Position numbers and translations under genes: made by a program. Positions 1 through 64,000 of a stretch of 64,000 bases of DNA are shown here, piece after piece; the first letter of the stretch is position 1; each line of letters opens with the position of its first letter. Source of the stretch: a virus (taxonomy: Duplodnaviria; Caudoviricetes); IMG/VR virus record IMGVR_UViG_3300020577_007690, positions 10,782-74,781 of that record. One strand, written 5' to 3'. The notes under the pieces are model-generated. The model saw only the letters and a program-made list of their open reading frames with translations. It was not told the DNA's origin and did not search any database.

Positions 1-8
1 GCGGCAGG

Positions 9-497
9 ATGAAGTGCTTCTCCTGCAAGGGGAAGGGGAAGCGCTACAAGCGGATTCCGTCCTTCAGCAAAGACGACATCAAGATCGACCCGCACCGGAT
101 CTGGGTGTGCAGCGGACACCGCCAGTCGGACAGCCTCGACCGTCGCGCCTGGCTCTCCTCCATGGCGACCGGGAGCGGGCGCAACAACCCCTGGCGCGGT
201 GGCTACTCCAGCGGCGTCATCGGCCTCGACAAGAAGAACTTCCGCGCCTACCCCATCGCGGAGTGGAGCACGAAGGATGTGCTCTCCTTCAACCAGTACC
301 GCAACATCCCGCCGCCCGCGCAGCTCGGCAAGGCGAACCAGGGTGGCCTCGACCTCTCGGAGAAGTGCATGCTGTGGCTGTGGGCTCACGCGCGAGCCGA
401 CTACTGGCGCGTGCTCGAAGTGTTCCCGCACGCGCACGCTCACGTCGCGGCGCGCGGACTCGATCAGGAAGCGACGCCGTCCGTCTCGTCTGTCTGA
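9..497 (+). CDS. PAPS-reductase/PP-loop family protein, C-terminal part (probably 5'-truncated by the window edge)
   Basis: Motifs SGHRQSDSLDRR, YPIAEWSTKDVLSF and DYWRVLEVFP resemble phage PAPS-reductase-like proteins that accompany ParB genes. Confidence 0.65.
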   Translation: MKCFSCKGKGKRYKRIPSFSKDDIKIDPHRIWVCSGHRQSDSLDRRAWLSSMATGSGRNNPWRGGYSSGVIGLDKKNFRAYPIAEWSTKDVLSFNQYRNIPPPAQLGKANQGGLDLSEKCMLWLWAHARADYWRVLEVFPHAHAHVAARGLDQEATPSVSSV

Positions 498-853
498 GAC
501 ACGCCTGGTGGCGGCGGTGCCTTCGGGAAGTCAATGCCCTCTTCTCTCGCCTTGCGGATCGCGTTCGTGACGGTGGGCTCCTTCAGCTCGACCAGCTTCG
601 CTGCCTTCCAACGCGGCATCCCATAATCACGCACGTACGAAGCAGCGATCCACCGTTTGTTGGTGAAGTCGATCTTGTTGCCGACACCCGGCTTGCGCTT
701 GATGCCGACAGAGCGCCGCCAAATCGCCACCGTTTCCGACGAGTTGATGCCGAGCTTGGTGGCTATCGCTTCATCCAACTCACCCTGCCTGGCGAGCTTG
801 ATGGCCGCGTGCTTGACGTCGTCTGAATATGCCGCGTGCTTGATACGGCCCAT
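464..853 (-). CDS. Helix-turn-helix DNA-binding protein (two HTH-like segments)
   Basis: AIKLARQGELDEAIATKLGINSSETVAIW and RWKAAKLVELKEPTVTNAIRK; GGAGGT Shine-Dalgarno (SD) upstream. Confidence 0.65.
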   Translation of the reverse strand: MGRIKHAAYSDDVKHAAIKLARQGELDEAIATKLGINSSETVAIWRRSVGIKRKPGVGNKIDFTNKRWIAASYVRDYGMPRWKAAKLVELKEPTVTNAIRKAREEGIDFPKAPPPPGVSQTDETDGVAS

Positions 854-890
854 CTATACCTCCAGGCCAAGAAGTGTACAATCACCACCC

Positions 891-1745
891 ATGAGCGACA
901 ATCAGGAACAGACGAGCAGCGCGGCAGGTCTGGAAGATGCTCTCGACAAGAAGGAGGGCAAGAAGACGCGACGCAAGCGCGCAGCCAAGCCCACCGTCGA
1001 GAAGGTGGCGGAGGGTGGGCTCGCGCCGCCGATCAAGTACGAGATCTTCGTCCCCACGCAGATGAACCGCACGGAACTGAAGAGCGCGCCCTACAACGAC
1101 AAGGTGCGCTACATGAACGACTTCGTGAAGGAACGACTGCGGGACAGCATCAAGCGCGGCTTGTTCCGTCCCCCCCTGTGGAACAAGCGCACCGGCAACC
1201 TCGTCGCCGGTCATCAGCGGCTGGAACAGCTCGATGCACTCGCCGAGACGGACAACTACTCCCTGACCGTGCTCGTCATCGACGTGGACGAGACGGAAGA
1301 GGAGCGCATCTCGGTGGCGGACAACAACAGCGCGCTTCAGGGGCAGTACCAGGCGGACGGCCTGTCGGAGATCATGCTGAGCTGGAAGGCGCAGGGCATC
1401 GAGCCTGCTGCCGCTGGCTTCGAAGCGTTCGACCTTCAGCAGCTCGGCGTGACACCCATCCTGTTCGACGTGGGCATCGAGACAGGTGCAGCAGAGAAGG
1501 CAGTCGCTGACCTGGAAGCGATCGGGCAGATGAAGGATCTGCGCAAGCAGCACAAGGTGAACGACCGCAAGCGCGAGACGGAGGAGTCGAGCCAGATCAC
1601 CATCGTCTGCAAGGGCAGCGCCGAGTTCGAAACGCTGATGAAGCGGCTCGGCAGGAAGCCGGAGGATGACACCTACATCCCCGGATGGCAGCTCCTCAAG
1701 GCGCTCGGCATCAGCCTGAAGAAGGACGACGACGAGGACGACTAG
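891..1745 (+). CDS. ParB/Srx-like N-terminal domain protein
   Basis: APYN...LWNKRTGNLVAGHQRL...N motif typical of phage ParB-like proteins; start placed at ATG 891 (MSDNQ), 8 nt after a TACAAT -10. Confidence 0.8.
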   Translation: MSDNQEQTSSAAGLEDALDKKEGKKTRRKRAAKPTVEKVAEGGLAPPIKYEIFVPTQMNRTELKSAPYNDKVRYMNDFVKERLRDSIKRGLFRPPLWNKRTGNLVAGHQRLEQLDALAETDNYSLTVLVIDVDETEEERISVADNNSALQGQYQADGLSEIMLSWKAQGIEPAAAGFEAFDLQQLGVTPILFDVGIETGAAEKAVADLEAIGQMKDLRKQHKVNDRKRETEESSQITIVCKGSAEFETLMKRLGRKPEDDTYIPGWQLLKALGISLKKDDDEDD

Positions 1746-1958
1746 CTACCAACTGCACCAGACGATGTAACATTCGACGGGCATCTCTTCTTTCTCCAAC
1801 CACGCCTTGAACTTCGGGTTGTATTCCGGGTTGAAAATGCGCCCAGAGTCGTTGCTGAATCTCTCCAGCACCTCGTCACGTACATCGTCTGGAAGCACGC
1901 TATCACTGATGATGCCGTACTTGGCGTAGTGCCCGGCGTGCTTGTTCTTATCAGCCAT
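1746..1958 (-). CDS. Hypothetical protein (70 aa)
   Basis: GGGAG SD; start overlaps the stop of the upstream gene. Confidence 0.55.
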   Translation of the reverse strand: MADKNKHAGHYAKYGIISDSVLPDDVRDEVLERFSNDSGRIFNPEYNPKFKAWLEKEEMPVECYIVWCSW

Positions 1959-2278
1959 CACAGCTCCCTCGCCACCGCCAGCGCGTAGCAGGAAACCGTC
2001 AGCGCCTGAAGCAGGCGCACGACGATGAGCAGGTGCCACAAGTCTGCGAATCCTGCCCACAGGAAGATGCCGAACCACAGGAGGCCCAGAAGACCGCGCA
2101 CCGCATCGAGCGGCCGACGCTCCCGATCAGAGGTGGAGGGGCTGAGCGCCGCGATCTTTGCGACGGCAGCGCCAGCGAAGAAGATGGCGATGGGCCACCA
2201 CCACACCGGCATGCGCGCGTCGAGCGCTGCCAGGGTGGCGATGACCCACACCGTATAGCTGATCCAGTAGACGATCAT
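1958..2278 (-). CDS. Membrane protein (3-4 TM segments)
   Basis: Strongly hydrophobic 106-aa ORF coupled to its neighbours. Confidence 0.65.
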   Translation of the reverse strand: MIVYWISYTVWVIATLAALDARMPVWWWPIAIFFAGAAVAKIAALSPSTSDRERRPLDAVRGLLGLLWFGIFLWAGFADLWHLLIVVRLLQALTVSCYALAVAREL

Positions 2279-3207
2279 GACGCCGCAGGCTCCGGCGCCT
2301 TGTCCTTCTTCGTGGGGAGCTTCTCCAGCTTGTGCTTGATGCTCATGTACTGGGCACGCTCGGCGGGGTCCTTGATGGGCATGATCTGCGAGGACAGCGC
2401 ACCATCGACCAGCGCAATGAGCTTGTCGCGCTCAATGACCGTCATGCGCTCCCAGGTGACGCGCGGGGCCTTCTCGACCTCGTCTTCGGGCGTCTCGCCG
2501 CGGAGGGCCGCCTTGCGGCCCTTGTCGTCCTCTGCCGACAGGTACGTCTCGATGACGGCGGCCTGCGCCTCGTGGTCGGGGAAGCGCTTGCACAGCAGGA
2601 TGGCGTCGGGGAGGATGAGCACCTCCTTGGCGACAGCCTCTTGCACCGCGGGCGACGAGGCCAGGATGCCGTTCGGCGACACGGCGCGGCGCAGCTCGCC
2701 AGGGTTGCGGAAGAAGTTGGGGAACTTCTTCAGCACGTCCTCCTCGGTGACGCCGAGGTTGAGCATGTCGTACGCCGTCGTGATCCGCGTCATGGCATCG
2801 TTGCCCTTGCGGACCTCATTCTCGGAGATGTACTTGTCGCGCAGCTCCGCGTCGCTCATGCGCTGCTCCATGAGCACGCCGATGGTGATCGGGGGCTCAT
2901 TGCGCTCCGCGCGTCGCTTGTTGACCTCGCGGCAGGCGATGACGCGCCGATTGCCGAACGCCGTCTCCTTCAGCCACTCCCCGTTGGCCTGGCGAAGGCG
3001 AACGGTGATGAGCTGAAGCACACCCTGCTTCTCGATGTCATTGATCAGCTCGATCATCTGCGGATCTTCGAGCCGGTAGCGCATGCTGCGCAGCGGGGTG
3101 TGCAGCGTGTGACCGAGATCAGCCACGGTGAGGAGATCCTCGGGCTTGAACCGCGCGAAGTCTCCTCGACCAGCCGCGCCTGCCTTCTTCAGTTGCTCCG
3201 AACCCAT
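2275..3207 (-). CDS. ParB/RepB/Spo0J-family protein
   Basis: ELINDIEKQGVLQLITVR...GNRRVIAC...ISENEVR ParB signature followed by an HTH-like region; GGAGG SD. Confidence 0.8.
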   Translation of the reverse strand: MGSEQLKKAGAAGRGDFARFKPEDLLTVADLGHTLHTPLRSMRYRLEDPQMIELINDIEKQGVLQLITVRLRQANGEWLKETAFGNRRVIACREVNKRRAERNEPPITIGVLMEQRMSDAELRDKYISENEVRKGNDAMTRITTAYDMLNLGVTEEDVLKKFPNFFRNPGELRRAVSPNGILASSPAVQEAVAKEVLILPDAILLCKRFPDHEAQAAVIETYLSAEDDKGRKAALRGETPEDEVEKAPRVTWERMTVIERDKLIALVDGALSSQIMPIKDPAERAQYMSIKHKLEKLPTKKDKAPEPAAS

Positions 3208-3231
3208 TCTTCATATCCTCCGTTGGAACGT

Positions 3232-3540
3232 TTACTCGTCGTCATCGTCGTCAGTCTGCACCACGGGCTGGCTCAGACTGGCAATTCCAGCGCGCAGCTC
3301 TCGCGCGGTCGGCAAACGACCGTTCTTCTGCGAGAACCACCCTGCGTAGTCAACACGCACACGCAGCTCATCGTAGAGGCGGTAGAACGTGTCCTCGTAC
3401 TGATCAAGGGGGACAGCGTTCAGACCGACAGCGAATTCAGCACGGCGGTTGCCGAACTGAACCGTCGGGAACGTACCCCCAAGCGTAATCTGGAGACTGC
3501 GCGTGGGCTGTGCAGCCGCACGCGGCTTCTTCTCTGCCAT
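3232..3540 (-). CDS. Hypothetical protein, first gene of box-1 operon
   Basis: CAGGAGG SD, promoter directly upstream, acidic C-terminus. Confidence 0.65.
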   Translation of the reverse strand: MAEKKPRAAAQPTRSLQITLGGTFPTVQFGNRRAEFAVGLNAVPLDQYEDTFYRLYDELRVRVDYAGWFSQKNGRLPTARELRAGIASLSQPVVQTDDDDDE

Positions 3541-3557
3541 GCCGTCCTCCTGCTTGT

Positions 3558-3605
3558 AGTCTAACAACGAGCGCCCAGGTTTCTAACACCGGACGTTCGT
3601 TCAGG
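3558..3605 (-). promoter_or_regulatory. CTGAAC-box promoter 1
   Basis: Box 3589-3605 (sense CCTGAACGAACGTCCGG), TTAGAA-N17-TAGACT; 25 nt from box to -10. Confidence 0.75.
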
Positions 3606-3624
3606 AGAACGATGTCAGACGATG

Positions 3625-4053
3625 CTAGGTGGGCGGAGTCGTGACAATCGCTGTGGCGACCAGGCGCCACTCGCGATTGACCGCACTTCGAAGTGTTGCG
3701 GTGAAGGGGTGCCACTCGCCCATGACAAGGCGCTCTCCGGTGCGCTCATCGAGCGAGAGCCACGACCAGCGGTTGCCCCTGACGATGATGGCGTTGCAGT
3801 CATCTGCACGCTGCGGATCGCCATAGACGTAGAACAGATCGCCTGTCTGGATGCCCAGGATCAGCTCTTCGATGGGGCGCCTCGACAGCGCCTCCACGCG
3901 ATCCATGGGCGTCGTCGGCGCGAGACATCCCCCTCCGGGGTCCGTCTTCTCCTCGACGTAGGAAGAGGACTGTTGCGATGGTGCGATGCGTGTACGGCCC
4001 GATCTGGAACCGCCGGGAACCGTCGCCTCCTCGGTGAAGTCGCTGAACATCAT
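3625..4053 (-). CDS. Hypothetical protein
   Basis: GAGGGAGG SD upstream of ATG 4053; GC3-biased codons. Confidence 0.6.
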   Translation of the reverse strand: MMFSDFTEEATVPGGSRSGRTRIAPSQQSSSYVEEKTDPGGGCLAPTTPMDRVEALSRRPIEELILGIQTGDLFYVYGDPQRADDCNAIIVRGNRWSWLSLDERTGERLVMGEWHPFTATLRSAVNREWRLVATAIVTTPPT

Positions 4054-4133
4054 GAACCTCCCTCTGTCCCCCAGAGAAACGTGTGCCCTAAACACAGGCT
4101 GTGCAAGCGCAAGGGCAAAATCGTCACGCTCAC

Positions 4134-4181
4134 ATCGTATCTGTGGCAGGCCGCCACAGCAAGAGGGGACGTGCGTTCAGT
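4134..4181 (-). promoter_or_regulatory. CTGAAC-box promoter 2
   Basis: Box 4165-4181 (sense ACTGAACGCACGTCCCC), TTGCTG-N17-TACGAT; 25 nt from box to -10; hairpin at 4141-4159 within the spacer. Confidence 0.65.
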
Positions 4182-4199
4182 GAGCGAGCCTACATCTGA

Positions 4200-4493
4200 C
4201 TACGCCGAAAACTCCGGCAGACCTGGAAGCCAGGGAACCTTGTGCTTCGCCTCCTTGAAGCAGACCTTGCAGAAGCGCTTCTGGCCCCTGTCACTCGTCG
4301 GAACGCGCGACGGCGTCCACGTATTGCGCGGGTCCGGCATCGTCTTCGAATCGAGCAAGGCGGAGAGCTTCTCCGCAGGGGAGAGAGGCTCCAGCCTGTA
4401 CTTGCAGACCGTCGTGGTGCCACCGTCAAGGGTGCGATGCACGCGAGACGGCATGCGGCACGAATCGAGCCAGCCGATGCGGTGTCCACTCAT
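4200..4493 (-). CDS. Hypothetical protein with CxxC
   Basis: ATGA overlap with the upstream gene; CKVC motif. Confidence 0.6.
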   Translation of the reverse strand: MSGHRIGWLDSCRMPSRVHRTLDGGTTTVCKYRLEPLSPAEKLSALLDSKTMPDPRNTWTPSRVPTSDRGQKRFCKVCFKEAKHKVPWLPGLPEFSA

Positions 4494-4795
4494 GGGCTTC
4501 GCTTCGAAGCTTCCTGGCGAACAGCGTCGCAGGAGATCAGCTCGATGGGTGGTCCCGGCGGAAGAGCGCAGACCATGCCGTTGCGCACGCAGACGTTGAT
4601 GACGCCGCCGGTATACCCGGCAGTCTCCGCGCGCTCCACGATCACGTCGATCGCGTGGCACTGAAGGCACTGGTAGGGGCCGATGGCGATCGAGCCGTCT
4701 CCGAAGTGCGGACCCATCTTGTTGCGGGTCAGCCACTGGAAAGTCAGGCCGAGGTTGTCGGACTTGATGTCGATGCCTTTCCTCTTGCGACCCAT
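4490..4795 (-). CDS. Hypothetical Cys-containing protein
   Basis: GGAGG SD; CLQC motif. Confidence 0.6.
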   Translation of the reverse strand: MGRKRKGIDIKSDNLGLTFQWLTRNKMGPHFGDGSIAIGPYQCLQCHAIDVIVERAETAGYTGGVINVCVRNGMVCALPPGPPIELISCDAVRQEASKRSP

Positions 4796-4800
4796 CGCGA

Positions 4801-5376
4801 TCAGCCTCCCTTGCCGAAGCGAGCGCAGTTGTGAGCGCCGCACCATACGTCGATGAGGAACTCGCGCTCGATCTCCTTCTCGCCCCGCTTCCACTTCGCG
4901 TGCAGGATGAGATAGTCGATGTGATTCTTCTTCTCGACGTGGATGGGCGCGTTGCCGGCATCCAAGTAGACCTCCCAGCTCAGGGAGGCATCCGAGGGCA
5001 GACCCTCGATCGCGGAGCGTATGCGTGGTTGCTCGCAAGAGCCGAGGTGCCAGTACCCCTTGAGGGGGCGGTACGCCTCCGTGTAATGGTGGTACGGCGG
5101 CGCCCAGAAGTCGTTGCCGCTCTGGACCTTGACCAGCTTCGCGGGTAGCACGTCGGCTGCGTCAGTGTAGCCGTTGCGGACGATGCCCTTCATGGGCAGG
5201 TTGAAGGTCCCACCGCCGGACAGCTTGAAGTGGACGACGAAGTCGAAGTCGTCGCGCCACGAGTCGCGGCCCGGTGTCGCGTCGCCGTTCATGCCGATGA
5301 GCATGTACTTGCGCAGCGCGGAACGCAGTTGCACGAGTGTATCGTTGGGCTTGATGCGTGTCTCTTCGTTGACCAT
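4801..5376 (-). CDS. Hypothetical protein (191 aa)
   Basis: GATAGGAGG SD upstream of ATG 5376; strong GC3 bias. Confidence 0.7.
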   Translation of the reverse strand: MVNEETRIKPNDTLVQLRSALRKYMLIGMNGDATPGRDSWRDDFDFVVHFKLSGGGTFNLPMKGIVRNGYTDAADVLPAKLVKVQSGNDFWAPPYHHYTEAYRPLKGYWHLGSCEQPRIRSAIEGLPSDASLSWEVYLDAGNAPIHVEKKNHIDYLILHAKWKRGEKEIEREFLIDVWCGAHNCARFGKGG

Positions 5377-5611
5377 GATGGTCCTCCTATCGAGTTGGGA
5401 TAGGGGCCGCGCTTCGTACGCGGTCCACTGCGTTGGAGTCCCCAACCAGGCTTGGGATTCTTCGAACCCGCGAAGCCTGGTTGAGAATGCCGACACTCTG
5501 GCGTGTGGGTCGATTCAGAGGTGTCAGACTGGAACGACTGCGGCGAATGCGTTCCGCAGTCAGGACAAGTCCACCCCTTCTTGTGACCTAGCAGCTCAGC
5601 TACCGAGGCCA

Positions 5612-5815
5612 TCAGATGTACTCCACAGTCAGACGGTGGAAGCTCGTGCCCCAACGCCAGATCTGGAAGTACGACTGATCCTGCCATGTCATGCGCAGCT
5701 CGGGTCCGCACACGCAATCCGGGTGCAGAGCAGTCCGCGCCAGCGAGATGAACGGGCAATCCATCCGATCACGACCCACGTACAACGTTCGTCCAAACAA
5801 TCGAGCCAAGATCAT
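5612..5815 (-). CDS. Hypothetical protein
   Basis: GATAGGAGG SD. Confidence 0.55.
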   Translation of the reverse strand: MILARLFGRTLYVGRDRMDCPFISLARTALHPDCVCGPELRMTWQDQSYFQIWRWGTSFHRLTVEYI

Positions 5816-5885
5816 CGGCTCCTCCTATCGTTCATGACTGACGGCGAGTCGAAAGACTCGCGCGGCAGGGATGAAGGATGGAAGA

Positions 5886-6074
5886 TCAGGTGCGCGCCGC
5901 TGCGACGATCTTTTTGACCTCCGGGTCTCGCGATCGGTTGAGCATCTCGCACAGCGACCGACACATGGTGTCAGCGTCTGCTGGATGTGTTGCACCCTCT
6001 CGACCAATCGAGATGAACGGGCGATCGTCGAGGTAGATCTGCCGTCCAGCTTGCACGGTGAACTTCTTGGGCAT
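5886..6074 (-). CDS. Hypothetical protein
   Basis: GGAGG SD. Confidence 0.6.
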   Translation of the reverse strand: MPKKFTVQAGRQIYLDDRPFISIGREGATHPADADTMCRSLCEMLNRSRDPEVKKIVAAART

Positions 6075-6243
6075 CAGTCCTCCAGGTACGATTCTTCAAT
6101 CGTACCGTCCTCTACATTGACGCGCACAGCTTCACGCAGGGTCTGTGTTGTCTCGCTGTCGTAGCACTGGATACCGACTCTTTCGAGCAGCTCGACGCAG
6201 CGCTCACGCGGGAGCTTCCAGATCTTGGCGCGTGTCTCTTTCG

Positions 6244-6810
6244 TCAAGGCTTCCTCCAGGTCGTCTCGTCCTTCGACGGCTCACCGTTCGGGCGGTAGCC
6301 GAGCGCGTGTAGAATGCGCTCTGCGCGACCATGGTGCAGGTTGCCGTTCGGGTCCTCCGCTCGCGCTTGCGCCGTCGTGATCTCGTAGCGCGTCGGCTGC
6401 ATGGTGAGACGCAGCTTGTCGCCAGGGTACATCGGCGAGCACCCGGATTTCGGTGGTGACTCCAGCCTCCCATCGTCGATGAGCGACTGCGCCTTGCTCA
6501 TGTCGAGCGGTAGAATCAGCTCGAACATGGTGCCGGAGCCCGGCACCTCCGGGTCGCAGACGATACCATATGCCATAAGCCACACCGCGAACGCCTCGGG
6601 TGTCTCGAAGGCGGTCCAGCTCAGAGCAGCGCTACGCGGCGAGTAGATCAGGAACTCGTAGTTGTGCGAGACCCGCATCGCCTTCTGATCGGCGCTCAGG
6701 CGATACGCCATGACACGCTTGCCTGGGTTCTCCAGAATCTCTTGCTCGGTATCATCGTATCCGAGCGACTGGCACATGTGCGCCAGCTCGTAATTGCCTC
6801 TTCGGAGCAT
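6244..6810 (-). CDS. Hypothetical protein (188 aa)
   Basis: GATAGGAGGGAG SD; GC3 bias. Confidence 0.7.
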   Translation of the reverse strand: MLRRGNYELAHMCQSLGYDDTEQEILENPGKRVMAYRLSADQKAMRVSHNYEFLIYSPRSAALSWTAFETPEAFAVWLMAYGIVCDPEVPGSGTMFELILPLDMSKAQSLIDDGRLESPPKSGCSPMYPGDKLRLTMQPTRYEITTAQARAEDPNGNLHHGRAERILHALGYRPNGEPSKDETTWRKP

Positions 6811-6836
6811 TGCTCCCTCCTATCATCAACTCACGC

Positions 6837-6866
6837 GCACCGTGGAGCGGTGAGGCTCCACGGTGC
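6837..6866. terminator. GC-rich hairpin (terminator or processing site)
   Basis: GCACCGTGGAGC-6nt-GCTCCACGGTGC, 12-bp perfect intergenic stem; no clear U tract. Confidence 0.55.
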
Positions 6867-6870
6867 TCCG

Positions 6871-7251
6871 TCAGGCGACGAGCGGAATGGTGGACGGGTC
6901 GATCTCGGACAGCCACCGAGAGCCGATGATCTGGCCGTGCTTGATGATGACCCGTGCGAAGTGGTCGAAGATGATCACTTCGAAGTGCAAGTGATCACGG
7001 TCGATGGTGATCATGTTCGCGTTGACGAACGCGATCAGATCGCCGCTCGGGTAAACCGCGAGACTCGCCAGCCGCTTGCTTGGCGAGACACGGCAGTCCG
7101 TCACGATGCAGTACGGACCGATCTGCATCCCGCCTTTCGACTTCGGCGAGGCGAACGGCATCTTCGGATTGTGACCGCTCGGGTACTTCTCGAAGCGCGA
7201 GAAGAAGTCGTGGAAACTTCGCTTCTCGGGCATGTACAGCTTGTCCGACAT
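6871..7251 (-). CDS. Hypothetical protein (126 aa)
   Basis: GATAGGAGG SD. Confidence 0.65.
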   Translation of the reverse strand: MSDKLYMPEKRSFHDFFSRFEKYPSGHNPKMPFASPKSKGGMQIGPYCIVTDCRVSPSKRLASLAVYPSGDLIAFVNANMITIDRDHLHFEVIIFDHFARVIIKHGQIIGSRWLSEIDPSTIPLVA

Positions 7252-7362
7252 TGGACCTCCTATCTACTGCTCAGAAGAAGAGCGTGGGCGACCAGCTCCA
7301 CGACCGGATGTCTCTGTGCTCCTGCGCGTCCATGACGCAGAAGTACCGGGTGCTCCTCTGCT

Positions 7363-7390
7363 GAGCGGTAGGCAGGAGCGCCTACCGCTC
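7363..7390. terminator. GC-rich hairpin
   Basis: GAGCGGTAGGC-6nt-GCCTACCGCTC, 11-bp intergenic stem. Confidence 0.5.
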
Positions 7391-7394
7391 GCCG

Positions 7395-7631
7395 TCACGC
7401 CGACGGATTGAGGTAGTAGCGATCCGGGTCCGGCTTGCCACCGTAGCGACGCGCCAGCTCCGCTGCCGGAAGCTTCCGGCACAAGATCAGATCCGGCATA
7501 CCGATCCGATGGATCGGATCACAGTCGATGCCGCTGCGCAGCATGGCGCGCAACATGGTCCGAATGCGACCATGCGCCGCGCGCTTGCTTGCCTTGCGCG
7601 CCATTCGGTCGCGCTTGTCTCCGTTTGCCAT
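7395..7631 (-). CDS. Small basic hypothetical protein
   Basis: GATAGGAGG SD. Confidence 0.6.
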   Translation of the reverse strand: MANGDKRDRMARKASKRAAHGRIRTMLRAMLRSGIDCDPIHRIGMPDLILCRKLPAAELARRYGGKPDPDRYYLNPSA

Positions 7632-7643
7632 CTCTTGATCCTC

Positions 7644-7814
7644 CTATCCGAGACTGCGCACACGCTTGCGCTGGAAACTCGGCGAGGACACCTTGCGCGC
7701 ATCGCGCATAGGCGCCTTGACCACCGTCTTAGGTCCGACCACGAAAGCACCGCGCACACTGGCGAGCACCTTCGCCGCAATCGGATCGATCGCGTCCGGC
7801 TTGTCACGCTTCAT
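7644..7814 (-). CDS. Small basic hypothetical protein (56 aa, not in ORF track)
   Basis: MKRDKPDAIDPIAAK...RSLG; GATAGGAGG SD; its stop lies inside the SD of the next gene. Confidence 0.55.
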   Translation of the reverse strand: MKRDKPDAIDPIAAKVLASVRGAFVVGPKTVVKAPMRDARKVSSPSFQRKRVRSLG

Positions 7815-7942
7815 AGTGCGATCCTCCTATCGATCGGCGCACAGATACGCAGCGTCAACACGCTAGCGCTCGCATGCTCATTTCAGTGCACCTATGCGCC
7901 GATCGATAGCCTGTAGCGCTCCGCGGAGCGCTACAGCGTGGA

Positions 7943-8095
7943 TCAACGCCAATCCGCTGGCGCTACCTGTAGCATGTCGCGATCGTCACGCAAAACGATC
8001 GCGACATGCGCGGCATTCATTCGCCGCGCGCGGCGAATTGCAACGATCAGAGCAGACTCCGAAGGATTGACAACAATTATCCGTTTAGTTTCCAT
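7943..8095 (-). CDS. Small protein METKRIIVVN...(50 aa) starting inside the left inverted-repeat arm
   Basis: Start codon mirrors ATG 8537 in the right arm. Confidence 0.45.
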   Translation of the reverse strand: METKRIIVVNPSESALIVAIRRARRMNAAHVAIVLRDDRDMLQVAPADWR

Positions 8096-8195
8096 CTCTC
8101 ACTCCGTCCTTTCACCACCTAGTCTAGTCACGCTTCACAGGATTCCAACACTGAACAAACAACTATTTTGTTCAGTGCTGCTTTTCCTGTCCTAC
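8088..8195 (-). repeat. Left arm of ~107-bp inverted repeat
   Basis: Reverse complement of 8439-8544 apart from a 2-nt indel, one substitution and a small local rearrangement. Confidence 0.95.
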
Positions 8196-8288
8196 CTGGT
8201 ATCAGCCTCTAGACTAGCTCCATTTCAACGCAGGATGAGCTAGGACAAGCGATCGGCGTCTACCTGGTACACCTATACAGGCTTCAAG

Positions 8289-8297
8289 TTATCCACA
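8289..8297 (+). promoter_or_regulatory. Consensus DnaA box TTATCCACA
   Basis: Exact 9-mer in the low-GC spacer between the inverted repeats. Confidence 0.55.
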
Positions 8298-8438
8298 GGC
8301 TACAGGAGAGTAGGCAATTGGTCCAACCATCCGATATCTGACCATTGGATGGTAGGATATCCTACCTGTAGGTTATTGGATGGTTGGATAGGTGGTTATC
8401 GGATGGCTCAATGGTCCAACCATCCAATGTGTGCTGAT

Positions 8439-8544
8439 GTAGGACAGGAAAAGCAGCACTGAACAAAATAGTTTGTTGTTCAGTGTTGGAATCCGGTGAA
8501 GCGTGACTAGACTAGGTGGTGAAAGGACGGAGTGAGATGGAAAC
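8439..8544 (+). repeat. Right arm of ~107-bp inverted repeat, carrying an outward promoter, SD and ATG
   Basis: Contains CACTGAACAA..TTGTTCAGTG palindrome, TTGGAA-N16-TAGACT, GAAAGGA/GGAG SD and ATGGAAAC. Confidence 0.95.
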
Positions 8545-8929
8545 GACGGAAACGAAACAGGCGCCGCGCGCATTCGATTGGATCGGCAGTATGTGCGCCG
8601 CTGTGATCATGTCCGATCGCAAGCGCCGCGAGCCTACGATCGCGCCGCGCAGTGCCAGCATGATCGATCGGACCTTCGCACGCAACGATCGGACGCATGC
8701 GGAGAACATGCGTCAAGCGCGATCGGTGGCGCGGCGTCCGAGCGCTCCGCGCATGATCGAGCGCTCCGCACCGATCGCGGCGCCGATCGAAGAAAGCACT
8801 TCAGATCGTGCGTGTGACGTTGCCGCGCATGAGGACAATTTGATGATGATGCTACACATTCGTTGCCTGCTAGGTATCGGCGGCGATCTGCCTGACATCA
8901 GCAAGGATCGCCTAGACAAAGGCGTCTAG
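8537..8929 (+). CDS. Low-complexity Arg/Ala/Ser-rich protein, first rightward early gene
   Basis: Starts inside the right arm; repeated MIDR/MIER units; GATC-rich DNA. Confidence 0.5.
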   Translation: METTETKQAPRAFDWIGSMCAAVIMSDRKRREPTIAPRSASMIDRTFARNDRTHAENMRQARSVARRPSAPRMIERSAPIAAPIEESTSDRACDVAAHEDNLMMMLHIRCLLGIGGDLPDISKDRLDKGV

Positions 8930-9003
8930 TCTTTCTCGGATTCTGAGGCGAGCGCTGCCACCGAAAGGTGGCCGCTCACCTCACTACCCGAGAGGAGGTC
9001 TCA

Positions 9004-9123
9004 ATGGAGATCGAGATCATCAAGCGTCGCCGTCTGCCTGACGGATCGCTCAGCATCGCCCGCAGGTACATCGCTCCGGCGATCTACTTCGTCGAGTGTG
9101 CGGACTGGTGGGTGACGTCGTGA
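9004..9123 (+). CDS. Small hypothetical protein (39 aa)
   Basis: GAGGAGG SD; MEIEIIKRRRLPDG... Confidence 0.5.
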   Translation: MEIEIIKRRRLPDGSLSIARRYIAPAIYFVECADWWVTS

Positions 9124-9158
9124 CGCGCCTCACGCTCTCGTCGGAGCAGGCTGTGCCG

Positions 9159-9719
9159 ATGGCACGGCTTGCCTTCCCAGACTTCACCGGGAAGCGCTTC
9201 GAGTTCGACACGCGGACCATGTACGAGGTCCGATCGTACGAGCTGTGCTGGTCTGAAGGAACCAAGAAGGAGGTCAAGATCCTCCGCCAGCGACCGGAAG
9301 GCGGCCTGGACGTCGTCGAGTTGACAGCGCTGTCTCCCTGGGACAACGGTCGCTGGTTCACCGAGGACTTACCCAAGAACATGCTCATCGTCGAGCGGCA
9401 CTACAGCGGCAACCGGCAGTACGTGACCTTCACCGCGGCGCCCGGCTCGACCTTCGTACCGCAAGGCTTGCTCGACAAGCCGCAGATGGAGCTGACGCGG
9501 GATGAGCGGATGGTGTTGCTTGCTCACAAGCAACTCACCTCTGCGGCCCGCCCAGCGAGCTATGTACGGAATGGCCTCAATCCGGCGCGGCTGGAAGCGG
9601 CGATCGTGTCCCTCGTGAGCAAGAAGTTGCTCACGCGAAACCGTGCCGGATCGTCCATGGCGACGATCGAAGGCAAGAACGTGGCGCGAACCTTGCCCGA
9701 AGCAGGTTCGTTCTACTGA
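9159..9719 (+). CDS. Hypothetical protein with possible C-terminal winged helix
   Basis: GC3 bias; C-terminal AAIVSLVSKKLLTRN. Confidence 0.65.
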   Translation: MARLAFPDFTGKRFEFDTRTMYEVRSYELCWSEGTKKEVKILRQRPEGGLDVVELTALSPWDNGRWFTEDLPKNMLIVERHYSGNRQYVTFTAAPGSTFVPQGLLDKPQMELTRDERMVLLAHKQLTSAARPASYVRNGLNPARLEAAIVSLVSKKLLTRNRAGSSMATIEGKNVARTLPEAGSFY

Positions 9720-9763
9720 ACGAACGTCCGGCCCTCGGCTGGACTCAGCCCGTGAGGTATGCT
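9715..9763 (+). promoter_or_regulatory. CTGAAC-box promoter 3
   Basis: Box 9715-9731 ACTGAACGAACGTCCGG; -10 TATGCT at 9758; 26 nt. Confidence 0.65.
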
Positions 9764-9794
9764 TCGCTGGCTGAGTCGATTCGAGGAGGATTCC

Positions 9795-9887
9795 ATGTCC
9801 CTGATCAACAGGATTGAGCGCGGCGGCTTCGTGCTGTCGTGCGTGTTACTCGGCCTCGCCTACCGCCTGCTCAACAGGGGGCGGTGA
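9795..9887 (+). CDS. Very small hydrophobic peptide (30 aa)
   Basis: GAGGAGG SD; TGATG coupling to the next gene. Confidence 0.5.
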   Translation: MSLINRIERGGFVLSCVLLGLAYRLLNRGR

Positions 9888-10096
9888 TGGTGATCGTCAA
9901 GCTGGATGATCCGAAGTACCCGTCTGGACCCGGCACTGTCGTCGGGCACTGCAACTCCGTCGAGGAGTACCGCAAGCAGACGGAGGATCGCGACGGTGCG
10001 CCCAACCGCAACATGCGGCTGCGCCACGGTGACATGGCTATCGGCACGCGCGTCGCGACGGCGCAGTACCACGGTCCCAACAACAAGGAGCGCTGA
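9887..10096 (+). CDS. Hypothetical protein
   Basis: Translationally coupled on both sides. Confidence 0.55.
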   Translation: MVIVKLDDPKYPSGPGTVVGHCNSVEEYRKQTEDRDGAPNRNMRLRHGDMAIGTRVATAQYHGPNNKER

Positions 10097-10347
10097 TGGT
10101 CGAGTACCACGTCGACATGCCGAATGGGAGTACGCGCATCTGCAACGATGCGCAGCAGGCGCAACTTCTGGCGGTGTCGATCGCCATGACAGGGCGCACC
10201 GCTACGATCGACGTGGTCTGCTGGACGGAGGAGGATGCAAAGGCGTACGGCGGCGACGACGCTGTCAAACGTTACCGCGATGACCCCGACGCCTCTGTCT
10301 TCGATCGGATCGAGATCCGTGCGGAGAGCAAAGGCATGGTGCCCTGA
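10096..10347 (+). CDS. Hypothetical protein
   Basis: AAGGAG SD; GC3 bias. Confidence 0.65.
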   Translation: MVEYHVDMPNGSTRICNDAQQAQLLAVSIAMTGRTATIDVVCWTEEDAKAYGGDDAVKRYRDDPDASVFDRIEIRAESKGMVP

Positions 10348-10390
10348 ACGAACGTCAGGTGTTAGATCTGACGGACCGGATGATTAGACT
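10343..10390 (+). promoter_or_regulatory. CTGAAC-box promoter 4
   Basis: Box CCTGAACGAACGTCAGG, TTAGAT-N17-TAGACT; 25 nt. Confidence 0.8.
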
Positions 10391-10678
10391 AGAAACCAGG
10401 AGGGAACGATGATCCGCTACTAGATGGCAACGAGTTTTCCCGTGCAGTGTACAACCCAACTTGCGGGTTGGGTGCTGCGGTTCTGAGAGAGCGTCTGTCC
10501 AGGCACTGATGTTATGCGCTACCTGCGAAGGTAGAGAGCAAATTGGATTAGCCTGGCGGTCCCGAGGGCTTTTTGCCCTGAGCGATCGTACTTCCGGCGT
10601 GACGGCTAGGAAGGACAGAAGGAGGAGATGTCCCTCCCTGCTCAGGACCGCAGCACCGAACCCGCAACAGAGGAGCCC

Positions 10679-10870
10679 ATGACCATCAAAGCGTACTTCG
10701 AAGAGGCCGGGAGCGGTCGCAAGCCCGTTCGCATCAACATCGTCGACTTCAGTGCCTTCGTCCACGCCGGACCAGAAGAGTACGTGCCCGTGTTCCCGGA
10801 GGACGGCAACGAGAGCCAGTTCTTCGTGCTGAAGAAGACACTCACCGACCTGGAGGTGGTGAGCCTCTAG
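10679..10870 (+). CDS. Hypothetical protein
   Basis: AGAGGAG SD before ATG 10679. Confidence 0.6.
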   Translation: MTIKAYFEEAGSGRKPVRINIVDFSAFVHAGPEEYVPVFPEDGNESQFFVLKKTLTDLEVVSL

Positions 10871-11011
10871 GAGGCGCCCAGCTCTTGTGGGCTGGGTGCT
10901 GCTGTCAGACGGAAGCCGGATCTAGAGGCATGGCGAGCCCCGGCCGAAGGTCGCAAGACCCCATCGCGTCAATCTGACATCAGCACCGAACCCACAAGGC
11001 AGGAGGATCGA

Positions 11012-12280
11012 ATGATGTTCGAACAGGGGGCCGCGAGCGATGTCGCTCGCGCCGTGGAGGATGCCAAGCTTGCGCTCGCCGCAGGCTTCACCCTCCCAGA
11101 GACAGTGGTCCCGTTCGGGACCAAGGTGATCGACAGCGGCCAGGGGCTGTACCGCGAGAGCGAGCAGGCATTTGACGCGATGGAGAACGTGGACGACGTT
11201 CTCGATCAGCTTATCGCCCGCGTCGCCATGGAGGACCGTCGAGACATCAAGCTCGACTCGCTCTTCCGCAACCTGATGATGCGCAACGATGGGGCGCTCA
11301 TCCTGAAGGGTCAGCCGAACGCTCCCTCTCTCTTCATGAGCGAGACGGCGTTCGGCCAGCTCGCCAACTATGAGTACAAGGGCAAGCGGCTCATGCCGTC
11401 GAGCGCCATGTCGTACCTCTCGGACGACATGACGCCGATCGAGCACCGCGCCCGCGACGTCTCGGACTGGATACAGCGTGCGCAGCCGCCGCACAAGATG
11501 AAGCTGCGCACGCGGATGAAGAAGGGGCTCCCCCTGGAGAAGGGGGTAGCGGCGCGCGAGCTGTTCGCGATCACCAGCCCGACCTACAACACGGACGGGG
11601 ATGTGGACAAGGTCGCCGGCATGCTCAAGGAGATGCAGCTTCAGGGCGCCAAGGGGCGCGCGAAGTACGACGGCGAGCGCTGGACGATCACCTGGCTCTA
11701 CCACTCGACCATCGGCCAGGGTGAGAGCGTCGTCGCCGGAGAGGTCTTCGAGCTGGCGATCGTCGTCGGCGGCGCCGACGCGCGGAACGGCGGCCTCTGG
11801 GTCCAGATGCGCGTGCGGCGCAACCTGTGCCTGAACTGGATCATCATCGGAACCGCCGTGCAGAACCTGGGCAAGACCACCCACAACCGGCGCGACCTGA
11901 AGGGCTGGATCTTCGAGCAGGTGGCCGACGCCCTGAAGAGGAGCGACGGCTTCATCCAGAAGTGGAACGACGCCTGGAAGGCGAAGCTCCTCGGCAAGGA
12001 TTACGCCTCGCCCGAGGACGGCTTCGCGGATCTGGTCGCGAGGAACTACCTCAAGCCGCCTGCGGGGAGCGGTCTCGACAAGAAGGACTACATCGCGCGG
12101 CTGGTGTCCAACCACTACCGCGAGAAGGCGGCCTCGCCTTACGGCTACCTGTCGTGGGCGGACGCGGTGAACGCGGCGACGCGCATGCACGAGCATAGCT
12201 GGAAGTCGCCGTGGGCCGTCGATGACCAGGTCGAGCAGGGTAGCGCGCTGCTTCAGCACGTCTACGTGCTCGACAACTAG
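11012..12280 (+). CDS. DUF932-family protein
   Basis: FAITSPTY...KYDGER...GEVF...GGLWV...RRNLCLNW pattern matches the DUF932 core; very strong GC3 bias; CAGGAGG SD. Confidence 0.7.
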   Translation: MMFEQGAASDVARAVEDAKLALAAGFTLPETVVPFGTKVIDSGQGLYRESEQAFDAMENVDDVLDQLIARVAMEDRRDIKLDSLFRNLMMRNDGALILKGQPNAPSLFMSETAFGQLANYEYKGKRLMPSSAMSYLSDDMTPIEHRARDVSDWIQRAQPPHKMKLRTRMKKGLPLEKGVAARELFAITSPTYNTDGDVDKVAGMLKEMQLQGAKGRAKYDGERWTITWLYHSTIGQGESVVAGEVFELAIVVGGADARNGGLWVQMRVRRNLCLNWIIIGTAVQNLGKTTHNRRDLKGWIFEQVADALKRSDGFIQKWNDAWKAKLLGKDYASPEDGFADLVARNYLKPPAGSGLDKKDYIARLVSNHYREKAASPYGYLSWADAVNAATRMHEHSWKSPWAVDDQVEQGSALLQHVYVLDN

Positions 12281-12289
12281 GATGGTGTC

Positions 12290-12800
12290 CGACCCCGGCG
12301 GCCGTACAGTTGACGGCTGCCGGCACCACCGGACCCATTCGCAACGCTGCACGCGGATAGGATAGGCCGCGACAGAATGGAGGCAAGTCACCCGGAACCT
12401 GTACAGCTCCAACCGACCGTGGCGCAGCGGCTGCGGTCGGTCCCTACTCCCCTATATGGGCAGCAAACGAGAAACAGGCTGGTCAACAGAATTCAACAAG
12501 GCTTGGGGGCCTCACAATTCCCCGGTTTATGTGTTGCACGGTCGCGTGCATAGGGCACGCGATGGCTCACCCCCCATTCGTCGAAAGTGAGAACGCCCGC
12601 TAGTGCAGGGCTTGGCAGGCCACATCTTCCCGCACCGCGAGACGTTAAACGGAGTAGCGCTCTGCGGGTCAGGCTGGGTGCCGATAAAGGATGCGAGCAC
12701 TTCCTTCTTTCAACCCTGCCTCTGATCGTCACCGCGAAGCTTGAAGGCGAAGACGAGGGCGACATACTGCCCATCCGCCCCGCCGGGGACGGAACCAGCC
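12290..12800 (+). ncRNA. Candidate structured non-coding region
   Basis: ~570-nt gap without a credible ORF; many stems, including G-U pairs valid only on the plus strand. Confidence 0.4.
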
Positions 12801-12856
12801 GATGAGGCCGAGCGACTGAACGATCCGAGGTAGTCCTGAACGATAGGAGGTTTCCC

Positions 12857-13249
12857 GTGGCGTACAAGTGGAAGTTCATGTGCAGGTTGGAGCCGCAAGG
12901 GCACAGGCTGTTCCTCAGCGAGCCGAGCCATCGAGTGTCGGTCGCCGACAACAGCGGAGCAAGCCCAGAGCAGACAGAGGATGGTGTGCTGTGGTTCGAT
13001 CCGACTCGACCGATCGACGTCGGCAAGAACGACTGCGCCATCCCCCTGCTCGACGATGCGGGGCGAAAGTCGCATACCGCGACAGGGCACCTCGGGGCGG
13101 CGCGTCTGGTACAGATGCTCCGCGCGCTCTACGCAGAGAGCGATCCCGGGGCGCCTGCTCTGATGGTCCACACGACGGAGCCCGCTTCCTTCACTGCGCG
13201 TGCGGCGGCCCATTTCATCAAGAGGGGGGTCACGGAGCCTGAGATCTGA
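12857..13249 (+). CDS. Hypothetical protein
   Basis: GATAGGAGG SD; GTG start. Confidence 0.65.
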   Translation: MAYKWKFMCRLEPQGHRLFLSEPSHRVSVADNSGASPEQTEDGVLWFDPTRPIDVGKNDCAIPLLDDAGRKSHTATGHLGAARLVQMLRALYAESDPGAPALMVHTTEPASFTARAAAHFIKRGVTEPEI

Positions 13250-13252
13250 TTT

Positions 13253-13452
13253 ACTGGAAGACGACTTGTGCCGACAGACGCCAGGGCCGACGCCGTGTAG
13301 TTCGCGGCAGGTAGCAGCGGATGGGCGGCGCAGGCTCTTCCAGTTCTTTGTAGGGCGCTCGTCAGGTCTTCGTTCTGTAGTAGCCTACCTGCCTTGTGGG
13401 CGCAGAACGCGGGCATAAACAGACGAGCGTCCTCTAAAGAACTGGAGGAAGA
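13253..13452 (+). promoter_or_regulatory. Structured 5' leader able to sequester the SD of the 13453 operon
   Basis: 26-bp stem 13338-13363/13422-13447 covers GGAG; alternative 9-bp pairing 13253-13261/13336-13344. Confidence 0.5.
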
Positions 13453-13644
13453 GTGAAAGACGAAATGAACGTGGCGGGGGAGAAGCTGATCCTCGCCAAG
13501 TGCAAGGACAAGTCGCACGCCCACAACGCTCCGCTGGCGCTTCAGTCGGCGGAGAAGCTCACCAAGCGTGTCAAGGCGACGTGCCTGGGCACCGAGCACG
13601 ACCTGGAGCCTGTGGAGCGGAAGAAGAGAGGCAGGAAGGCATGA
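13453..13644 (+). CDS. Small basic protein
   Basis: GGAGG SD; ATGA overlap with the next gene. Confidence 0.6.
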   Translation: MKDEMNVAGEKLILAKCKDKSHAHNAPLALQSAEKLTKRVKATCLGTEHDLEPVERKKRGRKA

Positions 13645-13937
13645 GCAAGATACCCAAGCCAGAAGAGCTGTTCGAAGACCTGTCGCAGGAGGAGACGGAG
13701 ATCCTCAACACGACGCGAGACGTCCTGCTCAAAGAGATGCAGAAGAGGCGGGCGCAGCTCAAGAAAGACGGCTCCATCTATGTCGATGAGCCGGAGGGGG
13801 CGTACCGCGTCTTCGATCGTCTCGCCGCGGAGTTCCGCGCGCAGGGATGGCAGCTCGCACGCAAGTCCGGCAGGCAGGAGCTGTTCATCGAGGTCAGGGT
13901 GCTGGCGTCGTCGGCGCAGGACTTCTACGACAAGTAG
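13641..13937 (+). CDS. Hypothetical protein
   Basis: GGAAGG SD; coupled start at 13641. Confidence 0.65.
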   Translation: MSKIPKPEELFEDLSQEETEILNTTRDVLLKEMQKRRAQLKKDGSIYVDEPEGAYRVFDRLAAEFRAQGWQLARKSGRQELFIEVRVLASSAQDFYDK

Positions 13938-13993
13938 TCCTCGCACAAGGCTAGACGCGGCGGGCGCAGATCGCGTACCTTGCAGTGGTCTAG

Positions 13994-14338
13994 ATGTCCG
14001 ACCACTCAGAAACCGAAGCCGAGGATGACCTTCCCCCACGTCCGCGCACACGCAAGGACTGCCAGCTCGGCGGTAGCAACGACACGCGCCCCTGCGCATT
14101 CGTGAGCTGCCGCCACCATCTCTATCTCGACGTCAACCCCGAGACTGGAAGCATCAAGTTCAACTACCCACACCTTGAAGTGTGGGAGCTGCCGCAGAGT
14201 TGCGCACTTGATGTCGCCGATCGGGGTGGTGTTACACTAGACGAGGTTGGTGAGATCACGAACTTGACCCGCGAACGGATACGTCAGATAGAGGTCAAGG
14301 GTCTGTTGAAGCTGAAGAAGAAATCAAGGGAGGATTGA
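13994..14338 (+). CDS. Stand-alone sigma70 region-4 HTH protein with N-terminal Cys/His motif (myxobacterial type)
   Basis: RPRTRKDC...[16 protein letters not shown] and [28 protein letters not shown] (region 4.2 TRERIRQIE signature). Confidence 0.85.
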
Positions 14339-14341
14339 GAC

Positions 14342-14830
14342 ATGAACATCAGAACGTTGCGCCCCGTGGTGGCGCTCTTCGCGATGGCGATCATCGCGCT
14401 GGCATGCAACCAGCGCGGGTGTCAGACCCGCCAGAGCGACGTCCTCGACAAGGCGCTCTGGTACGCCGAGCGTCTCGTCGATCACAAGGGGGAGATGCGC
14501 GCTCAGGTCTGCGGCGAGAACATCCGCCAGGCCAAGAACGACGCGCAGGCGGTGCTCGACGCGCGGGCGGAGGGCGCCGACAGCAGCAAGATCAGGCTGC
14601 TCGTCGAGACGGCGGACCGCTCCGAGGCGGCGATGGAGGTGAGCTGCGGCTGGCTGGGCAAGCCGCAGGCGGTGGACATGACGCCGCCGCCTGACCTGAC
14701 CAAGCCCGCCGATCTGCGAGCGCCTGACCTGGCGTCTCCGTCCGACATGAAGCCGCCGAGCCCCGACGGCCACGCCGAGGAGCGGCACACGAGCACGGCG
14801 ACGATGCTGGGGATGGGCTATGTCCGCTGA
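14342..14830 (+). CDS. Lipoprotein with PDL/DM-type Pro-rich tail
   Basis: Signal peptide ending in IIALA-C lipobox; PPPDLTKPADLRAPDLASPSDMKPP. Confidence 0.7.
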   Translation: MNIRTLRPVVALFAMAIIALACNQRGCQTRQSDVLDKALWYAERLVDHKGEMRAQVCGENIRQAKNDAQAVLDARAEGADSSKIRLLVETADRSEAAMEVSCGWLGKPQAVDMTPPPDLTKPADLRAPDLASPSDMKPPSPDGHAEERHTSTATMLGMGYVR

Positions 14831-14843
14831 AGGAGGATCGCGC

Positions 14844-14999
14844 GTGGGTGAGATGATCGTGCTCGCTCTGGACGGGTTGCTCAGCGCCATCGGCCTCGTG
14901 CGGAAGAAGAAGGCGCAGGCCGAGGCTGCCAAGGGGCGCGGGACCGGCGACAAGATCGAAGCCAAGCTCACCGAGGCTGGCATCCCCAAGCCACAGTGA
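14844..14999 (+). CDS. Small membrane-associated protein (holin-like architecture)
   Basis: AGGAGG SD; hydrophobic N-terminus and basic C-terminus. Confidence 0.45.
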   Translation: MGEMIVLALDGLLSAIGLVRKKKAQAEAAKGRGTGDKIEAKLTEAGIPKPQ

Positions 15000-15283
15000 A
15001 GCGCTCCTACGTCGCCGATCGCGACGCCTACCTCCGCACCCAGAAGTCACATCCACCGCTCGACTGCGCACCCGGCGAGCGCGTATGCCTGACGCGCTAC
15101 CATCTGGTCTGCCTCAACACGGGCGTGACAGACCCTGCGTGGTTCCAAGAGGGGTTGGTCACAGAGCTACCAGAGCACTTGCCCGAGCATGCGCGTGTGC
15201 TTTGGGACCGTGAGCAAGAAGCAGTCCTCGTACATCGAGGCAACCTCGCCCACCTGGGCGCCAACCTTCGGAGGTGTGAATGA
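14996..15283 (+). CDS. Hypothetical protein
   Basis: GTGA overlap with the upstream gene. Confidence 0.55.
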   Translation: MKRSYVADRDAYLRTQKSHPPLDCAPGERVCLTRYHLVCLNTGVTDPAWFQEGLVTELPEHLPEHARVLWDREQEAVLVHRGNLAHLGANLRRCE

Positions 15284-15438
15284 GCTACGGCAAACAGATG
15301 CAGATCAGTCCGCACGACAGCGCGGGGCCTTGGAAGCGCTTCACGAAGAAGTGTACGGTGAGAAGGATGAGGCGTCGTGCGAAGCGCGACCCGGAGAACG
15401 CTCCTGTGAAGAACAGCTACCTGGACTACTCCAACTAG
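15280..15438 (+). CDS. Small Arg-rich protein (52 aa, not in ORF track)
   Basis: GGAGG SD; ATGA overlap; ends convergent with the late cluster. Confidence 0.5.
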   Translation: MSYGKQMQISPHDSAGPWKRFTKKCTVRRMRRRAKRDPENAPVKNSYLDYSN

Positions 15439-15857
15439 GGCAGCCGCACCGACTGAAGCAGCCGCAGCGGTGAGAGCGGCACGACGCAGTAGCGGTCGCT
15501 GGCGCTGTCCACGAACCACACGTCCCAGAAGTACCGCTGACGGTTCTCTTCTTCGAGTCGCTTCGTGTCGAGCGGCGTGATGGAGAAGCTGCACCACCCC
15601 TCTCCCTCGCTCGTCAGGACCGTCGCCGTCTTCTCGAATTTCTTGTCGCCGAAGCTGCCTGGGCGATCCTTCACCATGAGGAGGACGGAGCCGCCTGCCA
15701 GGCTCTGCCACACCCCGTTGGACCGGACGATCCGCATCTTGACCGTCGTCGTCTCGCCGACGCGAAGCGCCAGCGTACGATACGCAGCCTGCGGGACGTT
15801 CAGCCCGCGCACACCACCAACCTCTACCACACCGATGACGTCGTCGAAGATCATCAT
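15435..15857 (-). CDS. BppU-N-like Ig-fold structural protein
   Basis: GETTTVKMRIV...FSITPLDT...YFWDVW pattern; last gene of the tail operon. Confidence 0.6.
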   Translation of the reverse strand: MMIFDDVIGVVEVGGVRGLNVPQAAYRTLALRVGETTTVKMRIVRSNGVWQSLAGGSVLLMVKDRPGSFGDKKFEKTATVLTSEGEGWCSFSITPLDTKRLEEENRQRYFWDVWFVDSASDRYCVVPLSPLRLLQSVRLP

Positions 15858-17089
15858 GCCCTCGTGTAGCCGACGAACGCCTTGACACGGAGCGCGCCAG
15901 TCGTGATGAGTGCGCCACCGACACACTCGATGCGGAGTGAGTCGCTTGGGAGCATGGTGAAGGCGTTCAGATCGTTGATAACATCGACGCTTGTGCCGCC
16001 CGCAAGGAGCGTTGCGGCGATGACCTGATCGAGTCCGTTCTTCTGGAGGGTGTAGACCTGGCTGTCGTCCACAGGACCGACGCCAGCTCGGATGCTGAGC
16101 CTGTTGATCCGCACCGGGTACGGCGGCGACCACTCGCCCATGACGGCGGCGACTAGAGGCGCCTGGCGGTCTTCTGTGCCCAGGTCGAGGAAGCATTCGG
16201 TGGTGTCGTTGCGCGTCGTCGTGTTGCCGAAGACGATGATGCCTCCGTTGTCACGGAGGAGAGCGTGCCCATCGAACATGAAGTCGTAGGTGAGCCCGAC
16301 GATGTCCACCGCGACCACCTGGCCGATCTGCCGCGGGATGGTGCCTGGCGTGAACCACGACGGCGAGCCGGCATCGCTGGCGAACACCGGATCTCCGGCC
16401 AGCTCGGAGCCTGTACCGGGCATGCTGCGTACCAGCCCGTGCTTGCGTGCGTAGAGCACCGCTCCGTTGGCAGGAGCAGCGCTACCGTCCACCCCTGTCG
16501 AGAGGATGTAGAGGTCGTTCTGCATGTTGCCAGCGATGTTGGCGAACGCGCGGTGAACGACTGGTAGCGTCTCCTCACCAGGCAGCCCGGTCTTGATCTT
16601 CGTGGTGCCGTCCACCATGAGGACGTGACGTGTCTGAAGACCGATCTGCCCTGCCACTGCGACAAGCAGACCGGAGTCTGCTTGAAGGTCGGTCACGCGC
16701 TTGTTGTAGCGGTTCTGCGCAGTCGCCCACCCGTTCGCGCCGTCCACTTCGAGCGTCTCGCCAGCAGCGGGCCGCCGCTCCCCGGTCTTGACGTCGCGTG
16801 TCCACGGGATGCACGTCGTGACCTTCTCGTCGGCGAGGTTCTTGTTCACCGTGAGCTGCACGAGAGGAGAGCCCTCGTAGTCGACGTTGAGAAGCTTCGG
16901 TGCCTGGATGTTCGGGTTGTCGAGAACGACGGCGCTCCCCTCCGGCTTCGAGACGATCTCCCAGAGGTACGAAACCTCCCCACCGTTGTTGACGTTGTTG
17001 AGCTGGACGTCTGTCGTTGCGGGCCAGGTGAGCGGAACTTCGCGCGCTCGCGTGGTCACACCGTTGATCTGTGTGAGGGCTTGGGTCAT
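15854..17089 (-). CDS. Tail fibre/receptor-binding-like structural protein
   Basis: N-terminal PKD/Ig-like segment (YLWEIVSKPEGS), beta-rich C-terminal domain; position after baseplate genes. Confidence 0.6.
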   Translation of the reverse strand: MTQALTQINGVTTRAREVPLTWPATTDVQLNNVNNGGEVSYLWEIVSKPEGSAVVLDNPNIQAPKLLNVDYEGSPLVQLTVNKNLADEKVTTCIPWTRDVKTGERRPAAGETLEVDGANGWATAQNRYNKRVTDLQADSGLLVAVAGQIGLQTRHVLMVDGTTKIKTGLPGEETLPVVHRAFANIAGNMQNDLYILSTGVDGSAAPANGAVLYARKHGLVRSMPGTGSELAGDPVFASDAGSPSWFTPGTIPRQIGQVVAVDIVGLTYDFMFDGHALLRDNGGIIVFGNTTTRNDTTECFLDLGTEDRQAPLVAAVMGEWSPPYPVRINRLSIRAGVGPVDDSQVYTLQKNGLDQVIAATLLAGGTSVDVINDLNAFTMLPSDSLRIECVGGALITTGALRVKAFVGYTRA

Positions 17090-17100
17090 CGCGTGCTCTC

Positions 17101-18273
17101 CTAATCGATCGCCACGTTGAAGCTGTACTCGATCGGGTCTGGGAACCCAGTCTCAGACGTTGCGCCGGCAACCTGCCGCATCGCATAGAACTGGATAAGG
17201 ACCCCGTTTTGTCTTGTGCAGAGCAGCGTGACCGGATCAGTCACCGCAGGATCTTGAAGGATTGTGCGAACCGCCGGGTCGAGGATGCGTCCGATGCTGA
17301 TCTGCGCAACCTGCTCGACCAGGATGTCTGCGATGTTGAAGCCGCCGCGAACGATCTTGACCGTTGGGTGAGCCTTGGTGATGCCGCCACCGAGGATGTA
17401 TAGATCGACACGTCCGCTGTTGAGCGCCACGCCGTGCGCCGCCACCTTGATGCCGGGCGGCGCACTCAACGAGAGAAGCGTCGGCTTGACGTTGGCGGCA
17501 GTGCGCAGCGAGATGCGACCGGACACCACACCCTGACCGTGAGGGTAGATCAGCGCGCGTTCGTCTGTGATGAAGTCGCCGTCCACGGTGCCGGGCGGGT
17601 TGTCCACCGCGTTGCGCACGACGATCTCGGCGATCTTGATGTAGCCCGCGGAGGTCGGCGGCGGGACTTCTGTCCCGGTGATCGCCGCTGCACCGACCTT
17701 GTAGCCGATCGGCGTCGTCGACTCTGCGGGAGTGTTGACCTGCCCCGTCAGATCGTCCATGGCGAACGACAGCGTCTTGCGCACGAGCGCAGGGATGAAG
17801 TCGTCCTGCGGCTCCGAGAACATCGTTCGCGTGCTCGGATCGTCCAGGTAGCGCGTGTAGCGCACCTCGATGATATCGATCCGGGTGTTGCCTGCCGCAG
17901 GCGCAGGCGCGAGCGAGATCTGCTGGAACTTGGTGAGTACCAGGGGCTTGATGGCGCTCACATCGTCGAGTCCGCCGACGCTCTCGAAGTTGGTGACGAT
18001 TCCTTCCGACGTCTCGTCAACTTGGAACCCCAGGCCGGGTGTGATGCGTACCGTGCTGCTCGGCGGAGACGTCGGCAGGACACGGAAGCCGCCGCCGATG
18101 AAGCCATCGGCAGGGAGTCCAGGCGACGGGTCAGCGATGGACGCGCGCCTCCTCGTCAGATGGAACAGATAGTCGCGGATCGACTGATCGATCTGGGAAG
18201 ACGTGAGGTTGAAGTCGGCGACGGTCGGTCGCTCTCGCAGGTTGATGTAGCCACGGTCGAATGTCTTGCGCAT
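17101..18273 (-). CDS. Baseplate/tail-fibre attachment protein, paralog A
   Basis: Shares KPLVL, RIDIIEVxY, KTLS, IGYKVG and GYIKIAEIxVRN blocks with 18277-19473. Confidence 0.65.
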   Translation of the reverse strand: MRKTFDRGYINLRERPTVADFNLTSSQIDQSIRDYLFHLTRRRASIADPSPGLPADGFIGGGFRVLPTSPPSSTVRITPGLGFQVDETSEGIVTNFESVGGLDDVSAIKPLVLTKFQQISLAPAPAAGNTRIDIIEVRYTRYLDDPSTRTMFSEPQDDFIPALVRKTLSFAMDDLTGQVNTPAESTTPIGYKVGAAAITGTEVPPPTSAGYIKIAEIVVRNAVDNPPGTVDGDFITDERALIYPHGQGVVSGRISLRTAANVKPTLLSLSAPPGIKVAAHGVALNSGRVDLYILGGGITKAHPTVKIVRGGFNIADILVEQVAQISIGRILDPAVRTILQDPAVTDPVTLLCTRQNGVLIQFYAMRQVAGATSETGFPDPIEYSFNVAID

Positions 18274-18276
18274 GTA

Positions 18277-19473
18277 CTATCTCCCGATCGTCCCGCTCAG
18301 TCGATACGTGACGGTGGAACCGATGTCCGCTGGCGCCTCGCTCGGATTGCCTGCGCCACCTGCCCAGGCGAGCGCCGACAGCTCCAGTCTGAGGCATGGC
18401 TGACCTACCGCGACCTTGATACCTGCGGGGGAAGCGTTCGGACCTGCGATGGCTGTCTGATCTCCGCTCGTGATCGTCGTGGACGCGAGACGCTTTGTCA
18501 CGTCGAACATGCGAGGTGGGTCGATGATGCGCTTGAACAGCTCGATGTCCACGTCGTATGCCAGGTCGGCGTTGTTGTTCCCGGCGATGATGTAGACGGT
18601 GTGGCGAGCGCCGACAACATCGGTGGCGACCGACACTAGCTTGACCCCCGGCGGCGTGTTGATGTGCGTGACCGTCGGTGCGGCGAGCGCGCCAGTCGGA
18701 ACGGCGATCTTCGCCGAGAAGTTGAGCAGGCCGAACTCGCCGAGGAGGGGACGAACGTCCTTGATAAAGTCGTCGTCGATCGTGCCCGCCGGGTTGTCCA
18801 CCACGTTGCGGACGAGGATTTCAGCGATCTTGATGTAACCAGCGGTCGTGGCGGGGGCAGCGGGGACCGGCGCTGGGATGCCGACCTTGTAGCCGATGTT
18901 GGCCGTGCTCGGGTTCGGGTCGTTCACCTGCCCCGTCAGTGTGTCGAGCGCCCACGACAGGGTCTTGGGGACTTCGTTCGTCGGGTCGAAGCGCTCGGCA
19001 CCAGGGTTGAGGATGTCGCGCACCTGCGCATCCGTCGGATAGCGCGCGTACTTCACCTCGATGATGTCGATGCGACTGTTCGGGGCGGCGGGGACAGCGG
19101 CCAGGTTGATGACGATGTCGTCGAAGAGGACAAGCGGCTTATAACCCTCGACGTCGTTTGTCCCCAGCGTGTTGGGGATCGTCGTCGAGATGTCGGACGG
19201 ACGATCAGCGTCGTTGAGCTGGTAGCCGATGCCCTTGCGGAGCGTGACCCGGTTGCCGAGCGGGTCTGTGGCGCGCACCTTGAAGCTGTCGGACAGGAAG
19301 CCGCTCGGGGCGGTCGCGCGCCGGTCGTCTGCGTCGGAGAAGCGCGGCGTGTAGAGGAGCCGCGCGAGCACGCGACCAGTCTGGTCGGCGTAGGATTGGA
19401 GGCGGTTCAGATCCCTGGAGAGCAGCTTCTCCAGGTTGTTCTGCTGCATGCGGTCGAACGGCTTGTCACCCAT
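18277..19473 (-). CDS. Baseplate/tail-fibre attachment protein, paralog B
   Basis: Tandem paralog of 17101-18273; leaderless-type start. Confidence 0.65.
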   Translation of the reverse strand: MGDKPFDRMQQNNLEKLLSRDLNRLQSYADQTGRVLARLLYTPRFSDADDRRATAPSGFLSDSFKVRATDPLGNRVTLRKGIGYQLNDADRPSDISTTIPNTLGTNDVEGYKPLVLFDDIVINLAAVPAAPNSRIDIIEVKYARYPTDAQVRDILNPGAERFDPTNEVPKTLSWALDTLTGQVNDPNPSTANIGYKVGIPAPVPAAPATTAGYIKIAEILVRNVVDNPAGTIDDDFIKDVRPLLGEFGLLNFSAKIAVPTGALAAPTVTHINTPPGVKLVSVATDVVGARHTVYIIAGNNNADLAYDVDIELFKRIIDPPRMFDVTKRLASTTITSGDQTAIAGPNASPAGIKVAVGQPCLRLELSALAWAGGAGNPSEAPADIGSTVTYRLSGTIGR

Positions 19474-19491
19474 GCGACGATGCTATCACGT

Positions 19492-20736
19492 CTAGGTCGG
19501 TGGCTTGATCTCCGTCAGGCAGATCTCCAGGCTCCCGTCGTAGCCGCCCGACTTGATGCGCTGGATGAGATCGTTGAGCCCACCGTAAGCAGCCCTACGT
19601 TTCTGGTCCACTCCGTCACACGCCGCGGGGCCGCGCGCCCAGTTCTGCGGCAGATCACAAGCGTCGAAGCCGCGACGCCAGCCAGGGCGCCCCTTGGTCG
19701 AGAAGTCGGTGACGGTCAGGCCAGGATCGTCACAGACCATCGCCATGGAGCCGAAGCACTGAAGGTTGGGCACGAGGATGATGAAGCTACCTGCGCAATC
19801 GTCTTCCGACATCCAGCGGTTGCGGAAGGGGTACTCCGATCGCGGGTCGTCGAGCACGAAGACGTTGGGCTTGTAGTTGCCCTTCGTGATGGTTGGTCCG
19901 TCCCAGCACGTCTGATAGTCGAGGCCGTATGGCTCGATGTAGACGAACGGGACGTTGAGCTGCGACAGGTAGAAGTAGACCGAGCGCATGATCGCGAGCG
20001 GGCTCACCGTGTCGGGGAGCTGCCGCAGTCGCGCGCGGAACATCTCCTCCGACTCGCCATCGCGCATCGAAGTGCCGCGCTCAATGCCCAGCTCTTCGAG
20101 CATGGCGCCTGCGCCTCCGCTCGCGTCTACCAGGTTGGCGCAGGTGATGGTGTGGTCCCAGAAGACGGGGTCGGTGATCAGCTCGTCGACCGTGTCGATC
20201 TCACCAGGGATCGTCTCGCCTGCTGCGGTGACGCGCGGCCCCTGAACGTTGTACTCCCATCCTGTCGCCTCGGCGCGGCACATCGCTGTGTGCGGTCCGA
20301 CGTCGCCGATGCCGAACGCAAGGTCAGTCGTCAGAATGAACCGGCGACCACCCTTCGACGTCTTGACCTTCGTGCCTGCCTTCACGACGCCAGCGCCAGC
20401 GCCAGCGTTCGCACGAGAAAACGCTACCTCCGTGCAGGTAGCGAATGCGCCGCGCTTTGCCCACGAGATGAACGTGCTCTCCGCGTTGTTGACCTGCGCC
20501 TGGCTGGCGCGCTCACCCACTGCCGCCATCGCCTTGAACAGCTCGTAGCCTTCTCCGCTCTCTCGGATCGGCGTGATGTAGTTGTCAGGGAAGATGCGAT
20601 CGAAGAGCCGCAGGAAGAACGCCTGGTCGAGCACCTGAAATGGGCTCGGACCGATGTTCCCTGCGAGCAGGAAGACGAGCAGGTCGTCTGGATTCTCTGG
20701 CGGAGGAGGCGGGGAGTCGACATAGGTGGTCGGCAT
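19492..20736 (-). CDS. Baseplate wedge protein (J-like segment plus gpI-like region)
   Basis: VKAGTKVKTSKGGRRFILTTD...GWEYNV...IDTV baseplate-J-like segment; position. Confidence 0.65.
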   Translation of the reverse strand: MPTTYVDSPPPPPENPDDLLVFLLAGNIGPSPFQVLDQAFFLRLFDRIFPDNYITPIRESGEGYELFKAMAAVGERASQAQVNNAESTFISWAKRGAFATCTEVAFSRANAGAGAGVVKAGTKVKTSKGGRRFILTTDLAFGIGDVGPHTAMCRAEATGWEYNVQGPRVTAAGETIPGEIDTVDELITDPVFWDHTITCANLVDASGGAGAMLEELGIERGTSMRDGESEEMFRARLRQLPDTVSPLAIMRSVYFYLSQLNVPFVYIEPYGLDYQTCWDGPTITKGNYKPNVFVLDDPRSEYPFRNRWMSEDDCAGSFIILVPNLQCFGSMAMVCDDPGLTVTDFSTKGRPGWRRGFDACDLPQNWARGPAACDGVDQKRRAAYGGLNDLIQRIKSGGYDGSLEICLTEIKPPT

Positions 20737-20753
20737 GTCTTCATGCTACAACA

Positions 20754-20800
20754 CCTGAACGAACGTCAGGTGTTGGAATCCTGCGGGAGATGACTATGAT
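20754..20800 (+). promoter_or_regulatory. CTGAAC-box promoter 5 (drives the ncRNA candidate)
   Basis: Box CCTGAACGAACGTCAGG within palindrome 20749-20775; TTGGAA-N16-TATGAT; 24 nt. Confidence 0.8.
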
Positions 20801-20806
20801 GTTCTC

Positions 20807-21396
20807 TGTCCTCGGCACTCGTGAAGAGGTCTCGAAAAGCGGACGCTGGTTACGCCCTGGTCGACACAGAGCCGAAGCTGTGAACTTCGCAGCAGGCAAG
20901 GCTTAAAGCCGGATGGCCGCAGTACCCCACTGAAGACAAGCCCTGAACGGTGGGTCAGATGACCGTGGGCCACGGGGTCACTGTAGCGCGCGTCGTCGAA
21001 AGACGATCTTCTCCCAGTGACAGCCGAGGACACCCTTTATACCTTGAGCAGCGCGCCGAAGACGCGAGAGAAGTGATGCCTCTTGATGGACTGCGCCGAA
21101 AGGCGAGTGTGAGTCGCTGCTCCGGGGACCTTTGCTTGATGAGGTGATGTCTTCGCACGCCTGACAAGCGATAGGGGTGTCGTTAAGCCCTGTAGAAGTG
21201 ATCACCATCGCCTCATCGAGCTTTTTTCTTATGGCGCGCGTAACGCGAATGAACAGCTCCGGCCACAAGCTGGGTGTGCAGAGTGAAACCTGCCGCGCGC
21301 CACTTCTTGAGAACTTCTCGCAACCACCGACCCCTAAGTAGCCAGCCCGACTCGGCGTAAATCGAGGTAGGCGCACGGCGTTGCGGGAAGTTCTCT
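20807..21396 (+). ncRNA. Candidate large structured ncRNA (~590 nt)
   Basis: No credible ORF; 5' end pairs with 21023-21032; 16-bp stems 21134-21149/21206-21221 and 21309-21324/21380-21395 with U-G wobbles valid only on the plus strand; GAAA tetraloops at 20998 and 21098. Confidence 0.65.
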
Positions 21397-22599
21397 TTAT
21401 CCGAAGCTGTCGGCGTTGACGCTGAGCGTGAGCGGGCGATCAGGCTGCACGCTGTTCGCAGTCACGTTGGCGAGCGAGCTGCGGAACACCTGAAGCGGCT
21501 TGGCGACAACGTCTCCGATGGGGGAAGCGATCTCGTTGCCGGTGAAGCTCACACCGCGCACACGACGGAGCGCGTCTCGAAGCGTGGTCAGAGAGAGCGT
21601 CTGCCCGCGGCGGAGCAGGTTGATCTCGTTCACTATGGCGACGCGCGCTCTGTAGGCTGTGTCGTTGATGTCGGCGCCTGCGGTGAACGTCAGGTTCAAG
21701 TTGACGGGCATCACGATGACGCTCGCCAGCTCGACGAACACAGGTCCGCCACCCGATCGCGTGTCAGCAAGCGCGTCCTGCACGGTCTGCGCGAGCACAC
21801 GCGACTGCGACTCGTAGACGGGCGGTACGGTTGTCTGGTCGATCAGCAGCTCCGTGAACCTGTCGGTGATGCCGAGCAAGACCACCTTGTTCGGGAGCCC
21901 CAGGTTGTTCAGCACCTCCGTTGCCACGGCGGTCTTGACGCCAGGCACACGCAGAGCACGCGCTTCGATGGCAGCCAGCGTCCCGCGGCGGGCTGCATCG
22001 AAGAAGCGCTGTGCGCTCTGCCTGTAGTCGGGGTCTGAAGCCTCGTCGTCACCGACCGTCGCTGCACGAGGGTTGGTGACGCGCAGATCAGTTGGTGCGT
22101 TCGGGATCTGGGTGATCAGGTTGGTGATGGTGTTGGGGAGCGCGTACTGGTCGCGGCCTGCGAGCGCAGAGCGAACGCGGACGGTCAGCGGCCCGCGAGA
22201 ATTCTTGGGGAACGTCGCGTCGTGCGTGGTGAGCCACTGCACACCGGCCTCGTCCGAGATGATCGTGTCGTGTTCGATGGGGAACGCAGCCAGCGTGAGC
22301 GCGTCTGTCTCGAAATCGACGGAGCAGAGCGAGACGGCGGCGCGCTTCCTCGCCAGGGCGATGCTGTCGAGCAGCTTGTAGTCGAGCTTGTCGCCTCGCG
22401 CCGAGGCGTTGTAGTAGGCGCTCTGGAACGCGATCTGCTGCCCCATGAGCGCGTCTCCGACAGCCGCCATTCCTTGTAGGAGTGCCCAAGCGTCTGTGCC
22501 TGGCGTCTCAACAGCCAGCCGCGTCAGCTTCGGTTGATCTTCGAGGAGGGCTACCTTCGCGACGCGAAGGAAATCCGCTTTGGTTGGAAAGTCCGCCAT
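21397..22599 (-). CDS. Baseplate J-like protein
   Basis: ARGDKLD...LARKRAAVS...GDDEASDPDYRQ...RRGTLAAIEARALRVPGV. Confidence 0.85.
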   Translation of the reverse strand: MADFPTKADFLRVAKVALLEDQPKLTRLAVETPGTDAWALLQGMAAVGDALMGQQIAFQSAYYNASARGDKLDYKLLDSIALARKRAAVSLCSVDFETDALTLAAFPIEHDTIISDEAGVQWLTTHDATFPKNSRGPLTVRVRSALAGRDQYALPNTITNLITQIPNAPTDLRVTNPRAATVGDDEASDPDYRQSAQRFFDAARRGTLAAIEARALRVPGVKTAVATEVLNNLGLPNKVVLLGITDRFTELLIDQTTVPPVYESQSRVLAQTVQDALADTRSGGGPVFVELASVIVMPVNLNLTFTAGADINDTAYRARVAIVNEINLLRRGQTLSLTTLRDALRRVRGVSFTGNEIASPIGDVVAKPLQVFRSSLANVTANSVQPDRPLTLSVNADSFG

Positions 22600-22612
22600 G
22601 AGTGAATTCTAC

Positions 22613-22659
22613 ACTGAACGAACGTCAGGCGTTGGAATTGCGATGGGAGCACTTATGCT
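22613..22659 (+). promoter_or_regulatory. CTGAAC-box promoter 6
   Basis: Box ACTGAACGAACGTCAGG; TTGGAA-N16-TATGCT; 24 nt. Confidence 0.8.
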
Positions 22660-22693
22660 ACTGTGGAACAACCAACGTGTATCAGGAGAGAAC

Positions 22694-23362
22694 ATGAGGA
22701 CAGCAGCATTTGTAGGAATCCTTCTATTGGTAGTTGGGTGTGGCTATTACCCAACCAAACCGCCATCGCAGACGCCGCCTGTCGAGGAGCCGCCCCAGGA
22801 CATGGGGCTACCGTACACGTCCGCTCCGCCGCACGTCGGCGAGAGGAGCGTAGCGGGCGGCCTCACGAGCGGCACGCGCCTGAAGGTGCAGCGCATCGGT
22901 GGTCAGGATGGTAGCACGCAGGCGCTCAACCTCTTCTGGGACAGCGTGCTCTCCATGGAATGCACGTTCCTCTCTGCCGGAGAGCCTGACGGCGTGACGC
23001 GCTGCCTGCCGGTGGGCAGCAACGAGCAGATCGCAGTCCCCGACTTCTACACCGACGACCGCTGCGACGCGCCCGTCTTCGTCGTGCCGTCGTGTGACAA
23101 GCCAGTGCAGTACCTGACGGCGATCCGGCCCGTGTTCGGGCTCCCGAACCGTCCAGCGTACTGCCGCGGTGCGATCTCCGTGTGGCGCCTGCGCGAGGTG
23201 CTGCAAGTCGATCTGCCGCAGAGCTTCTACTACTGGGATGGCGTGGAGTGTCGCGCAGTGCGCTACAACGCTTCGCTGTACATGCGCTTCCTGGTGCCTG
23301 ACGGAGCGGCTGAGCCGCTGGAGAACTTCGTCAAGGGAACGAAGATCGTCATCGACAACTAA
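22694..23362 (+). CDS. Cargo (moron) lipoprotein, myxobacterial-type Cys-containing domain
   Basis: LLVVG-C lipobox; SGTRLK...WDS...ECTF...DGVTRCLP motif; antisense to baseplate genes; AGGAG SD. Confidence 0.75.
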   Translation: MRTAAFVGILLLVVGCGYYPTKPPSQTPPVEEPPQDMGLPYTSAPPHVGERSVAGGLTSGTRLKVQRIGGQDGSTQALNLFWDSVLSMECTFLSAGEPDGVTRCLPVGSNEQIAVPDFYTDDRCDAPVFVVPSCDKPVQYLTAIRPVFGLPNRPAYCRGAISVWRLREVLQVDLPQSFYYWDGVECRAVRYNASLYMRFLVPDGAAEPLENFVKGTKIVIDN

Positions 23363-24180
23363 ACGAGCACGCCTGGTAAGGCGTAGTCCGCGCTGACAGG
23401 CTCGTCGGTGAACGACGCCAGCACCCGCGCGCGGATGTACACGATTCCACTCTCATCGTCAGTCTCCAGCTCCACAGCAGCGCTGCGCACTTCTGGGTCG
23501 CGAAGGAACCCTTCTTCGATGCGGCGCTGTAGCGCTGTAATGTCCCCGATGGGTAGCGGCTCCTTTTCCTTGAAGCCAATGCCGAACGTATCATCGCCTG
23601 GCAACGTCCCTGGCGCCGTGATCAGCATGCGCTTGAGGCGTTTCTTAAGCGCCTCGATCTTCGCTTCCACTTCGTATAGACCGCGCCCGCCGATCTGAAT
23701 CGTCGGACCTTCTTCCAACGATCTGTTCCTGATGTCTACCACGCCCTGATACCGCGGAAGCGGATCGAGCGCGTTCGTGTTCTTCGTGCCGGCGAAGTCG
23801 ATTCGGTTGGGCGCTGCGATCCGAATACCAGAGCGTGTCCGCAACGTGGTCGATGACACACGGTGCCGTACTGCGACGACGCCGAGCCTGCGCAGCGTGA
23901 ACAGATCCCAGACCAGCGGGTGGTCGAAGCGGCGGACGCCGATGACGATGAGATCTTGCCCCGTATCCAGGCGGGTGACGCGCCACGTCAGCGGCGTGTA
24001 GACGTCGCCTTCCAGGTAGGGAGTCAGGTTCTGCGGCTCGCGCGTCAGACCGATGCGCAGCGACGTCTCGCTCGTGGCGTAGGCGAAGCTAAGGGCGAGA
24101 GGCGCCGCTGCACCGAAGAACGCTTCTGCGTCTCCGCCAAACTTGCCGAAACCGAATGCGCCCTTCTTTAGATCAGCCAT
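23359..24180 (-). CDS. Baseplate gp25/gpW-like protein with N-terminal Ig-like domain
   Basis: LKRMLITAPG...FGIG...RDPEVRSAAV C-terminal gp25-like pattern. Confidence 0.7.
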   Translation of the reverse strand: MADLKKGAFGFGKFGGDAEAFFGAAAPLALSFAYATSETSLRIGLTREPQNLTPYLEGDVYTPLTWRVTRLDTGQDLIVIGVRRFDHPLVWDLFTLRRLGVVAVRHRVSSTTLRTRSGIRIAAPNRIDFAGTKNTNALDPLPRYQGVVDIRNRSLEEGPTIQIGGRGLYEVEAKIEALKKRLKRMLITAPGTLPGDDTFGIGFKEKEPLPIGDITALQRRIEEGFLRDPEVRSAAVELETDDESGIVYIRARVLASFTDEPVSADYALPGVLV

Positions 24181-24182
24181 GA

Positions 24183-24776
24183 CTACGATCCTACCTCAAC
24201 ACGACTGGCCTTGATCTCTGGGACGTTCGGCGAAGATGCTGTGGGTGGGTTGGTCGTACCGGAGCATGCCGCCAGCGCAACAACGCCTGTGAAGGTGTGC
24301 GTATGCCCATCCTTCCAAGCCTTGTCTCCATCGAGATAGCTCTTCAGGGTTGTCGCTTTTGTAGCAGGCTCGTGATTGTCCTTGTCGCCGAGGATGATCT
24401 TGCCCGTGTCTTCGCACAAGATGTACGCCTTGCCTTGGCCCGCCACCTCAATCCAGACGCTCTTGTCTTTCTTGATGGTGAGCACAACATCTTCCTTCTG
24501 GTCGATTGCGCGCTGCGGTGGCTCGTGTGACGGGCTCCACGCCTTGGCAAAGGCGACACAGCCCTCCATCGGATCGCCGGATGGAGAGACGATCACGATC
24601 TCGTCGTCGGGCTCTGGCGGCATCCACAGACCATGCGCCTTGCCTGTGTACGGCGAGAACCACCGGCAGGTGAGGCCGTAAGGACCGGCAGGCATGACAT
24701 CCACTTCGACAAACACCCCACTCTTTGAGATGTTCACTTCGGTGACGATGGCAAGGCTACTCCACGGAAAGTCCAT
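24183..24776 (-). CDS. Baseplate central spike (gpV-like)
   Basis: OB-fold N-terminus (WMPPEPDDEIVI), C-terminal HTH His-x-His apex motif. Confidence 0.8.
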   Translation of the reverse strand: MDFPWSSLAIVTEVNISKSGVFVEVDVMPAGPYGLTCRWFSPYTGKAHGLWMPPEPDDEIVIVSPSGDPMEGCVAFAKAWSPSHEPPQRAIDQKEDVVLTIKKDKSVWIEVAGQGKAYILCEDTGKIILGDKDNHEPATKATTLKSYLDGDKAWKDGHTHTFTGVVALAACSGTTNPPTASSPNVPEIKASRVEVGS

Positions 24777-24777
24777 C

Positions 24778-26646
24778 TTATGACCCCAGCTTGTCGAAGA
24801 GTGGATCGCCGATGATGCTCTTGTCCACCGTCAGCTTTTCGAGCTTGCGCAGCGGTGGCTTCTTCTTCCCGGTGCCGCCACCATCGTCCGCCGTGCTGCC
24901 GTACGCAGCTTCGATGTAGTTGTGCGCCTTGCCGTTGATCTTCAGGTACGGATTGTCCCACGACAGCTCCACTTCGAACACGCGGTACGTGAGCTGCGTT
25001 TCGACAACGGAGTTGCGGGCGGTCGCCACGATGGCGCGTGCGAGGTTCATGTCACCATGGAAGCGGCGCGCGATCTCCATGACCGCATCGTCGAAGCTGA
25101 GGGACTCCAGGCGGTTCAGCTCGGAGACGACGTCCGCTTCGCCGCGCTTTCGCGTACCGATGCTGGTCGCGTCGATGGCGAACGACGCACCGTCGCCAGG
25201 GCGGAGGTAGACCATGTCGGGGTCGTCGTTGTGCTCGTAGTTCGCCAGGCCCAGGTAGCTCGCCAGCTCCTTCACCTTGAACTGCACCTCGACCTCGCGG
25301 TGCGCGCGGGACTCGAAGATGGCGCGGGCGACGTCTTCGAGCTGCGAGATTGTGGTCAGACCATAGACGGGGATGACCTCCTTCTCTGTCTCGCTGCCAC
25401 CGCCGCCAGGCGCGATGCTCGTGCCCTTGCCTCCCTTCCCCGCGCTTTTCTTCTTGGAGTCCTCCAGCTTCTTGGCGATGTCCTTCGGCCACTTGACGCT
25501 CAGCAGCTTCTGCTTGCCCGGTTTGTCGCTCGACGTGTCCAGGCACACCACCTCGATGATCTTCGGCTTGTGGTTCCCGTGGAAGTTCCGCTTGAACTCC
25601 ATCTCGTCGATGTTCTTGCCGTAGATCAGCTTGCGCTGAACGAAGGGGGCGCCCGCGCCGAAACCGATGCGTGGCTGGTTGTCCTTGAACGGCGATCGGA
25701 TGGCGGGGTTGAAGCCGTCCGCGATCTTGTCGATGTTGCGCATGTCGTACAGCGACGCGACCGGACGGATGAAGATGTCGCGACCGTGGAAGTACGGGAT
25801 GGCGCCGACGAGGTAGCAATACTGGACGATCAGATCCCAATATGTCAGCTTGCTGTTGGGCGCCGGAGGATGTGCCTTGGCGCTCTTACCTGCGGCACCC
25901 TGGTTGACACGCGTGACGTTTCCAGCAGCGCACGGATGAGGGATCTTGTCTGGGTTCGGCCAGTCGACAGCCTGCACCACGATCTCGACACCCTTGAACA
26001 GCGGCTGCGATGCCAGGATGTCGCGAACCACGTAGTGGATGGGCTGGTCCAGGTTCAGCCCCTTGATGAGATCTCTCTCTACGTGGTAGTCGAGCAGGAC
26101 ACCACGAAGGTCTCTACCCTCGATCGTGACCAGACCGTTCTCCTTGCCAAACTTGATGCTGTGCGAATCGAACAGGCCCCAGCACGCGAGCTTCTTCAAG
26201 TCCGGCATGCCGGCATCATCGTAGACGCGGAGCTGCGACTCTCTGATCTGCCCAGGCTTCCCGGCAGAGATGCCTTTGGCGAAGCTGTCTTTCGGCACCG
26301 TGCCGAAGAAGACACGGCACTGCCCAGCGCGAATCAAGAGGGGGTTGATCGGTAGCACATGCCACGGCACCGAGACGGAGAACGTCGCCGCCTTGCGATA
26401 GCCGTCGAGCTTGACGTTGGCCTTGGTCGGGACCATATTGAGCGCCCACGACAGTTCGTCGCTCGGCGGACCAACAAGCAGCGGCTCCGTCTCCTTCTTC
26501 GAGAATGGGAACGGGTCGTTCTGCGGTTGGTCCGCCAGCAGGTTCTCCACGGAGCCCTTGTTCGCGCGAGTGCCCTTGCTCACAGAGAATGTGTCGTCGA
26601 ATCGGATGCCGATGGAGACACTGCACGCTGGGTAGTAGATCGGCAT
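24778..26646 (-). CDS. Baseplate hub / late-control gpD-like protein
   Basis: TIEGRDLRGVLLD motif; size and position between spike and LysM gene. Confidence 0.7.
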   Translation of the reverse strand: MPIYYPACSVSIGIRFDDTFSVSKGTRANKGSVENLLADQPQNDPFPFSKKETEPLLVGPPSDELSWALNMVPTKANVKLDGYRKAATFSVSVPWHVLPINPLLIRAGQCRVFFGTVPKDSFAKGISAGKPGQIRESQLRVYDDAGMPDLKKLACWGLFDSHSIKFGKENGLVTIEGRDLRGVLLDYHVERDLIKGLNLDQPIHYVVRDILASQPLFKGVEIVVQAVDWPNPDKIPHPCAAGNVTRVNQGAAGKSAKAHPPAPNSKLTYWDLIVQYCYLVGAIPYFHGRDIFIRPVASLYDMRNIDKIADGFNPAIRSPFKDNQPRIGFGAGAPFVQRKLIYGKNIDEMEFKRNFHGNHKPKIIEVVCLDTSSDKPGKQKLLSVKWPKDIAKKLEDSKKKSAGKGGKGTSIAPGGGGSETEKEVIPVYGLTTISQLEDVARAIFESRAHREVEVQFKVKELASYLGLANYEHNDDPDMVYLRPGDGASFAIDATSIGTRKRGEADVVSELNRLESLSFDDAVMEIARRFHGDMNLARAIVATARNSVVETQLTYRVFEVELSWDNPYLKINGKAHNYIEAAYGSTADDGGGTGKKKPPLRKLEKLTVDKSIIGDPLFDKLGS

Positions 26647-26647
26647 C

Positions 26648-27781
26648 TTAGGTGCTCACCTGTTGGCTGGCGCGCGGGATGAGAAGCTCCAGACCAACAG
26701 TCACCTCCGGCGAATCGAGACCGTTGTAGAGCATGATCCGTTGCCACCCATCGCGCGTGTTGTAGAACTTGCTGCTGATGATGTAGAGATCCTCGCCACT
26801 TCTCACGCGGTGGGTTGCGATGGTGTCGAAATCGAGCTTCTGCTGCGACTCGTCTCGGAACTCCACAGCGCGCGACTTGACAGTGCCGCCTTCCTCCCCG
26901 AGCTGCCTTGCCCAGGCAGCAGCAGCGATGCCCTCTCCCGCAGTCGCCTGGGCGACATCGGTGTAGCCGTTCAACTCGCGGTACACCTGCTCCTGCGTCG
27001 ACTCGACGAGCGCGCGGGCGTCGCTCACCGATGCGGCGGCGAGTCCGAGCGTGCGCCGCACGGACTGGCTCGCAGACATGATCGAGGAGGTGAAACCCGC
27101 GACAGCGTCCTTCGCCTGTTGCGCTCTGTCCTCGATCAGGCTGACCTGATCTCGCACGCGCGACAGGATGTCTCCGTTCCTGATCTCCTCTGGCGGGTTG
27201 TCGACGAGATCGCGGAGCGTCTGCGCCTTGTCCGTGAGCTGCGAAGCGAAGCTGTTGACGCCTGTCTGCGCCGGTAGAGACGCCGGAGACGGGGAGGACT
27301 GCATGCCGGTGACGACGAATTCCAACGTCCACGAAATGTCGTGGACTGTGCCGCCAGCTCCCTCCTTCATTCGCACCGGCTTCCAGTCAAACTTTTCGAT
27401 GATGCCGTAACGGACGTGGCGCCCCCAGGAGAGGCGGATCTGCTGACCGTGCGCGCACATCTCGAAGAACGTCTCGGCGAGCGTCTCGGCGGAAGCTACC
27501 TGTGGGCCTGGCTGCCCGTTGAAACCGACGCGAGCGACACCATCCGGGTTGGCGCCGAGCATGTGCCGGTCGCGCCAGATGTTGCTCAGCTTGATCGGCT
27601 TGAGCTGTGGGCCGCCGATCTGACAGGTCGCGTCTGGAGAGCCTTGCGGCCAGTCCAGATCGTTGCGCTGCTCGATTCCAAACTCGATCTCTTCGGGAGC
27701 GCAACGTCCCGAAAGCTCGACCTTGCGCCGTCGTCCCCCCAGCTCGTCGAAGGTGAGTGTTGGTTGTGCCTGCGTTGCCAT
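26648..27781 (-). CDS. Tube-initiator (gpU-like) protein with C-terminal LysM/gpX-like domain
   Basis: HRVRSGEDLYIISSKFY...WQRIMLYNGL...GLELLIP. Confidence 0.75.
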   Translation of the reverse strand: MATQAQPTLTFDELGGRRRKVELSGRCAPEEIEFGIEQRNDLDWPQGSPDATCQIGGPQLKPIKLSNIWRDRHMLGANPDGVARVGFNGQPGPQVASAETLAETFFEMCAHGQQIRLSWGRHVRYGIIEKFDWKPVRMKEGAGGTVHDISWTLEFVVTGMQSSPSPASLPAQTGVNSFASQLTDKAQTLRDLVDNPPEEIRNGDILSRVRDQVSLIEDRAQQAKDAVAGFTSSIMSASQSVRRTLGLAAASVSDARALVESTQEQVYRELNGYTDVAQATAGEGIAAAAWARQLGEEGGTVKSRAVEFRDESQQKLDFDTIATHRVRSGEDLYIISSKFYNTRDGWQRIMLYNGLDSPEVTVGLELLIPRASQQVST

Positions 27782-27782
27782 C

Positions 27783-27980
27783 TTACTCCTCCCTCTTCAC
27801 CTTGCGAACGCGCACCTCTTGCTTCGTCACAACGCGGAGTGCGACCCCGTAGCACTCCCGAACGAGCTTGTCGAGGCACGACTTACCGACGGCAGCAGGG
27901 GCCGCGTCGGACATTGGATCGTTGTGGAAGATGGGCTGGCAGGCGCTGTTGCGGCAGAAGGTGCAGATGTTGGCGACCAT
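27783..27980 (-). CDS. Small Cys-rich protein
   Basis: CTFC..C..C..C; lies in the operon. Confidence 0.5.
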   Translation of the reverse strand: MVANICTFCRNSACQPIFHNDPMSDAAPAAVGKSCLDKLVRECYGVALRVVTKQEVRVRKVKREE

Positions 27981-27992
27981 GTCGCCAGGATA

Positions 27993-29711
27993 TCACATGA
28001 GCGCGAACAGGGGCGTCAGGCCGCTCTCCAGCGCAGCCTTCTTCGGGATCTCCGCCTTGAACGCGGTGGCGATGCGATCCGGGTCGTACTCCTTGGCGAA
28101 TGCCATCTCGATGTTGAACTTCGAGCCGCGGAAGTCCTGGTTGACGACGGGCTTGAGCTTCTCTGGTGGACGTGGCGGACCGAATTGCTCGTTAGAGCCG
28201 ACCTTGCTGCTCAGACCCTTGATCCACGCAGAGAGATCATCGACACCGAAGGTCTTGCTGACGGCGCCCTCCGATGCTTGCGTCGCGATCTCATTCCACG
28301 CGATGCCCAGCTTCTGGATGATTTTGATCAGCCAGTCCGCCGTCTCGCTGATGAGGTTGACGCTCGTCTGGAAGAGCGGCCCCAGCTTGGCTGCGAACCA
28401 GGAGTACACGCCGCCGAGCACCTTGGCTCCGATGAGGAGCGAGTCCATGAACACCTGCGCGACGAACCCGACAGCCGTGCTCAGCAGACGGAAGACAGGA
28501 CCGAGTGTATCGAAGATGAGCGCGCCGAAGTCCATCAGCCCCATCCAGAGCAGACCGACCACGCTGAGCACGGCGTGGAAGCCAGTCGCGAGCGGAGGAA
28601 GCAGCGGCTCCACGATGTCGATCAGGGCGTAGCCGAGGCTGCGGAAGAAGTTGATCGTCGAGTCGAGCACCGGGCCAAGCTCACCGAAGCCCGTCATGAT
28701 CTCCATGAACGATCCGACCCATGTCGTGGCTTCGATCGGGTTCGTCGCCCTGTTCTCCGTCACGCTGTCTTGCGTGTAGGGTCCGAACATCGCACCGCTA
28801 CCAACGCCGAAATCGCTGGTCGCCCCGCCAGGCACCATCTGCCCCTTCAGATACTTCACCGTGCTGGTGATCGCCTTGGCCGCGCCGCGCCCGAGGTGCT
28901 CGGCGATGAGGATGACCTTCTCCTGCATCGAGCCGAATTCGTCGTTGAGCCACTTCACGCCCCTCTTGAACTCTTCAAAGGCGGGGTTGGTCAACGCGCG
29001 CATCGTGTTCTCGGCGTAGCTCGTCGCCGTGCTGCTGATCGCCTCCCAGGTGTTGTCGAACTCCCCGAGCATCCCGCCGTATGCCTTGACGACCTTCTCC
29101 AGCAGCTTGATTCGCTCGGCCGCCGACTTCTGGTTGAACTCCTCGGTACTCTTGACTCCCATGACGTCCTTGAACGTCACGAAGGAGCGCACGTCCATAC
29201 CCGCACGGCCCTGCGCCATCTGCATGACGTCGCGCGCGGCCTGGCCCGAGTCGATGCCCTGGCTGATGGCGGTCGCCATCAGGTTGTTGCTCAGGGTGAG
29301 CATCTTGGACAGGTCGGTCATGCCCGCCGCCTTGAGCGCAGGCATGGTGTAGCTGAAGCCCTGCATGAACTGGGCTTCACTGCCAGGGAGCTTGGCGGCC
29401 TCCTCCCGGTTCTGCTTCATGAGATCGTTCGTCAACTCCAGCGAGTGGTTGAACGACTTCGTGAAACCTGCGGCGCCGATGCTCCCGGCGAGCCGCATCT
29501 TCGTCTCTTCGAGGTTCTTGTTGAGCTTGATGATCTGGTCGATGCCGAAGCCGATGGCAGCGCCCAAGACGATGTTATTGAACATCGAGGCGGCGCGGTT
29601 GAGCGAGTTGAACTTGCTGAGCACGTCGTCGACACCGCCACCGATGTGCCCAAGCTGCTTGAGCGCATCGCCGCCGATGTTGAAAATTTGCTCGATCAGA
29701 TCCTCACCCAT
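27993..29711 (-). CDS. Tape measure protein (572 aa)
   Basis: Helical, Ala/Gly/Leu-rich with amphipathic repeats; follows the tail chaperone. Confidence 0.75.
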   Translation of the reverse strand: MGEDLIEQIFNIGGDALKQLGHIGGGVDDVLSKFNSLNRAASMFNNIVLGAAIGFGIDQIIKLNKNLEETKMRLAGSIGAAGFTKSFNHSLELTNDLMKQNREEAAKLPGSEAQFMQGFSYTMPALKAAGMTDLSKMLTLSNNLMATAISQGIDSGQAARDVMQMAQGRAGMDVRSFVTFKDVMGVKSTEEFNQKSAAERIKLLEKVVKAYGGMLGEFDNTWEAISSTATSYAENTMRALTNPAFEEFKRGVKWLNDEFGSMQEKVILIAEHLGRGAAKAITSTVKYLKGQMVPGGATSDFGVGSGAMFGPYTQDSVTENRATNPIEATTWVGSFMEIMTGFGELGPVLDSTINFFRSLGYALIDIVEPLLPPLATGFHAVLSVVGLLWMGLMDFGALIFDTLGPVFRLLSTAVGFVAQVFMDSLLIGAKVLGGVYSWFAAKLGPLFQTSVNLISETADWLIKIIQKLGIAWNEIATQASEGAVSKTFGVDDLSAWIKGLSSKVGSNEQFGPPRPPEKLKPVVNQDFRGSKFNIEMAFAKEYDPDRIATAFKAEIPKKAALESGLTPLFALM

Positions 29712-29961
29712 CTTTGCTCCTCTCGGCTTCTTCCACTTCGGCCAGCATGCGCAGACCGTCGCAGTAGGCGTACAGTCTGGTGATGGGGAGACTCATGACC
29801 CAATCGGCGGGCTGTCTGCCGTACCGTCCTACCCGTACGACGATCTGCCAGATGTCGTCGTGGAGCTGCTCCAAGTTCTCCTTGGAGTAGCGAAGGGAGG
29901 CGAGGACGATGTCGGTGACTACTCGTCGATCTGCACCATCTCCTCGTTCTCCTCGAAAAAA
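29704..29961 (-). CDS. Tail chaperone GT extension (-1 frame)
   Basis: Open -1 frame through slippery site TTTTTTC (29955-29961); WVMSLPITRL resembles TAC-T segments. Confidence 0.65.
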   Translation of the reverse strand, partial: FFRGERGDGADRRVVTDIVLASLRYSKENLEQLHDDIWQIVVRVGRYGRQPADWVMSLPITRLYAYCDGLRMLAEVEEAERSKDG

Positions 29962-30647
29962 TTTGCGCCGACTTGCGCCCTCACCTGCGCCAGCTTCGCG
30001 ATGATCGGCATCGCGCCACGGAGCATCGGGTGCCACGCCGCGATAGCCTCCTCGACATCGCCGACGGGCTCCCCGTTCACCTGCACGAGAGTCGCCGCGG
30101 TGATGGCGCGCATGTAGCGCAGCGGGTTCCCGCCGCAACCCTCGATCGCGGTGATCTCGTCTTCCGCGGTCTGGATGCGCAGCCCCACAGTCGAGACGAT
30201 GGGGTACTTCGTCGCCTTGAACTCGTCTTGCGCCGCCTGCGGGATGGTGTAGGTGTAGACCACCTTGCCCCCCTTGCTGGTCATCTTGCGCTTGTCGACG
30301 ATGGACTCGTTGAGCGCCATCTCATGCCGGCGGTTCCACGACTGTCCGAAGAACTGACGGAGATCGGGGTGCCAGGACTCGTACTCCGCCGTGCTGGACC
30401 CGTCGTGGTGCCGCAGCTTCACGCACGTCGGATCTCCCTCCTTCCCCTTCCACGACTCTAGCAGCGTGCGGTTGAAGAGCGTGCGCTTGTACTTGAGGGT
30501 GTTCGTCCCCGCCAGGTCCATCGCGATCTCTTCGTCCTCGAAGGTCGCGAGGCGGAAGGCGAACTTGTGTACGACGGGGAAACCCGTCGTGCGCGAGTCC
30601 TTGATGATGTTCGGGGGGACGTTGATGCGGAAAGCGGAGGTAGACAT
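29919..30647 (-). CDS. Tail assembly chaperone (G)
   Basis: Between tube and tape measure; duplicated R..T.EDE..A domain; slippery site near the 3' end. Confidence 0.75.
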   Translation of the reverse strand: MSTSAFRINVPPNIIKDSRTTGFPVVHKFAFRLATFEDEEIAMDLAGTNTLKYKRTLFNRTLLESWKGKEGDPTCVKLRHHDGSSTAEYESWHPDLRQFFGQSWNRRHEMALNESIVDKRKMTSKGGKVVYTYTIPQAAQDEFKATKYPIVSTVGLRIQTAEDEITAIEGCGGNPLRYMRAITAATLVQVNGEPVGDVEEAIAAWHPMLRGAMPIIAKLAQVRAQVGANFFEENEEMVQIDE

Positions 30648-30680
30648 ATGTGCAGCCTACTCTACGAGCGGCGGCGCTGT

Positions 30681-31121
30681 CTAGGACGTCAGGAACTTCG
30701 GCTGGGAGCAGGAGCAGTTGAGCCCCGACTCCATGTAGCGGTTGCGCGCCGAGATGTCGAGCGGGATGTCCCCGTAGACGAGCGGGCTGAACAGCACCTT
30801 GCGGACGCGCCCCGTGCTGAACTTGATCGCGCACTGCGCCGTCAGGATGATCTGCTTCTGCCGATCGCTCGCGCTCTCCAGCAGGGTCTCGACGACGGCC
30901 AGGTACTTGTCGTCGTCCACGTTGAACTTGATGTCGATGTCCACGCCGTCCGAGATGTTGTCGTAGCTCGGGTTCTGGCGCCCCAGGTACTGCTCCGTGA
31001 TCTTCTCCACCTTGAACTTGATGGAGAAGCTCTTGATCGCCGTCACCTCGACGAGCGGGGCGTTGTCCTTGATCAGGGACACGACAACGTCGCGTCCCAG
31101 CGTCTCTCTGCTCTTCGCCAT
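30681..31121 (-). CDS. Tail tube protein
   Basis: 146 aa, beta-rich, directly downstream of the sheath. Confidence 0.75.
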   Translation of the reverse strand: MAKSRETLGRDVVVSLIKDNAPLVEVTAIKSFSIKFKVEKITEQYLGRQNPSYDNISDGVDIDIKFNVDDDKYLAVVETLLESASDRQKQIILTAQCAIKFSTGRVRKVLFSPLVYGDIPLDISARNRYMESGLNCSCSQPKFLTS

Positions 31122-31136
31122 GACTCTGTGGCTCCT

Positions 31137-33170
31137 TTACGAGGCGTCCTTGACGACCACGGCGCCCTGCCCGACTTCGAGACCCAAGACGAGGTGGTCC
31201 TGGGTGGCGAGCATGCTAACGGTGATCATCATGACGAAGATGCCGAGCGCTTCCTGCTCGGGTGTGTTGCCGGACACGATGTCCACGTCGTAGTCCTTGA
31301 TGCGCTGGCGCTTGGGGTTGTTCGTCGACTTCAGGTCTTCGAGGAACGCCACCACGACGCCCTGCTCCTGGTCCTTCAGCTCATCGGTCAGCGGCTCCTT
31401 CGCGTAGGAGTCGAGCCCGTTGGCGAAGCTCTTGGAGAGGAAGTCGAACATGCGGACGCGGTTGGCGGGCTTGCGCGCCGTGAGCTGGATCTCCGTCGTC
31501 ACGCCGCTGTAGAACGCGACCTTCCCCTCGGCGAAGCGTGGCATCTGCACACCGTTGGCCTTCGCCAGGATGTACTCCGCCATCGTGAGGACAGGGGCGC
31601 CGCGCTGGAAGCCGAGCACGTTCGCCAGCACGCGCGGGACCGGGTCGCTGTGCTGTGCCGGGTTGCGCTCTGGCAGCAGGTTCGACAGGATGCACGCCAT
31701 CCACTCGTCGGACGGGGTGTCGAGGATGCCGTCTGTCGTGGTGTCGCCGTCCGCAGTCGCAATCGAGATGCCCACCGCCTCCTTGACGAAGGTGGTGAAC
31801 CCCGGCCACTGCACCCAGCGGCGCTCGTCTCGCAGCGCACCGACGCCAGGATCGGTGTTGCTGGTCAGGATCGTCGTCGCGTTCAGCTCGTCCAGCTCGG
31901 GGCTCTGGAGCGTGATGCGGTTCAGACCATCGGCCGTTGCGGCGAGAACGTGGGCGCGCAGCGCCGAACGGATCGTCGAGGACTTGCGCGCCGCGATGAC
32001 GATGTCGATGTAGCTCGCCAGGTCGCCACCGCGGGTCGCGTCCATCGCCGCCACGTAGAGCGCATCTAGCTCCGCGCTGTTGGCCCGGTTGGGCGCCTGG
32101 ATGTTGGTCGTGAACGCGAGGTTGTTGGTTGGGTGCGTGAAGCCCTTGAGCCCTGTGAGCCCATCCCACTGCGCCCCCGTGCCAGCGAGCGGCGCCACGG
32201 TGGGCGACAGCGTCGTGGCAGAGTTGACGGTGGCATCGAGCGGGCGAGCGGGGATCAGGTAGCCGGTGGCGCTCGACAGGACGCACTCACCGCCGGAGTC
32301 AGCGGTAGCCGCGGGGTGGATGCGGTAGGCGATGGCCGCCGATGCCATGCCAGCGGTCCACTCGAAGTCTGCGCCGTCCATGCGCTGGAGGGTCAGCTTC
32401 GTCGCGCTGTCGATCACGGTCACGCGGTACGTCGTCTGTGCAGTCGCGACGAGCAGGTTCGCAGACCCTGCGGAGGCGTTGAGGCTGCCGAGGACGACGA
32501 TGTCGCCGACCTTGACGCCGGTCTTCCCGTCAGGGCGAACGACGGTGGTGAAGGCGCCGCTTGCGCTCGTGATGAACTGGGTCGCCGCCGCTGCACTGGC
32601 GATGATGGTCCCGTCGAGGCCGCTCGCGTAGTGCGCGCGACCCTCGAAGATGACGCGCGTGCCGACCTTGACGCGGTTCGTGCTGCTGCGGAACTCGCGA
32701 CCCGCAGCAACAGCAGCGCCGCTGACCGGGACGATCGGCGTCGCGTCGGTGGCGCTCTTGTTCGTCGGCAGATCGCGCACGTAGCGCGTCGCCCACTGCG
32801 AGCAGAGGTTGATCGGCGCGATGAGCAGCGACGCCGACGCCCACGGCTTGTTGGCGACCGCCACGTAGCCGTTGCCCATATCGGAGCCGAACTTCCCGAT
32901 CGTCGAGTCGAAGCCGCCGTACTTCGTGATGAAGTCGATGGCAGAGAGCGCGAAGTCGAGCTGGAGGTTGGTCGTCACCTCGCCCGTGGTCTTGTTGACC
33001 TTGACCGCCTTGCCCATGTCGGCGAACTCGCCGAGGAGGCACACGCGCCCGATCGGCACGCCTTGGATCGGTCCGGTAGGAGCCAGGTCGGCGATCATGA
33101 TCCCTTCGATCTGGGTGATCTCCTCCCGGCCAGGAAAATAATTGCGGACGCGCGTGAACGTAAGACCCAT
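31137..33170 (-). CDS. Contractile tail sheath protein
   Basis: 677 aa; C-terminal RVRMFDFL...VVAFLEDL sheath-like region; position. Confidence 0.85.
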   Translation of the reverse strand: MGLTFTRVRNYFPGREEITQIEGIMIADLAPTGPIQGVPIGRVCLLGEFADMGKAVKVNKTTGEVTTNLQLDFALSAIDFITKYGGFDSTIGKFGSDMGNGYVAVANKPWASASLLIAPINLCSQWATRYVRDLPTNKSATDATPIVPVSGAAVAAGREFRSSTNRVKVGTRVIFEGRAHYASGLDGTIIASAAAATQFITSASGAFTTVVRPDGKTGVKVGDIVVLGSLNASAGSANLLVATAQTTYRVTVIDSATKLTLQRMDGADFEWTAGMASAAIAYRIHPAATADSGGECVLSSATGYLIPARPLDATVNSATTLSPTVAPLAGTGAQWDGLTGLKGFTHPTNNLAFTTNIQAPNRANSAELDALYVAAMDATRGGDLASYIDIVIAARKSSTIRSALRAHVLAATADGLNRITLQSPELDELNATTILTSNTDPGVGALRDERRWVQWPGFTTFVKEAVGISIATADGDTTTDGILDTPSDEWMACILSNLLPERNPAQHSDPVPRVLANVLGFQRGAPVLTMAEYILAKANGVQMPRFAEGKVAFYSGVTTEIQLTARKPANRVRMFDFLSKSFANGLDSYAKEPLTDELKDQEQGVVVAFLEDLKSTNNPKRQRIKDYDVDIVSGNTPEQEALGIFVMMITVSMLATQDHLVLGLEVGQGAVVVKDAS

Positions 33171-33291
33171 TACACTTTCTCCGTGCTGGGAAGCGCCAGC
33201 TTCGTGAGGGATTCCTGGGCCAATGGTACACCGCTTGCGCAGATCTCCATAACGGAGACGCTGAACAGAGGTTCTGTCGACGGTGGCTAGG

Positions 33292-34011
33292 CTACGGCGG
33301 GGATTCGTCGGGGGTGTTGACGGCGATACCGACGCGGGGCTTGACGACGGGGCGGGCGACGACGCGGATCTGAGGGCAGGAGACGCTGACCGTACACCAC
33401 GCCTTCCACCGACCCTGACGAGCAGCGACGCCTGCCTCCTCGTAGCGCATCTTCATCTCGGCGGCGTAGACGGCGCGCACCCCGTGGTAGTGCGGCAGCT
33501 CCAGCTCGAAGCCGGCCTGCGGGTCGGAGCCAGGGAGTCCCTCGGGGTTGAAGTCGTCCTCCAGCATCTTGCAGAGCCACATGCGAGACGGCTTGTCCTG
33601 CGACACCATCTCGATCTGGAGGCTCTTGCGATACTCGGCGGGTCGCGCGCCGTAGAACTTCCAGCCACCGCGCGCGTACTTCCCGCTCGGGTTGACGACC
33701 ATCTCCAGCTCGTTGGAACGGGTGATGATGTTGCTCATCCCCTTCGGCTCGTACATGCCGTCATCGCCAGCGCCTTGCACGCCAGCGACAGGGAGCACCG
33801 CCTTCTCATCGAGATCGCCGAAGGTGTCGTAGACCTTCGTGAACGCGAGCGTGCGCCCAGAAGGTGTCTCGATGGAGAGCTGCTGGAGGTACTCGGCGAG
33901 CCCGCGGCGGACGGCTGTCTCCAGATCCGCCTCGCAGCGATTCGTCAGCGGCTTCTCGACGTCGCGTGCGTGCTCGATGAGACGTGACAGACCGTCGAGA
34001 TGGGTGTACAT
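33292..34011 (-). CDS. Tail terminator/neck protein
   Basis: Position immediately upstream of the sheath; size. Confidence 0.55.
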   Translation of the reverse strand: MYTHLDGLSRLIEHARDVEKPLTNRCEADLETAVRRGLAEYLQQLSIETPSGRTLAFTKVYDTFGDLDEKAVLPVAGVQGAGDDGMYEPKGMSNIITRSNELEMVVNPSGKYARGGWKFYGARPAEYRKSLQIEMVSQDKPSRMWLCKMLEDDFNPEGLPGSDPQAGFELELPHYHGVRAVYAAEMKMRYEEAGVAARQGRWKAWCTVSVSCPQIRVVARPVVKPRVGIAVNTPDESPP

Positions 34012-34181
34012 CAGCCCTTCTTCCGCAGCGCGGGCACGAGGCGCTTGTTCCCCGGACCCTTCTGCTTCTCCTTCAGCTCCTCAGTGGCGCTGTGGCCCTC
34101 CTCCTTCGCCTCGCGTGCCACGTCACGCGCGGTGATGCGCTTTCGCATGGGAGCGTCTTTTTTCATGGCGCAGCCGTTCAT
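34011..34181 (-). CDS. Small basic protein with MNGCAMKK leader (56 aa, not in ORF track)
   Basis: ATGA overlap upstream and TGATG overlap downstream. Confidence 0.6.
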   Translation of the reverse strand: MNGCAMKKDAPMRKRITARDVAREAKEEGHSATEELKEKQKGPGNKRLVPALRKKG

Positions 34182-34408
34182 CGCTTGCCGCCCTTCCCAG
34201 GGTAGCCCTGGTGCTTGATTGTGACGAACGGCAGCGAGCCGATCGGAGCGTGCGTGTCACCGCTCACGAAGAAGCCGTGCCCTCCGCCTGGGTGCGCCCC
34301 TGCCTTGCGCTGCGGAGGTAGGCGACGCTCGTGGTTCAGATCGCGCACGGTCTGCTCCGCCAGCACCTTCGCTGGGGAGGGACCGTTCGTGCCGGTGCTC
34401 TTGCTCAT
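34178..34408 (-). CDS. Small basic/Gly-rich protein
   Basis: GGAG SD; ATGA overlap. Confidence 0.55.
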   Translation of the reverse strand: MSKSTGTNGPSPAKVLAEQTVRDLNHERRLPPQRKAGAHPGGGHGFFVSGDTHAPIGSLPFVTIKHQGYPGKGGKR

Positions 34409-34875
34409 GCTTTTCTCCAACTCTCGATGAGGGCGGTCTTCACAGCTCGTCTGAGGATCATTCTCATCTGCCTGCGGCTCGACCGCAAGATCCGCTTTCC
34501 GACGAGGCCGCGCTGGGCGATCTTCCGTCCGATGAGGAAGGCAGTGCTCTTCGCCTGCGCGCCTGTCTGCCCGAAGCGGCGCTGCACCCATGCCAAGATG
34601 ACGTCTGGAGGCGGCGCCTTCCCCGGAGCGCGCCCGTTGTCGATGAAGCCACTGCCGGGGCGGATGTTGACGATGCGGACGCTCTTGCCGCGCCGCACGA
34701 CACGCCAGCCTGCCGCGAAGCCTCCTGTGTCCACCCCCGCCGCCTGCGACTTCTGCTGAAGCATCGGCAGGCACTCCTGCGCGCCGCGATAGAGACCCTC
34801 GCGCTGCGCAGCTTCGAGCTTGCCTCTGTAGCTGCGGAGCTTCTTGGCAAACTGTGCGAGGGTGATCTTCGGCAT
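34405..34875 (-). CDS. HK97 gp10-like neck/virion morphogenesis protein
   Basis: VDTGGFAAGW...GRAPGKAPPPDVILAWV...IGRKIAQRG. Confidence 0.7.
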   Translation of the reverse strand: MPKITLAQFAKKLRSYRGKLEAAQREGLYRGAQECLPMLQQKSQAAGVDTGGFAAGWRVVRRGKSVRIVNIRPGSGFIDNGRAPGKAPPPDVILAWVQRRFGQTGAQAKSTAFLIGRKIAQRGLVGKRILRSSRRQMRMILRRAVKTALIESWRKA

Positions 34876-35393
34876 CAGCGTCGCGCGCTCGCATCGCGCA
34901 GCACAACGACTTCCTTCTCGCTCTTCCCCTTCCCCAGCACCTTGTCAAAGTCGATGGCGGCGGTCTTTCCGTTCACCTTGATGGACGTCGGCTTCTTCTG
35001 TCCAGGTGACTTGAAGAACATCGCCCCTTTCTCGGATCGACTGTACGCCTGTGGTGCTCGCGTTGCGATGATGCCGCCACGGTGCAGAACGGTGTCGCCG
35101 GGATGAAGATCGGCGAGATGCCCGCCTTTGACAGTGTGCGGAAGAAGTTGCTTCATCGCCTCCTTGACGTGCGGTGGGGCCACTTCGTCTTGCTGCCAGT
35201 GCGAGACAATCGTCTTGACGATGAAGTCACGCTGCGGAGAACCAGGACGCAGCAGCTTTTCGAGTCGAGGCCCCTTGAGCTTGAACACGTCGCCGACAGA
35301 GAGGCCCTTCTTGTGCGAGTCGGGGTTGTTCCCTCGACCGACACCCGGCATCTCGACGTCTTTCCGCGGTCGCTTCATCGACGGTCCGTACAT
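34875..35393 (-). CDS. Basic protein with MYGPSMKR...MPGVGRGNNPDSH leader
   Basis: GAGGG SD before ATG 35393. Confidence 0.7.
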   Translation of the reverse strand: MYGPSMKRPRKDVEMPGVGRGNNPDSHKKGLSVGDVFKLKGPRLEKLLRPGSPQRDFIVKTIVSHWQQDEVAPPHVKEAMKQLLPHTVKGGHLADLHPGDTVLHRGGIIATRAPQAYSRSEKGAMFFKSPGQKKPTSIKVNGKTAAIDFDKVLGKGKSEKEVVVLRDASARR

Positions 35394-35400
35394 CGTGCCC

Positions 35401-35991
35401 TCAGTCGATGTTGGCAAAACCAAGGAAGCGGTGAGAACCGCGTAGTCCCTTATGAAGTTCAATTATCGACACGGATTCCCGTACGTGAACTTTTGCAGGG
35501 AAGTCTCCTTCATTCGCACCGATCGTGTCGATGAGCAGGTTCAGCACGTTGATGCGGCGGAGCATGTTGACGTGCCCGGCGCGGCGCTTGATGTCTCGCT
35601 CGTAGAAGAGCACCGCGGCGCGGTGCATCGCCTCTGCTAGGTCTTCCGGCGTCGGGAAGCCGGTGACGTCTCGGTAGAGGCCGCGCAGGATGTAGCCCTG
35701 CCGCATGCGCTCAGCGGATATGCTGCGGGGCATGCCGGACTTCGCCCGCGTGTGAACGAGCGACACCCAAGCAGCGCACCACATATCACCGGGGCGGCGC
35801 GTGCGCGGGTTGTCGTAGTTCAAACACTCGATGACGAACGGACCTTCGTTGTTGCCGCCCTCCTCTCCCTTGCCGATGTCCTTGTCCGCCTCAGCGAGGA
35901 CGATGTCCGCCATCGAAAGGATGAGCTTCTCCGTGGGCGCCAGTGAGAGCGGCAGCGGGATCGCAGGATCGGTCTTGTCAGCGTCGCTCAC
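35401..35991 (-). CDS. CHAP-type (Cys/His) peptidoglycan hydrolase, likely endolysin
   Basis: GEEGGNNEGP...WCAAWVS...AGHV...TIGAN; catalytic Cys and His present. Confidence 0.75.
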   Translation of the reverse strand: MSDADKTDPAIPLPLSLAPTEKLILSMADIVLAEADKDIGKGEEGGNNEGPFVIECLNYDNPRTRRPGDMWCAAWVSLVHTRAKSGMPRSISAERMRQGYILRGLYRDVTGFPTPEDLAEAMHRAAVLFYERDIKRRAGHVNMLRRINVLNLLIDTIGANEGDFPAKVHVRESVSIIELHKGLRGSHRFLGFANID

Positions 35992-36000
35992 GTTCGTCTC

Positions 36001-36360
36001 CTACCAGAGTCCGTGTTTCTCTCGAAGCTGTGCAGCGCGTTGACGCATGATATCGCCCTTTGCAATCTGCTGCGGCGTCCTTCTTTCCGGCCTGCCGCTA
36101 GGGATGTGCGCCATCAACGGCAGCATGCTGTTGATGTGACGTTCGATGGTGCTGACTCTGTTTTCTGCCAGCCCTCTTCTCTTATCTTCGCTATCTCTAG
36201 AAAGACGCTTCTTGTCGCTGTAGGACAGATCTGGATCGTTCCGTTCCATCTTGAGCTTCGTGCCGGGTGTGATTCTCTTCCTGACGTGACTCGCCGGGTT
36301 GTTGCCACGACCGACGCCAGGCATCTTCGCGCCGCTGCGTTTCATCGACTTGCCGTTCAC
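36001..36360 (-). CDS. Basic protein with MNGKSMKR...MPGVGRGNNPASH leader
   Basis: GTG start overlapping the upstream TGA. Confidence 0.65.
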   Translation of the reverse strand: MNGKSMKRSGAKMPGVGRGNNPASHVRKRITPGTKLKMERNDPDLSYSDKKRLSRDSEDKRRGLAENRVSTIERHINSMLPLMAHIPSGRPERRTPQQIAKGDIMRQRAAQLREKHGLW

Positions 36361-36893
36361 GACTGCATCTCTCCGTTCCGCGCGCGGTCTTGCTGGGCGC
36401 GCTCCAAGCTCACGTTCCACCCGAGCGTCTTGTACTCGGGGTTCGACTTCAGGTGGAAGCGGCGCTGGTAGCTCGCTCCGTTGTGTCCGAGGAACTCGAT
36501 CTCCCAGAATACCGTTGCATCACTCTGTGGCGGCGTACCGTCGTCATCGTGCCCGCGCAGCTCTTCCTCGGTGTAGTTCGCGTTGATCTTGGACACCATG
36601 ACCGTACCGACTTCGAACATGCCGCCGCTCTCGACGCTGTTCTCCACGCTCCCCATCCCTTCCACCTTCGGCGTCGGCAGGATGTTACGCACGAGATCGA
36701 CGTACTCCTGACCCTCTCCGACTGCGAGTCCGCTCCATCGCGTACGCACGATGCGGACGTGCATCGGCCGCAGACCGAAGAAGGTGAGCAGATCGCGCAG
36801 ATCGGGGACAAGGTCCGTCGCCAGGTCACGCGCGAGCGCCTGCTTGAAGTCCTTGAAGTCGAGCAGGGTGAACTTCTTCTCGTCGACTGACAT
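36357..36893 (-). CDS. Head closure/stopper-like protein
   Basis: Beta-rich; follows the adaptor; TGATG coupling. Confidence 0.6.
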   Translation of the reverse strand: MSVDEKKFTLLDFKDFKQALARDLATDLVPDLRDLLTFFGLRPMHVRIVRTRWSGLAVGEGQEYVDLVRNILPTPKVEGMGSVENSVESGGMFEVGTVMVSKINANYTEEELRGHDDDGTPPQSDATVFWEIEFLGHNGASYQRRFHLKSNPEYKTLGWNVSLERAQQDRARNGEMQS

Positions 36894-37288
36894 CAGCACA
36901 CCGTGACGTTGCCGACGCCGCAGTCCACATCGACACCGCCCGCGTTGATAGGACAGTTGAGGAGCTGTCCGAGGCGCTCTTGCTCGGCGCGGTACTCCCG
37001 CCGCAGATCCTTCAGGTAGTCCTCGCGGAGATCGAGATCTTCCAGCTTCGAAGCGATGAGCGCCTTGATGCCCAAAGTGCGCTGAAGCTCCAGGTTCTTG
37101 TCGAGCGCGCCGATGCACCCCTCGATGAAGGGGATGGCGGCCTCGGGGACGCGCTCCATGGCCCCGATGATCAAATACATGGGCTGGATGCTGATCGGGA
37201 TGCCCGCAGCGTACGCCTGCCCCTCGTTGACGAGGGGGTAGCCCATGTGGAACTTGATCTTCTGCTTCAGCGGTTCGGAGAGCGGCAT
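36893..37288 (-). CDS. Head-tail adaptor-like protein
   Basis: Small helical protein (KIKFHMGY); first gene of the neck operon; leaderless-type start. Confidence 0.6.
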   Translation of the reverse strand: MPLSEPLKQKIKFHMGYPLVNEGQAYAAGIPISIQPMYLIIGAMERVPEAAIPFIEGCIGALDKNLELQRTLGIKALIASKLEDLDLREDYLKDLRREYRAEQERLGQLLNCPINAGGVDVDCGVGNVTVC

Positions 37289-37337
37289 GGCTCGATTCTA
37301 CCATGCCGGGAGGGTGGGCCTGTGGCCCAGGAGGGGG

Positions 37338-38006
37338 CTAGCGGGTGGGGCCGTAGTACAGCTCGTAGACGTCGGGCGGGAGCTGCTTGCGCATCCGGTC
37401 GTAGCCCTGCTCACCGAGGTGCTCGACGCGGTAGATCTGACCGGCGCTTGCCGTCGTCATGCCGCCACCAGGCACCGAGACAGCGTAGTCCATCTTCATC
37501 TTGATGGGCGGACGCTCGCCGTGCTTCTCCTTGTTGGCCTCGTGCAGCAGCACTTCGAGCCTGCCCTTCGCGCGGGCGAGCAGATCCATGAAGGTGCTGA
37601 GCAGACCGTGGTCCTCGTCGGGCTTGATGGGCTCGGCGTCCTCGTGCAGGAAGCGCGAGAAGAGCTGCGGGAGCTGCGCTAGCTCACCGAAGCCGCTGTC
37701 ATCCACGACGCGGTTGATCTGATCGTCGAGGGTCGCGATGTGCTTCTCTGCTGCCGCGAGGTTGCTGCGCAGCGTCGTGATCTCATCCGCCTGCTGGTTC
37801 AGCTTCTCGCGGAGGAGGGTGTTCTCCTCCTCTGCGCCACGGAGGAGCTTCTGCGTCTCCGCGAGCTGGATCTGCGCGTCGGCAGGGATCTCGACCTTGG
37901 GCTCTTCGAGCGGTGGCTCCGGCGGCTTCGCATCCACCTTGGTCTGCTCGGTGCTCTCGGGCTTCTTGTCGTTCTGCTGCGGCTTCTTGTCGTCGTTCTT
38001 CGCCAT
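37338..38006 (-). CDS. Coiled-coil, charged protein of unknown function
   Basis: GAGGTG SD; heptad-rich central region. Confidence 0.7.
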   Translation of the reverse strand: MAKNDDKKPQQNDKKPESTEQTKVDAKPPEPPLEEPKVEIPADAQIQLAETQKLLRGAEEENTLLREKLNQQADEITTLRSNLAAAEKHIATLDDQINRVVDDSGFGELAQLPQLFSRFLHEDAEPIKPDEDHGLLSTFMDLLARAKGRLEVLLHEANKEKHGERPPIKMKMDYAVSVPGGGMTTASAGQIYRVEHLGEQGYDRMRKQLPPDVYELYYGPTR

Positions 38007-38450
38007 CAGATCACCTCGTGAAGAAAAATCATGGGAGAGAGGATATCACGCGCACCGTCGGACTTACGGCTTCTTTCGGCGTTAGCCACCCGTGCCTTCT
38101 GGCGCCCCGTGCGGGCACGCTCCATCCTCTCCCCCATGTGCTCTCCGCGGTCCCTACTACCCCGAAGGAGAGCCTTCACCAGTGACCCAAGCGACTGCTC
38201 GGCAGCATCCTCGGCGTTACGCGCGCCTCTACCCAGCATGCACACGACCATCTCCGGGGAGAGATCGGCGTACTGGACGGACACAAGGTCCGCTCGGAGA
38301 CTCCCACTTACTGCCGCCGAAGCGGCCTCCGTCAGGAAAGGCGCCGCACTCGCAATCGCTCGCTGGTGAAGCCGCTGTCGGACCCTCCGGGTCACAGATG
38401 CCCGACAGCAAGAATTGGTGAACACGAGAGGAAGCCTATAAGATCAGACC

Positions 38451-38798
38451 ATGAATGGCAAGCGCATGCGCCGGTCCGACGTCAAGATGCCCGGCGTTGG
38501 CCGAGGGAACAACCCGAACAGCCACAAGAAGTCGAGCAAGATCGTGCCCAAAGACTCTGTGGTCGCATACGCTCGTCTGGGAAGTGGACACGCTTCAGGC
38601 TCGCCCGCACATCGCGCCCACTTTGAAAATCTGGAGAAGCTGCTGCGCCTGACCTACGGGAGCGACAAGGCGACGCACAGAGCGCTCGCCAAGCACCACG
38701 ACAAGCTCTTCGATGCGGCAAAGACTGCGGGCGACGCGAAGGAGAAAGCAGCGCAGGCCAAGCTGTCGCTCATCCACGAGCACATCGGCACTGAATAA
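38451..38798 (+). CDS. Basic protein with MNGKRMRR...MPGVGRGNNPNSH leader, antisense to the late cluster
   Basis: TAAGAT-6nt-ATG start; His/Lys/Ala-rich. Confidence 0.7.
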   Translation: MNGKRMRRSDVKMPGVGRGNNPNSHKKSSKIVPKDSVVAYARLGSGHASGSPAHRAHFENLEKLLRLTYGSDKATHRALAKHHDKLFDAAKTAGDAKEKAAQAKLSLIHEHIGTE

Positions 38799-38836
38799 AA
38801 AAACAGCCCCCGGCGCCACACAGACACCGGAGGCTG
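38797..38836 (-). terminator. Intrinsic terminator after the major capsid gene
   Basis: CAGCCTCCGG/CCGGGGGCTG stem followed by T7 on the minus strand. Confidence 0.8.
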
Positions 38837-38863
38837 GGGGCCTCTGCGAAGAGGAAGGGAGGG

Positions 38864-40294
38864 CTAGCCAGAGCAGATCGCCATGCAGCGCTTGTAGCGC
38901 GCGGCGTCGCCGACGACGCCATCGGGGCGCGTCGAGTAGGCGGCGACGAACTTCCAGGCCATGCCGATCTGATCGGCGTGCCGGTTCTTGGCGGCCTGCA
39001 TGATGAAGCTGACGTCCTGGGTGTAGATCGTCATCTCGTCGACCGAGAGGCTCGCGTCGAACTGGCCGACGAGCCCGGTGACGCCCGCGTCCGTCAGGTA
39101 CTGGTCCTGCTTCTGGATGTACTCCTTCAGCAGACCAGCGCCGAGCAGCAGCGAGTGGAAGACCGGGTCGCCAGTCGGCGTGCCGTCGTTCGTGGTCTCC
39201 GCGCCGACCGGGTCCGCCTCGGAGTAGGTCGCCGAGGGACCGCCGACCTTGGTCGACCCCGCCGCCGAGTCCTCGCCGAAGGTCCAGGTCAGGTTGTTCT
39301 CCAGCCAGATGCAGCCGACGCCGATCCGCTGCACCTGCTCGACGAACAGGAAGAAGTCGGGCAGGTTCGCCAGGCCCGTCTCCGTGAGGCGCTGGAACTC
39401 CGGGTCCGCCATGATCTGGCTCATGGGGGTCGGGTCGAGGTGCAGGTGCCAGTAGCCGTCGTCGTGCCGCGCCACGTTCTGCTTGCGGAACCGGGTCGTG
39501 GCGGTGCGGACGTCGGCGAGGGTCAGCTTCTGCGCCGGGGTCACGTCGTCGATGCGGCCCGCGTTGCCGGAGCCCACGCGGTGGATGAAGGTCGCGTCGT
39601 CCGCCTTGACGAGCGCGCGGTCCGCCACGGTGACGGCGGCGCTCAGCAGCAGGACGCCGGGGCCGTAGATGTCATCGGGGATGTCCGGCGTGAAGCCGAT
39701 GACCGTGTTGGCAGTGCCGTTGACGGTGATCTTGAGCGGGTTGGTGCTCGACACCGGCATGTACTTGACGACGGCGGTGAGGCGCAGATCGGGGCGCCGC
39801 GCTGTCGTGAAGCCGTTGATGCGCGCGACGCGCAGCGACGTGACAGCGTTCTGCGCGCCGTCGGCGACGGTCCAGCCAGCCAGGGCCGCGTTGTAGAGCG
39901 GCGCGCGGCTGATCTTGTTCAGCGACTCGCCGCACTGCACGCCCAGGCTGTGGATCTCGACGAACAGCGTGTTGACGATGCTGTTCGCGGCGGCGACCAT
40001 GTTGACGTCCTGGGCGCCCTCGTCGGGGTACAGCTTCAGCTCGGCCTCCCACTGCTCCAGAGGCGTGGTGATGACCTTCGGGTCGTTGCCCGGGGTCAGC
40101 GGCTTGGCCGACGGACGGGCGCGGCCCTTGGCGGTGAAGGTGCGACGCTCGCCCGCGTGCCCCTCCCACTCCTCAGGCTCGCCAGCCTCCGCGCGCCACA
40201 TGAGGGCGGGCATGAGACCGTCGAGGATGCGGCGAACGAGGAAGCCCTGCTGGACAGCGGCTTGCAGCTCCGGGGTGTTCAGGATAACGGCCAT
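38864..40294 (-). CDS. Major capsid protein
   Basis: EQWEAEL...LGVQCGESLNKISRAPLYNA pattern of N4-gp56-like capsids; strongest codon bias; follows scaffold; own terminator. Confidence 0.85.
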   Translation of the reverse strand: MAVILNTPELQAAVQQGFLVRRILDGLMPALMWRAEAGEPEEWEGHAGERRTFTAKGRARPSAKPLTPGNDPKVITTPLEQWEAELKLYPDEGAQDVNMVAAANSIVNTLFVEIHSLGVQCGESLNKISRAPLYNAALAGWTVADGAQNAVTSLRVARINGFTTARRPDLRLTAVVKYMPVSSTNPLKITVNGTANTVIGFTPDIPDDIYGPGVLLLSAAVTVADRALVKADDATFIHRVGSGNAGRIDDVTPAQKLTLADVRTATTRFRKQNVARHDDGYWHLHLDPTPMSQIMADPEFQRLTETGLANLPDFFLFVEQVQRIGVGCIWLENNLTWTFGEDSAAGSTKVGGPSATYSEADPVGAETTNDGTPTGDPVFHSLLLGAGLLKEYIQKQDQYLTDAGVTGLVGQFDASLSVDEMTIYTQDVSFIMQAAKNRHADQIGMAWKFVAAYSTRPDGVVGDAARYKRCMAICSG

Positions 40295-40336
40295 CTATCT
40301 TCTCCTTCTATCGTGGGCCGTGCCCAGCGAATGGTC

Positions 40337-41401
40337 TTACTCTTGCTGCTCCGCCATCTGGCGGCGCATCGACTTGATGGGGGCCTGCGTCTGACCCCCA
40401 GCGGCCTGGCGGCCGAACTGCCTGGCGAACTCCGAGGCGACTTGCGCCTTGGACGTCTTCGGGTTCATCACCTTGTCGCGCGTGCTCGCCGCGGGACCGC
40501 CTGCCGCCGCCTTCGCCGCCGAAGCAGCGTCAGCGGGGCGCTCGTCACCCGCGCGCGTCCCCGTGTTGGCGGGACGGCGGGGGACCGGCGGCGCCGCCGG
40601 AGTCTCGGTCTCGGTCTGCGTGGCGCTCTTGAAGTAGTAGGCGGCGGCCTCGGGGTCCTTCTTCAGGGCGTCGAAGCAGACCTCCTCCCACAGCTTGAGG
40701 CCGTCGGGGGAGGCGTTCAGCTCCTCCACGACCTCATCCGGCAGCTCACCGAGGATGCGCTGCGCGTACGCCTCGACCTCCCGGATGCGGCTCTGCTTGA
40801 TGCCGAAGTGCTTGACGGCGAGGGTGCGGAACTCCTTCCAGCTCTCGTCGTGCTCGGCCTGCGCCTGGGCAGCCTGCTCCGCAGCCTCGCGCTCCTCGCG
40901 CCAGGACTTCTGCTCGTCGAGCTGGTCCTTCAGCTCCTTGAGCTGCGTCCCGTACTCGGCGTCGAAGACCGCCTTGGCGCGCTTCAGCCACTCCTCTTGC
41001 GACTCGCCTGCCTTGGGCGGCGTGACTTCCGCCGCCGCAGCCTGCGCCGCGTTCTTCGGCGCAGCCGGGGCGTCCTTGCCCTTGTCGGACGCGGGCGGTG
41101 CGAGCTTGCTCTTCAGCTCCTCGACGCTCGCCAGGCCCAGCTCCTTGAGCAGCAGCTTGGTGCCCTTCTCGCGCTCCGCTCGCTTGATCTGACCGAAGCT
41201 GCGCGTCGGGATGTGAACCATCCCGACGTCTGCCTCCGTGTCCGCGTCCGCGTCCACCTTCTTCGGCGGCTTGGCACGCGCCTGCTCGCTGTTCTGCCGC
41301 TGTCCCTCGGACTGGACGGTCGGCAGCACACCCAGCTCGGCGCGCAGAGCATCCTCGGATTCGAACCCCAGGGCCTTCAGCTTCTCCAGTGAAATCGGCA
41401 T
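40337..41401 (-). CDS. Capsid scaffolding protein
   Basis: Ala/Glu/Lys-rich helical protein directly upstream of the capsid gene. Confidence 0.75.
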   Translation of the reverse strand: MPISLEKLKALGFESEDALRAELGVLPTVQSEGQRQNSEQARAKPPKKVDADADTEADVGMVHIPTRSFGQIKRAEREKGTKLLLKELGLASVEELKSKLAPPASDKGKDAPAAPKNAAQAAAAEVTPPKAGESQEEWLKRAKAVFDAEYGTQLKELKDQLDEQKSWREEREAAEQAAQAQAEHDESWKEFRTLAVKHFGIKQSRIREVEAYAQRILGELPDEVVEELNASPDGLKLWEEVCFDALKKDPEAAAYYFKSATQTETETPAAPPVPRRPANTGTRAGDERPADAASAAKAAAGGPAASTRDKVMNPKTSKAQVASEFARQFGRQAAGGQTQAPIKSMRRQMAEQQE

Positions 41402-41502
41402 CGTCTCTCTCCTTCTCTGTGGTTGGCCTGACCCCCGAAGGGGTCAGTAAACCGACTGTGCTCCGTCGTCGAGTGTCGGAAGGGAGCTTCTCCTTCTTCG
41501 CT

Positions 41503-42327
41503 CTATCGCGGCTGCGGGCTGTTCCGCCCGATCATCGCCAGGTCGCAGGACGGGCCACCCGCGCCCCAGTTCAGGACGGCGTCGGTGACGGTGGTCGGGA
41601 AGATGAGGCGGCGCCCGTAGTAGCTGGTCGCGAAGCCCGCGCCCGTGACCACCGGCAGGGCGCCTCGCGCCGTCGCGACCTGGGCTGCCACGAGGCCCGC
41701 GCCCGTGTCGCCGGTCTTCACCGCGGCCACCGCCCACTGCGAGAACGTGGCATCGGCGTTGAGGGCGGCGACGATGTCCGTCGCCGTCTCGGTGGCGTCC
41801 ACCGTCGAACCGTCCGTCGTCTTGATGCGGAGGATCACCTCCTTGACGGGGTTGTCGTCGAACGGCAGGCTCTCGCTGTTCTCGTCGATGCAGGTGATGC
41901 GGCGGGGCAGGATGGCGGCGGCGTTGACGCCCGGCACGTACTGCGCGTAGCGCAGGGAGACGCCCGTCTTGGGCGTGATGGTCACGCCGCCGTTCGCCGC
42001 ACCGTCGATCGTCAGGCCCGCCGCGGGGACCTCGATGCTCATGATGCCGATGTTGCGCCAGAGCTGGCTCACCGCCGACGTACCACCCGCGCGCACGTTG
42101 ACGTTGGCGCCGGGGGTGCAGGGTGCGATGCGCGCCGTCGTGTCGATGGTGTCCAGGTCGATCATGTCGGCGGCGGCCGACGAGGACTGCGTGACCACCT
42201 TGCCGCGAACGCCCGCGAGCATGAGACCGAGCAGGCTCTTGCGCGCGATGTCCGAGAGGCGGTTGTCGGTGAGCGCCGCACCGCTGTTCAGCTCATCCTT
42301 GAAGGAGGGGACTGCTGCGACCGTCAT
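41503..42327 (-). CDS. Virion structural protein (possible head decoration)
   Basis: Ala/Thr/Val-rich; very strong codon bias; ATDIVAALNA motif. Confidence 0.6.
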   Translation of the reverse strand: MTVAAVPSFKDELNSGAALTDNRLSDIARKSLLGLMLAGVRGKVVTQSSSAAADMIDLDTIDTTARIAPCTPGANVNVRAGGTSAVSQLWRNIGIMSIEVPAAGLTIDGAANGGVTITPKTGVSLRYAQYVPGVNAAAILPRRITCIDENSESLPFDDNPVKEVILRIKTTDGSTVDATETATDIVAALNADATFSQWAVAAVKTGDTGAGLVAAQVATARGALPVVTGAGFATSYYGRRLIFPTTVTDAVLNWGAGGPSCDLAMIGRNSPQPR

Positions 42328-42713
42328 TAGCTCTTCTCTCCTAGCGTCACGTCACAGTAGACCTGAACGCCTGCGGGACGTTGAAGGGTCAGGGCGGTGT
42401 AGCCGATCGTCTTGGAGATGAGGATCATCTCCGGTTCGATGACGACGATCTGCGACGAGCCCGATTCACTGGTGAGGCGAGCGGTCACGTAACCACCGCG
42501 CACGGCGATTTTCACGACGTGCGCGGTGGTTACGCCACCGCCGAAGTTGATCGTCCTGGCGCTGTCCGATTCGAGCGGGATGTCGGACTGGTCATCCGTC
42601 GCCTTGCACACGATCTGGACGTTGGTTGGAACGCCGAGCGTGCTCTGCCCCGACGCCAGGCCAGAAGGCGGCTCGGCGGTAAGGCTGGCGGTGACGATGA
42701 CCCGTTTCGACAT
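42327..42713 (-). CDS. Small beta-rich structural protein
   Basis: Coupled to the downstream gene. Confidence 0.6.
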   Translation of the reverse strand: MSKRVIVTASLTAEPPSGLASGQSTLGVPTNVQIVCKATDDQSDIPLESDSARTINFGGGVTTAHVVKIAVRGGYVTARLTSESGSSQIVVIEPEMILISKTIGYTALTLQRPAGVQVYCDVTLGEKS

Positions 42714-42729
42714 GGTGCCTCAGCTCGGT

Positions 42730-42939
42730 TCAGACGTTGCCGAACTTGCCCTTGACGCTGTAGCACTTCTTCTGCGCGGGCGGCGCCTGCTTGAACGGGT
42801 CCTCCGCGCTGGTGTTGTGCTGGGTGAAGTTGGTCCCCGGCTGGCGACCGTAGATCGAGTCGATCGCCTCCTTGGACGTGACCTTGCCGCGACCCGCCGC
42901 GACCTCTCGTGCTCCGTTCGATGGCTTCGCCATGTTCAT
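42730..42939 (-). CDS. Small hypothetical protein
   Basis: AAGGAG SD; strong GC3 bias. Confidence 0.6.
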   Translation of the reverse strand: MNMAKPSNGAREVAAGRGKVTSKEAIDSIYGRQPGTNFTQHNTSAEDPFKQAPPAQKKCYSVKGKFGNV

Positions 42940-42965
42940 GCTCCTTCAGATGGTGCGATCGGGGA

Positions 42966-43754
42966 CTAGAACTCCAGCGCCCTGATGCGGTAGAGGATCT
43001 CGATCTTGAGTGGGCTGTTGCCCGTCGTGATCTCGCCGGTCAGCATGTGCGCCACGATCGCCGCGTTCGCGACCGGCTCGACGTTCGCCGCCAGATTGAT
43101 CGGGTAGGTCAGGCGGTGTGCGTCCGCGGTCGCGTCGAGGAAGCCCGTCGTCTCGATGGCGGTCAGCATCTGCGCGCCCGAAGCATTCGTCCACTTGAAC
43201 GAGATGTCTTCGCCCGCCGCGATGCCCGCGTACGCCGCCGAGTTGTAGTCGAGCCAGGCGTGCAGCGAGATCGGCTCGATGAACAGGCCCGCGCCCGGTG
43301 CGGCGATGAGGGTCTTCGGCGTCGCGTTGAGCGCGAGCAGCTCCGCCGACGAGATGGTCACGGTCGCGCGCTGCACACCGCCCAGCTCCTCGAAGACGAT
43401 GTTGCTGCTGCCGAGCGTGAAGCTTGACACGCCACGCGCCTTGAAGACCTTGTTCTTGTTGACGGTGCCCTGGCTGACCGGCACCACCATGTCCTTGCAC
43501 TGCGCCGTCGTCGCGGCGTCGACCGCGCGCGTCAGCGGCGCGGTGCCGGTGGCGACCGTGCCCACCGTGTAGATCCCGTTGGCGGTCTGCGACGCCTGGT
43601 CCTTGACGAGGAGCCGATCGCCCTGGACAAGCGTCACGCCGTCCTGGGTGACGCTCGCTGCGGTCAGATCGGAGATGGCCGCGGTGGTTGCCGCGACACA
43701 GGCCGCCTTGAAGTTGCCCTGGCCCGCGCCGTACTGTGCCTCTTGTCCGCTCAT
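42966..43754 (-). CDS. Head/tail fibre-like protein
   Basis: DGVTLVQGDRLLVKDQ...NGIY...RAVDA, a common phage fibre domain. Confidence 0.7.
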   Translation of the reverse strand: MSGQEAQYGAGQGNFKAACVAATTAAISDLTAASVTQDGVTLVQGDRLLVKDQASQTANGIYTVGTVATGTAPLTRAVDAATTAQCKDMVVPVSQGTVNKNKVFKARGVSSFTLGSSNIVFEELGGVQRATVTISSAELLALNATPKTLIAAPGAGLFIEPISLHAWLDYNSAAYAGIAAGEDISFKWTNASGAQMLTAIETTGFLDATADAHRLTYPINLAANVEPVANAAIVAHMLTGEITTGNSPLKIEILYRIRALEF

Positions 43755-43768
43755 GTGCGTTCAGCTCC

Positions 43769-44353
43769 CTAGTTGTGTGCGGCGGAGGACGCCACGATGT
43801 CGACGGCCATGTTCCACTGGATGTTCGTCGCCGCCTTGCCCGAGACGCGGACGGTCAGGATGCTGCCGCTCACCGAGAAGGCAGGATCGGAGACGACGCC
43901 GATCGTGTCGACGTCCGGCGTCGGCGTGAGGGGCATGCCGACGTCGATGACAGCCACACCGCCCTCATGGTACGCCGACAGCACGCGCTCGTAGCGGATG
44001 TGCCCAGCGGCGTCCTGGTCCTTCGCGGAGAAGATGAAGTGCCCCGAGAAGTGCGAGTTCTCCGGGAGCGTCCACGTCCAGATGACGTCGCCGCCAGCGC
44101 CCGTCGTCTCGATGGACGCCTGACGATAGTCGTCGAACGGATCGTAGTCGTCGAAGCCGTTCGCTGGGACCTTCGACAGCTCGATCGTCTCCAGCACCAG
44201 CTCGGCGGGCTTCTTGTTCAGGCCCCCAAGGAGCGTCAGGACAGCCGCGACCTCATCGCGCAGGTAGCCGATGACACCCGGCTTGAGCGCCTTGTTGTAG
44301 GGGCGCGGGAGCGTGAAGGGCTCTTTTCCGTTGTAGAAGAACTTGGTCGGCAT
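43769..44353 (-). CDS. Structural protein of unknown function
   Basis: Start reassigned to ATG 44353 (TATCAT-6nt-ATG); strong GC3 bias only from there. Confidence 0.65.
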   Translation of the reverse strand: MPTKFFYNGKEPFTLPRPYNKALKPGVIGYLRDEVAAVLTLLGGLNKKPAELVLETIELSKVPANGFDDYDPFDDYRQASIETTGAGGDVIWTWTLPENSHFSGHFIFSAKDQDAAGHIRYERVLSAYHEGGVAVIDVGMPLTPTPDVDTIGVVSDPAFSVSGSILTVRVSGKAATNIQWNMAVDIVASSAAHN

Positions 44354-44448
44354 GAGCCGATGATAGGGGCAAATCGGCGAGAGATGCAAACGTTCAGTAT
44401 TGATCTCGTCATTTACCGTCGGTACGGTTCGCACCGAAAGAGGGACAA

Positions 44449-44661
44449 GTGGTCAAAATACCTAGCTTCACCATCGCTGATGCAACCGGAACGGTCATCG
44501 ACTTCGTGTCCCCTGACGATGGAAGGCGCTACCAGATCACGGTCCGCCTGGCAGTCGTTTCGATAACGGATAACGGATCGCAGGTGGATATGAACAAGGA
44601 CAGATTCAAGGTCGATGGGATCGTGAATATGACGGTAGAGGCGAAGGCGAAGGGGTCCTAA
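44449..44661 (+). CDS. Small antisense cargo protein
   Basis: GAGGGA SD; lower GC than neighbours. Confidence 0.45.
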   Translation: MVKIPSFTIADATGTVIDFVSPDDGRRYQITVRLAVVSITDNGSQVDMNKDRFKVDGIVNMTVEAKAKGS

Positions 44662-44897
44662 CAGCACTTCCCACGGAACTTGCTCTGCACCTCGTAGTAG
44701 GGGCACAGCAGACAATACTTGCGGCACGTCTGCATCTCGCACGTCGGATACTTGTTCGGGTACGGCTTGACCCAACTGTCGCAGTGCCAGATGTCGCTCA
44801 TCATGTGGTCGCAACGAATGCCCTGTGAGAGGGCGGGCGCCGCAAACACGGCGATGAGCGACAAGCAGAGCAAGGCGTCGCGCAAGAACGAACGCAT
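44658..44897 (-). CDS. Secreted Cys-rich peptide (8 Cys in the mature part)
   Basis: Signal peptide ending PALS-Q; mature region ends in CC. Confidence 0.55.
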   Translation of the reverse strand: MRSFLRDALLCLSLIAVFAAPALSQGIRCDHMMSDIWHCDSWVKPYPNKYPTCEMQTCRKYCLLCPYYEVQSKFRGKCC

Positions 44898-45178
44898 CAC
44901 GGTTTCTTCGGCGGAGCGCGCTTGATCACGAGGAAGCGTTCGTCGAGAAGGTCCCCACGCTCGACGCTGAACTGGTAGCGCTCCTCCATCACCTTCAGCA
45001 CCTCCATGCGGCGGGCTCGCGCCGGGGCGCACACGCGCTCCTCCTCCAGCACGGCACGCGCCAGAGCGTCGCTGTCAGCCTGCGAGAGGCGATCGGGCGG
45101 GGTAGGGGCGCCCGCCTTGGTTGGCGAGCAGGCCAGGGCGAGCAGAGCACCGAGGAAGAAGATCTGGAGCCGGCGCAT
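44897..45178 (-). CDS. Lipoprotein (possible spanin-like)
   Basis: LLALA-C lipobox followed by a Pro-rich then helical segment. Confidence 0.6.
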   Translation of the reverse strand: MRRLQIFFLGALLALACSPTKAGAPTPPDRLSQADSDALARAVLEEERVCAPARARRMEVLKVMEERYQFSVERGDLLDERFLVIKRAPPKKP

Positions 45179-45498
45179 CACTCCTCCTCCACGACGAGAG
45201 CGCGGGCGGCCTCCAGAGCGGTCACGGCGGCGTTGTAGCGGACGCTGACGGAGTCGCGCGTGGCCCGCAGCTCGACCAGCACGTCTTCCTGATCGAGCTT
45301 GAGGCGCGTCTTCGCCCGCTTGTCCTCGTCCGTGGCGGTGTCGCTCAGCTCCGCTACAGCCAGATCGGCGACCCGGGTCGCCAGGATGGCTTCCGCAGCG
45401 GCAACGCCAGTGTCCTGTTCGGTCAGCATGGCTTCCAGCACCGTCTTGCGACGGGCGGCGAGGTTGACAGCGGTGTTTTTCTCTCTCAGCGTGGGCAT
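45178..45498 (-). CDS. Coiled-coil protein
   Basis: GGAGG SD; Ala/Glu/Leu heptads. Confidence 0.6.
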   Translation of the reverse strand: MPTLREKNTAVNLAARRKTVLEAMLTEQDTGVAAAEAILATRVADLAVAELSDTATDEDKRAKTRLKLDQEDVLVELRATRDSVSVRYNAAVTALEAARALVVEEE

Positions 45499-45552
45499 TC
45501 AGTACCTCCGCGAGCACTGTGCTTCAACGCGAAATGCCGTGTCAAGCGGTTG

Positions 45553-45885
45553 CTACGAGCAATGCCCTTTGACGCACGTCTGATCGACCTGGCATCGCGC
45601 GGCGCAGTTGCCGCAGTTGATCGGATCGTTGAAGAAGTCGACGCAACGCCCCCCGCAGCACAGCCACTGCACTTCGTCGATGCGCGTGACGCCCAGATCG
45701 GGGTTGCCGACCACGCCGAAGTCGTAAACGTCGGTGCGGCACGGCCCGCAGCCGCCGCAGTTCTGCGAATCAGACGCGAGCGGACCGGCCGTTACCGGAA
45801 CGCAGACTTGATCTGTAGGAGGAAGAGAGGCTGTGCAGGCAGAAGCAACGACCAGAGCGGGCGTCAGCTTGCGGAGAATGTGCAT
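45553..45885 (-). CDS. Cys-rich lipoprotein with myxobacterial/Stig1-like repeat
   Basis: VASA-C lipobox; DSQNCGGCGPC and CVDFFNDPINCGNCAARC...CVKGHC. Confidence 0.7.
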   Translation of the reverse strand: MHILRKLTPALVVASACTASLPPTDQVCVPVTAGPLASDSQNCGGCGPCRTDVYDFGVVGNPDLGVTRIDEVQWLCCGGRCVDFFNDPINCGNCAARCQVDQTCVKGHCS

Positions 45886-48332
45886 GTCAAACCAGCTCCA
45901 TTGTTAGCACTCGCGTTCGTCACACCCTTCATGGAGACACGATCGCCAGCAACAACCGTGAACGTGTCCGACACGTTGTTACATGACGTGCCGGGATCGG
46001 TGATCGTGCATGCCGTAGCCTGATCTGAGCCGTTCTTGCGTACCGTCGAGACCAGTGTGCCAGCGCCGCCACCGCCTGGAGCGGTGCCCATGTAGCAGTA
46101 CAGGTTGCGGATGGTCATCGCCTTCGTCGCGATGAACACCGGGTTCTCGCCCGCAGACCACGTCACGCCTACCGCGTTCAGGTAGCGCGTGGTGCCGGCG
46201 GCCAGCGCGCCTTCGGCGCCCGCAGTGAACACGCCAGAGACGATGCCGGTCAGACCCGAGCCGTCCCCGGAGATGGTGCTACCGAGCGACACAGCACCAT
46301 CGAAGCGGGAGGTTCCGGCCTGCACCCAAAGCGCGTAGGCGTTCGTGATGGTGGCGTTCGTTCCAGCAGCGGGCGCGCCGCTGATCGCCACAGTGGCCGC
46401 GTTGGTCAGCGTGCTGGCGCCGACAAAGGCATAGGTCGCTGGCTGGAAGAGGTACTGCCGTTGCGTCGTGAGCGCGCCGGTCGCAAACTGCACCGTGCGG
46501 GTGCCGTTCCAGTTCCAATCCGGCTTTTCCGTCGAAGCGGTCAGGGCGGTGTGCGCGCCGCCCGTGTAGATGTAGCCGTTCGCAGTGCCGCCGCTTACGG
46601 CGTTCTGCGTGAGGTTGACGCGCGCCGACAGAATCGTGCCGGCGCCCTGCGGCATCGACCACGTACCCGTGGCATTCGAGCCGAAGAAGTAGCCGGTGCC
46701 CGCCTCGAAGCCAAACCCTTCGTTGGCCGAAACAAACACTTCGCCGCTCGTCCCAGATACGCGCAGCGACGTAGTTCCTCCGATCTGAAAATAGATGTCG
46801 CCGACGGTACTTGCCTGCCCTGTGTTGAGTACAATGTTGCCGCCATAGCTGGAGTACAGATTCAGGCTGAGGCCGGAGTAGACCGTCAAATTCGACGACA
46901 CGCCCGACTGCACGGTGATCCCGTTGCCACCGCTGACGGTCGTGGTCGAGTTGTTGGTCCCGATCTGGGTTGTCGATGTGCCGTACAGCGTCGCTGCCGT
47001 GCTGGAGATGGTGAGGCGCGAGTTGCTGTTGACGATAAAGCTGATCGATTTGCCAGAGGCGCCCGCGTAGTTCCAGGAGCCAGTGGGCATCGACGTGTCG
47101 CCGGTCCCACTCCCGAGCGACAAGCCGCCCGTGCCCGCGGCCATCAACAGAGACTTGTTCGCTGCGAGCGTGGTCGTCTGGGCCAGCGTGATCGCCGTGG
47201 CCGTCGTCGTGCCGAGGGCCAACGTCCCCGCGCTTGGCGAATCAAGTAGCGGCGTCAGCAGCGAAGTCGAGCCCGTGAGCGTCGTCACCGATGGCGTCGC
47301 GCTGTACGCCGGAGCGACACCGACCCCGCCGGAAGTGAGCACCTGGCCCGTCGCCACGTCCGGCAGTCGCGCCCAGGCGGTCGTGCTGCTCGCGTAGAGC
47401 AGGTCCCCGACCGCCTGCGAGGCGATGAGCAGCTTGTCGGCAGCGAGCTGGTCGGAGGTGATCAGCACGTTGCTGCCCACCGTGAACGTCTTGCCCGTCG
47501 ACAGACTCGTGCTCTGCCTGAGCACGATCGATGTCGCGGTCGTCGTCCCGATGTTGAGCGCGCCCGCCGAGACCGCATCGAGCAGTGGTGCCAGCACGCT
47601 CGTATTGCCGGTGACGGTCGTTCCTGTCACCGCGGCGGGCGTGCTGCTACCGAGTGCAGACGGACTCGCCCAGTTGATGCGCGCGTTGTCGAACGTGCCG
47701 GTGGTGATATCCGACGCGGACGGCATTGCATGGACGTGATCGGCGCGGGAGGCGTCCCCACTGCTACCTGACGCGGCGACGCCGAGAGCAGACGGCGTCG
47801 CGTCACTGAGCGCGGGACCGCTGCCACCGCCAGCACCAGGCTCGATAGAGCCGAGGCCAGCAGACGGTCCAGAGACCTCGTCGATGGCGACGTACGCGGT
47901 CGTCCCCGCCGACTTGTAGACGTGCCAGTGCCTGTTGCCGCGCTTGGTGATGTAGCGGCACAGGGTCAGAGCAGTCGTGACCGTGCAGTCCGATCCATGG
48001 ATGACCCAGCGAGAGTCGTCGCGGTAGTATTCGATCAGGTTGAGCGTTGCCGTGGACGACCCGGTGCGCGCGTAGATGTCAATCCGCACCGTGTCGGCGT
48101 AGAGGCCGCCAGCCACGTTGCAGGAACCGCCCAGCGCCTCGGGGCAGTTGCTTGACGACTGCGAGAGGGACGCGATGGGCGTCAGCGTGACGGCGCTGAC
48201 AGCCACCTTGTCGACCTTCTCTTGTGTGGTCGGCGCCTGGACGACCATCACCGGGCGCAGGTTGTTGGTCAGCGCGACCAGCGAAAGAGCAGAGACCGCG
48301 AGTAGCGCGATCCACTTCGAAGAGATTCTCAT
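45864..48332 (-). CDS. Long Ser/Thr/Gly-rich fibre-like protein with N-terminal signal/anchor
   Basis: Start at MRISSKWIALLAVSALSLVAL; contains the TPSALG..ASRADHVH fibre motif; beta-rich repeats. Confidence 0.7.
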   Translation of the reverse strand: MRISSKWIALLAVSALSLVALTNNLRPVMVVQAPTTQEKVDKVAVSAVTLTPIASLSQSSSNCPEALGGSCNVAGGLYADTVRIDIYARTGSSTATLNLIEYYRDDSRWVIHGSDCTVTTALTLCRYITKRGNRHWHVYKSAGTTAYVAIDEVSGPSAGLGSIEPGAGGGSGPALSDATPSALGVAASGSSGDASRADHVHAMPSASDITTGTFDNARINWASPSALGSSTPAAVTGTTVTGNTSVLAPLLDAVSAGALNIGTTTATSIVLRQSTSLSTGKTFTVGSNVLITSDQLAADKLLIASQAVGDLLYASSTTAWARLPDVATGQVLTSGGVGVAPAYSATPSVTTLTGSTSLLTPLLDSPSAGTLALGTTTATAITLAQTTTLAANKSLLMAAGTGGLSLGSGTGDTSMPTGSWNYAGASGKSISFIVNSNSRLTISSTAATLYGTSTTQIGTNNSTTTVSGGNGITVQSGVSSNLTVYSGLSLNLYSSYGGNIVLNTGQASTVGDIYFQIGGTTSLRVSGTSGEVFVSANEGFGFEAGTGYFFGSNATGTWSMPQGAGTILSARVNLTQNAVSGGTANGYIYTGGAHTALTASTEKPDWNWNGTRTVQFATGALTTQRQYLFQPATYAFVGASTLTNAATVAISGAPAAGTNATITNAYALWVQAGTSRFDGAVSLGSTISGDGSGLTGIVSGVFTAGAEGALAAGTTRYLNAVGVTWSAGENPVFIATKAMTIRNLYCYMGTAPGGGGAGTLVSTVRKNGSDQATACTITDPGTSCNNVSDTFTVVAGDRVSMKGVTNASANNGAGLTCTFSAS

Positions 48333-48481
48333 CGGGGGTCTCCCTTGCCGTTGCTCTTGCGGAGCGTGAGCGTCGCCGTGATGCACAAGCCCACGTTGAC
48401 CACGTCCTTCTGATAGGCGAAGTACGCGGCCAACACCAAGAGGGCGATGGTGATGGCGAAGTTCTGTTGGCGCGTGGTCAT
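48329..48481 (-). CDS. Small membrane protein (holin-like)
   Basis: FAITIALLVLAAYFAY TM segment, basic C-terminus; ATGA overlaps. Confidence 0.5.
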   Translation of the reverse strand: MTTRQQNFAITIALLVLAAYFAYQKDVVNVGLCITATLTLRKSNGKGDPR

Positions 48482-48843
48482 AGGCGCGACCCGTCGAGCG
48501 ACAGCGCCACGTCCCCATCGCCGGAGGTGCGAAGGAAGGCGTAGTACGTCTCGATGCCGAGCAGATCCTTGTAGACGTGGCTGAATCGACCGTCGTCGAT
48601 CGTGGGGTCCGCGCTGATCGCGACGTCGTTGTGGAAGAACCACAGCTTGTGCGACGCGGACCAGTAGATCAGGCGCCCGCTCATCGGATCGTTGCTGACG
48701 ACACCGTTGAGCTGAATCGACGCGCAGCTCAACGGGCGGCAGTATTTCGTCATTGCCTGGTTGGTCGGAGCGAGCGTCGGAAGCGCGCCGATCGCGAGAC
48801 CCGCCTCCGGCACGTTCTCATTCATCATGATCGTCAGAGCCAT
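48478..48843 (-). CDS. Hypothetical protein
   Basis: GAGGA SD. Confidence 0.6.
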   Translation of the reverse strand: MALTIMMNENVPEAGLAIGALPTLAPTNQAMTKYCRPLSCASIQLNGVVSNDPMSGRLIYWSASHKLWFFHNDVAISADPTIDDGRFSHVYKDLLGIETYYAFLRTSGDGDVALSLDGSRL

Positions 48844-48851
48844 TTACGTCC

Positions 48852-49889
48852 TCACTTCTTGCCCGGCTTCTTGGCGGGCGGCTTCTTGGACTTGGTTCCG
48901 GCTTCCGGCGCCGGGTCTTTGAGCTGCGCCGCCCCTTCTTCGAGCTTGCGTGCTCTGGCGAGCTGCTTGATCGCGTTCTTGGTGTCGCCCGACTCCATGA
49001 ACAGCTCAGCGTACTCGTGGCTCTCCGCCGCCTTCGCCATGCGGAGGTAGTGCTCAGCCGCCTTGCCCTTGCCCTTGGCAAGAGCCTCCTTGGCGCCTTC
49101 CTCGAAGTAGAGACGGCGCCGTCCGTGGTTGACGCCAGCGGGCATCTTCCCTTGGAGCACGGCCTGCTTGTCCGCCTCGCGCTTCGCACCCTCGCGCTTC
49201 TTCATCTCGCGCGCGTTGGCGTCCTTGTAGGCGCTGACCGCCTTGCCAGGTGCGCTCTTGATCGCGTCGACAGCCTTACCGGGCGCAGCCTTCAGACCTT
49301 CCTTCAGGCGAGAGCCGAGTGACTTGGCTCCGTGCTTCACCTGGGCGACCTTGAGGCGGGCGTCGAAGGAAGCGGTCTGCTTGGCCTGCGCCATCTTCAG
49401 CCGCGCGCCGAAGGATGCGTTGCGCCCCGCATCCTTGATCTTGGAGCCGATCGACTGCATGCCAGCCTTGAGGCGAGCGCCGAGCGACTTCTTGTTGACG
49501 GTGTTCTCCGTCGGCTTCTCGGCAGGCTGCGGCTTCTGCCCGTGCGCCGCCGCGTTCACCATGCCTTCGTTCTGGACCTTGACGCCGCCCGTGTGGACCT
49601 TGTTGATCGGCGCGATGCTGTTGATCGCGCCAGGCGCAGGCTTGGTGACGGCTGGCGCGGGCACAGCGCCAGGGTTCCGCTTGGCGAGGAAGTTCTGCGT
49701 GACAGACGGCGTGCCCTGGCGCTTGGCGAGGAAGTTCTTCGCCGCGGACGGAACAGTAGTGGTGCGCGGGCTCGGCTTCTTGCCGTAGCGCACCACGCCA
49801 GCCTCCGTCTTGTAGAAGTTGTGCGAGCCGCGAGCGCCAGGGTTCTGCACCCCCTTGGCTCCGCCTACCTTCATCGCCGAGCCACGCAT
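48852..49889 (-). CDS. Lys/Ala-rich, repetitive DNA-binding/internal-head-like protein with MRGSAMK leader
   Basis: Repeats NFLAKR x2, S[LF][GD][AS]RLK x4 and APGKAV x2; TGATG coupling. Confidence 0.7.
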   Translation of the reverse strand: MRGSAMKVGGAKGVQNPGARGSHNFYKTEAGVVRYGKKPSPRTTTVPSAAKNFLAKRQGTPSVTQNFLAKRNPGAVPAPAVTKPAPGAINSIAPINKVHTGGVKVQNEGMVNAAAHGQKPQPAEKPTENTVNKKSLGARLKAGMQSIGSKIKDAGRNASFGARLKMAQAKQTASFDARLKVAQVKHGAKSLGSRLKEGLKAAPGKAVDAIKSAPGKAVSAYKDANAREMKKREGAKREADKQAVLQGKMPAGVNHGRRRLYFEEGAKEALAKGKGKAAEHYLRMAKAAESHEYAELFMESGDTKNAIKQLARARKLEEGAAQLKDPAPEAGTKSKKPPAKKPGKK

Positions 49890-50338
49890 CAGACCCTCGA
49901 CTCGAAGTTGCCCAGGTACTCGCGCTCGAAGGACTTGCGCGCCATCGACACGATCTTCTGCACCGCGACGCCGCGATCCCACTGCACGTACGCCGCGGAG
50001 CTGAGCTTGCGCTGCTCCTCCGCGACGAGCAGCTCGGTGGGCTTCTGGCAGCGGATGCAGCCGAAGATGGAGCGGATGAAGTGGTACTTCGCACCCATCT
50101 TGGCGTGGTTGAAGGTGCGGACCGGGCCGCCGTAGTTACCCAGGATCAGCCCGAGCGGGTCCTGGCGGCGGATCACATCCTGCGGGAGGTAGATGCGCGC
50201 CTCCAGCGCGATCGGCCCGTTGCCGCAGAGCGTGCAGGGCGTGTTACCCCACACGATGCGGCGGTGCATCTCCTGTGGCGTCTCGCGCTCGAAGAGCTTG
50301 CCGGACGGCGCCATTCCGTAGTGCGGGTTCGTTCTCAT
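49889..50338 (-). CDS. Zinc-binding hypothetical protein
   Basis: CTLC and CIRC pairs; GAGGAG SD. Confidence 0.65.
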   Translation of the reverse strand: MRTNPHYGMAPSGKLFERETPQEMHRRIVWGNTPCTLCGNGPIALEARIYLPQDVIRRQDPLGLILGNYGGPVRTFNHAKMGAKYHFIRSIFGCIRCQKPTELLVAEEQRKLSSAAYVQWDRGVAVQKIVSMARKSFEREYLGNFESRV

Positions 50339-50341
50339 CGT

Positions 50342-52126
50342 TCACTCCTCAAAATCGAGATCGTCGTCTTCATCTTCGGGCTCTTCTTCATCTTCGAGCG
50401 CTTCATCGTCGATGTCGGGCGGAGCTGCCCCCGCTGCGTTCTGCGCCGCCTGCTGCTCCTGCTCTTGCTGCTGCGCCTCCGCCATCTTCTGCTCGATCTC
50501 TTCGATGGTGCGCTGCGGGTCCTCATCGTCGAAGTAGCGAGCGCACTTGCGCACCGCCTTCTCCAGCGTCGTGACCTGCGGGCCGCCACCAGCACCAAGC
50601 GCTGTGGTCGCCATCGTGACCACCATGCTCCCCTCCTCGACGGACGTCTCGTCGAGTGGCGGCCACTCCAGCTTGATGTACGGCGGGCGCCCGGTGTCGG
50701 GCGGTAGCACGCGATCTTCCACGTTCGTCTCATCGGCGGAGATGCGATCGACCTTCGGCGGCAGGATGATCTGCGGCAGATACGCCTCGCCTGTCTCCGG
50801 GTCCGTCTTCTCCGTCGTCTCGACAAGGCGGATGACCTTGATCATGATATTGATGAGGCGCTTGACGCCGTACTCGCCCCATCGCTCGCGGAGCGTGCCG
50901 AGCTTCTTCCACATCGGCGCGTAGCGCTTGCGGATCTCGGTCGCCGTCTTCTCCCCTGCGGCGGCCTGGTCCTGATCGAGCACGCACGCCGTGACTTCGA
51001 GGAACTGCCCGCGTAGCTGCTTCGCCATCTCAGCGGCGGTCTTCGGACCTTCGAGCGCCGTCTCCAGGTAGCGCGCGTCGCCGGTCGGGTCCTTCTCAAA
51101 CTTGATGGCGTTGCGTGAACCCTTCTTCAGCTTCGCCGGGATCTTGTTGTCCGACTTGAGGATGAGCGTCGGATCGCAGTTGTAGAGCGTCCCGTCGATG
51201 GACGCGCTCTGCAACTCGTCGATGCGCCGCGCCATGTTGTAAGTGCTCTGCGGCCCGATGTCCGTCTCGCCGTAGATGTCGCCTGGCTGTGGCGGCGGCA
51301 GGTTGATGATCCACACACCCGGGAAGAAGCCGTAGCCGTGCTCGACCTGCTCCTTGATCTCCCACTCTGGCTCGCGCCCCTTCTCATCCACCGGAGCAGG
51401 CTCGAAGTAGGTGTCCTTCTGCTCGTCAAGGATGCGACGATGCCAGAAGGGTACCGTGACGAACTCCCCCGGCTTCTTCTCGATCTCGACCGGGAAGATG
51501 AAGCGCTCCTCGATGGAGGACAGGATGAGGCGCTCGCGGTCCTTGAACGTGGGCGTCGTCCACCGAGGGTCGTGGTAGTCGATCACCGGCTCACCTTCGA
51601 GGATCTTGAACGACAGGCAGCACGCACCCATCGCGCCGCCTTGGCTGCGTGCCTCGCTCATCACCGCCCAGAAGCGAGAGGCTTCCAGTACCCCGGCGAT
51701 GTAGTCCTCCAACGGATCGTCACCGAGCACCTGGACCCTCGGGTGCATCCCCTCGCCGAACAGGTGCGCCGTGAACGTGTCGATGACGCGCCGCGGAAGG
51801 TGGTACTCGCACATGGGGCGGCGCAGCTTGAACGGCGTCTCGTCGCTGCGGCTGTTGTCGGTGAAGCCGGGCGCCATGAAGTTGCCCGCCGTCACCGCCT
51901 CCTGCGCGGCTGGCGTCAGGTGCGGCGTGCCGTCCCAGTCCACGGTCTGCGTGTCGTACTGGACACCGTTGTACCAGGCGAGCAGCCAGTTCAGCTCCTG
52001 CTGCCTCGGGGACATGCCGAGACGCCTGATGTTGCGGGGGTCGTACCTCGACCCGCTCATCGACGAGCCGAGCTGGCCGAGCAGCTTGAAGATTTTGGAA
52101 GACGCCTCGGCGTCGCGAACGGGCAT
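50342..52126 (-). CDS. Portal protein (SPP1 gp6-like)
   Basis: 594 aa directly after the terminase; HGYGFFPGVWI...GETDI motifs; acidic tail. Confidence 0.85.
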   Translation of the reverse strand: MPVRDAEASSKIFKLLGQLGSSMSGSRYDPRNIRRLGMSPRQQELNWLLAWYNGVQYDTQTVDWDGTPHLTPAAQEAVTAGNFMAPGFTDNSRSDETPFKLRRPMCEYHLPRRVIDTFTAHLFGEGMHPRVQVLGDDPLEDYIAGVLEASRFWAVMSEARSQGGAMGACCLSFKILEGEPVIDYHDPRWTTPTFKDRERLILSSIEERFIFPVEIEKKPGEFVTVPFWHRRILDEQKDTYFEPAPVDEKGREPEWEIKEQVEHGYGFFPGVWIINLPPPQPGDIYGETDIGPQSTYNMARRIDELQSASIDGTLYNCDPTLILKSDNKIPAKLKKGSRNAIKFEKDPTGDARYLETALEGPKTAAEMAKQLRGQFLEVTACVLDQDQAAAGEKTATEIRKRYAPMWKKLGTLRERWGEYGVKRLINIMIKVIRLVETTEKTDPETGEAYLPQIILPPKVDRISADETNVEDRVLPPDTGRPPYIKLEWPPLDETSVEEGSMVVTMATTALGAGGGPQVTTLEKAVRKCARYFDDEDPQRTIEEIEQKMAEAQQQEQEQQAAQNAAGAAPPDIDDEALEDEEEPEDEDDDLDFEE

Positions 52127-52249
52127 GGGGCCAGGATAACATGGGCGCGGACGTTCAGTGTTGCGCTCCGTCGCCTACATTGCTACCTTCTCCCTGCGCT
52201 CGCGGCACGGTCCTCCTGCCTGCTTCTTCATGCCGCCGCCGCGGGCGCG

Positions 52250-53899
52250 TTACCTCGCTCGGTACTGGTTCTTCTCGATCTTCACCTCGCCGAGCCCGAT
52301 GCGGCACCCCTCCCGACCGATCCATGTCGCCATGAGCCTGTCGCCGCTGTGCTCCAGCGGCGAGTAGCGCACCATGTCGCTGATGAGCTGGCGAAGGTCC
52401 CGCTCCAGGTGCGACAGGACGTCGTTGAGCTTGGCGAACGGCCACCTGCCCGACTCGTCCACAGCGGGAGACGGGAACTCCCAGCGTCCGATGTGCATCT
52501 CGCCGCCGAGCGACTCAACGCCGAAGTGCTCATCGAACTTGTTGTAGCGGTGGGTGTCGAAGCACCGCACCTCCAGCTCGTCTGCGTAGTGACCACCGAG
52601 CGCTTGCACCACGGCGGGATCGTCCGCGAAGTCGGTGATGTACTTCTGCGCTCCGTTGGTCTCGACCCAGAATTCTGGCACCTCGCCGCCAGGGATGGTG
52701 AAGCGACGATGGAGCGAGATCATGCAGCGGATGATGTCGGTGCCGTGGAAGCGCCCAGACTCGATGCACAGGAGGCGGCGTGACCAGTTGGGGCGCATGC
52801 CGATCACGGTGAAGACCGTCTCGTCTGTGCTCTTCTTCGCGCGTCCCGGCGGGCGCTTCGTTGCTAGGTCCACACCGATGAAGATCTTGAGGAAGGTCTC
52901 TCCCTTGCCGTCTGTGCTTGTCGCCTCGCTGACGTTCTCGCACCACGGCAGACCAGCGCCCTTCTTCAGGGCGCGCATGATCCAGTCCTCCTTGAAGATC
53001 TCCGTTGCGTCGTCTCGTGCGACGCACTCGTACTGCCGAGCAAACGCCTTCTGGTTGTCCTCCAACTCCTCCCGCTTCTCCATGATGCGGTCGATCGGCC
53101 ACTGCTCGGGCCAGCAGCTCTTCATCCAGCATCCCTTCTCCTCGACGTAGACGGCGTCTTTCTCTCCTTCCTCCGCCTTCTCCCAGATCGGGTAGCGTTC
53201 CGTGTGCCACACACGCTCGTTGTGGAGCTTGTGGAGCATGTCCCGCGGGTGCCAGGCGTTGGCGACCATGATGACCTGCGCACCGCGCGTGAGGCGCCCG
53301 ACGAGCGTCTCGTTGTACCAGTTGTAGAGATCCTCGCGCATCTCCTCTGTGCGCGTGTTCTCCTGCGACAGGGGGTCGTCGAGCACGAGCAGATCGATAC
53401 GAGAGCCGAGGATGTTACCGTGCGCGCCGAACGCCTGGACGGTCGGGTTGCGACCATCCCAGCCTGCGACGGTGATCGTCGTGGAGTTCCACGACTCACC
53501 CTTCGTGATGTGGGGGAAGATCTCGCGGTAGCGCTCCGACAGCAGCACCTTCTGAAGACCGGCGATGATCTTCATTGCCTGCGGGCGCTGCGTGTTGCTC
53601 ATGATGGCGACACGCAGACGCGGGTTGCACCCGATGCGCCAGGCGACGTAGCCGATCGACACCTGTACCGACTTGCCGATCTCGACAGAGCCCCACAGGA
53701 TGAAGCGCTTGTGTTTGTTGCAGTGCGCGTGCCATTCCTTGTGGATGCGCGCCATCTTGATGCGGCGACCCGTCGCCTCGTCTTCGAGCACGTAGGCGGC
53801 GAACGTCGCCGAATCGGAACGGCAGAGCGCCAGGAGCGCTTCTTTTCGCTTCTGAGGAGGGAGTTCTGCTAGGGATTGGTAGATGGTGGCGCTTTGCAC
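52250..53899 (-). CDS. terL: Terminase large subunit
   Basis: Walker A variant GSVEIGKS, Walker B LLVLDDP, nuclease IGVDLA and late DRLMA. Confidence 0.9.
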   Translation of the reverse strand: MQSATIYQSLAELPPQKRKEALLALCRSDSATFAAYVLEDEATGRRIKMARIHKEWHAHCNKHKRFILWGSVEIGKSVQVSIGYVAWRIGCNPRLRVAIMSNTQRPQAMKIIAGLQKVLLSERYREIFPHITKGESWNSTTITVAGWDGRNPTVQAFGAHGNILGSRIDLLVLDDPLSQENTRTEEMREDLYNWYNETLVGRLTRGAQVIMVANAWHPRDMLHKLHNERVWHTERYPIWEKAEEGEKDAVYVEEKGCWMKSCWPEQWPIDRIMEKREELEDNQKAFARQYECVARDDATEIFKEDWIMRALKKGAGLPWCENVSEATSTDGKGETFLKIFIGVDLATKRPPGRAKKSTDETVFTVIGMRPNWSRRLLCIESGRFHGTDIIRCMISLHRRFTIPGGEVPEFWVETNGAQKYITDFADDPAVVQALGGHYADELEVRCFDTHRYNKFDEHFGVESLGGEMHIGRWEFPSPAVDESGRWPFAKLNDVLSHLERDLRQLISDMVRYSPLEHSGDRLMATWIGREGCRIGLGEVKIEKNQYRAR

Positions 53900-53942
53900 G
53901 CCACCATCTCACCACAGCGAGAGCTGTGAGGGCAACAGGTGT

Positions 53943-54278
53943 TCAGCCTGTTGGCGGAGGCTCCGATTCACTACCGACAGTGATCTCGACAGTGATCTCG
54001 GTGGCAACCCCACGGCTCTGCTTCCACCGCTCGATGCGTCTGCGAACCGTGCCTGGGTGCTCTTCCTTGTCCACCAACGCGGACAGACCATCCCTCATCC
54101 CCATAAGCACAGCTCTGATGGTGCTGTCGCTGTACGACAGCGATGAGTAGCCGTGCTTGTTGGGGTACGGCCAGTCCACGCGCGCGAAGTAGCTGCTCCC
54201 GTGCTTCGTGAGGCAGAGCACGGGGTCCTTTCCCAGCTTCGCGGCGATGGCAAGCGTTGGAGGGTGGTCATAGATCAT
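53943..54278 (-). CDS. Hypothetical protein upstream of terL
   Basis: ATGA overlap; no recognisable TerS motif. Confidence 0.55.
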   Translation of the reverse strand: MIYDHPPTLAIAAKLGKDPVLCLTKHGSSYFARVDWPYPNKHGYSSLSYSDSTIRAVLMGMRDGLSALVDKEEHPGTVRRRIERWKQSRGVATEITVEITVGSESEPPPTG

Positions 54279-54982
54279 TGGATGATCTTCGCATCCTTCA
54301 AGACGTTGATGAACGCCTTCTTCCAGTCCTCTCGGTAGCACATGATGGCACGCTCGATCGGCATGAACGCGCAGTCGCCCTCGGGACCAACCCAGATCGT
54401 CTCCCACTCCGGCGGCGCCTCGCCGACGAACACCGTCATAGGCTTGTCGTCGTGCGTCGTTGCGAAGATGATCTGTTGCGCTATGAAAATCGGCTTCTTC
54501 CCAGTCTCCTCTTCCAGTTCGCGTAGCGCTGCCATCCACGGCGTCTCGCACTCCACCTTGCCACCAGGCATCGCCCATCGCGGACCCTGGCAGAGAAGGA
54601 TGGTGTCACCGCGCGTGAGCAGGCAGAGCGCCGAGAAGCACGGCGTCTGCTCCCAGATCTCCTGGCGCAGGTAGACCGCTGCGTCGAGTAGCTCCTGGTA
54701 GACGTCGATGAGCGGCTTCCGGTTGTTGAACGGCTGAAGGGGCGTGCCGTACTTGGCCTTGCCCATCTCGTTGCGGTCGGCCATGTCCTTGTCGAGATTG
54801 ACCCCGAGACGACGCGCAAGCAGCTTCAGCTCGGACAAGACACCACTGTACAAGTGCTTGGTTTGTCGTGTCTCCGGTCCAACAGTTATAGTGGTCATAT
54901 CCTTTCGAACAAGGTCCCACAGTGTGGGGAGCGCGTGGCGGTAGGGGGCGGGTGCAACTTGCTCTTCGATCGGCTTCTTCAC
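54275..54982 (-). CDS. MazG-like nucleotide pyrophosphohydrolase fused to a NUDIX hydrolase
   Basis: GKAKYGTPLQPFN...DVYQELLDAAVYL then a complete NUDIX box GGKVECETPWMAALRELEEETG; GTG start overlapping the upstream TGA. Confidence 0.75.
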   Translation of the reverse strand: MKKPIEEQVAPAPYRHALPTLWDLVRKDMTTITVGPETRQTKHLYSGVLSELKLLARRLGVNLDKDMADRNEMGKAKYGTPLQPFNNRKPLIDVYQELLDAAVYLRQEIWEQTPCFSALCLLTRGDTILLCQGPRWAMPGGKVECETPWMAALRELEEETGKKPIFIAQQIIFATTHDDKPMTVFVGEAPPEWETIWVGPEGDCAFMPIERAIMCYREDWKKAFINVLKDAKIIQ

Positions 54983-55392
54983 GCGGAACCTCCAAACCAT
55001 TCGGGGAACTGTCTCTTGATACCGCCGAAGAAGATCTTCCACTGCGGCGAGTCCCTGTCATCGAACTGCTCGGCCTCTTCGTCGCTCAGCTCGGAGATGT
55101 ACGCCGCCGCCATTGCCACGATCGGGTCGAGGTAGCGCGGCTGGAGTCCTGTGCGGAGCGCTCTCGTCTTGAAGATCTCCCATGCCTCCTTGCGCTGGGC
55201 TTCGCTCATCTCCGGCACATCGCATTCGTCAGGCGTCGTCATCACGAACAGCATGGGTGTATCGCACAGCAAGCATTGCGGTACGAAAGCATCGTGATCG
55301 GCAGGCACGTCGCCTTCGATGTAGAAGACGCACTCCACATCTGCTGGGCATTTGTCGTTACAGCACTGCCAGGCGGAACGGGTGTCGCTCAT
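54979..55392 (-). CDS. Zinc-finger-like hypothetical protein
   Basis: CCNDKC and CLLC. Confidence 0.6.
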   Translation of the reverse strand: MSDTRSAWQCCNDKCPADVECVFYIEGDVPADHDAFVPQCLLCDTPMLFVMTTPDECDVPEMSEAQRKEAWEIFKTRALRTGLQPRYLDPIVAMAAAYISELSDEEAEQFDDRDSPQWKIFFGGIKRQFPEWFGGSA

Positions 55393-55745
55393 CGCTCTGT
55401 CCAGTGCCCGACCTTGGTTCCGGTCTCGTCGTACTTGATGCCTTGTGCAGCAGGACGAGGCAGCGCCTCCTGCGTGAAGGGTGGACCTGTTAGCCACGAG
55501 CAGTTGATGAAGTTCAGCACCGTATCCATCCGGTTGAGCGGGATCGTGCCCTCACCGGGGACAAAGACGTGAAGAGAGACGTAGCCGCTGTAGGAGAACT
55601 CGAAGCCTGGGGTCAGCGGAGCGGAGTCGCCTTTCTTCCCCCAGCACTCGGTGATGATCGCGGCCAGCTTGCGCGGCGCGTTCGAAGGTCCGGCGATGTA
55701 GAACACCACGTCTCCAAGACGCGGCGTACAGGGAGGTTTTTCCAT
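55389..55745 (-). CDS. Hypothetical protein (SH3-like)
   Basis: PRLGDVVFY...AAIITECW. Confidence 0.6.
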   Translation of the reverse strand: MEKPPCTPRLGDVVFYIAGPSNAPRKLAAIITECWGKKGDSAPLTPGFEFSYSGYVSLHVFVPGEGTIPLNRMDTVLNFINCSWLTGPPFTQEALPRPAAQGIKYDETGTKVGHWTER

Positions 55746-55819
55746 GCCGGTAACGCTACTCGACTCGACGCCGACACCGCAATCCTGAACATCCGGCTGC
55801 CCCGTGATAGACTGTCGTC

Positions 55820-56902
55820 ATGGCGTACAAGCTCACCTCTGGCAGCCTTTCCGAAGGCGCCCTCCAGGCGCACAACAAGAGCCACAGCGACCGCTCACAC
55901 GCTGGGTGCTCCCACTTCGACGGTCCTGACTGGTCGAGCGGGTCGAGCCCCGCAGAACAGACCGTCGACAAGACGCTGGTTGCGAGCGGCGTGACCGCAG
56001 CGCCGACCTACGGCAGCACGACGGGTCTGACGCACGCGCTGCTCGTCTTCGAGGAGGTGCGGCGCATCCACAACCTGGAGCACCGGCTGAACCACAACAG
56101 CGGCGCCGCTGTCGGCACCTACCCCTACGGGGTGTGGGCGCACAAGGCGGCGGAGGCATCTTCGACGGAGATCACGACCGGCTCCTACCCGACGATGCCG
56201 ACCGGGTCCGCCGCCGAGACCGCGCTCTTCTCCGCCATGTACCCGCTGGCGAACGACCTGCTCAACCAGTACGAGCTGGGCCACCGTCGCGACAAGAAGT
56301 ATCTCGACGGGACCACGGTCGACTTCCACACCACCGACGACGTCATCAACTACCTCGGCACGGTGACGCTGCTGACCGGGTCGAACAACAAGAACGACCT
56401 GGCCGAACGCGCCAACCTGCTTCAGCGCGTCATCGTCGCCCACCTTCGCAAGGCGGGTGGCACGCACAGCGCCGCCGACACCGCGCGTGCGGACGTCCTC
56501 GAAGCGATCACCCCAGCGGCGAGCGGGGACGACTGGGACGCCATCAAGCTGGTGCTCGAAGGCTGCCAGGCGGCGCTCGATGGGCACCGAGCCGACGCCG
56601 GCATCCACGCGAACGCCGACACGTTCAACGACGTCACCGCGACGATCACGATGCCGGCGACGCTGATCGGCGCAGGGACGCTCCCACGGGGCATCCTGAC
56701 GCTGTACATGCAGCACCTGACCGCTGTGGACAGCGGCGGCGCCCCCATCCATGCGAACACGCCTGGCGGCGCGGAGCTGCTGACCTACAGCAACCCGACC
56801 ACCATCGCCACGCTCATCGCCGCCGCCGCAGAGCTGTACGTCGCACAGCCTGCGCACCAGCGCTCGGCACCCATCAGCCAGGCTCTGCGCTTCCTCAGCT
56901 AG
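55820..56902 (+). CDS. His-pair repeat protein, probably virion-associated
   Basis: 5-6 repeats of helix-H-x(6-19)-H, several followed by x3-D; strong codon bias; leaderless start. Confidence 0.7.
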   Translation: MAYKLTSGSLSEGALQAHNKSHSDRSHAGCSHFDGPDWSSGSSPAEQTVDKTLVASGVTAAPTYGSTTGLTHALLVFEEVRRIHNLEHRLNHNSGAAVGTYPYGVWAHKAAEASSTEITTGSYPTMPTGSAAETALFSAMYPLANDLLNQYELGHRRDKKYLDGTTVDFHTTDDVINYLGTVTLLTGSNNKNDLAERANLLQRVIVAHLRKAGGTHSAADTARADVLEAITPAASGDDWDAIKLVLEGCQAALDGHRADAGIHANADTFNDVTATITMPATLIGAGTLPRGILTLYMQHLTAVDSGGAPIHANTPGGAELLTYSNPTTIATLIAAAAELYVAQPAHQRSAPISQALRFLS

Positions 56903-57258
56903 GCGACCTTCGCCAGCTTCCTCAGCTTCTCGAAGAGGGCGCGCAGATCGAAGGGCTTCGTCACGAGCCCGTCGGCGCCCGACTCCACCACCGCCGTCTT
57001 CCCTCTCGAATTCGATGCTGCGGTCATCAGCAGCACAGGCAGGCGCTCACAGACGAAGCGCTTGGAGAGCGCGATACCGTCCAGGCCGGGCATGCAGACG
57101 TCCACCAAGCAAACGTCCGGCTTGACAAGATCAGCCACAGTGATAGCCAGCTCACCCGAATCAGCCACCGCCACCTCAAACCCTTCATCCTGCAAGATAT
57201 CAGCGAGCGTTTCTCGAATCCTCCCATCGTCGTCCACCAAAAGAACCATCGTAGCCAT
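56899..57258 (-). CDS. Stand-alone response-regulator receiver domain (CheY-like)
   Basis: LLVDDD, PDVCLVDVCMPGLDG (phospho-Asp), LMTA and KPF all intact. Confidence 0.9.
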   Translation of the reverse strand: MATMVLLVDDDGRIRETLADILQDEGFEVAVADSGELAITVADLVKPDVCLVDVCMPGLDGIALSKRFVCERLPVLLMTAASNSRGKTAVVESGADGLVTKPFDLRALFEKLRKLAKVA

Positions 57259-57264
57259 GCACAG

Positions 57265-57312
57265 AACATGGGCCTTTTGAAATTAAAAGGAAAGTGCGAA
57301 CGTGCGTTCAGT
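57265..57312 (-). promoter_or_regulatory. CTGAAC-box promoter 7 (response regulator, leaderless)
   Basis: Box 57296-57312; TTTCCT-N17-CATGTT-6nt-ATG; 25 nt. Confidence 0.65.
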
Positions 57313-57386
57313 ACAAGGCGATGGCGACGATGGTGAGGCGCTTTGCTACAGCGTGGCGGGAGAGAACTAGAACGGTAGTTCGAAAA

Positions 57387-57707
57387 CTACGAAGACTTCT
57401 TCGACTTCTTGGGCTCGCGGACGGTGACGATGGTTTCGTCCGCCATCACAAGCAAGTCGTCGATGACCGTGAACGCGCTCATCGCTTTGTCCGCCCGGTC
57501 CTTTATCTTCGACACGTCGAGAAGGTAGTTGGCGAGCCCGATGGCCGTTTCGTGCGAGAGATGCACGCACTCCTGACTCGCAGTAACACCCCCATCTGTC
57601 ACCTCGTTGAGCACGTCGACTGCTCGTTTCGTCTCCGCGTCAGGCTTCCACTTGGGCTTCTTCTCTTCCTTGAGGACAGTGATGCCATCGTTCTTCTGCT
57701 TGCTCAT
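57387..57707 (-). CDS. Hypothetical protein
   Basis: ATGA overlap with the Dam gene. Confidence 0.6.
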   Translation of the reverse strand: MSKQKNDGITVLKEEKKPKWKPDAETKRAVDVLNEVTDGGVTASQECVHLSHETAIGLANYLLDVSKIKDRADKAMSAFTVIDDLLVMADETIVTVREPKKSKKSS

Positions 57708-58564
57708 GACCATGCCTTTCCGATGAGGAAGATGAGTTCTTTGCACCCATCTCTGTTGTGACCCTCGCTATTGACGGAGCGTCGCGCGTGGACAGCCTCC
57801 ACACGCCAGGGAATCTTGGTGCCGAGGATCTGATGCGCCAGATCCTCCATGCAGGAGTAGCTGCCGCTGGAGAGCATGACGTTCGCCCCACGCGACGCGG
57901 CGGTGAGGCAGCACTCGATCAGGTGCCGATCCTCCTTCTCGTCCCAGCCCTTGGCGGTGTATTGCGTGTATCCGCCACTGTACGGCGGATCGCAGTACCA
58001 GAACGAGCCCACTCGGCAGAAGTCGACGAACGCAGACACGAAGTCCATGTGATCGATCTTCACGCCGCGCAGCGCCGACGACGCGGCACGTAGGTTGTCG
58101 ATGTCGAAGACGGGCGGAACGACCTCCTTCTTGTTGTTGCGACCGATCGGCGTGTTGAACAGCCCGCCGCGGTTGTAACGCACCACGCCGTTCATGCAGG
58201 CGCGGTTGAGCCAGAGGAAGCGCGCCGCCGCGGTCTTGGTCGGACCAGGTAGCTTGTTGCGCAACTGGTAGTAGTAGGTCTCGAAGCCCTCCTTCTCGGC
58301 GAACTTCATCATCATCGACAGGTCTGCCTGTAGACCGTCAACGTCGTCGCGGACCCGCTTGTACGTGCTCACGATGTCGTTGTTGTAGTCGGAGAGGTAG
58401 ACATCCTTGTCCGCGAGCACGCCCTTCTCCTGAAGCGCGAAGAACAGCGCGCCGCCGCCGAGAAAGACTTCATGATACGAAGTAAAACTCTCCGGGACAT
58501 ATTTCGTCAGCTCCGGCAGGAGCTGTCGCTTGCCGCCGACGATGCGAAGGATGGGCTCAGCCAT
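57704..58564 (-). CDS. dam: Dam-family N6-adenine DNA methyltransferase
   Basis: GGKRQL, YHEVFLGGGALFF, FLWLNRACMNG..RYN..G.FNTPIG and DPPY. Confidence 0.9.
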   Translation of the reverse strand: MAEPILRIVGGKRQLLPELTKYVPESFTSYHEVFLGGGALFFALQEKGVLADKDVYLSDYNNDIVSTYKRVRDDVDGLQADLSMMMKFAEKEGFETYYYQLRNKLPGPTKTAAARFLWLNRACMNGVVRYNRGGLFNTPIGRNNKKEVVPPVFDIDNLRAASSALRGVKIDHMDFVSAFVDFCRVGSFWYCDPPYSGGYTQYTAKGWDEKEDRHLIECCLTAASRGANVMLSSGSYSCMEDLAHQILGTKIPWRVEAVHARRSVNSEGHNRDGCKELIFLIGKAWS

Positions 58565-59042
58565 GTGCGTGTCTCTTTCCGTTCTTTATGCGGTTGATGG
58601 ACGATGGGTGTACGCCGAGATCCTTGGCGATGGCTGTACACGTTTCGGAATTGAGTCTCCGCTTGATGAGCGGCACAAGCGGGGCGAGATCGACGTATCT
58701 CTTGTGCCGTTGATATGTCATGTCTGCGGCGCTACCCCAGAACAGGTTCTCCAGGCGGTTGTCAGCCTGGACACGATTCTTGCGTAGTGCAAAATGCCTC
58801 TTCGGGCGCGGCCCGACAAAAGCGAGCAGCACCAGCTCCCCGACTGTTCTGTGCCCACCGACGGCGCCAAGCGCTGCGTATTGCACGCGACCTTGCATGA
58901 AGAGTCGCATGACGCGCGGCTTGCCCGTGCGCTGGAACGAACGGACGCGGCCGAGGTTCGACACCTGGTAGCGCCGCTCGAAGCCGGGTATCCACCGCCA
59001 CTCTTCAGGCGCTTCTGGCGACATGATCGACCATGTAGCCAC
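58557..59042 (-). CDS. NUMOD4-HNH protein with degenerate active site and C-terminal HTH
   Basis: EEWRWIPGFERRYQVSNLGRVRS; VHRLV replaced by VGELV and HNH His missing. Confidence 0.75.
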   Translation of the reverse strand: MATWSIMSPEAPEEWRWIPGFERRYQVSNLGRVRSFQRTGKPRVMRLFMQGRVQYAALGAVGGHRTVGELVLLAFVGPRPKRHFALRKNRVQADNRLENLFWGSAADMTYQRHKRYVDLAPLVPLIKRRLNSETCTAIAKDLGVHPSSINRIKNGKRHAHG

Positions 59043-59166
59043 GAACGATGCTCATCAACCGCCCGCAGCCGCAACAGTACACCTTGTAGTTCCGCTTGAG
59101 GATGCGGCCGTTTTTCTTGAACAGAGAACCGCTCACCCAACACTGGTTCTTGTAGCGCGTCTTCAT
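59005..59166 (-). CDS. Small Cys-containing protein
   Basis: CCGC; TGATG coupling. Confidence 0.45.
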   Translation of the reverse strand: MKTRYKNQCWVSGSLFKKNGRILKRNYKVYCCGCGRLMSIVRGYMVDHVARSA

Positions 59167-59432
59167 CAGTACGCCTCTCCCGGGTAGCACCACGCCTCGA
59201 CGCAGCGCCACTCTCCTGTGGGTTCCAGCCAGAACGTGGCCTCGAATCGGTCTGGTTTGAGCATGATGCCCTTGAACGATCCGTTCCAGACGTACACTCG
59301 CCTCGTATCGGCCACCATACGCGAGAGCGCGCAGCGCGCCAGATACTCCGCACCCTTCCTCTGAAGGGTGGCGATCTCTTCAGGCGTTGGTGTGTACCGG
59401 ATGCGCTCAGCGATGTTAGGCAGCATCCCCAT
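59166..59432 (-). CDS. Hypothetical protein
   Basis: AGGAG SD. Confidence 0.55.
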   Translation of the reverse strand: MGMLPNIAERIRYTPTPEEIATLQRKGAEYLARCALSRMVADTRRVYVWNGSFKGIMLKPDRFEATFWLEPTGEWRCVEAWCYPGEAY

Positions 59433-59808
59433 CTCCTACCGAAAACTGGCGGTCGCAGCGCGAGCACTGGTACTGAAAGCTCCCCTTGAACGCGATGTCG
59501 CCGTGACAGAACGGGCAGAAGTTGGCGCTCAGAGCCAGGGGCGCCGGGAACTTGTCCGCCAGCTCGAAGCCGCTCGTCATGGTGCCCGCCTTGAGCCACC
59601 CCTTCCTGCGCAGCGCCTTGAGACGGCACCACACAGCGTGCGTGGTGATGCGGAACTCGCCGCACACGTCGCGGATGGTCGCGTGCGGGTTGTCGATGAT
59701 GTAGCGCAACGTCTGCTCCTGCACGACAGAGAGCAGCACGGAGCCGTGTCGGTGCGCTTCGAGATCCTGCGGCGACAGCGGCCCTCGCCTACGTTTTTGA
59801 GCGTCCAT
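59416..59808 (-). CDS. LexA-type winged-helix DNA-binding domain fused to a zinc ribbon; no S24 peptidase domain
   Basis: LSVVQEQTLRYII...TIRDVCGEFRITTHAVWCRLKALRRKGWL matches the LexA N-terminal pattern; C-terminal CPFC...CSRC. Confidence 0.7.
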   Translation of the reverse strand: MDAQKRRRGPLSPQDLEAHRHGSVLLSVVQEQTLRYIIDNPHATIRDVCGEFRITTHAVWCRLKALRRKGWLKAGTMTSGFELADKFPAPLALSANFCPFCHGDIAFKGSFQYQCSRCDRQFSVGDGDAA

Positions 59809-59815
59809 GGAACGG

Positions 59816-59864
59816 AGCATGCGTTAAGTAGACGATTCCTGGCAAGCCCGTACGTCTGTTCAGC
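59816..59864 (-). promoter_or_regulatory. CTGAAC-box promoter 8 (LexA-like gene)
   Basis: Box CCGTACGTCTGTTCAGC, 16/17 to CTRHAMRYBYGTTCAGS; TTGCCA-N18-CATGCT; 26 nt. Confidence 0.7.
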
Positions 59865-59939
59865 GTCGGTGCGGACTCGCACCTATAGGCGGTCGGAGCA
59901 GCTTGATATACTGTGGGGGAGCACACCGACGGAGACTCG

Positions 59940-60422
59940 ATGCGCGTCCAAGCAACCAAGATTCAAGATCTCGCGCGAGGCACGCACTCGCGCATTGCGG
60001 ACTCAACGGCTATGGACCCCGATCGGACTGGTCCGATCGTAGCGAAGGACAGGAAGCAGATCTGGGTAGGAGAGTTGAGGAGGTTCAAGGGGTGGTTCGG
60101 CAAGTGGGCTCTGCACGAGAGCGCCACGTCGCTCGACCATGCGTTCCGGTATCCAGGCTCGCGCCTCATCATCAGGGGTCCGGTGCAGCTCGTCACTGGA
60201 CCCGTCGCAGACTACAAGGTCTTCAGCAACGACGTGGTCGAGGAGCGCACGAAGGAGTACGACGAGCTGTCACAGCGAAGGGAAGTCAAGGCGGTCGTTC
60301 GCACGCTGAACAGCGTGTACGAAGTCCAGGTGCTCCCGAACAAGGAGTACGTGGAGAAGATGCTCGGACCAGAGGCGGTCGCACGCGCCAAGGAGATCGC
60401 CGACAGCGAAGACTCCATCTGA
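59940..60422 (+). CDS. Hypothetical protein, divergent from the LexA-like gene
   Basis: TATACT -10 and GGAG SD upstream. Confidence 0.65.
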   Translation: MRVQATKIQDLARGTHSRIADSTAMDPDRTGPIVAKDRKQIWVGELRRFKGWFGKWALHESATSLDHAFRYPGSRLIIRGPVQLVTGPVADYKVFSNDVVEERTKEYDELSQRREVKAVVRTLNSVYEVQVLPNKEYVEKMLGPEAVARAKEIADSEDSI

Positions 60423-60465
60423 ACGCTCGTTCCCTCTCGACGCTGCCATTCGTGCGGCGTACTCT
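60418..60465 (+). promoter_or_regulatory. CTGAAC-box promoter 9 (leaderless)
   Basis: Box 60418-60434; TCGACG-N17-TACTCT-6nt-ATG 60472; 25 nt. Confidence 0.65.
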
Positions 60466-60471
60466 CCTCTC

Positions 60472-60669
60472 ATGAAAGAGATCAGCGCCAGCACAAAGCG
60501 TAGCCTCGTCGGGCTGCTCCTGTTTCCGCAGCTTCGTCCGCCGGAGACGTACGTGCTCAAGAACGCCGGCTACTGGGACGACAAGAACGAGTGCCTCACA
60601 CCAGCAGGTAGGGAAGTCGCGCTCGTCGTGCTAAAAACGACGATGCGGCTTCATGGGTTGGTCCCATGA
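60472..60669 (+). CDS. Small hypothetical protein
   Basis: Leaderless start; ATGA overlap downstream. Confidence 0.6.
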   Translation: MKEISASTKRSLVGLLLFPQLRPPETYVLKNAGYWDDKNECLTPAGREVALVVLKTTMRLHGLVP

Positions 60670-61460
60670 GTGATCAACTCTCTCCTGGCGATTCGTGCCT
60701 GGTCGATGTCAACCCGAAGAAGGGGTTCGACCGACGTCCTGACTGGCAGCCTGGTGTTGTCAGCGAGGCAGTTGGCAAGGGATACATGGTGGCGCTGGAC
60801 TCCGAACCAGAGAAGCAACAGTGGTATCCAGCGAAGATCGTCAAGCCTGGGCGGAAAGTGACGGCGCTCTCCGACATGACCGCAAAGGAATTCGTCGCAC
60901 GAGCGCAGCAAGACCCGCGTGAGGTTCTACAGGTCACGCCGCGTAATCCATGGGTCGCAAGCAGCGGACGATCTGCGGACGATCCGCAGTGGGAAGAATA
61001 TCAAGCGGTGCTCAAAGCACAGCCAAAGCCGGACAAGCCGGAGAAGAGCCCCGCCTTCCTGGCGTTCTGCCGTCAGCGCGAGTGCCAGAACCCCGGGTGC
61101 GGCACGCCACCACCGAACGAAGCGCACCACCAAGGCACCGGCAGCAATGAACGCGGCGTCGGGCAGAAGGTGCGGGACACGAAGTGTGTGACGCTCTGCA
61201 ACTACTGCCATGCGATCTACACAGGCGGTCCAGGCAGGCCGAGCCTGCAACTCCCTGACCGGCAGGCGACAGCACAGGAGAAGAGCCTGGTGCTCCGCTC
61301 GAAGGAAGAGACTGAGCTGATCCTGCGACGGGCGCAGATGGAGACCATCCGCGAGGCGCTGAACTACCTGCCCATCGAGAAGCGGGTCGAGGTGCTCAGC
61401 AAGGCGCTGGCGCTCATGCCAGAAGAGCTGCTAGAAGAGTACCTACCCAAGTCGTGTTGA
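60666..61460 (+). CDS. DUF968/Ref-like HNH-fold protein with N-terminal Tudor-like domain
   Basis: AFLAFCRQREC..CG...EAHH..G..G.GQKVRD..CVTLCNYCH. Confidence 0.7.
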   Translation: MSDQLSPGDSCLVDVNPKKGFDRRPDWQPGVVSEAVGKGYMVALDSEPEKQQWYPAKIVKPGRKVTALSDMTAKEFVARAQQDPREVLQVTPRNPWVASSGRSADDPQWEEYQAVLKAQPKPDKPEKSPAFLAFCRQRECQNPGCGTPPPNEAHHQGTGSNERGVGQKVRDTKCVTLCNYCHAIYTGGPGRPSLQLPDRQATAQEKSLVLRSKEETELILRRAQMETIREALNYLPIEKRVEVLSKALALMPEELLEEYLPKSC

Positions 61461-61915
61461 CCATACTCTGCCGCTCCTGCCGCACACGCACCACGCTAGC
61501 TCCTGGCGCGACCTACCCGCGCTGCTGCACCAAGCCTGACCTCGTCAACGAGGCTGCTCGCGCTTCCGTGAAGAAGGCGGGCGTGATGAATGGCACCGAG
61601 GCTGCCTACGCGCTCGTATTAGAAGAGCGCAGGCGCCTCGGGCTCATTCGAGAGTGGTCGTACGAGTCCGAGAAGCTGACCATCGCCTACCGCTGCAAGT
61701 ACGTCGTCGATTTCCGTCTCGTGATGCCCGATGGCTCCATCGAGTACCACGAGATCAAGGGCAGCAAGCGCAACGGGCGCTTCTACACGCGGGACAAGGG
61801 GCTGATCAAGATCAAGGTAGCGGCGACCCGATACTCAGATCGCCGCTTCTACATCGTGTGGAAGGTGAAGGGGGAGTGGCGGCAGGAGCTGGTCCCGCCA
61901 GAGGCTAGCGGCTGA
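61454..61915 (+). CDS. DUF1064-like PD-(D/E)XK nuclease
   Basis: MNGTEAAY...YE..KLTIA...YVVDF...HEIKG...KIKVAA. Confidence 0.75.
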   Translation: MLTILCRSCRTRTTLAPGATYPRCCTKPDLVNEAARASVKKAGVMNGTEAAYALVLEERRRLGLIREWSYESEKLTIAYRCKYVVDFRLVMPDGSIEYHEIKGSKRNGRFYTRDKGLIKIKVAATRYSDRRFYIVWKVKGEWRQELVPPEASG

Positions 61916-62234
61916 ACGGCCCGTGCGGTACGACGAATACAGCGAGCACGATCACAGCGCACGACAGAAGCACCAGGCGGACCAGCAGCTCGCCGATGAT
62001 GACGCCGCGCTGGGTGCTCAGACGCGGACCAGAGACCGCGCGACCGCGCGCCAGGAAGCCGTCATGACGCCCGCACAGGTAGGCGAACGCCGCAGCGTAG
62101 GCTGTCGTCATGATGGAGAAGGCGCGGAAGTTGGTCGGGATGCTTGTGGTGCAGATGACCACGCCGACCGCGAGCACGAGGATCGAGAGGAGAAGGACAG
62201 GGATGATCATGTGACCGGACTGAGTGTTTCGCAT
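61905..62234 (-). CDS. Membrane protein (3 TM)
   Basis: Three hydrophobic segments. Confidence 0.6.
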   Translation of the reverse strand: MRNTQSGHMIIPVLLLSILVLAVGVVICTTSIPTNFRAFSIMTTAYAAAFAYLCGRHDGFLARGRAVSGPRLSTQRGVIIGELLVRLVLLSCAVIVLAVFVVPHGPFSR

Positions 62235-62247
62235 GTACGTTCCTTTG

Positions 62248-62688
62248 TCAGTTGACGAGTGTCAAGGCAGGGCGTAGTCGGAGTCGACCGTCGATGGCGT
62301 CCATGGCGTGCTGCGCGAGCTTCTCCGCGACGCGATCACGGATGGTGTTCCAGCGCTTCTTCCCTTGCTCCGCGCGCTCCAAGCCGCAGTGGATGATGCG
62401 CTCCTGTTGCAGCTTGTCGAGCCACTCCGGGAGGCTACGATCGAGGCCGATCATGGCGTTGGTGAAAGACGTAGGCAGGTTGTGCCCCTTCTCCAGCTCC
62501 TCGATGGCGATGTCGATGGTGGGGAGCGCCTCGGTCATGAGCGACATGAGCTGCGCTTCGACCTCGGCCTGATCGGCAGAAGCCAACAGCTCGAACATGC
62601 CCGCCTCGCAGGCGAGCTGCATCCTGGCGATGATGGCGCGCATCGTGGTGCGGAGAGAGCGGAACTTGTCCAGGGTGTCAGTGCTCAT
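62248..62688 (-). CDS. Helical hypothetical protein
   Basis: GAAGG SD before MSTDT; GC3 bias. Confidence 0.6.
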   Translation of the reverse strand: MSTDTLDKFRSLRTTMRAIIARMQLACEAGMFELLASADQAEVEAQLMSLMTEALPTIDIAIEELEKGHNLPTSFTNAMIGLDRSLPEWLDKLQQERIIHCGLERAEQGKKRWNTIRDRVAEKLAQHAMDAIDGRLRLRPALTLVN

Positions 62689-62932
62689 CGACCTTCTTCC
62701 TTGCGGCAGCGCCGCTCCTTGTCCCATTTTATGAAGCACGGGGTGCAGCGGCCAAGCAAGAGAGGCGCCGCGCCACATTCGCATATGTTCTGTACTGCCC
62801 CAAAGCCAGCTAGATAGGTTTGCTCAATACCACGTATCTCGGCAGAGATGATTTGCAAACTTCTCTCTATGGTGAATAGCTCTTTCGGCATCGCTTGGTG
62901 CGATACTCCCCACTTCGGCGGGAAGAATCAAT

Positions 62933-62980
62933 GCTGAACGTGCGTTCTTACTTGTGCTACAGCCCCTACATGAGCAGGAT
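62933..62980 (+). promoter_or_regulatory. CTGAAC-box promoter 10 (leaderless)
   Basis: Box 62933-62949; TTGTGC-N17-CAGGAT-6nt-ATG 62987; 25 nt. Confidence 0.65.
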
Positions 62981-62986
62981 TGAGCC

Positions 62987-63199
62987 ATGAGCGCACACAT
63001 CATCACTCCGAAGCGCCGTATCGAGTTCACCATCCGCGAAGGGGACCGCGTCGCCAAGACCATCGTGCTCGACGCGGATCGAGTCATCATCGCCAAGGAT
63101 CTGGACGGCAAGACCCATGTCGAGCTGATCGGCGATGAGGCGCCTCCGGCTCCGCTGCGCCGGATGCCTGCGCCGCAGTCCGCACGCCTGACGCACTGA
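62987..63199 (+). CDS. Small beta-rich protein
   Basis: Leaderless start; GC3 bias. Confidence 0.6.
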   Translation: MSAHIITPKRRIEFTIREGDRVAKTIVLDADRVIIAKDLDGKTHVELIGDEAPPAPLRRMPAPQSARLTH

Positions 63200-63241
63200 A
63201 CGAACGTCAGGGCTAGATTCCCCTGTAGCCGCTGTTAGAAT
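63195..63241 (+). promoter_or_regulatory. CTGAAC-box promoter 11
   Basis: Box ACTGAACGAACGTCAGG; CTAGAT-N17-TAGAAT with extended TG; 24 nt. Confidence 0.8.
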
Positions 63242-63284
63242 ACGCGGCATCGGCACCTTTGCCGTATCCACACAGGGGAATCCA

Positions 63285-63560
63285 ATGAAGATCCGTCGCT
63301 TCCTTCCTGCCTTGCGTATCGCCTTGCTCCTCGCCATGGCCGACGACTGCGCCGGCATGAAGACTGGAGGCATGACTGGCCTCCAGGTCACAGGGGTCTC
63401 CACGACCGTCAACATCAACGCGGCAGCGAGCGGCGCCGCCGAAGGTGCGGCGCAGGCTGGGATGGACCCGGCGGCGGGCCAGAAGGGCGCGACCGAGGTC
63501 CAAGGGCCTGTCCAGCACGGCTGCCTGAAGACCCCGGGCCGCGAAGACGTCTGCTGGTAG
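63285..63560 (+). CDS. Exported small protein (possible atypical lipoprotein)
   Basis: Basic then hydrophobic signal followed by ADDC; CLK...CW tail. Confidence 0.6.
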   Translation: MKIRRFLPALRIALLLAMADDCAGMKTGGMTGLQVTGVSTTVNINAAASGAAEGAAQAGMDPAAGQKGATEVQGPVQHGCLKTPGREDVCW

Positions 63561-63564
63561 ACCG

Positions 63565-63864
63565 ATGACGATCGAGCGAGAGGTGCGCAAGCGCCTGGCG
63601 TGTCTCTCCCCTCTGGAGGAGTTCATCATCCGTGCGCGCTACCTGCGCACCTCTCCGCTCAGTCGTTGTGACACCGCCAAGCTCCTCAAGCAGAAGGGCT
63701 GGGGTCGCTTCCGCGGAGCCAAGGCGGTGATGCGCCTCGAAGAGGGTGCGCTCCTGAAGCTGAAGCGGCTCCTACGCTACCTACTCGACCAAGAACAAGA
63801 TCCTGCGCCGCCTACCATCTGGGAGGAGACGATCAGGAACCTTCACGAAGGACAGGACAGATGA
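63565..63864 (+). CDS. Second sigma70 region-4-like HTH protein
   Basis: LSPLEEFIIRARY...VMRLEEGALLKLK. Confidence 0.6.
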   Translation: MTIEREVRKRLACLSPLEEFIIRARYLRTSPLSRCDTAKLLKQKGWGRFRGAKAVMRLEEGALLKLKRLLRYLLDQEQDPAPPTIWEETIRNLHEGQDR

Positions 63865-63962
63865 AAAAGATCGCCCTCGCCTTGCTGCTCTCTGCTTGCG
63901 GCCCTGACTCGGCGCCGAAGCAGGACAACGGAGGGCAAGCCCCATGCCTAGCCATGACATGA
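63861..63962 (+). CDS. Very small lipoprotein (33 aa)
   Basis: MKKIALALLLSA-C lipobox; ATGA overlap. Confidence 0.55.
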   Translation: MKKIALALLLSACGPDSAPKQDNGGQAPCLAMT

Positions 63963-64000
63963 CCCCCGAAGAGATGCGCGACGAAATCGAGCGCCTACGC

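What the first reader, a model, noticed from the sequence alone, without database searches (positions are those of the whole stretch)
34011..49889. Five basic head-region proteins share an N-terminal M-x-G-x-x-M-[KR] leader; three also share MPGVGRGNNPxSH
Seen: the starts are MNGCAMKK (34181), MYGPSMKRPRKDVEMPGVGRGNNPDSH (35393), MNGKSMKRSGAKMPGVGRGNNPASH (36360), MNGKRMRRSDVKMPGVGRGNNPNSH (38451, plus strand) and MRGSAMKVGGAKGVQNPGARGSH (49889). After the leader the five proteins are unrelated in sequence and length (56-345 aa), but all are Lys/Arg-rich and lie among head, neck and portal genes. One copy is inverted. Established: T4 internal proteins share a short N-terminal capsid-targeting sequence that loads unrelated cargo into the head. 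Inference: this is a portable capsid-loading tag for DNA-condensing or ejected anti-host proteins. It could be used to package foreign proteins. No prohead protease was recognised in the window, so the tag may not be cleaved.
Basis: partly seen in the sequence, partly recalled or inferred. Interest (0 to 1): 0.82.

Follow-up and report, generated by a model that had tools for sequence, protein, structure and literature searches.

The report
Portable basic leader on phage cassettes
Five small, very basic proteins in the head-neck gene block of an uncultured phage really do start with the same short peptide. Its invariant core also sits on homing-type nucleases and eukaryotic AP2-like proteins, so it is more likely a movable DNA-contacting arm than a dedicated capsid-loading tag.

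Summary
All five ORFs start where stated, and the third uses GTG. The DNA pattern for M-x-G-x-x-M-[KR] occurs five times in the window, only at these starts, against about 0.7 expected. The leader is translated and under protein-level selection: the core has only synonymous differences, and three starts overlap the upstream stop codon. In relatives the second Met is Ile, Leu or Arg, so it is not the start.

The leader is modular. Related contigs carry two further leader genes with unrelated bodies. One sits exactly at a gene junction in a backbone 94-95% identical to the window. One cargo occupies a different slot in a relative.

The MPGVGRGNNPxSH core is not capsid-specific. It heads HNH_3 endonucleases in recombination modules of other phages. 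It occurs twice in an endonuclease-VII-type zinc-ribbon protein. It also lies inside intron-bearing eukaryotic proteins, next to an AP2/Arm-like domain. All five bodies are basic too.

Best reading (0.45): a portable nucleic-acid-binding arm on fast-turnover late accessory proteins. Capsid loading (about 0.25) is neither shown nor excluded. One cargo looks like an ADP-ribosyltransferase on weak evidence.

The scan has noted analogous shared leaders in other phages, but none with this sequence.

The parts
34011..34181 (-). m1, 56 aa. It has the pre-core leader only (leader 34149-34181). The NNP core is missing, apparently deleted relative to m3.
   Evidence: The start ATG overlaps the stop of the upstream 76-aa gene (ATGA). 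A 97%-identical orthologue occurs in L005 and L008.
34875..35393 (-). m2, 172 aa: leader with core (35304-35393) plus a body of about 142 aa that may have an ADP-ribosyltransferase-like fold.
   Evidence: The ESM-Atlas model (pTM 0.72) is nearest to six ART clusters at TM 0.46-0.55. AlphaFold2 single-sequence models were poor. There is no sequence-level ART hit.
36001..36360 (-). m3, 119 aa: leader with core (36277-36360). The GTG start overlaps the upstream stop (GTGA).
   Evidence: Orthologue P0002 (48% identity) lies in a different slot, between the 149-aa gene and the m5 orthologue in L002.
38451..38798 (+). m4, 115 aa: leader with core (38451-38534). It is an inverted single-gene unit, convergent with the major capsid gene.
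   Evidence: Orthologue P0014 has the same convergent arrangement in L006. A hairpin terminator lies at 38804-38836 between the two genes.
48852..49889 (-). m5, 345 aa: pre-core plus a rearranged core-like N-terminus (49821-49889). The body holds Lys/Ala/Gly-rich repeats and a Lys/Pro-rich tail.
   Evidence: The start overlaps the upstream stop (TGATG). There is a 91%-identical orthologue P0024 in L009-L012 and a roughly 48%-identical one in L002.
49889..50338 (-). 149-aa Cys-rich (zinc-finger-like) protein between the portal and m5. It precedes leader genes in the window and in L002.
   Evidence: No family hit.
38864..40294 (-). Major capsid protein (context).
   Evidence: tblastn gives 25% identity over 97% of its length to the major capsid protein of Streptomyces phage Kromp, E = 3e-24.
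40337..41401 (-). Scaffold-like charged protein directly upstream of the capsid gene (context). This role is inferred.
   Evidence: Position and composition only. No family hit.
50342..52126 (-). Portal protein (context).
   Evidence: PHROG portal families, E = 1.4e-08.
52250..53899 (-). Terminase large subunit (context).
   Evidence: phrog_38, E = 3e-55.
31137..33170 (-). Tail-sheath-like protein (context; a weak assignment).
   Evidence: phrog_23 tail sheath, E = 4e-04.

Best explanation
The five genes belong to a fast-turnover cassette family of a novel uncultured myovirus-like phage. A portable, intrinsically basic N-terminal module of 11-30 residues has been recombined onto unrelated, themselves basic, bodies. 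The module is a lineage-specific pre-core, M-x-G-x-x-[M/L/I/R]-[K/R], followed in three copies by the invariant NNP core and a Lys-rich junction.

The cassettes sit in variable slots of the late head-neck operons, mostly coupled by overlapping stop and start codons.

The core is a short, undescribed motif. Elsewhere it accompanies homing-type nuclease and AP2/Arm-like DNA-binding modules. So it most likely works as an extended nucleic-acid-contacting arm, in the manner of NUMOD3 repeats or AT-hooks, and not as a capsid address.

On this reading the proteins are DNA-associated accessory proteins made together with virion parts. One of them may be an ADP-ribosyltransferase.

Shown: existence, translation, purifying selection, modularity, slot polymorphism, and the outside occurrences of the core. 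Inferred: DNA binding, late expression, and any virion association.
For: - The pattern occurs only at the five starts, 5 observed against 0.7 expected.
- The core shows synonymous-only variation. It is 100% conserved in orthologues whose bodies are 38-48% identical.
- m2, P0015 and P0022 share an identical 18-residue stretch ending at the Lys-rich junction, then diverge abruptly.
- The P0015 cassette is inserted exactly between m1 and the 239-aa gene. The flanks are 94-95% identical in nucleotides to the window.
- The m3 orthologue sits in another slot.
- The core heads HNH_3 endonucleases (Pfam E = 1.3e-10, above the curated cut-off). These lie beside exonuclease, RecT, methyltransferase and integrase genes.
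- The core heads P0018, which is HNH-like (PHROG E = 0.005). It occurs twice in P0019, behind an endonuclease-VII-type zinc ribbon (E = 3e-09), in an rIIA/rIIB early region.
- The core occurs in about 14 eukaryote-like proteins, one with a retained GT...AG intron. Some carry it downstream of an AP2/Arm-like domain.
- All five bodies are basic, while the proteome median pI is 5.9.
- The leader is modelled as coil with low confidence.
- NUMOD3 repeats are 13-residue minor-groove binders of homing endonucleases (PMC3664794).
Against: - No DNA-binding test was possible.
- The core does not match Pfam NUMOD3 or any other model.
- Support for the AP2/Arm-like and P0018 HNH domains is weak (E = 0.01-0.02).
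- m1 and m5 lack the canonical core yet keep the pre-core, so the common denominator of all five is left unexplained by the outside occurrences.
- Late, coupled expression beside head genes and uniformly basic cargo fit packaged internal proteins equally well.
- None of the five bodies has a recognisable nuclease or DNA-binding domain.
Confidence: 0.45

Rival explanations
1. Capsid-loading tag. The leader docks cargo to the scaffold, the shell interior or the portal of the procapsid. The proteins are packaged uncleaved and ejected with the DNA.
For: - The leader-cargo modularity and hyperplastic slots mirror the T4 internal proteins, which share only a capsid targeting sequence (PMC3012670).
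- The genes are embedded in, and coupled to, head-neck genes.
- The cargo is basic.
- m2 may be an ADP-ribosyltransferase. From my own knowledge, T4 Alt is a packaged enzyme of that kind.
- A late-made host-directed enzyme is only useful early in infection if it is packaged.
Against: - The core occurs in proteins that cannot be capsid cargo: eukaryotic proteins, and HNH_3 enzymes in recombination modules.
- There is no prohead protease and no T4-like cleavage motif.
- Earlier leader findings of this scan were later given low odds for this reading.
Confidence: 0.25
2. Selfish, homing-endonuclease-derived cassettes. The genes descend from free-standing HNH-type elements, keep only the DNA-recognition N-terminus, and spread or persist by recombination, with no virion role.
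For: - The core is shared with HNH_3 N-termini over about 14 residues.
- Presence/absence polymorphism falls precisely at gene junctions in near-identical backbones, one gene is inverted, and an orthologue sits in another slot.
Against: - No nuclease motif is found in any of the five bodies.
- m1 is only 56 aa.
- The bodies are conserved between distant orthologues at 38-48% identity, which indicates selection for a function.
Confidence: 0.12
3. Recognition tag for a co-encoded modifying or processing enzyme, by analogy with RiPP-like leaders.
For: An earlier shared-leader finding of this scan turned out to be linked to one enzyme. The invariant Gly/Asn/Pro/Ser/His core could be a modification site.
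Against: No candidate enzyme co-occurs. The outside occurrences lie in unrelated genomes with no common neighbour.
Confidence: 0.05
4. Paralogy with no shared function. The common N-terminus is a relic of duplication, kept by constraints on translation initiation and stop-start coupling.
For: The second codon, beginning with A, supplies the upstream gene's TGA in m1 and m3 and in L005 and L008. m1 looks like m3 with the core deleted.
Against: The 13-residue core lies well downstream of the initiation region and is invariant despite synonymous drift. It is also conserved across kingdoms.
Confidence: 0.08

Closest known systems
Capsid targeting sequence of phage T4 internal proteins IPI/IPII/IPIII and Alt
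   Same: A short N-terminal peptide is shared by otherwise unrelated, basic, rapidly diversifying proteins. The genes sit among late genes, at polymorphic loci (PMC3012670).
   Different: There is no sequence similarity, no prohead protease and no cleavage motif. The leader is 2-3 times longer and strongly basic. Its core also occurs on nucleases and on eukaryotic proteins. Encapsidation has not been shown.
NUMOD3 / IENR2 minor-groove-binding repeats of homing endonucleases (I-TevI, I-BmoI, I-HmuI)
   Same: Both are motifs of about 13 residues, rich in Gly, Asn and Pro, with a His or Ser and flanking basic residues. Both are modular, sometimes tandem, and attached to HNH-type nucleases (PMC3664794).
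   Different: There is no match to the Pfam model. In the window the motif is N-terminal, on proteins without a nuclease domain. DNA binding has not been tested.
MuF-domain polymorphic toxins of temperate phages
   Same: A conserved N-terminal part is joined to variable C-terminal effectors, and the genes lie just after the portal gene. This comparison rests on my own knowledge.
   Different: A MuF domain has about 250 residues and is detectable by Pfam. None is present here.
Encapsulin cargo-loading peptides
   Same: A short peptide addresses diverse cargo to the interior of an HK97-fold shell. This comparison rests on my own knowledge.
   Different: Those peptides are usually C-terminal and hydrophobic/Gly-rich, and are not basic. 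No binding to the capsid protein could be tested here.

Membership tests
T4-type CTS / internal proteins | A short N-terminal leader shared by unrelated cargo | tested here: met
T4-type CTS / internal proteins | A gp21-type prohead protease is encoded, and the leader ends in its cleavage motif | tested here: not met
   No protease family was found in Pfam, PHROGs or NCBIfam for the ORFs between the portal and capsid genes. The leaders carry no hydrophobic-x-Glu motif at the junction.
T4-type CTS / internal proteins | The proteins are present inside the virion | not testable with these tools
   The phage is uncultured.
NUMOD3 (PF07460) | A match to the family model | tested here: not met
   Pfam scans of m1-m4 at E up to 0.1, and of the m2 body at E up to 10, gave no NUMOD hit.
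NUMOD3 (PF07460) | Association with a homing-endonuclease catalytic domain | tested here: inconclusive
   This is met for outside carriers of the core: HNH_3 at E = 1.3e-10 and an endonuclease-VII zinc ribbon at E = 3e-09. It is not met for the five window proteins.
AT-hook | An Arg-Gly-Arg-Pro core | tested here: not met
   The core reads Gly-Arg-Gly-Asn-Asn-Pro.
R-S-E ADP-ribosyltransferases (m2 only) | The fold, plus Arg, Ser-x-Ser and Glu-x-Glu in order | tested here: inconclusive
   The ESM-Atlas model is nearest to ART clusters at TM 0.46-0.55. Candidate residues R105, S118/S120 and E159/E161 were read by eye. The AlphaFold2 models have pLDDT 44-46. There is no Pfam or PDB sequence hit.
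MuF head-morphogenesis domain | A match to the Pfam MuF domain in the post-portal protein | tested here: not met
   No hit for m5 or for the 149-aa protein.

The most novel reading that the evidence does not exclude
The basic leader is a genuine, uncleaved capsid-loading address in a phage that is not T4-like and has no prohead protease. It loads a changing set of effectors into the head for injection. These include an ADP-ribosyltransferase-like enzyme and a histone-H1-like DNA condenser. On this reading the leader was recruited from a homing-endonuclease DNA-binding motif.
Probability: 0.22. Interest if true: 0.8.

Novelty: new variant of a known kind. Interest (0 to 1): 0.6.

Why it matters
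If the leader binds DNA, it defines a new short modular DNA-contacting motif. That motif would be shared by phage homing nucleases, phage accessory proteins and a eukaryotic AP2-like family, and it would link these groups evolutionarily.

If the leader loads capsids, it would be a second, protease-independent kind of capsid address, and a compact tag for packaging cargo.

Either way, the cassette behaviour shows how a structural operon can host a rapidly changing accessory repertoire. Stop-start-coupled slots, abrupt leader-body junctions and presence/absence in near-identical backbones all point that way.

Tried and rejected
- **Complex prediction** (capsid protein + scaffold-like protein + m4 residues 1-40) was sent five times.
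- **AlphaFold2** on m2, whole and without the leader, as a single sequence, gave pLDDT 44 and 46. That is too poor for a fold search.
- **Family searches**: Pfam, PHROGs and NCBIfam gave no family for any of the five proteins.
- **Homologue searches**: m3, m4 and m5 have only close or few relatives. m2 has none in the phage records or in viral contigs.
- **Capsid-protein relatives**: none in viral contigs or genome contigs.
- **Exact core pattern**: 0 hits in viral contigs and genome contigs.
- **Other patterns**: the Lys variant and the m5-type motif gave 0 hits.
- **Loosest pattern**: it added only 4 non-coding-looking chance matches.
- **Literature**: a search for the motif strings found nothing relevant.
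- **RNA- or DNA-level element**: rejected as an explanation for the leader, because conservation is at the amino-acid level with synonymous drift.
- **Translation from the second Met**: rejected, because of the stop-start overlaps and because Ile, Leu or Arg stands at that position in relatives.
Full report
**What the window is.** The window is 64 kb of a 74.8-kb IMG/VR virus record, estimated 84% complete, with about 62% GC. Most of its proteins have no family. The block that holds the finding can still be placed:
- Terminase large subunit at 52250-53899 (phrog_38, E = 3e-55).
- Portal at 50342-52126.
- Major capsid protein at 38864-40294, 25% identical to that of Streptomyces phage Kromp (E = 3e-24).
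- A weak tail-sheath match at 31137-33170.

All of these lie on the minus strand.

**Observation.** The third starts with GTG. A DNA pattern for the pre-core (start codon, any codon, Gly, two codons, ATG, Lys/Arg) matches five times in both strands of the window. All five matches are at these starts, and shuffles give 0.7. The rest of the record adds one out-of-context TTG match.

m2, m3 and m4 also carry the 13-residue NNP core. 12 of its 13 residues are invariant, while 8 of the 13 codons differ synonymously. So the conservation is on the protein, not on DNA or RNA.

**Start codon.** Three of the five first start codons overlap the stop of the upstream gene: ATGA for m1, GTGA for m3 and TGATG for m5. 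m2 follows a stop by 7 nt. In orthologues the second Met is Ile, Leu or Arg. Translation therefore begins at the first codon, and the second Met is not a start.

**Bodies.** After the leader no pair of the five proteins is detectably similar. All bodies are basic on their own (pI 9.5-10.9, net charge +4 to +40). Only 4 of 61 other predicted proteins exceed pI 10.

**Modularity and turnover.** I built a profile of the core region (A2) and searched it against 1.84 billion representative proteins. It gave 23 hits.

Four of them come from relatives of this phage:
- P0002 is the m3 orthologue, 48% identical. It lies between the 149-aa gene and the m5 orthologue in L002. In the window those two genes abut, so this is a different slot.
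- P0014 is the m4 orthologue. It keeps the inverted position, convergent with the capsid gene.
- P0015 and P0022 are new cargoes. With m2 they share an identical 18-residue stretch that ends at the Lys-rich junction, and then they diverge completely.

The P0015 cassette sits exactly between m1 and the 239-aa gene of L005. Its flanks are 94-95% identical in nucleotides to the window, and stop-start overlap is preserved on both sides. P0022 sits upstream of m1 in L008.

Orthologue pairs keep the core at 100% while their bodies are 38-48% identical. This is the pattern of a portable leader recombined onto changing cargo. It resembles the T4 internal proteins, which share only a capsid targeting sequence (PMC3012670).

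**The core is not capsid-specific.**
- *HNH_3 endonucleases.* A back-translated pattern found the core at the extreme N-terminus of HNH_3 endonucleases in four IMG/VR contigs. Pfam gives E = 1.3e-10 for L017, above the curated cut-off, and several PHROG HNH families match. In L015 that gene lies among exonuclease, RecT, methyltransferase and integrase genes, not head genes.
- *P0018.* It has a leader-like N-terminus on an HNH-like body (PHROG E = 0.005; Pfam HNH E = 0.016).
- *P0019.* It carries two tandem copies of the core behind an endonuclease-VII-type zinc ribbon (E = 3e-09). It lies in the small-gene early region of a contig with rIIA/rIIB-like genes.
- *Eukaryote-like proteins.* About 14 further hits, and two metagenome contigs, carry the core internally. 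L004 shows a retained intron with GT...AG ends that is absent from L003. Some carry a weak AP2/Arm-like domain about 15-60 residues upstream.

From my own knowledge, HNH_3 and AP2 domains occur together in one class of homing endonucleases. These occurrences would then be pieces of one DNA-recognition toolkit.

The closest described analogue is the NUMOD3 repeat, a 13-residue minor-groove binder of I-TevI, I-BmoI and I-HmuI (PMC3664794). The core does not match that Pfam model, so I claim likeness of kind, not membership.

**Cargo hints.**
- *m2.* The ESM-Atlas model of m2 (pTM 0.72) is nearest to six clusters of ADP-ribosyltransferases at TM 0.46-0.55. Read by eye, the body has an Arg (R105), a Ser-x-Ser (118-120) and a Glu-x-Glu (159-161) in the order of R-S-E enzymes, although the Arg-to-Ser spacing is unusually short. 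My AlphaFold2 models were too poor to test this, and no sequence method supports it. I rate it about even.
- *m5.* It has four to five Lys/Ala-rich repeats and a Lys/Pro-rich tail. Its Atlas model is poor.

**Weighing the readings.** The outside occurrences are very hard to explain if the core were a procapsid address, and easy to explain if it contacts nucleic acid. That makes a DNA-contacting arm the best reading (0.45).

It does not settle whether the proteins end up in the head:
- The pre-core shared by all five is lineage-specific and unexplained.
- The genes are coupled to head-neck genes.
- The cargo is uniformly basic.
- A late-made host-directed enzyme would need packaging to act early in infection.

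DNA binding alone would not load proteins, because packaging motors thread naked DNA (my own knowledge). Encapsidation would therefore need a separate procapsid contact. I keep the capsid-tag reading at about 0.22-0.25.

Earlier findings of this scan on other phages describe analogous shared leaders with different sequences. Later checks gave their capsid readings low odds, and one turned out to be an enzyme-recognition tag. I use these only as a caution.

**Novelty.** The motif strings are absent from the held literature. The leader-on-non-nuclease-cargo arrangement was found only in this phage lineage among 1.84 billion representatives. I class it as a new variant of a known kind, namely shared N-terminal modules on diverse phage proteins, or homing-endonuclease DNA-binding motifs.

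Noticed in passing
L003:101-1285(-), L004:217-792(-); proteins P0004, P0005, P0007-P0013, P0016, P0017, P0020, P0021, P0023: A family of marine eukaryote-like proteins carries the identical 13-residue core internally. It often follows a weak AP2/Arm-like domain. L004 has a retained GT...AG intron just upstream of the core, which L003 lacks.
   Followed up: partly
L015:5094-5603(+), L017:3093-3479(-), also L016 and L018: HNH_3 endonucleases of high-GC temperate-phage contigs begin with five residues and then the same core. In L015 the gene lies between a methyltransferase-like gene and an integrase, near RecT and exonuclease genes.
   Followed up: yes
L013:835-1158(+): A 107-aa protein combines an endonuclease-VII-type zinc ribbon with two tandem copies of the core. 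It lies in the small-gene early region of a 47-kb contig with rIIA/rIIB-like and ligase-like genes.
   Followed up: partly
window 54275-55042(-): A NUDIX-domain protein (E = 2e-11) lies just upstream of the terminase region and is conserved in relative L009. Some NUDIX enzymes act on ADP-ribose, which may or may not relate to the ART-like m2.
   Followed up: no
window 57704-58564(-): A D12-class N6-adenine DNA methyltransferase (Pfam E = 1.6e-37).
   Followed up: no
window 45864-48518(-) and 42966-43754(-): A long Gly/Ser/Thr/Ala-rich fibre-like ORF and a 262-aa protein that matches head-decoration/fibre PHROGs (E = 2e-15) lie between the portal and scaffold genes. This is an unusual place for fibre-like genes.
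   Followed up: no
window 38804-38836: A strong 14-bp hairpin with a T-run lies on the minus strand directly after the capsid gene. It sits between the convergent capsid gene and m4.
   Followed up: partly
window 8097-8195 / 8439-8537: A 99-nt inverted repeat, 97% complementary, with 243 nt between the arms.
   Followed up: no
window 9716, 10344, 20755, 22614, 63196 (plus an inverted copy at 3576): A repeated 25-nt box that begins CTGAACGAACGTC. Five direct copies are 72-100% identical.
   Followed up: no
window 34178-34408(-) versus L005:1-126 and L008:16-375: The slot upstream of m1 holds three different genes in three near-identical backbones: a 76-aa basic protein here, an unrelated acidic C-terminus in L005, and the leader gene P0022 in L008.
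   Followed up: partly
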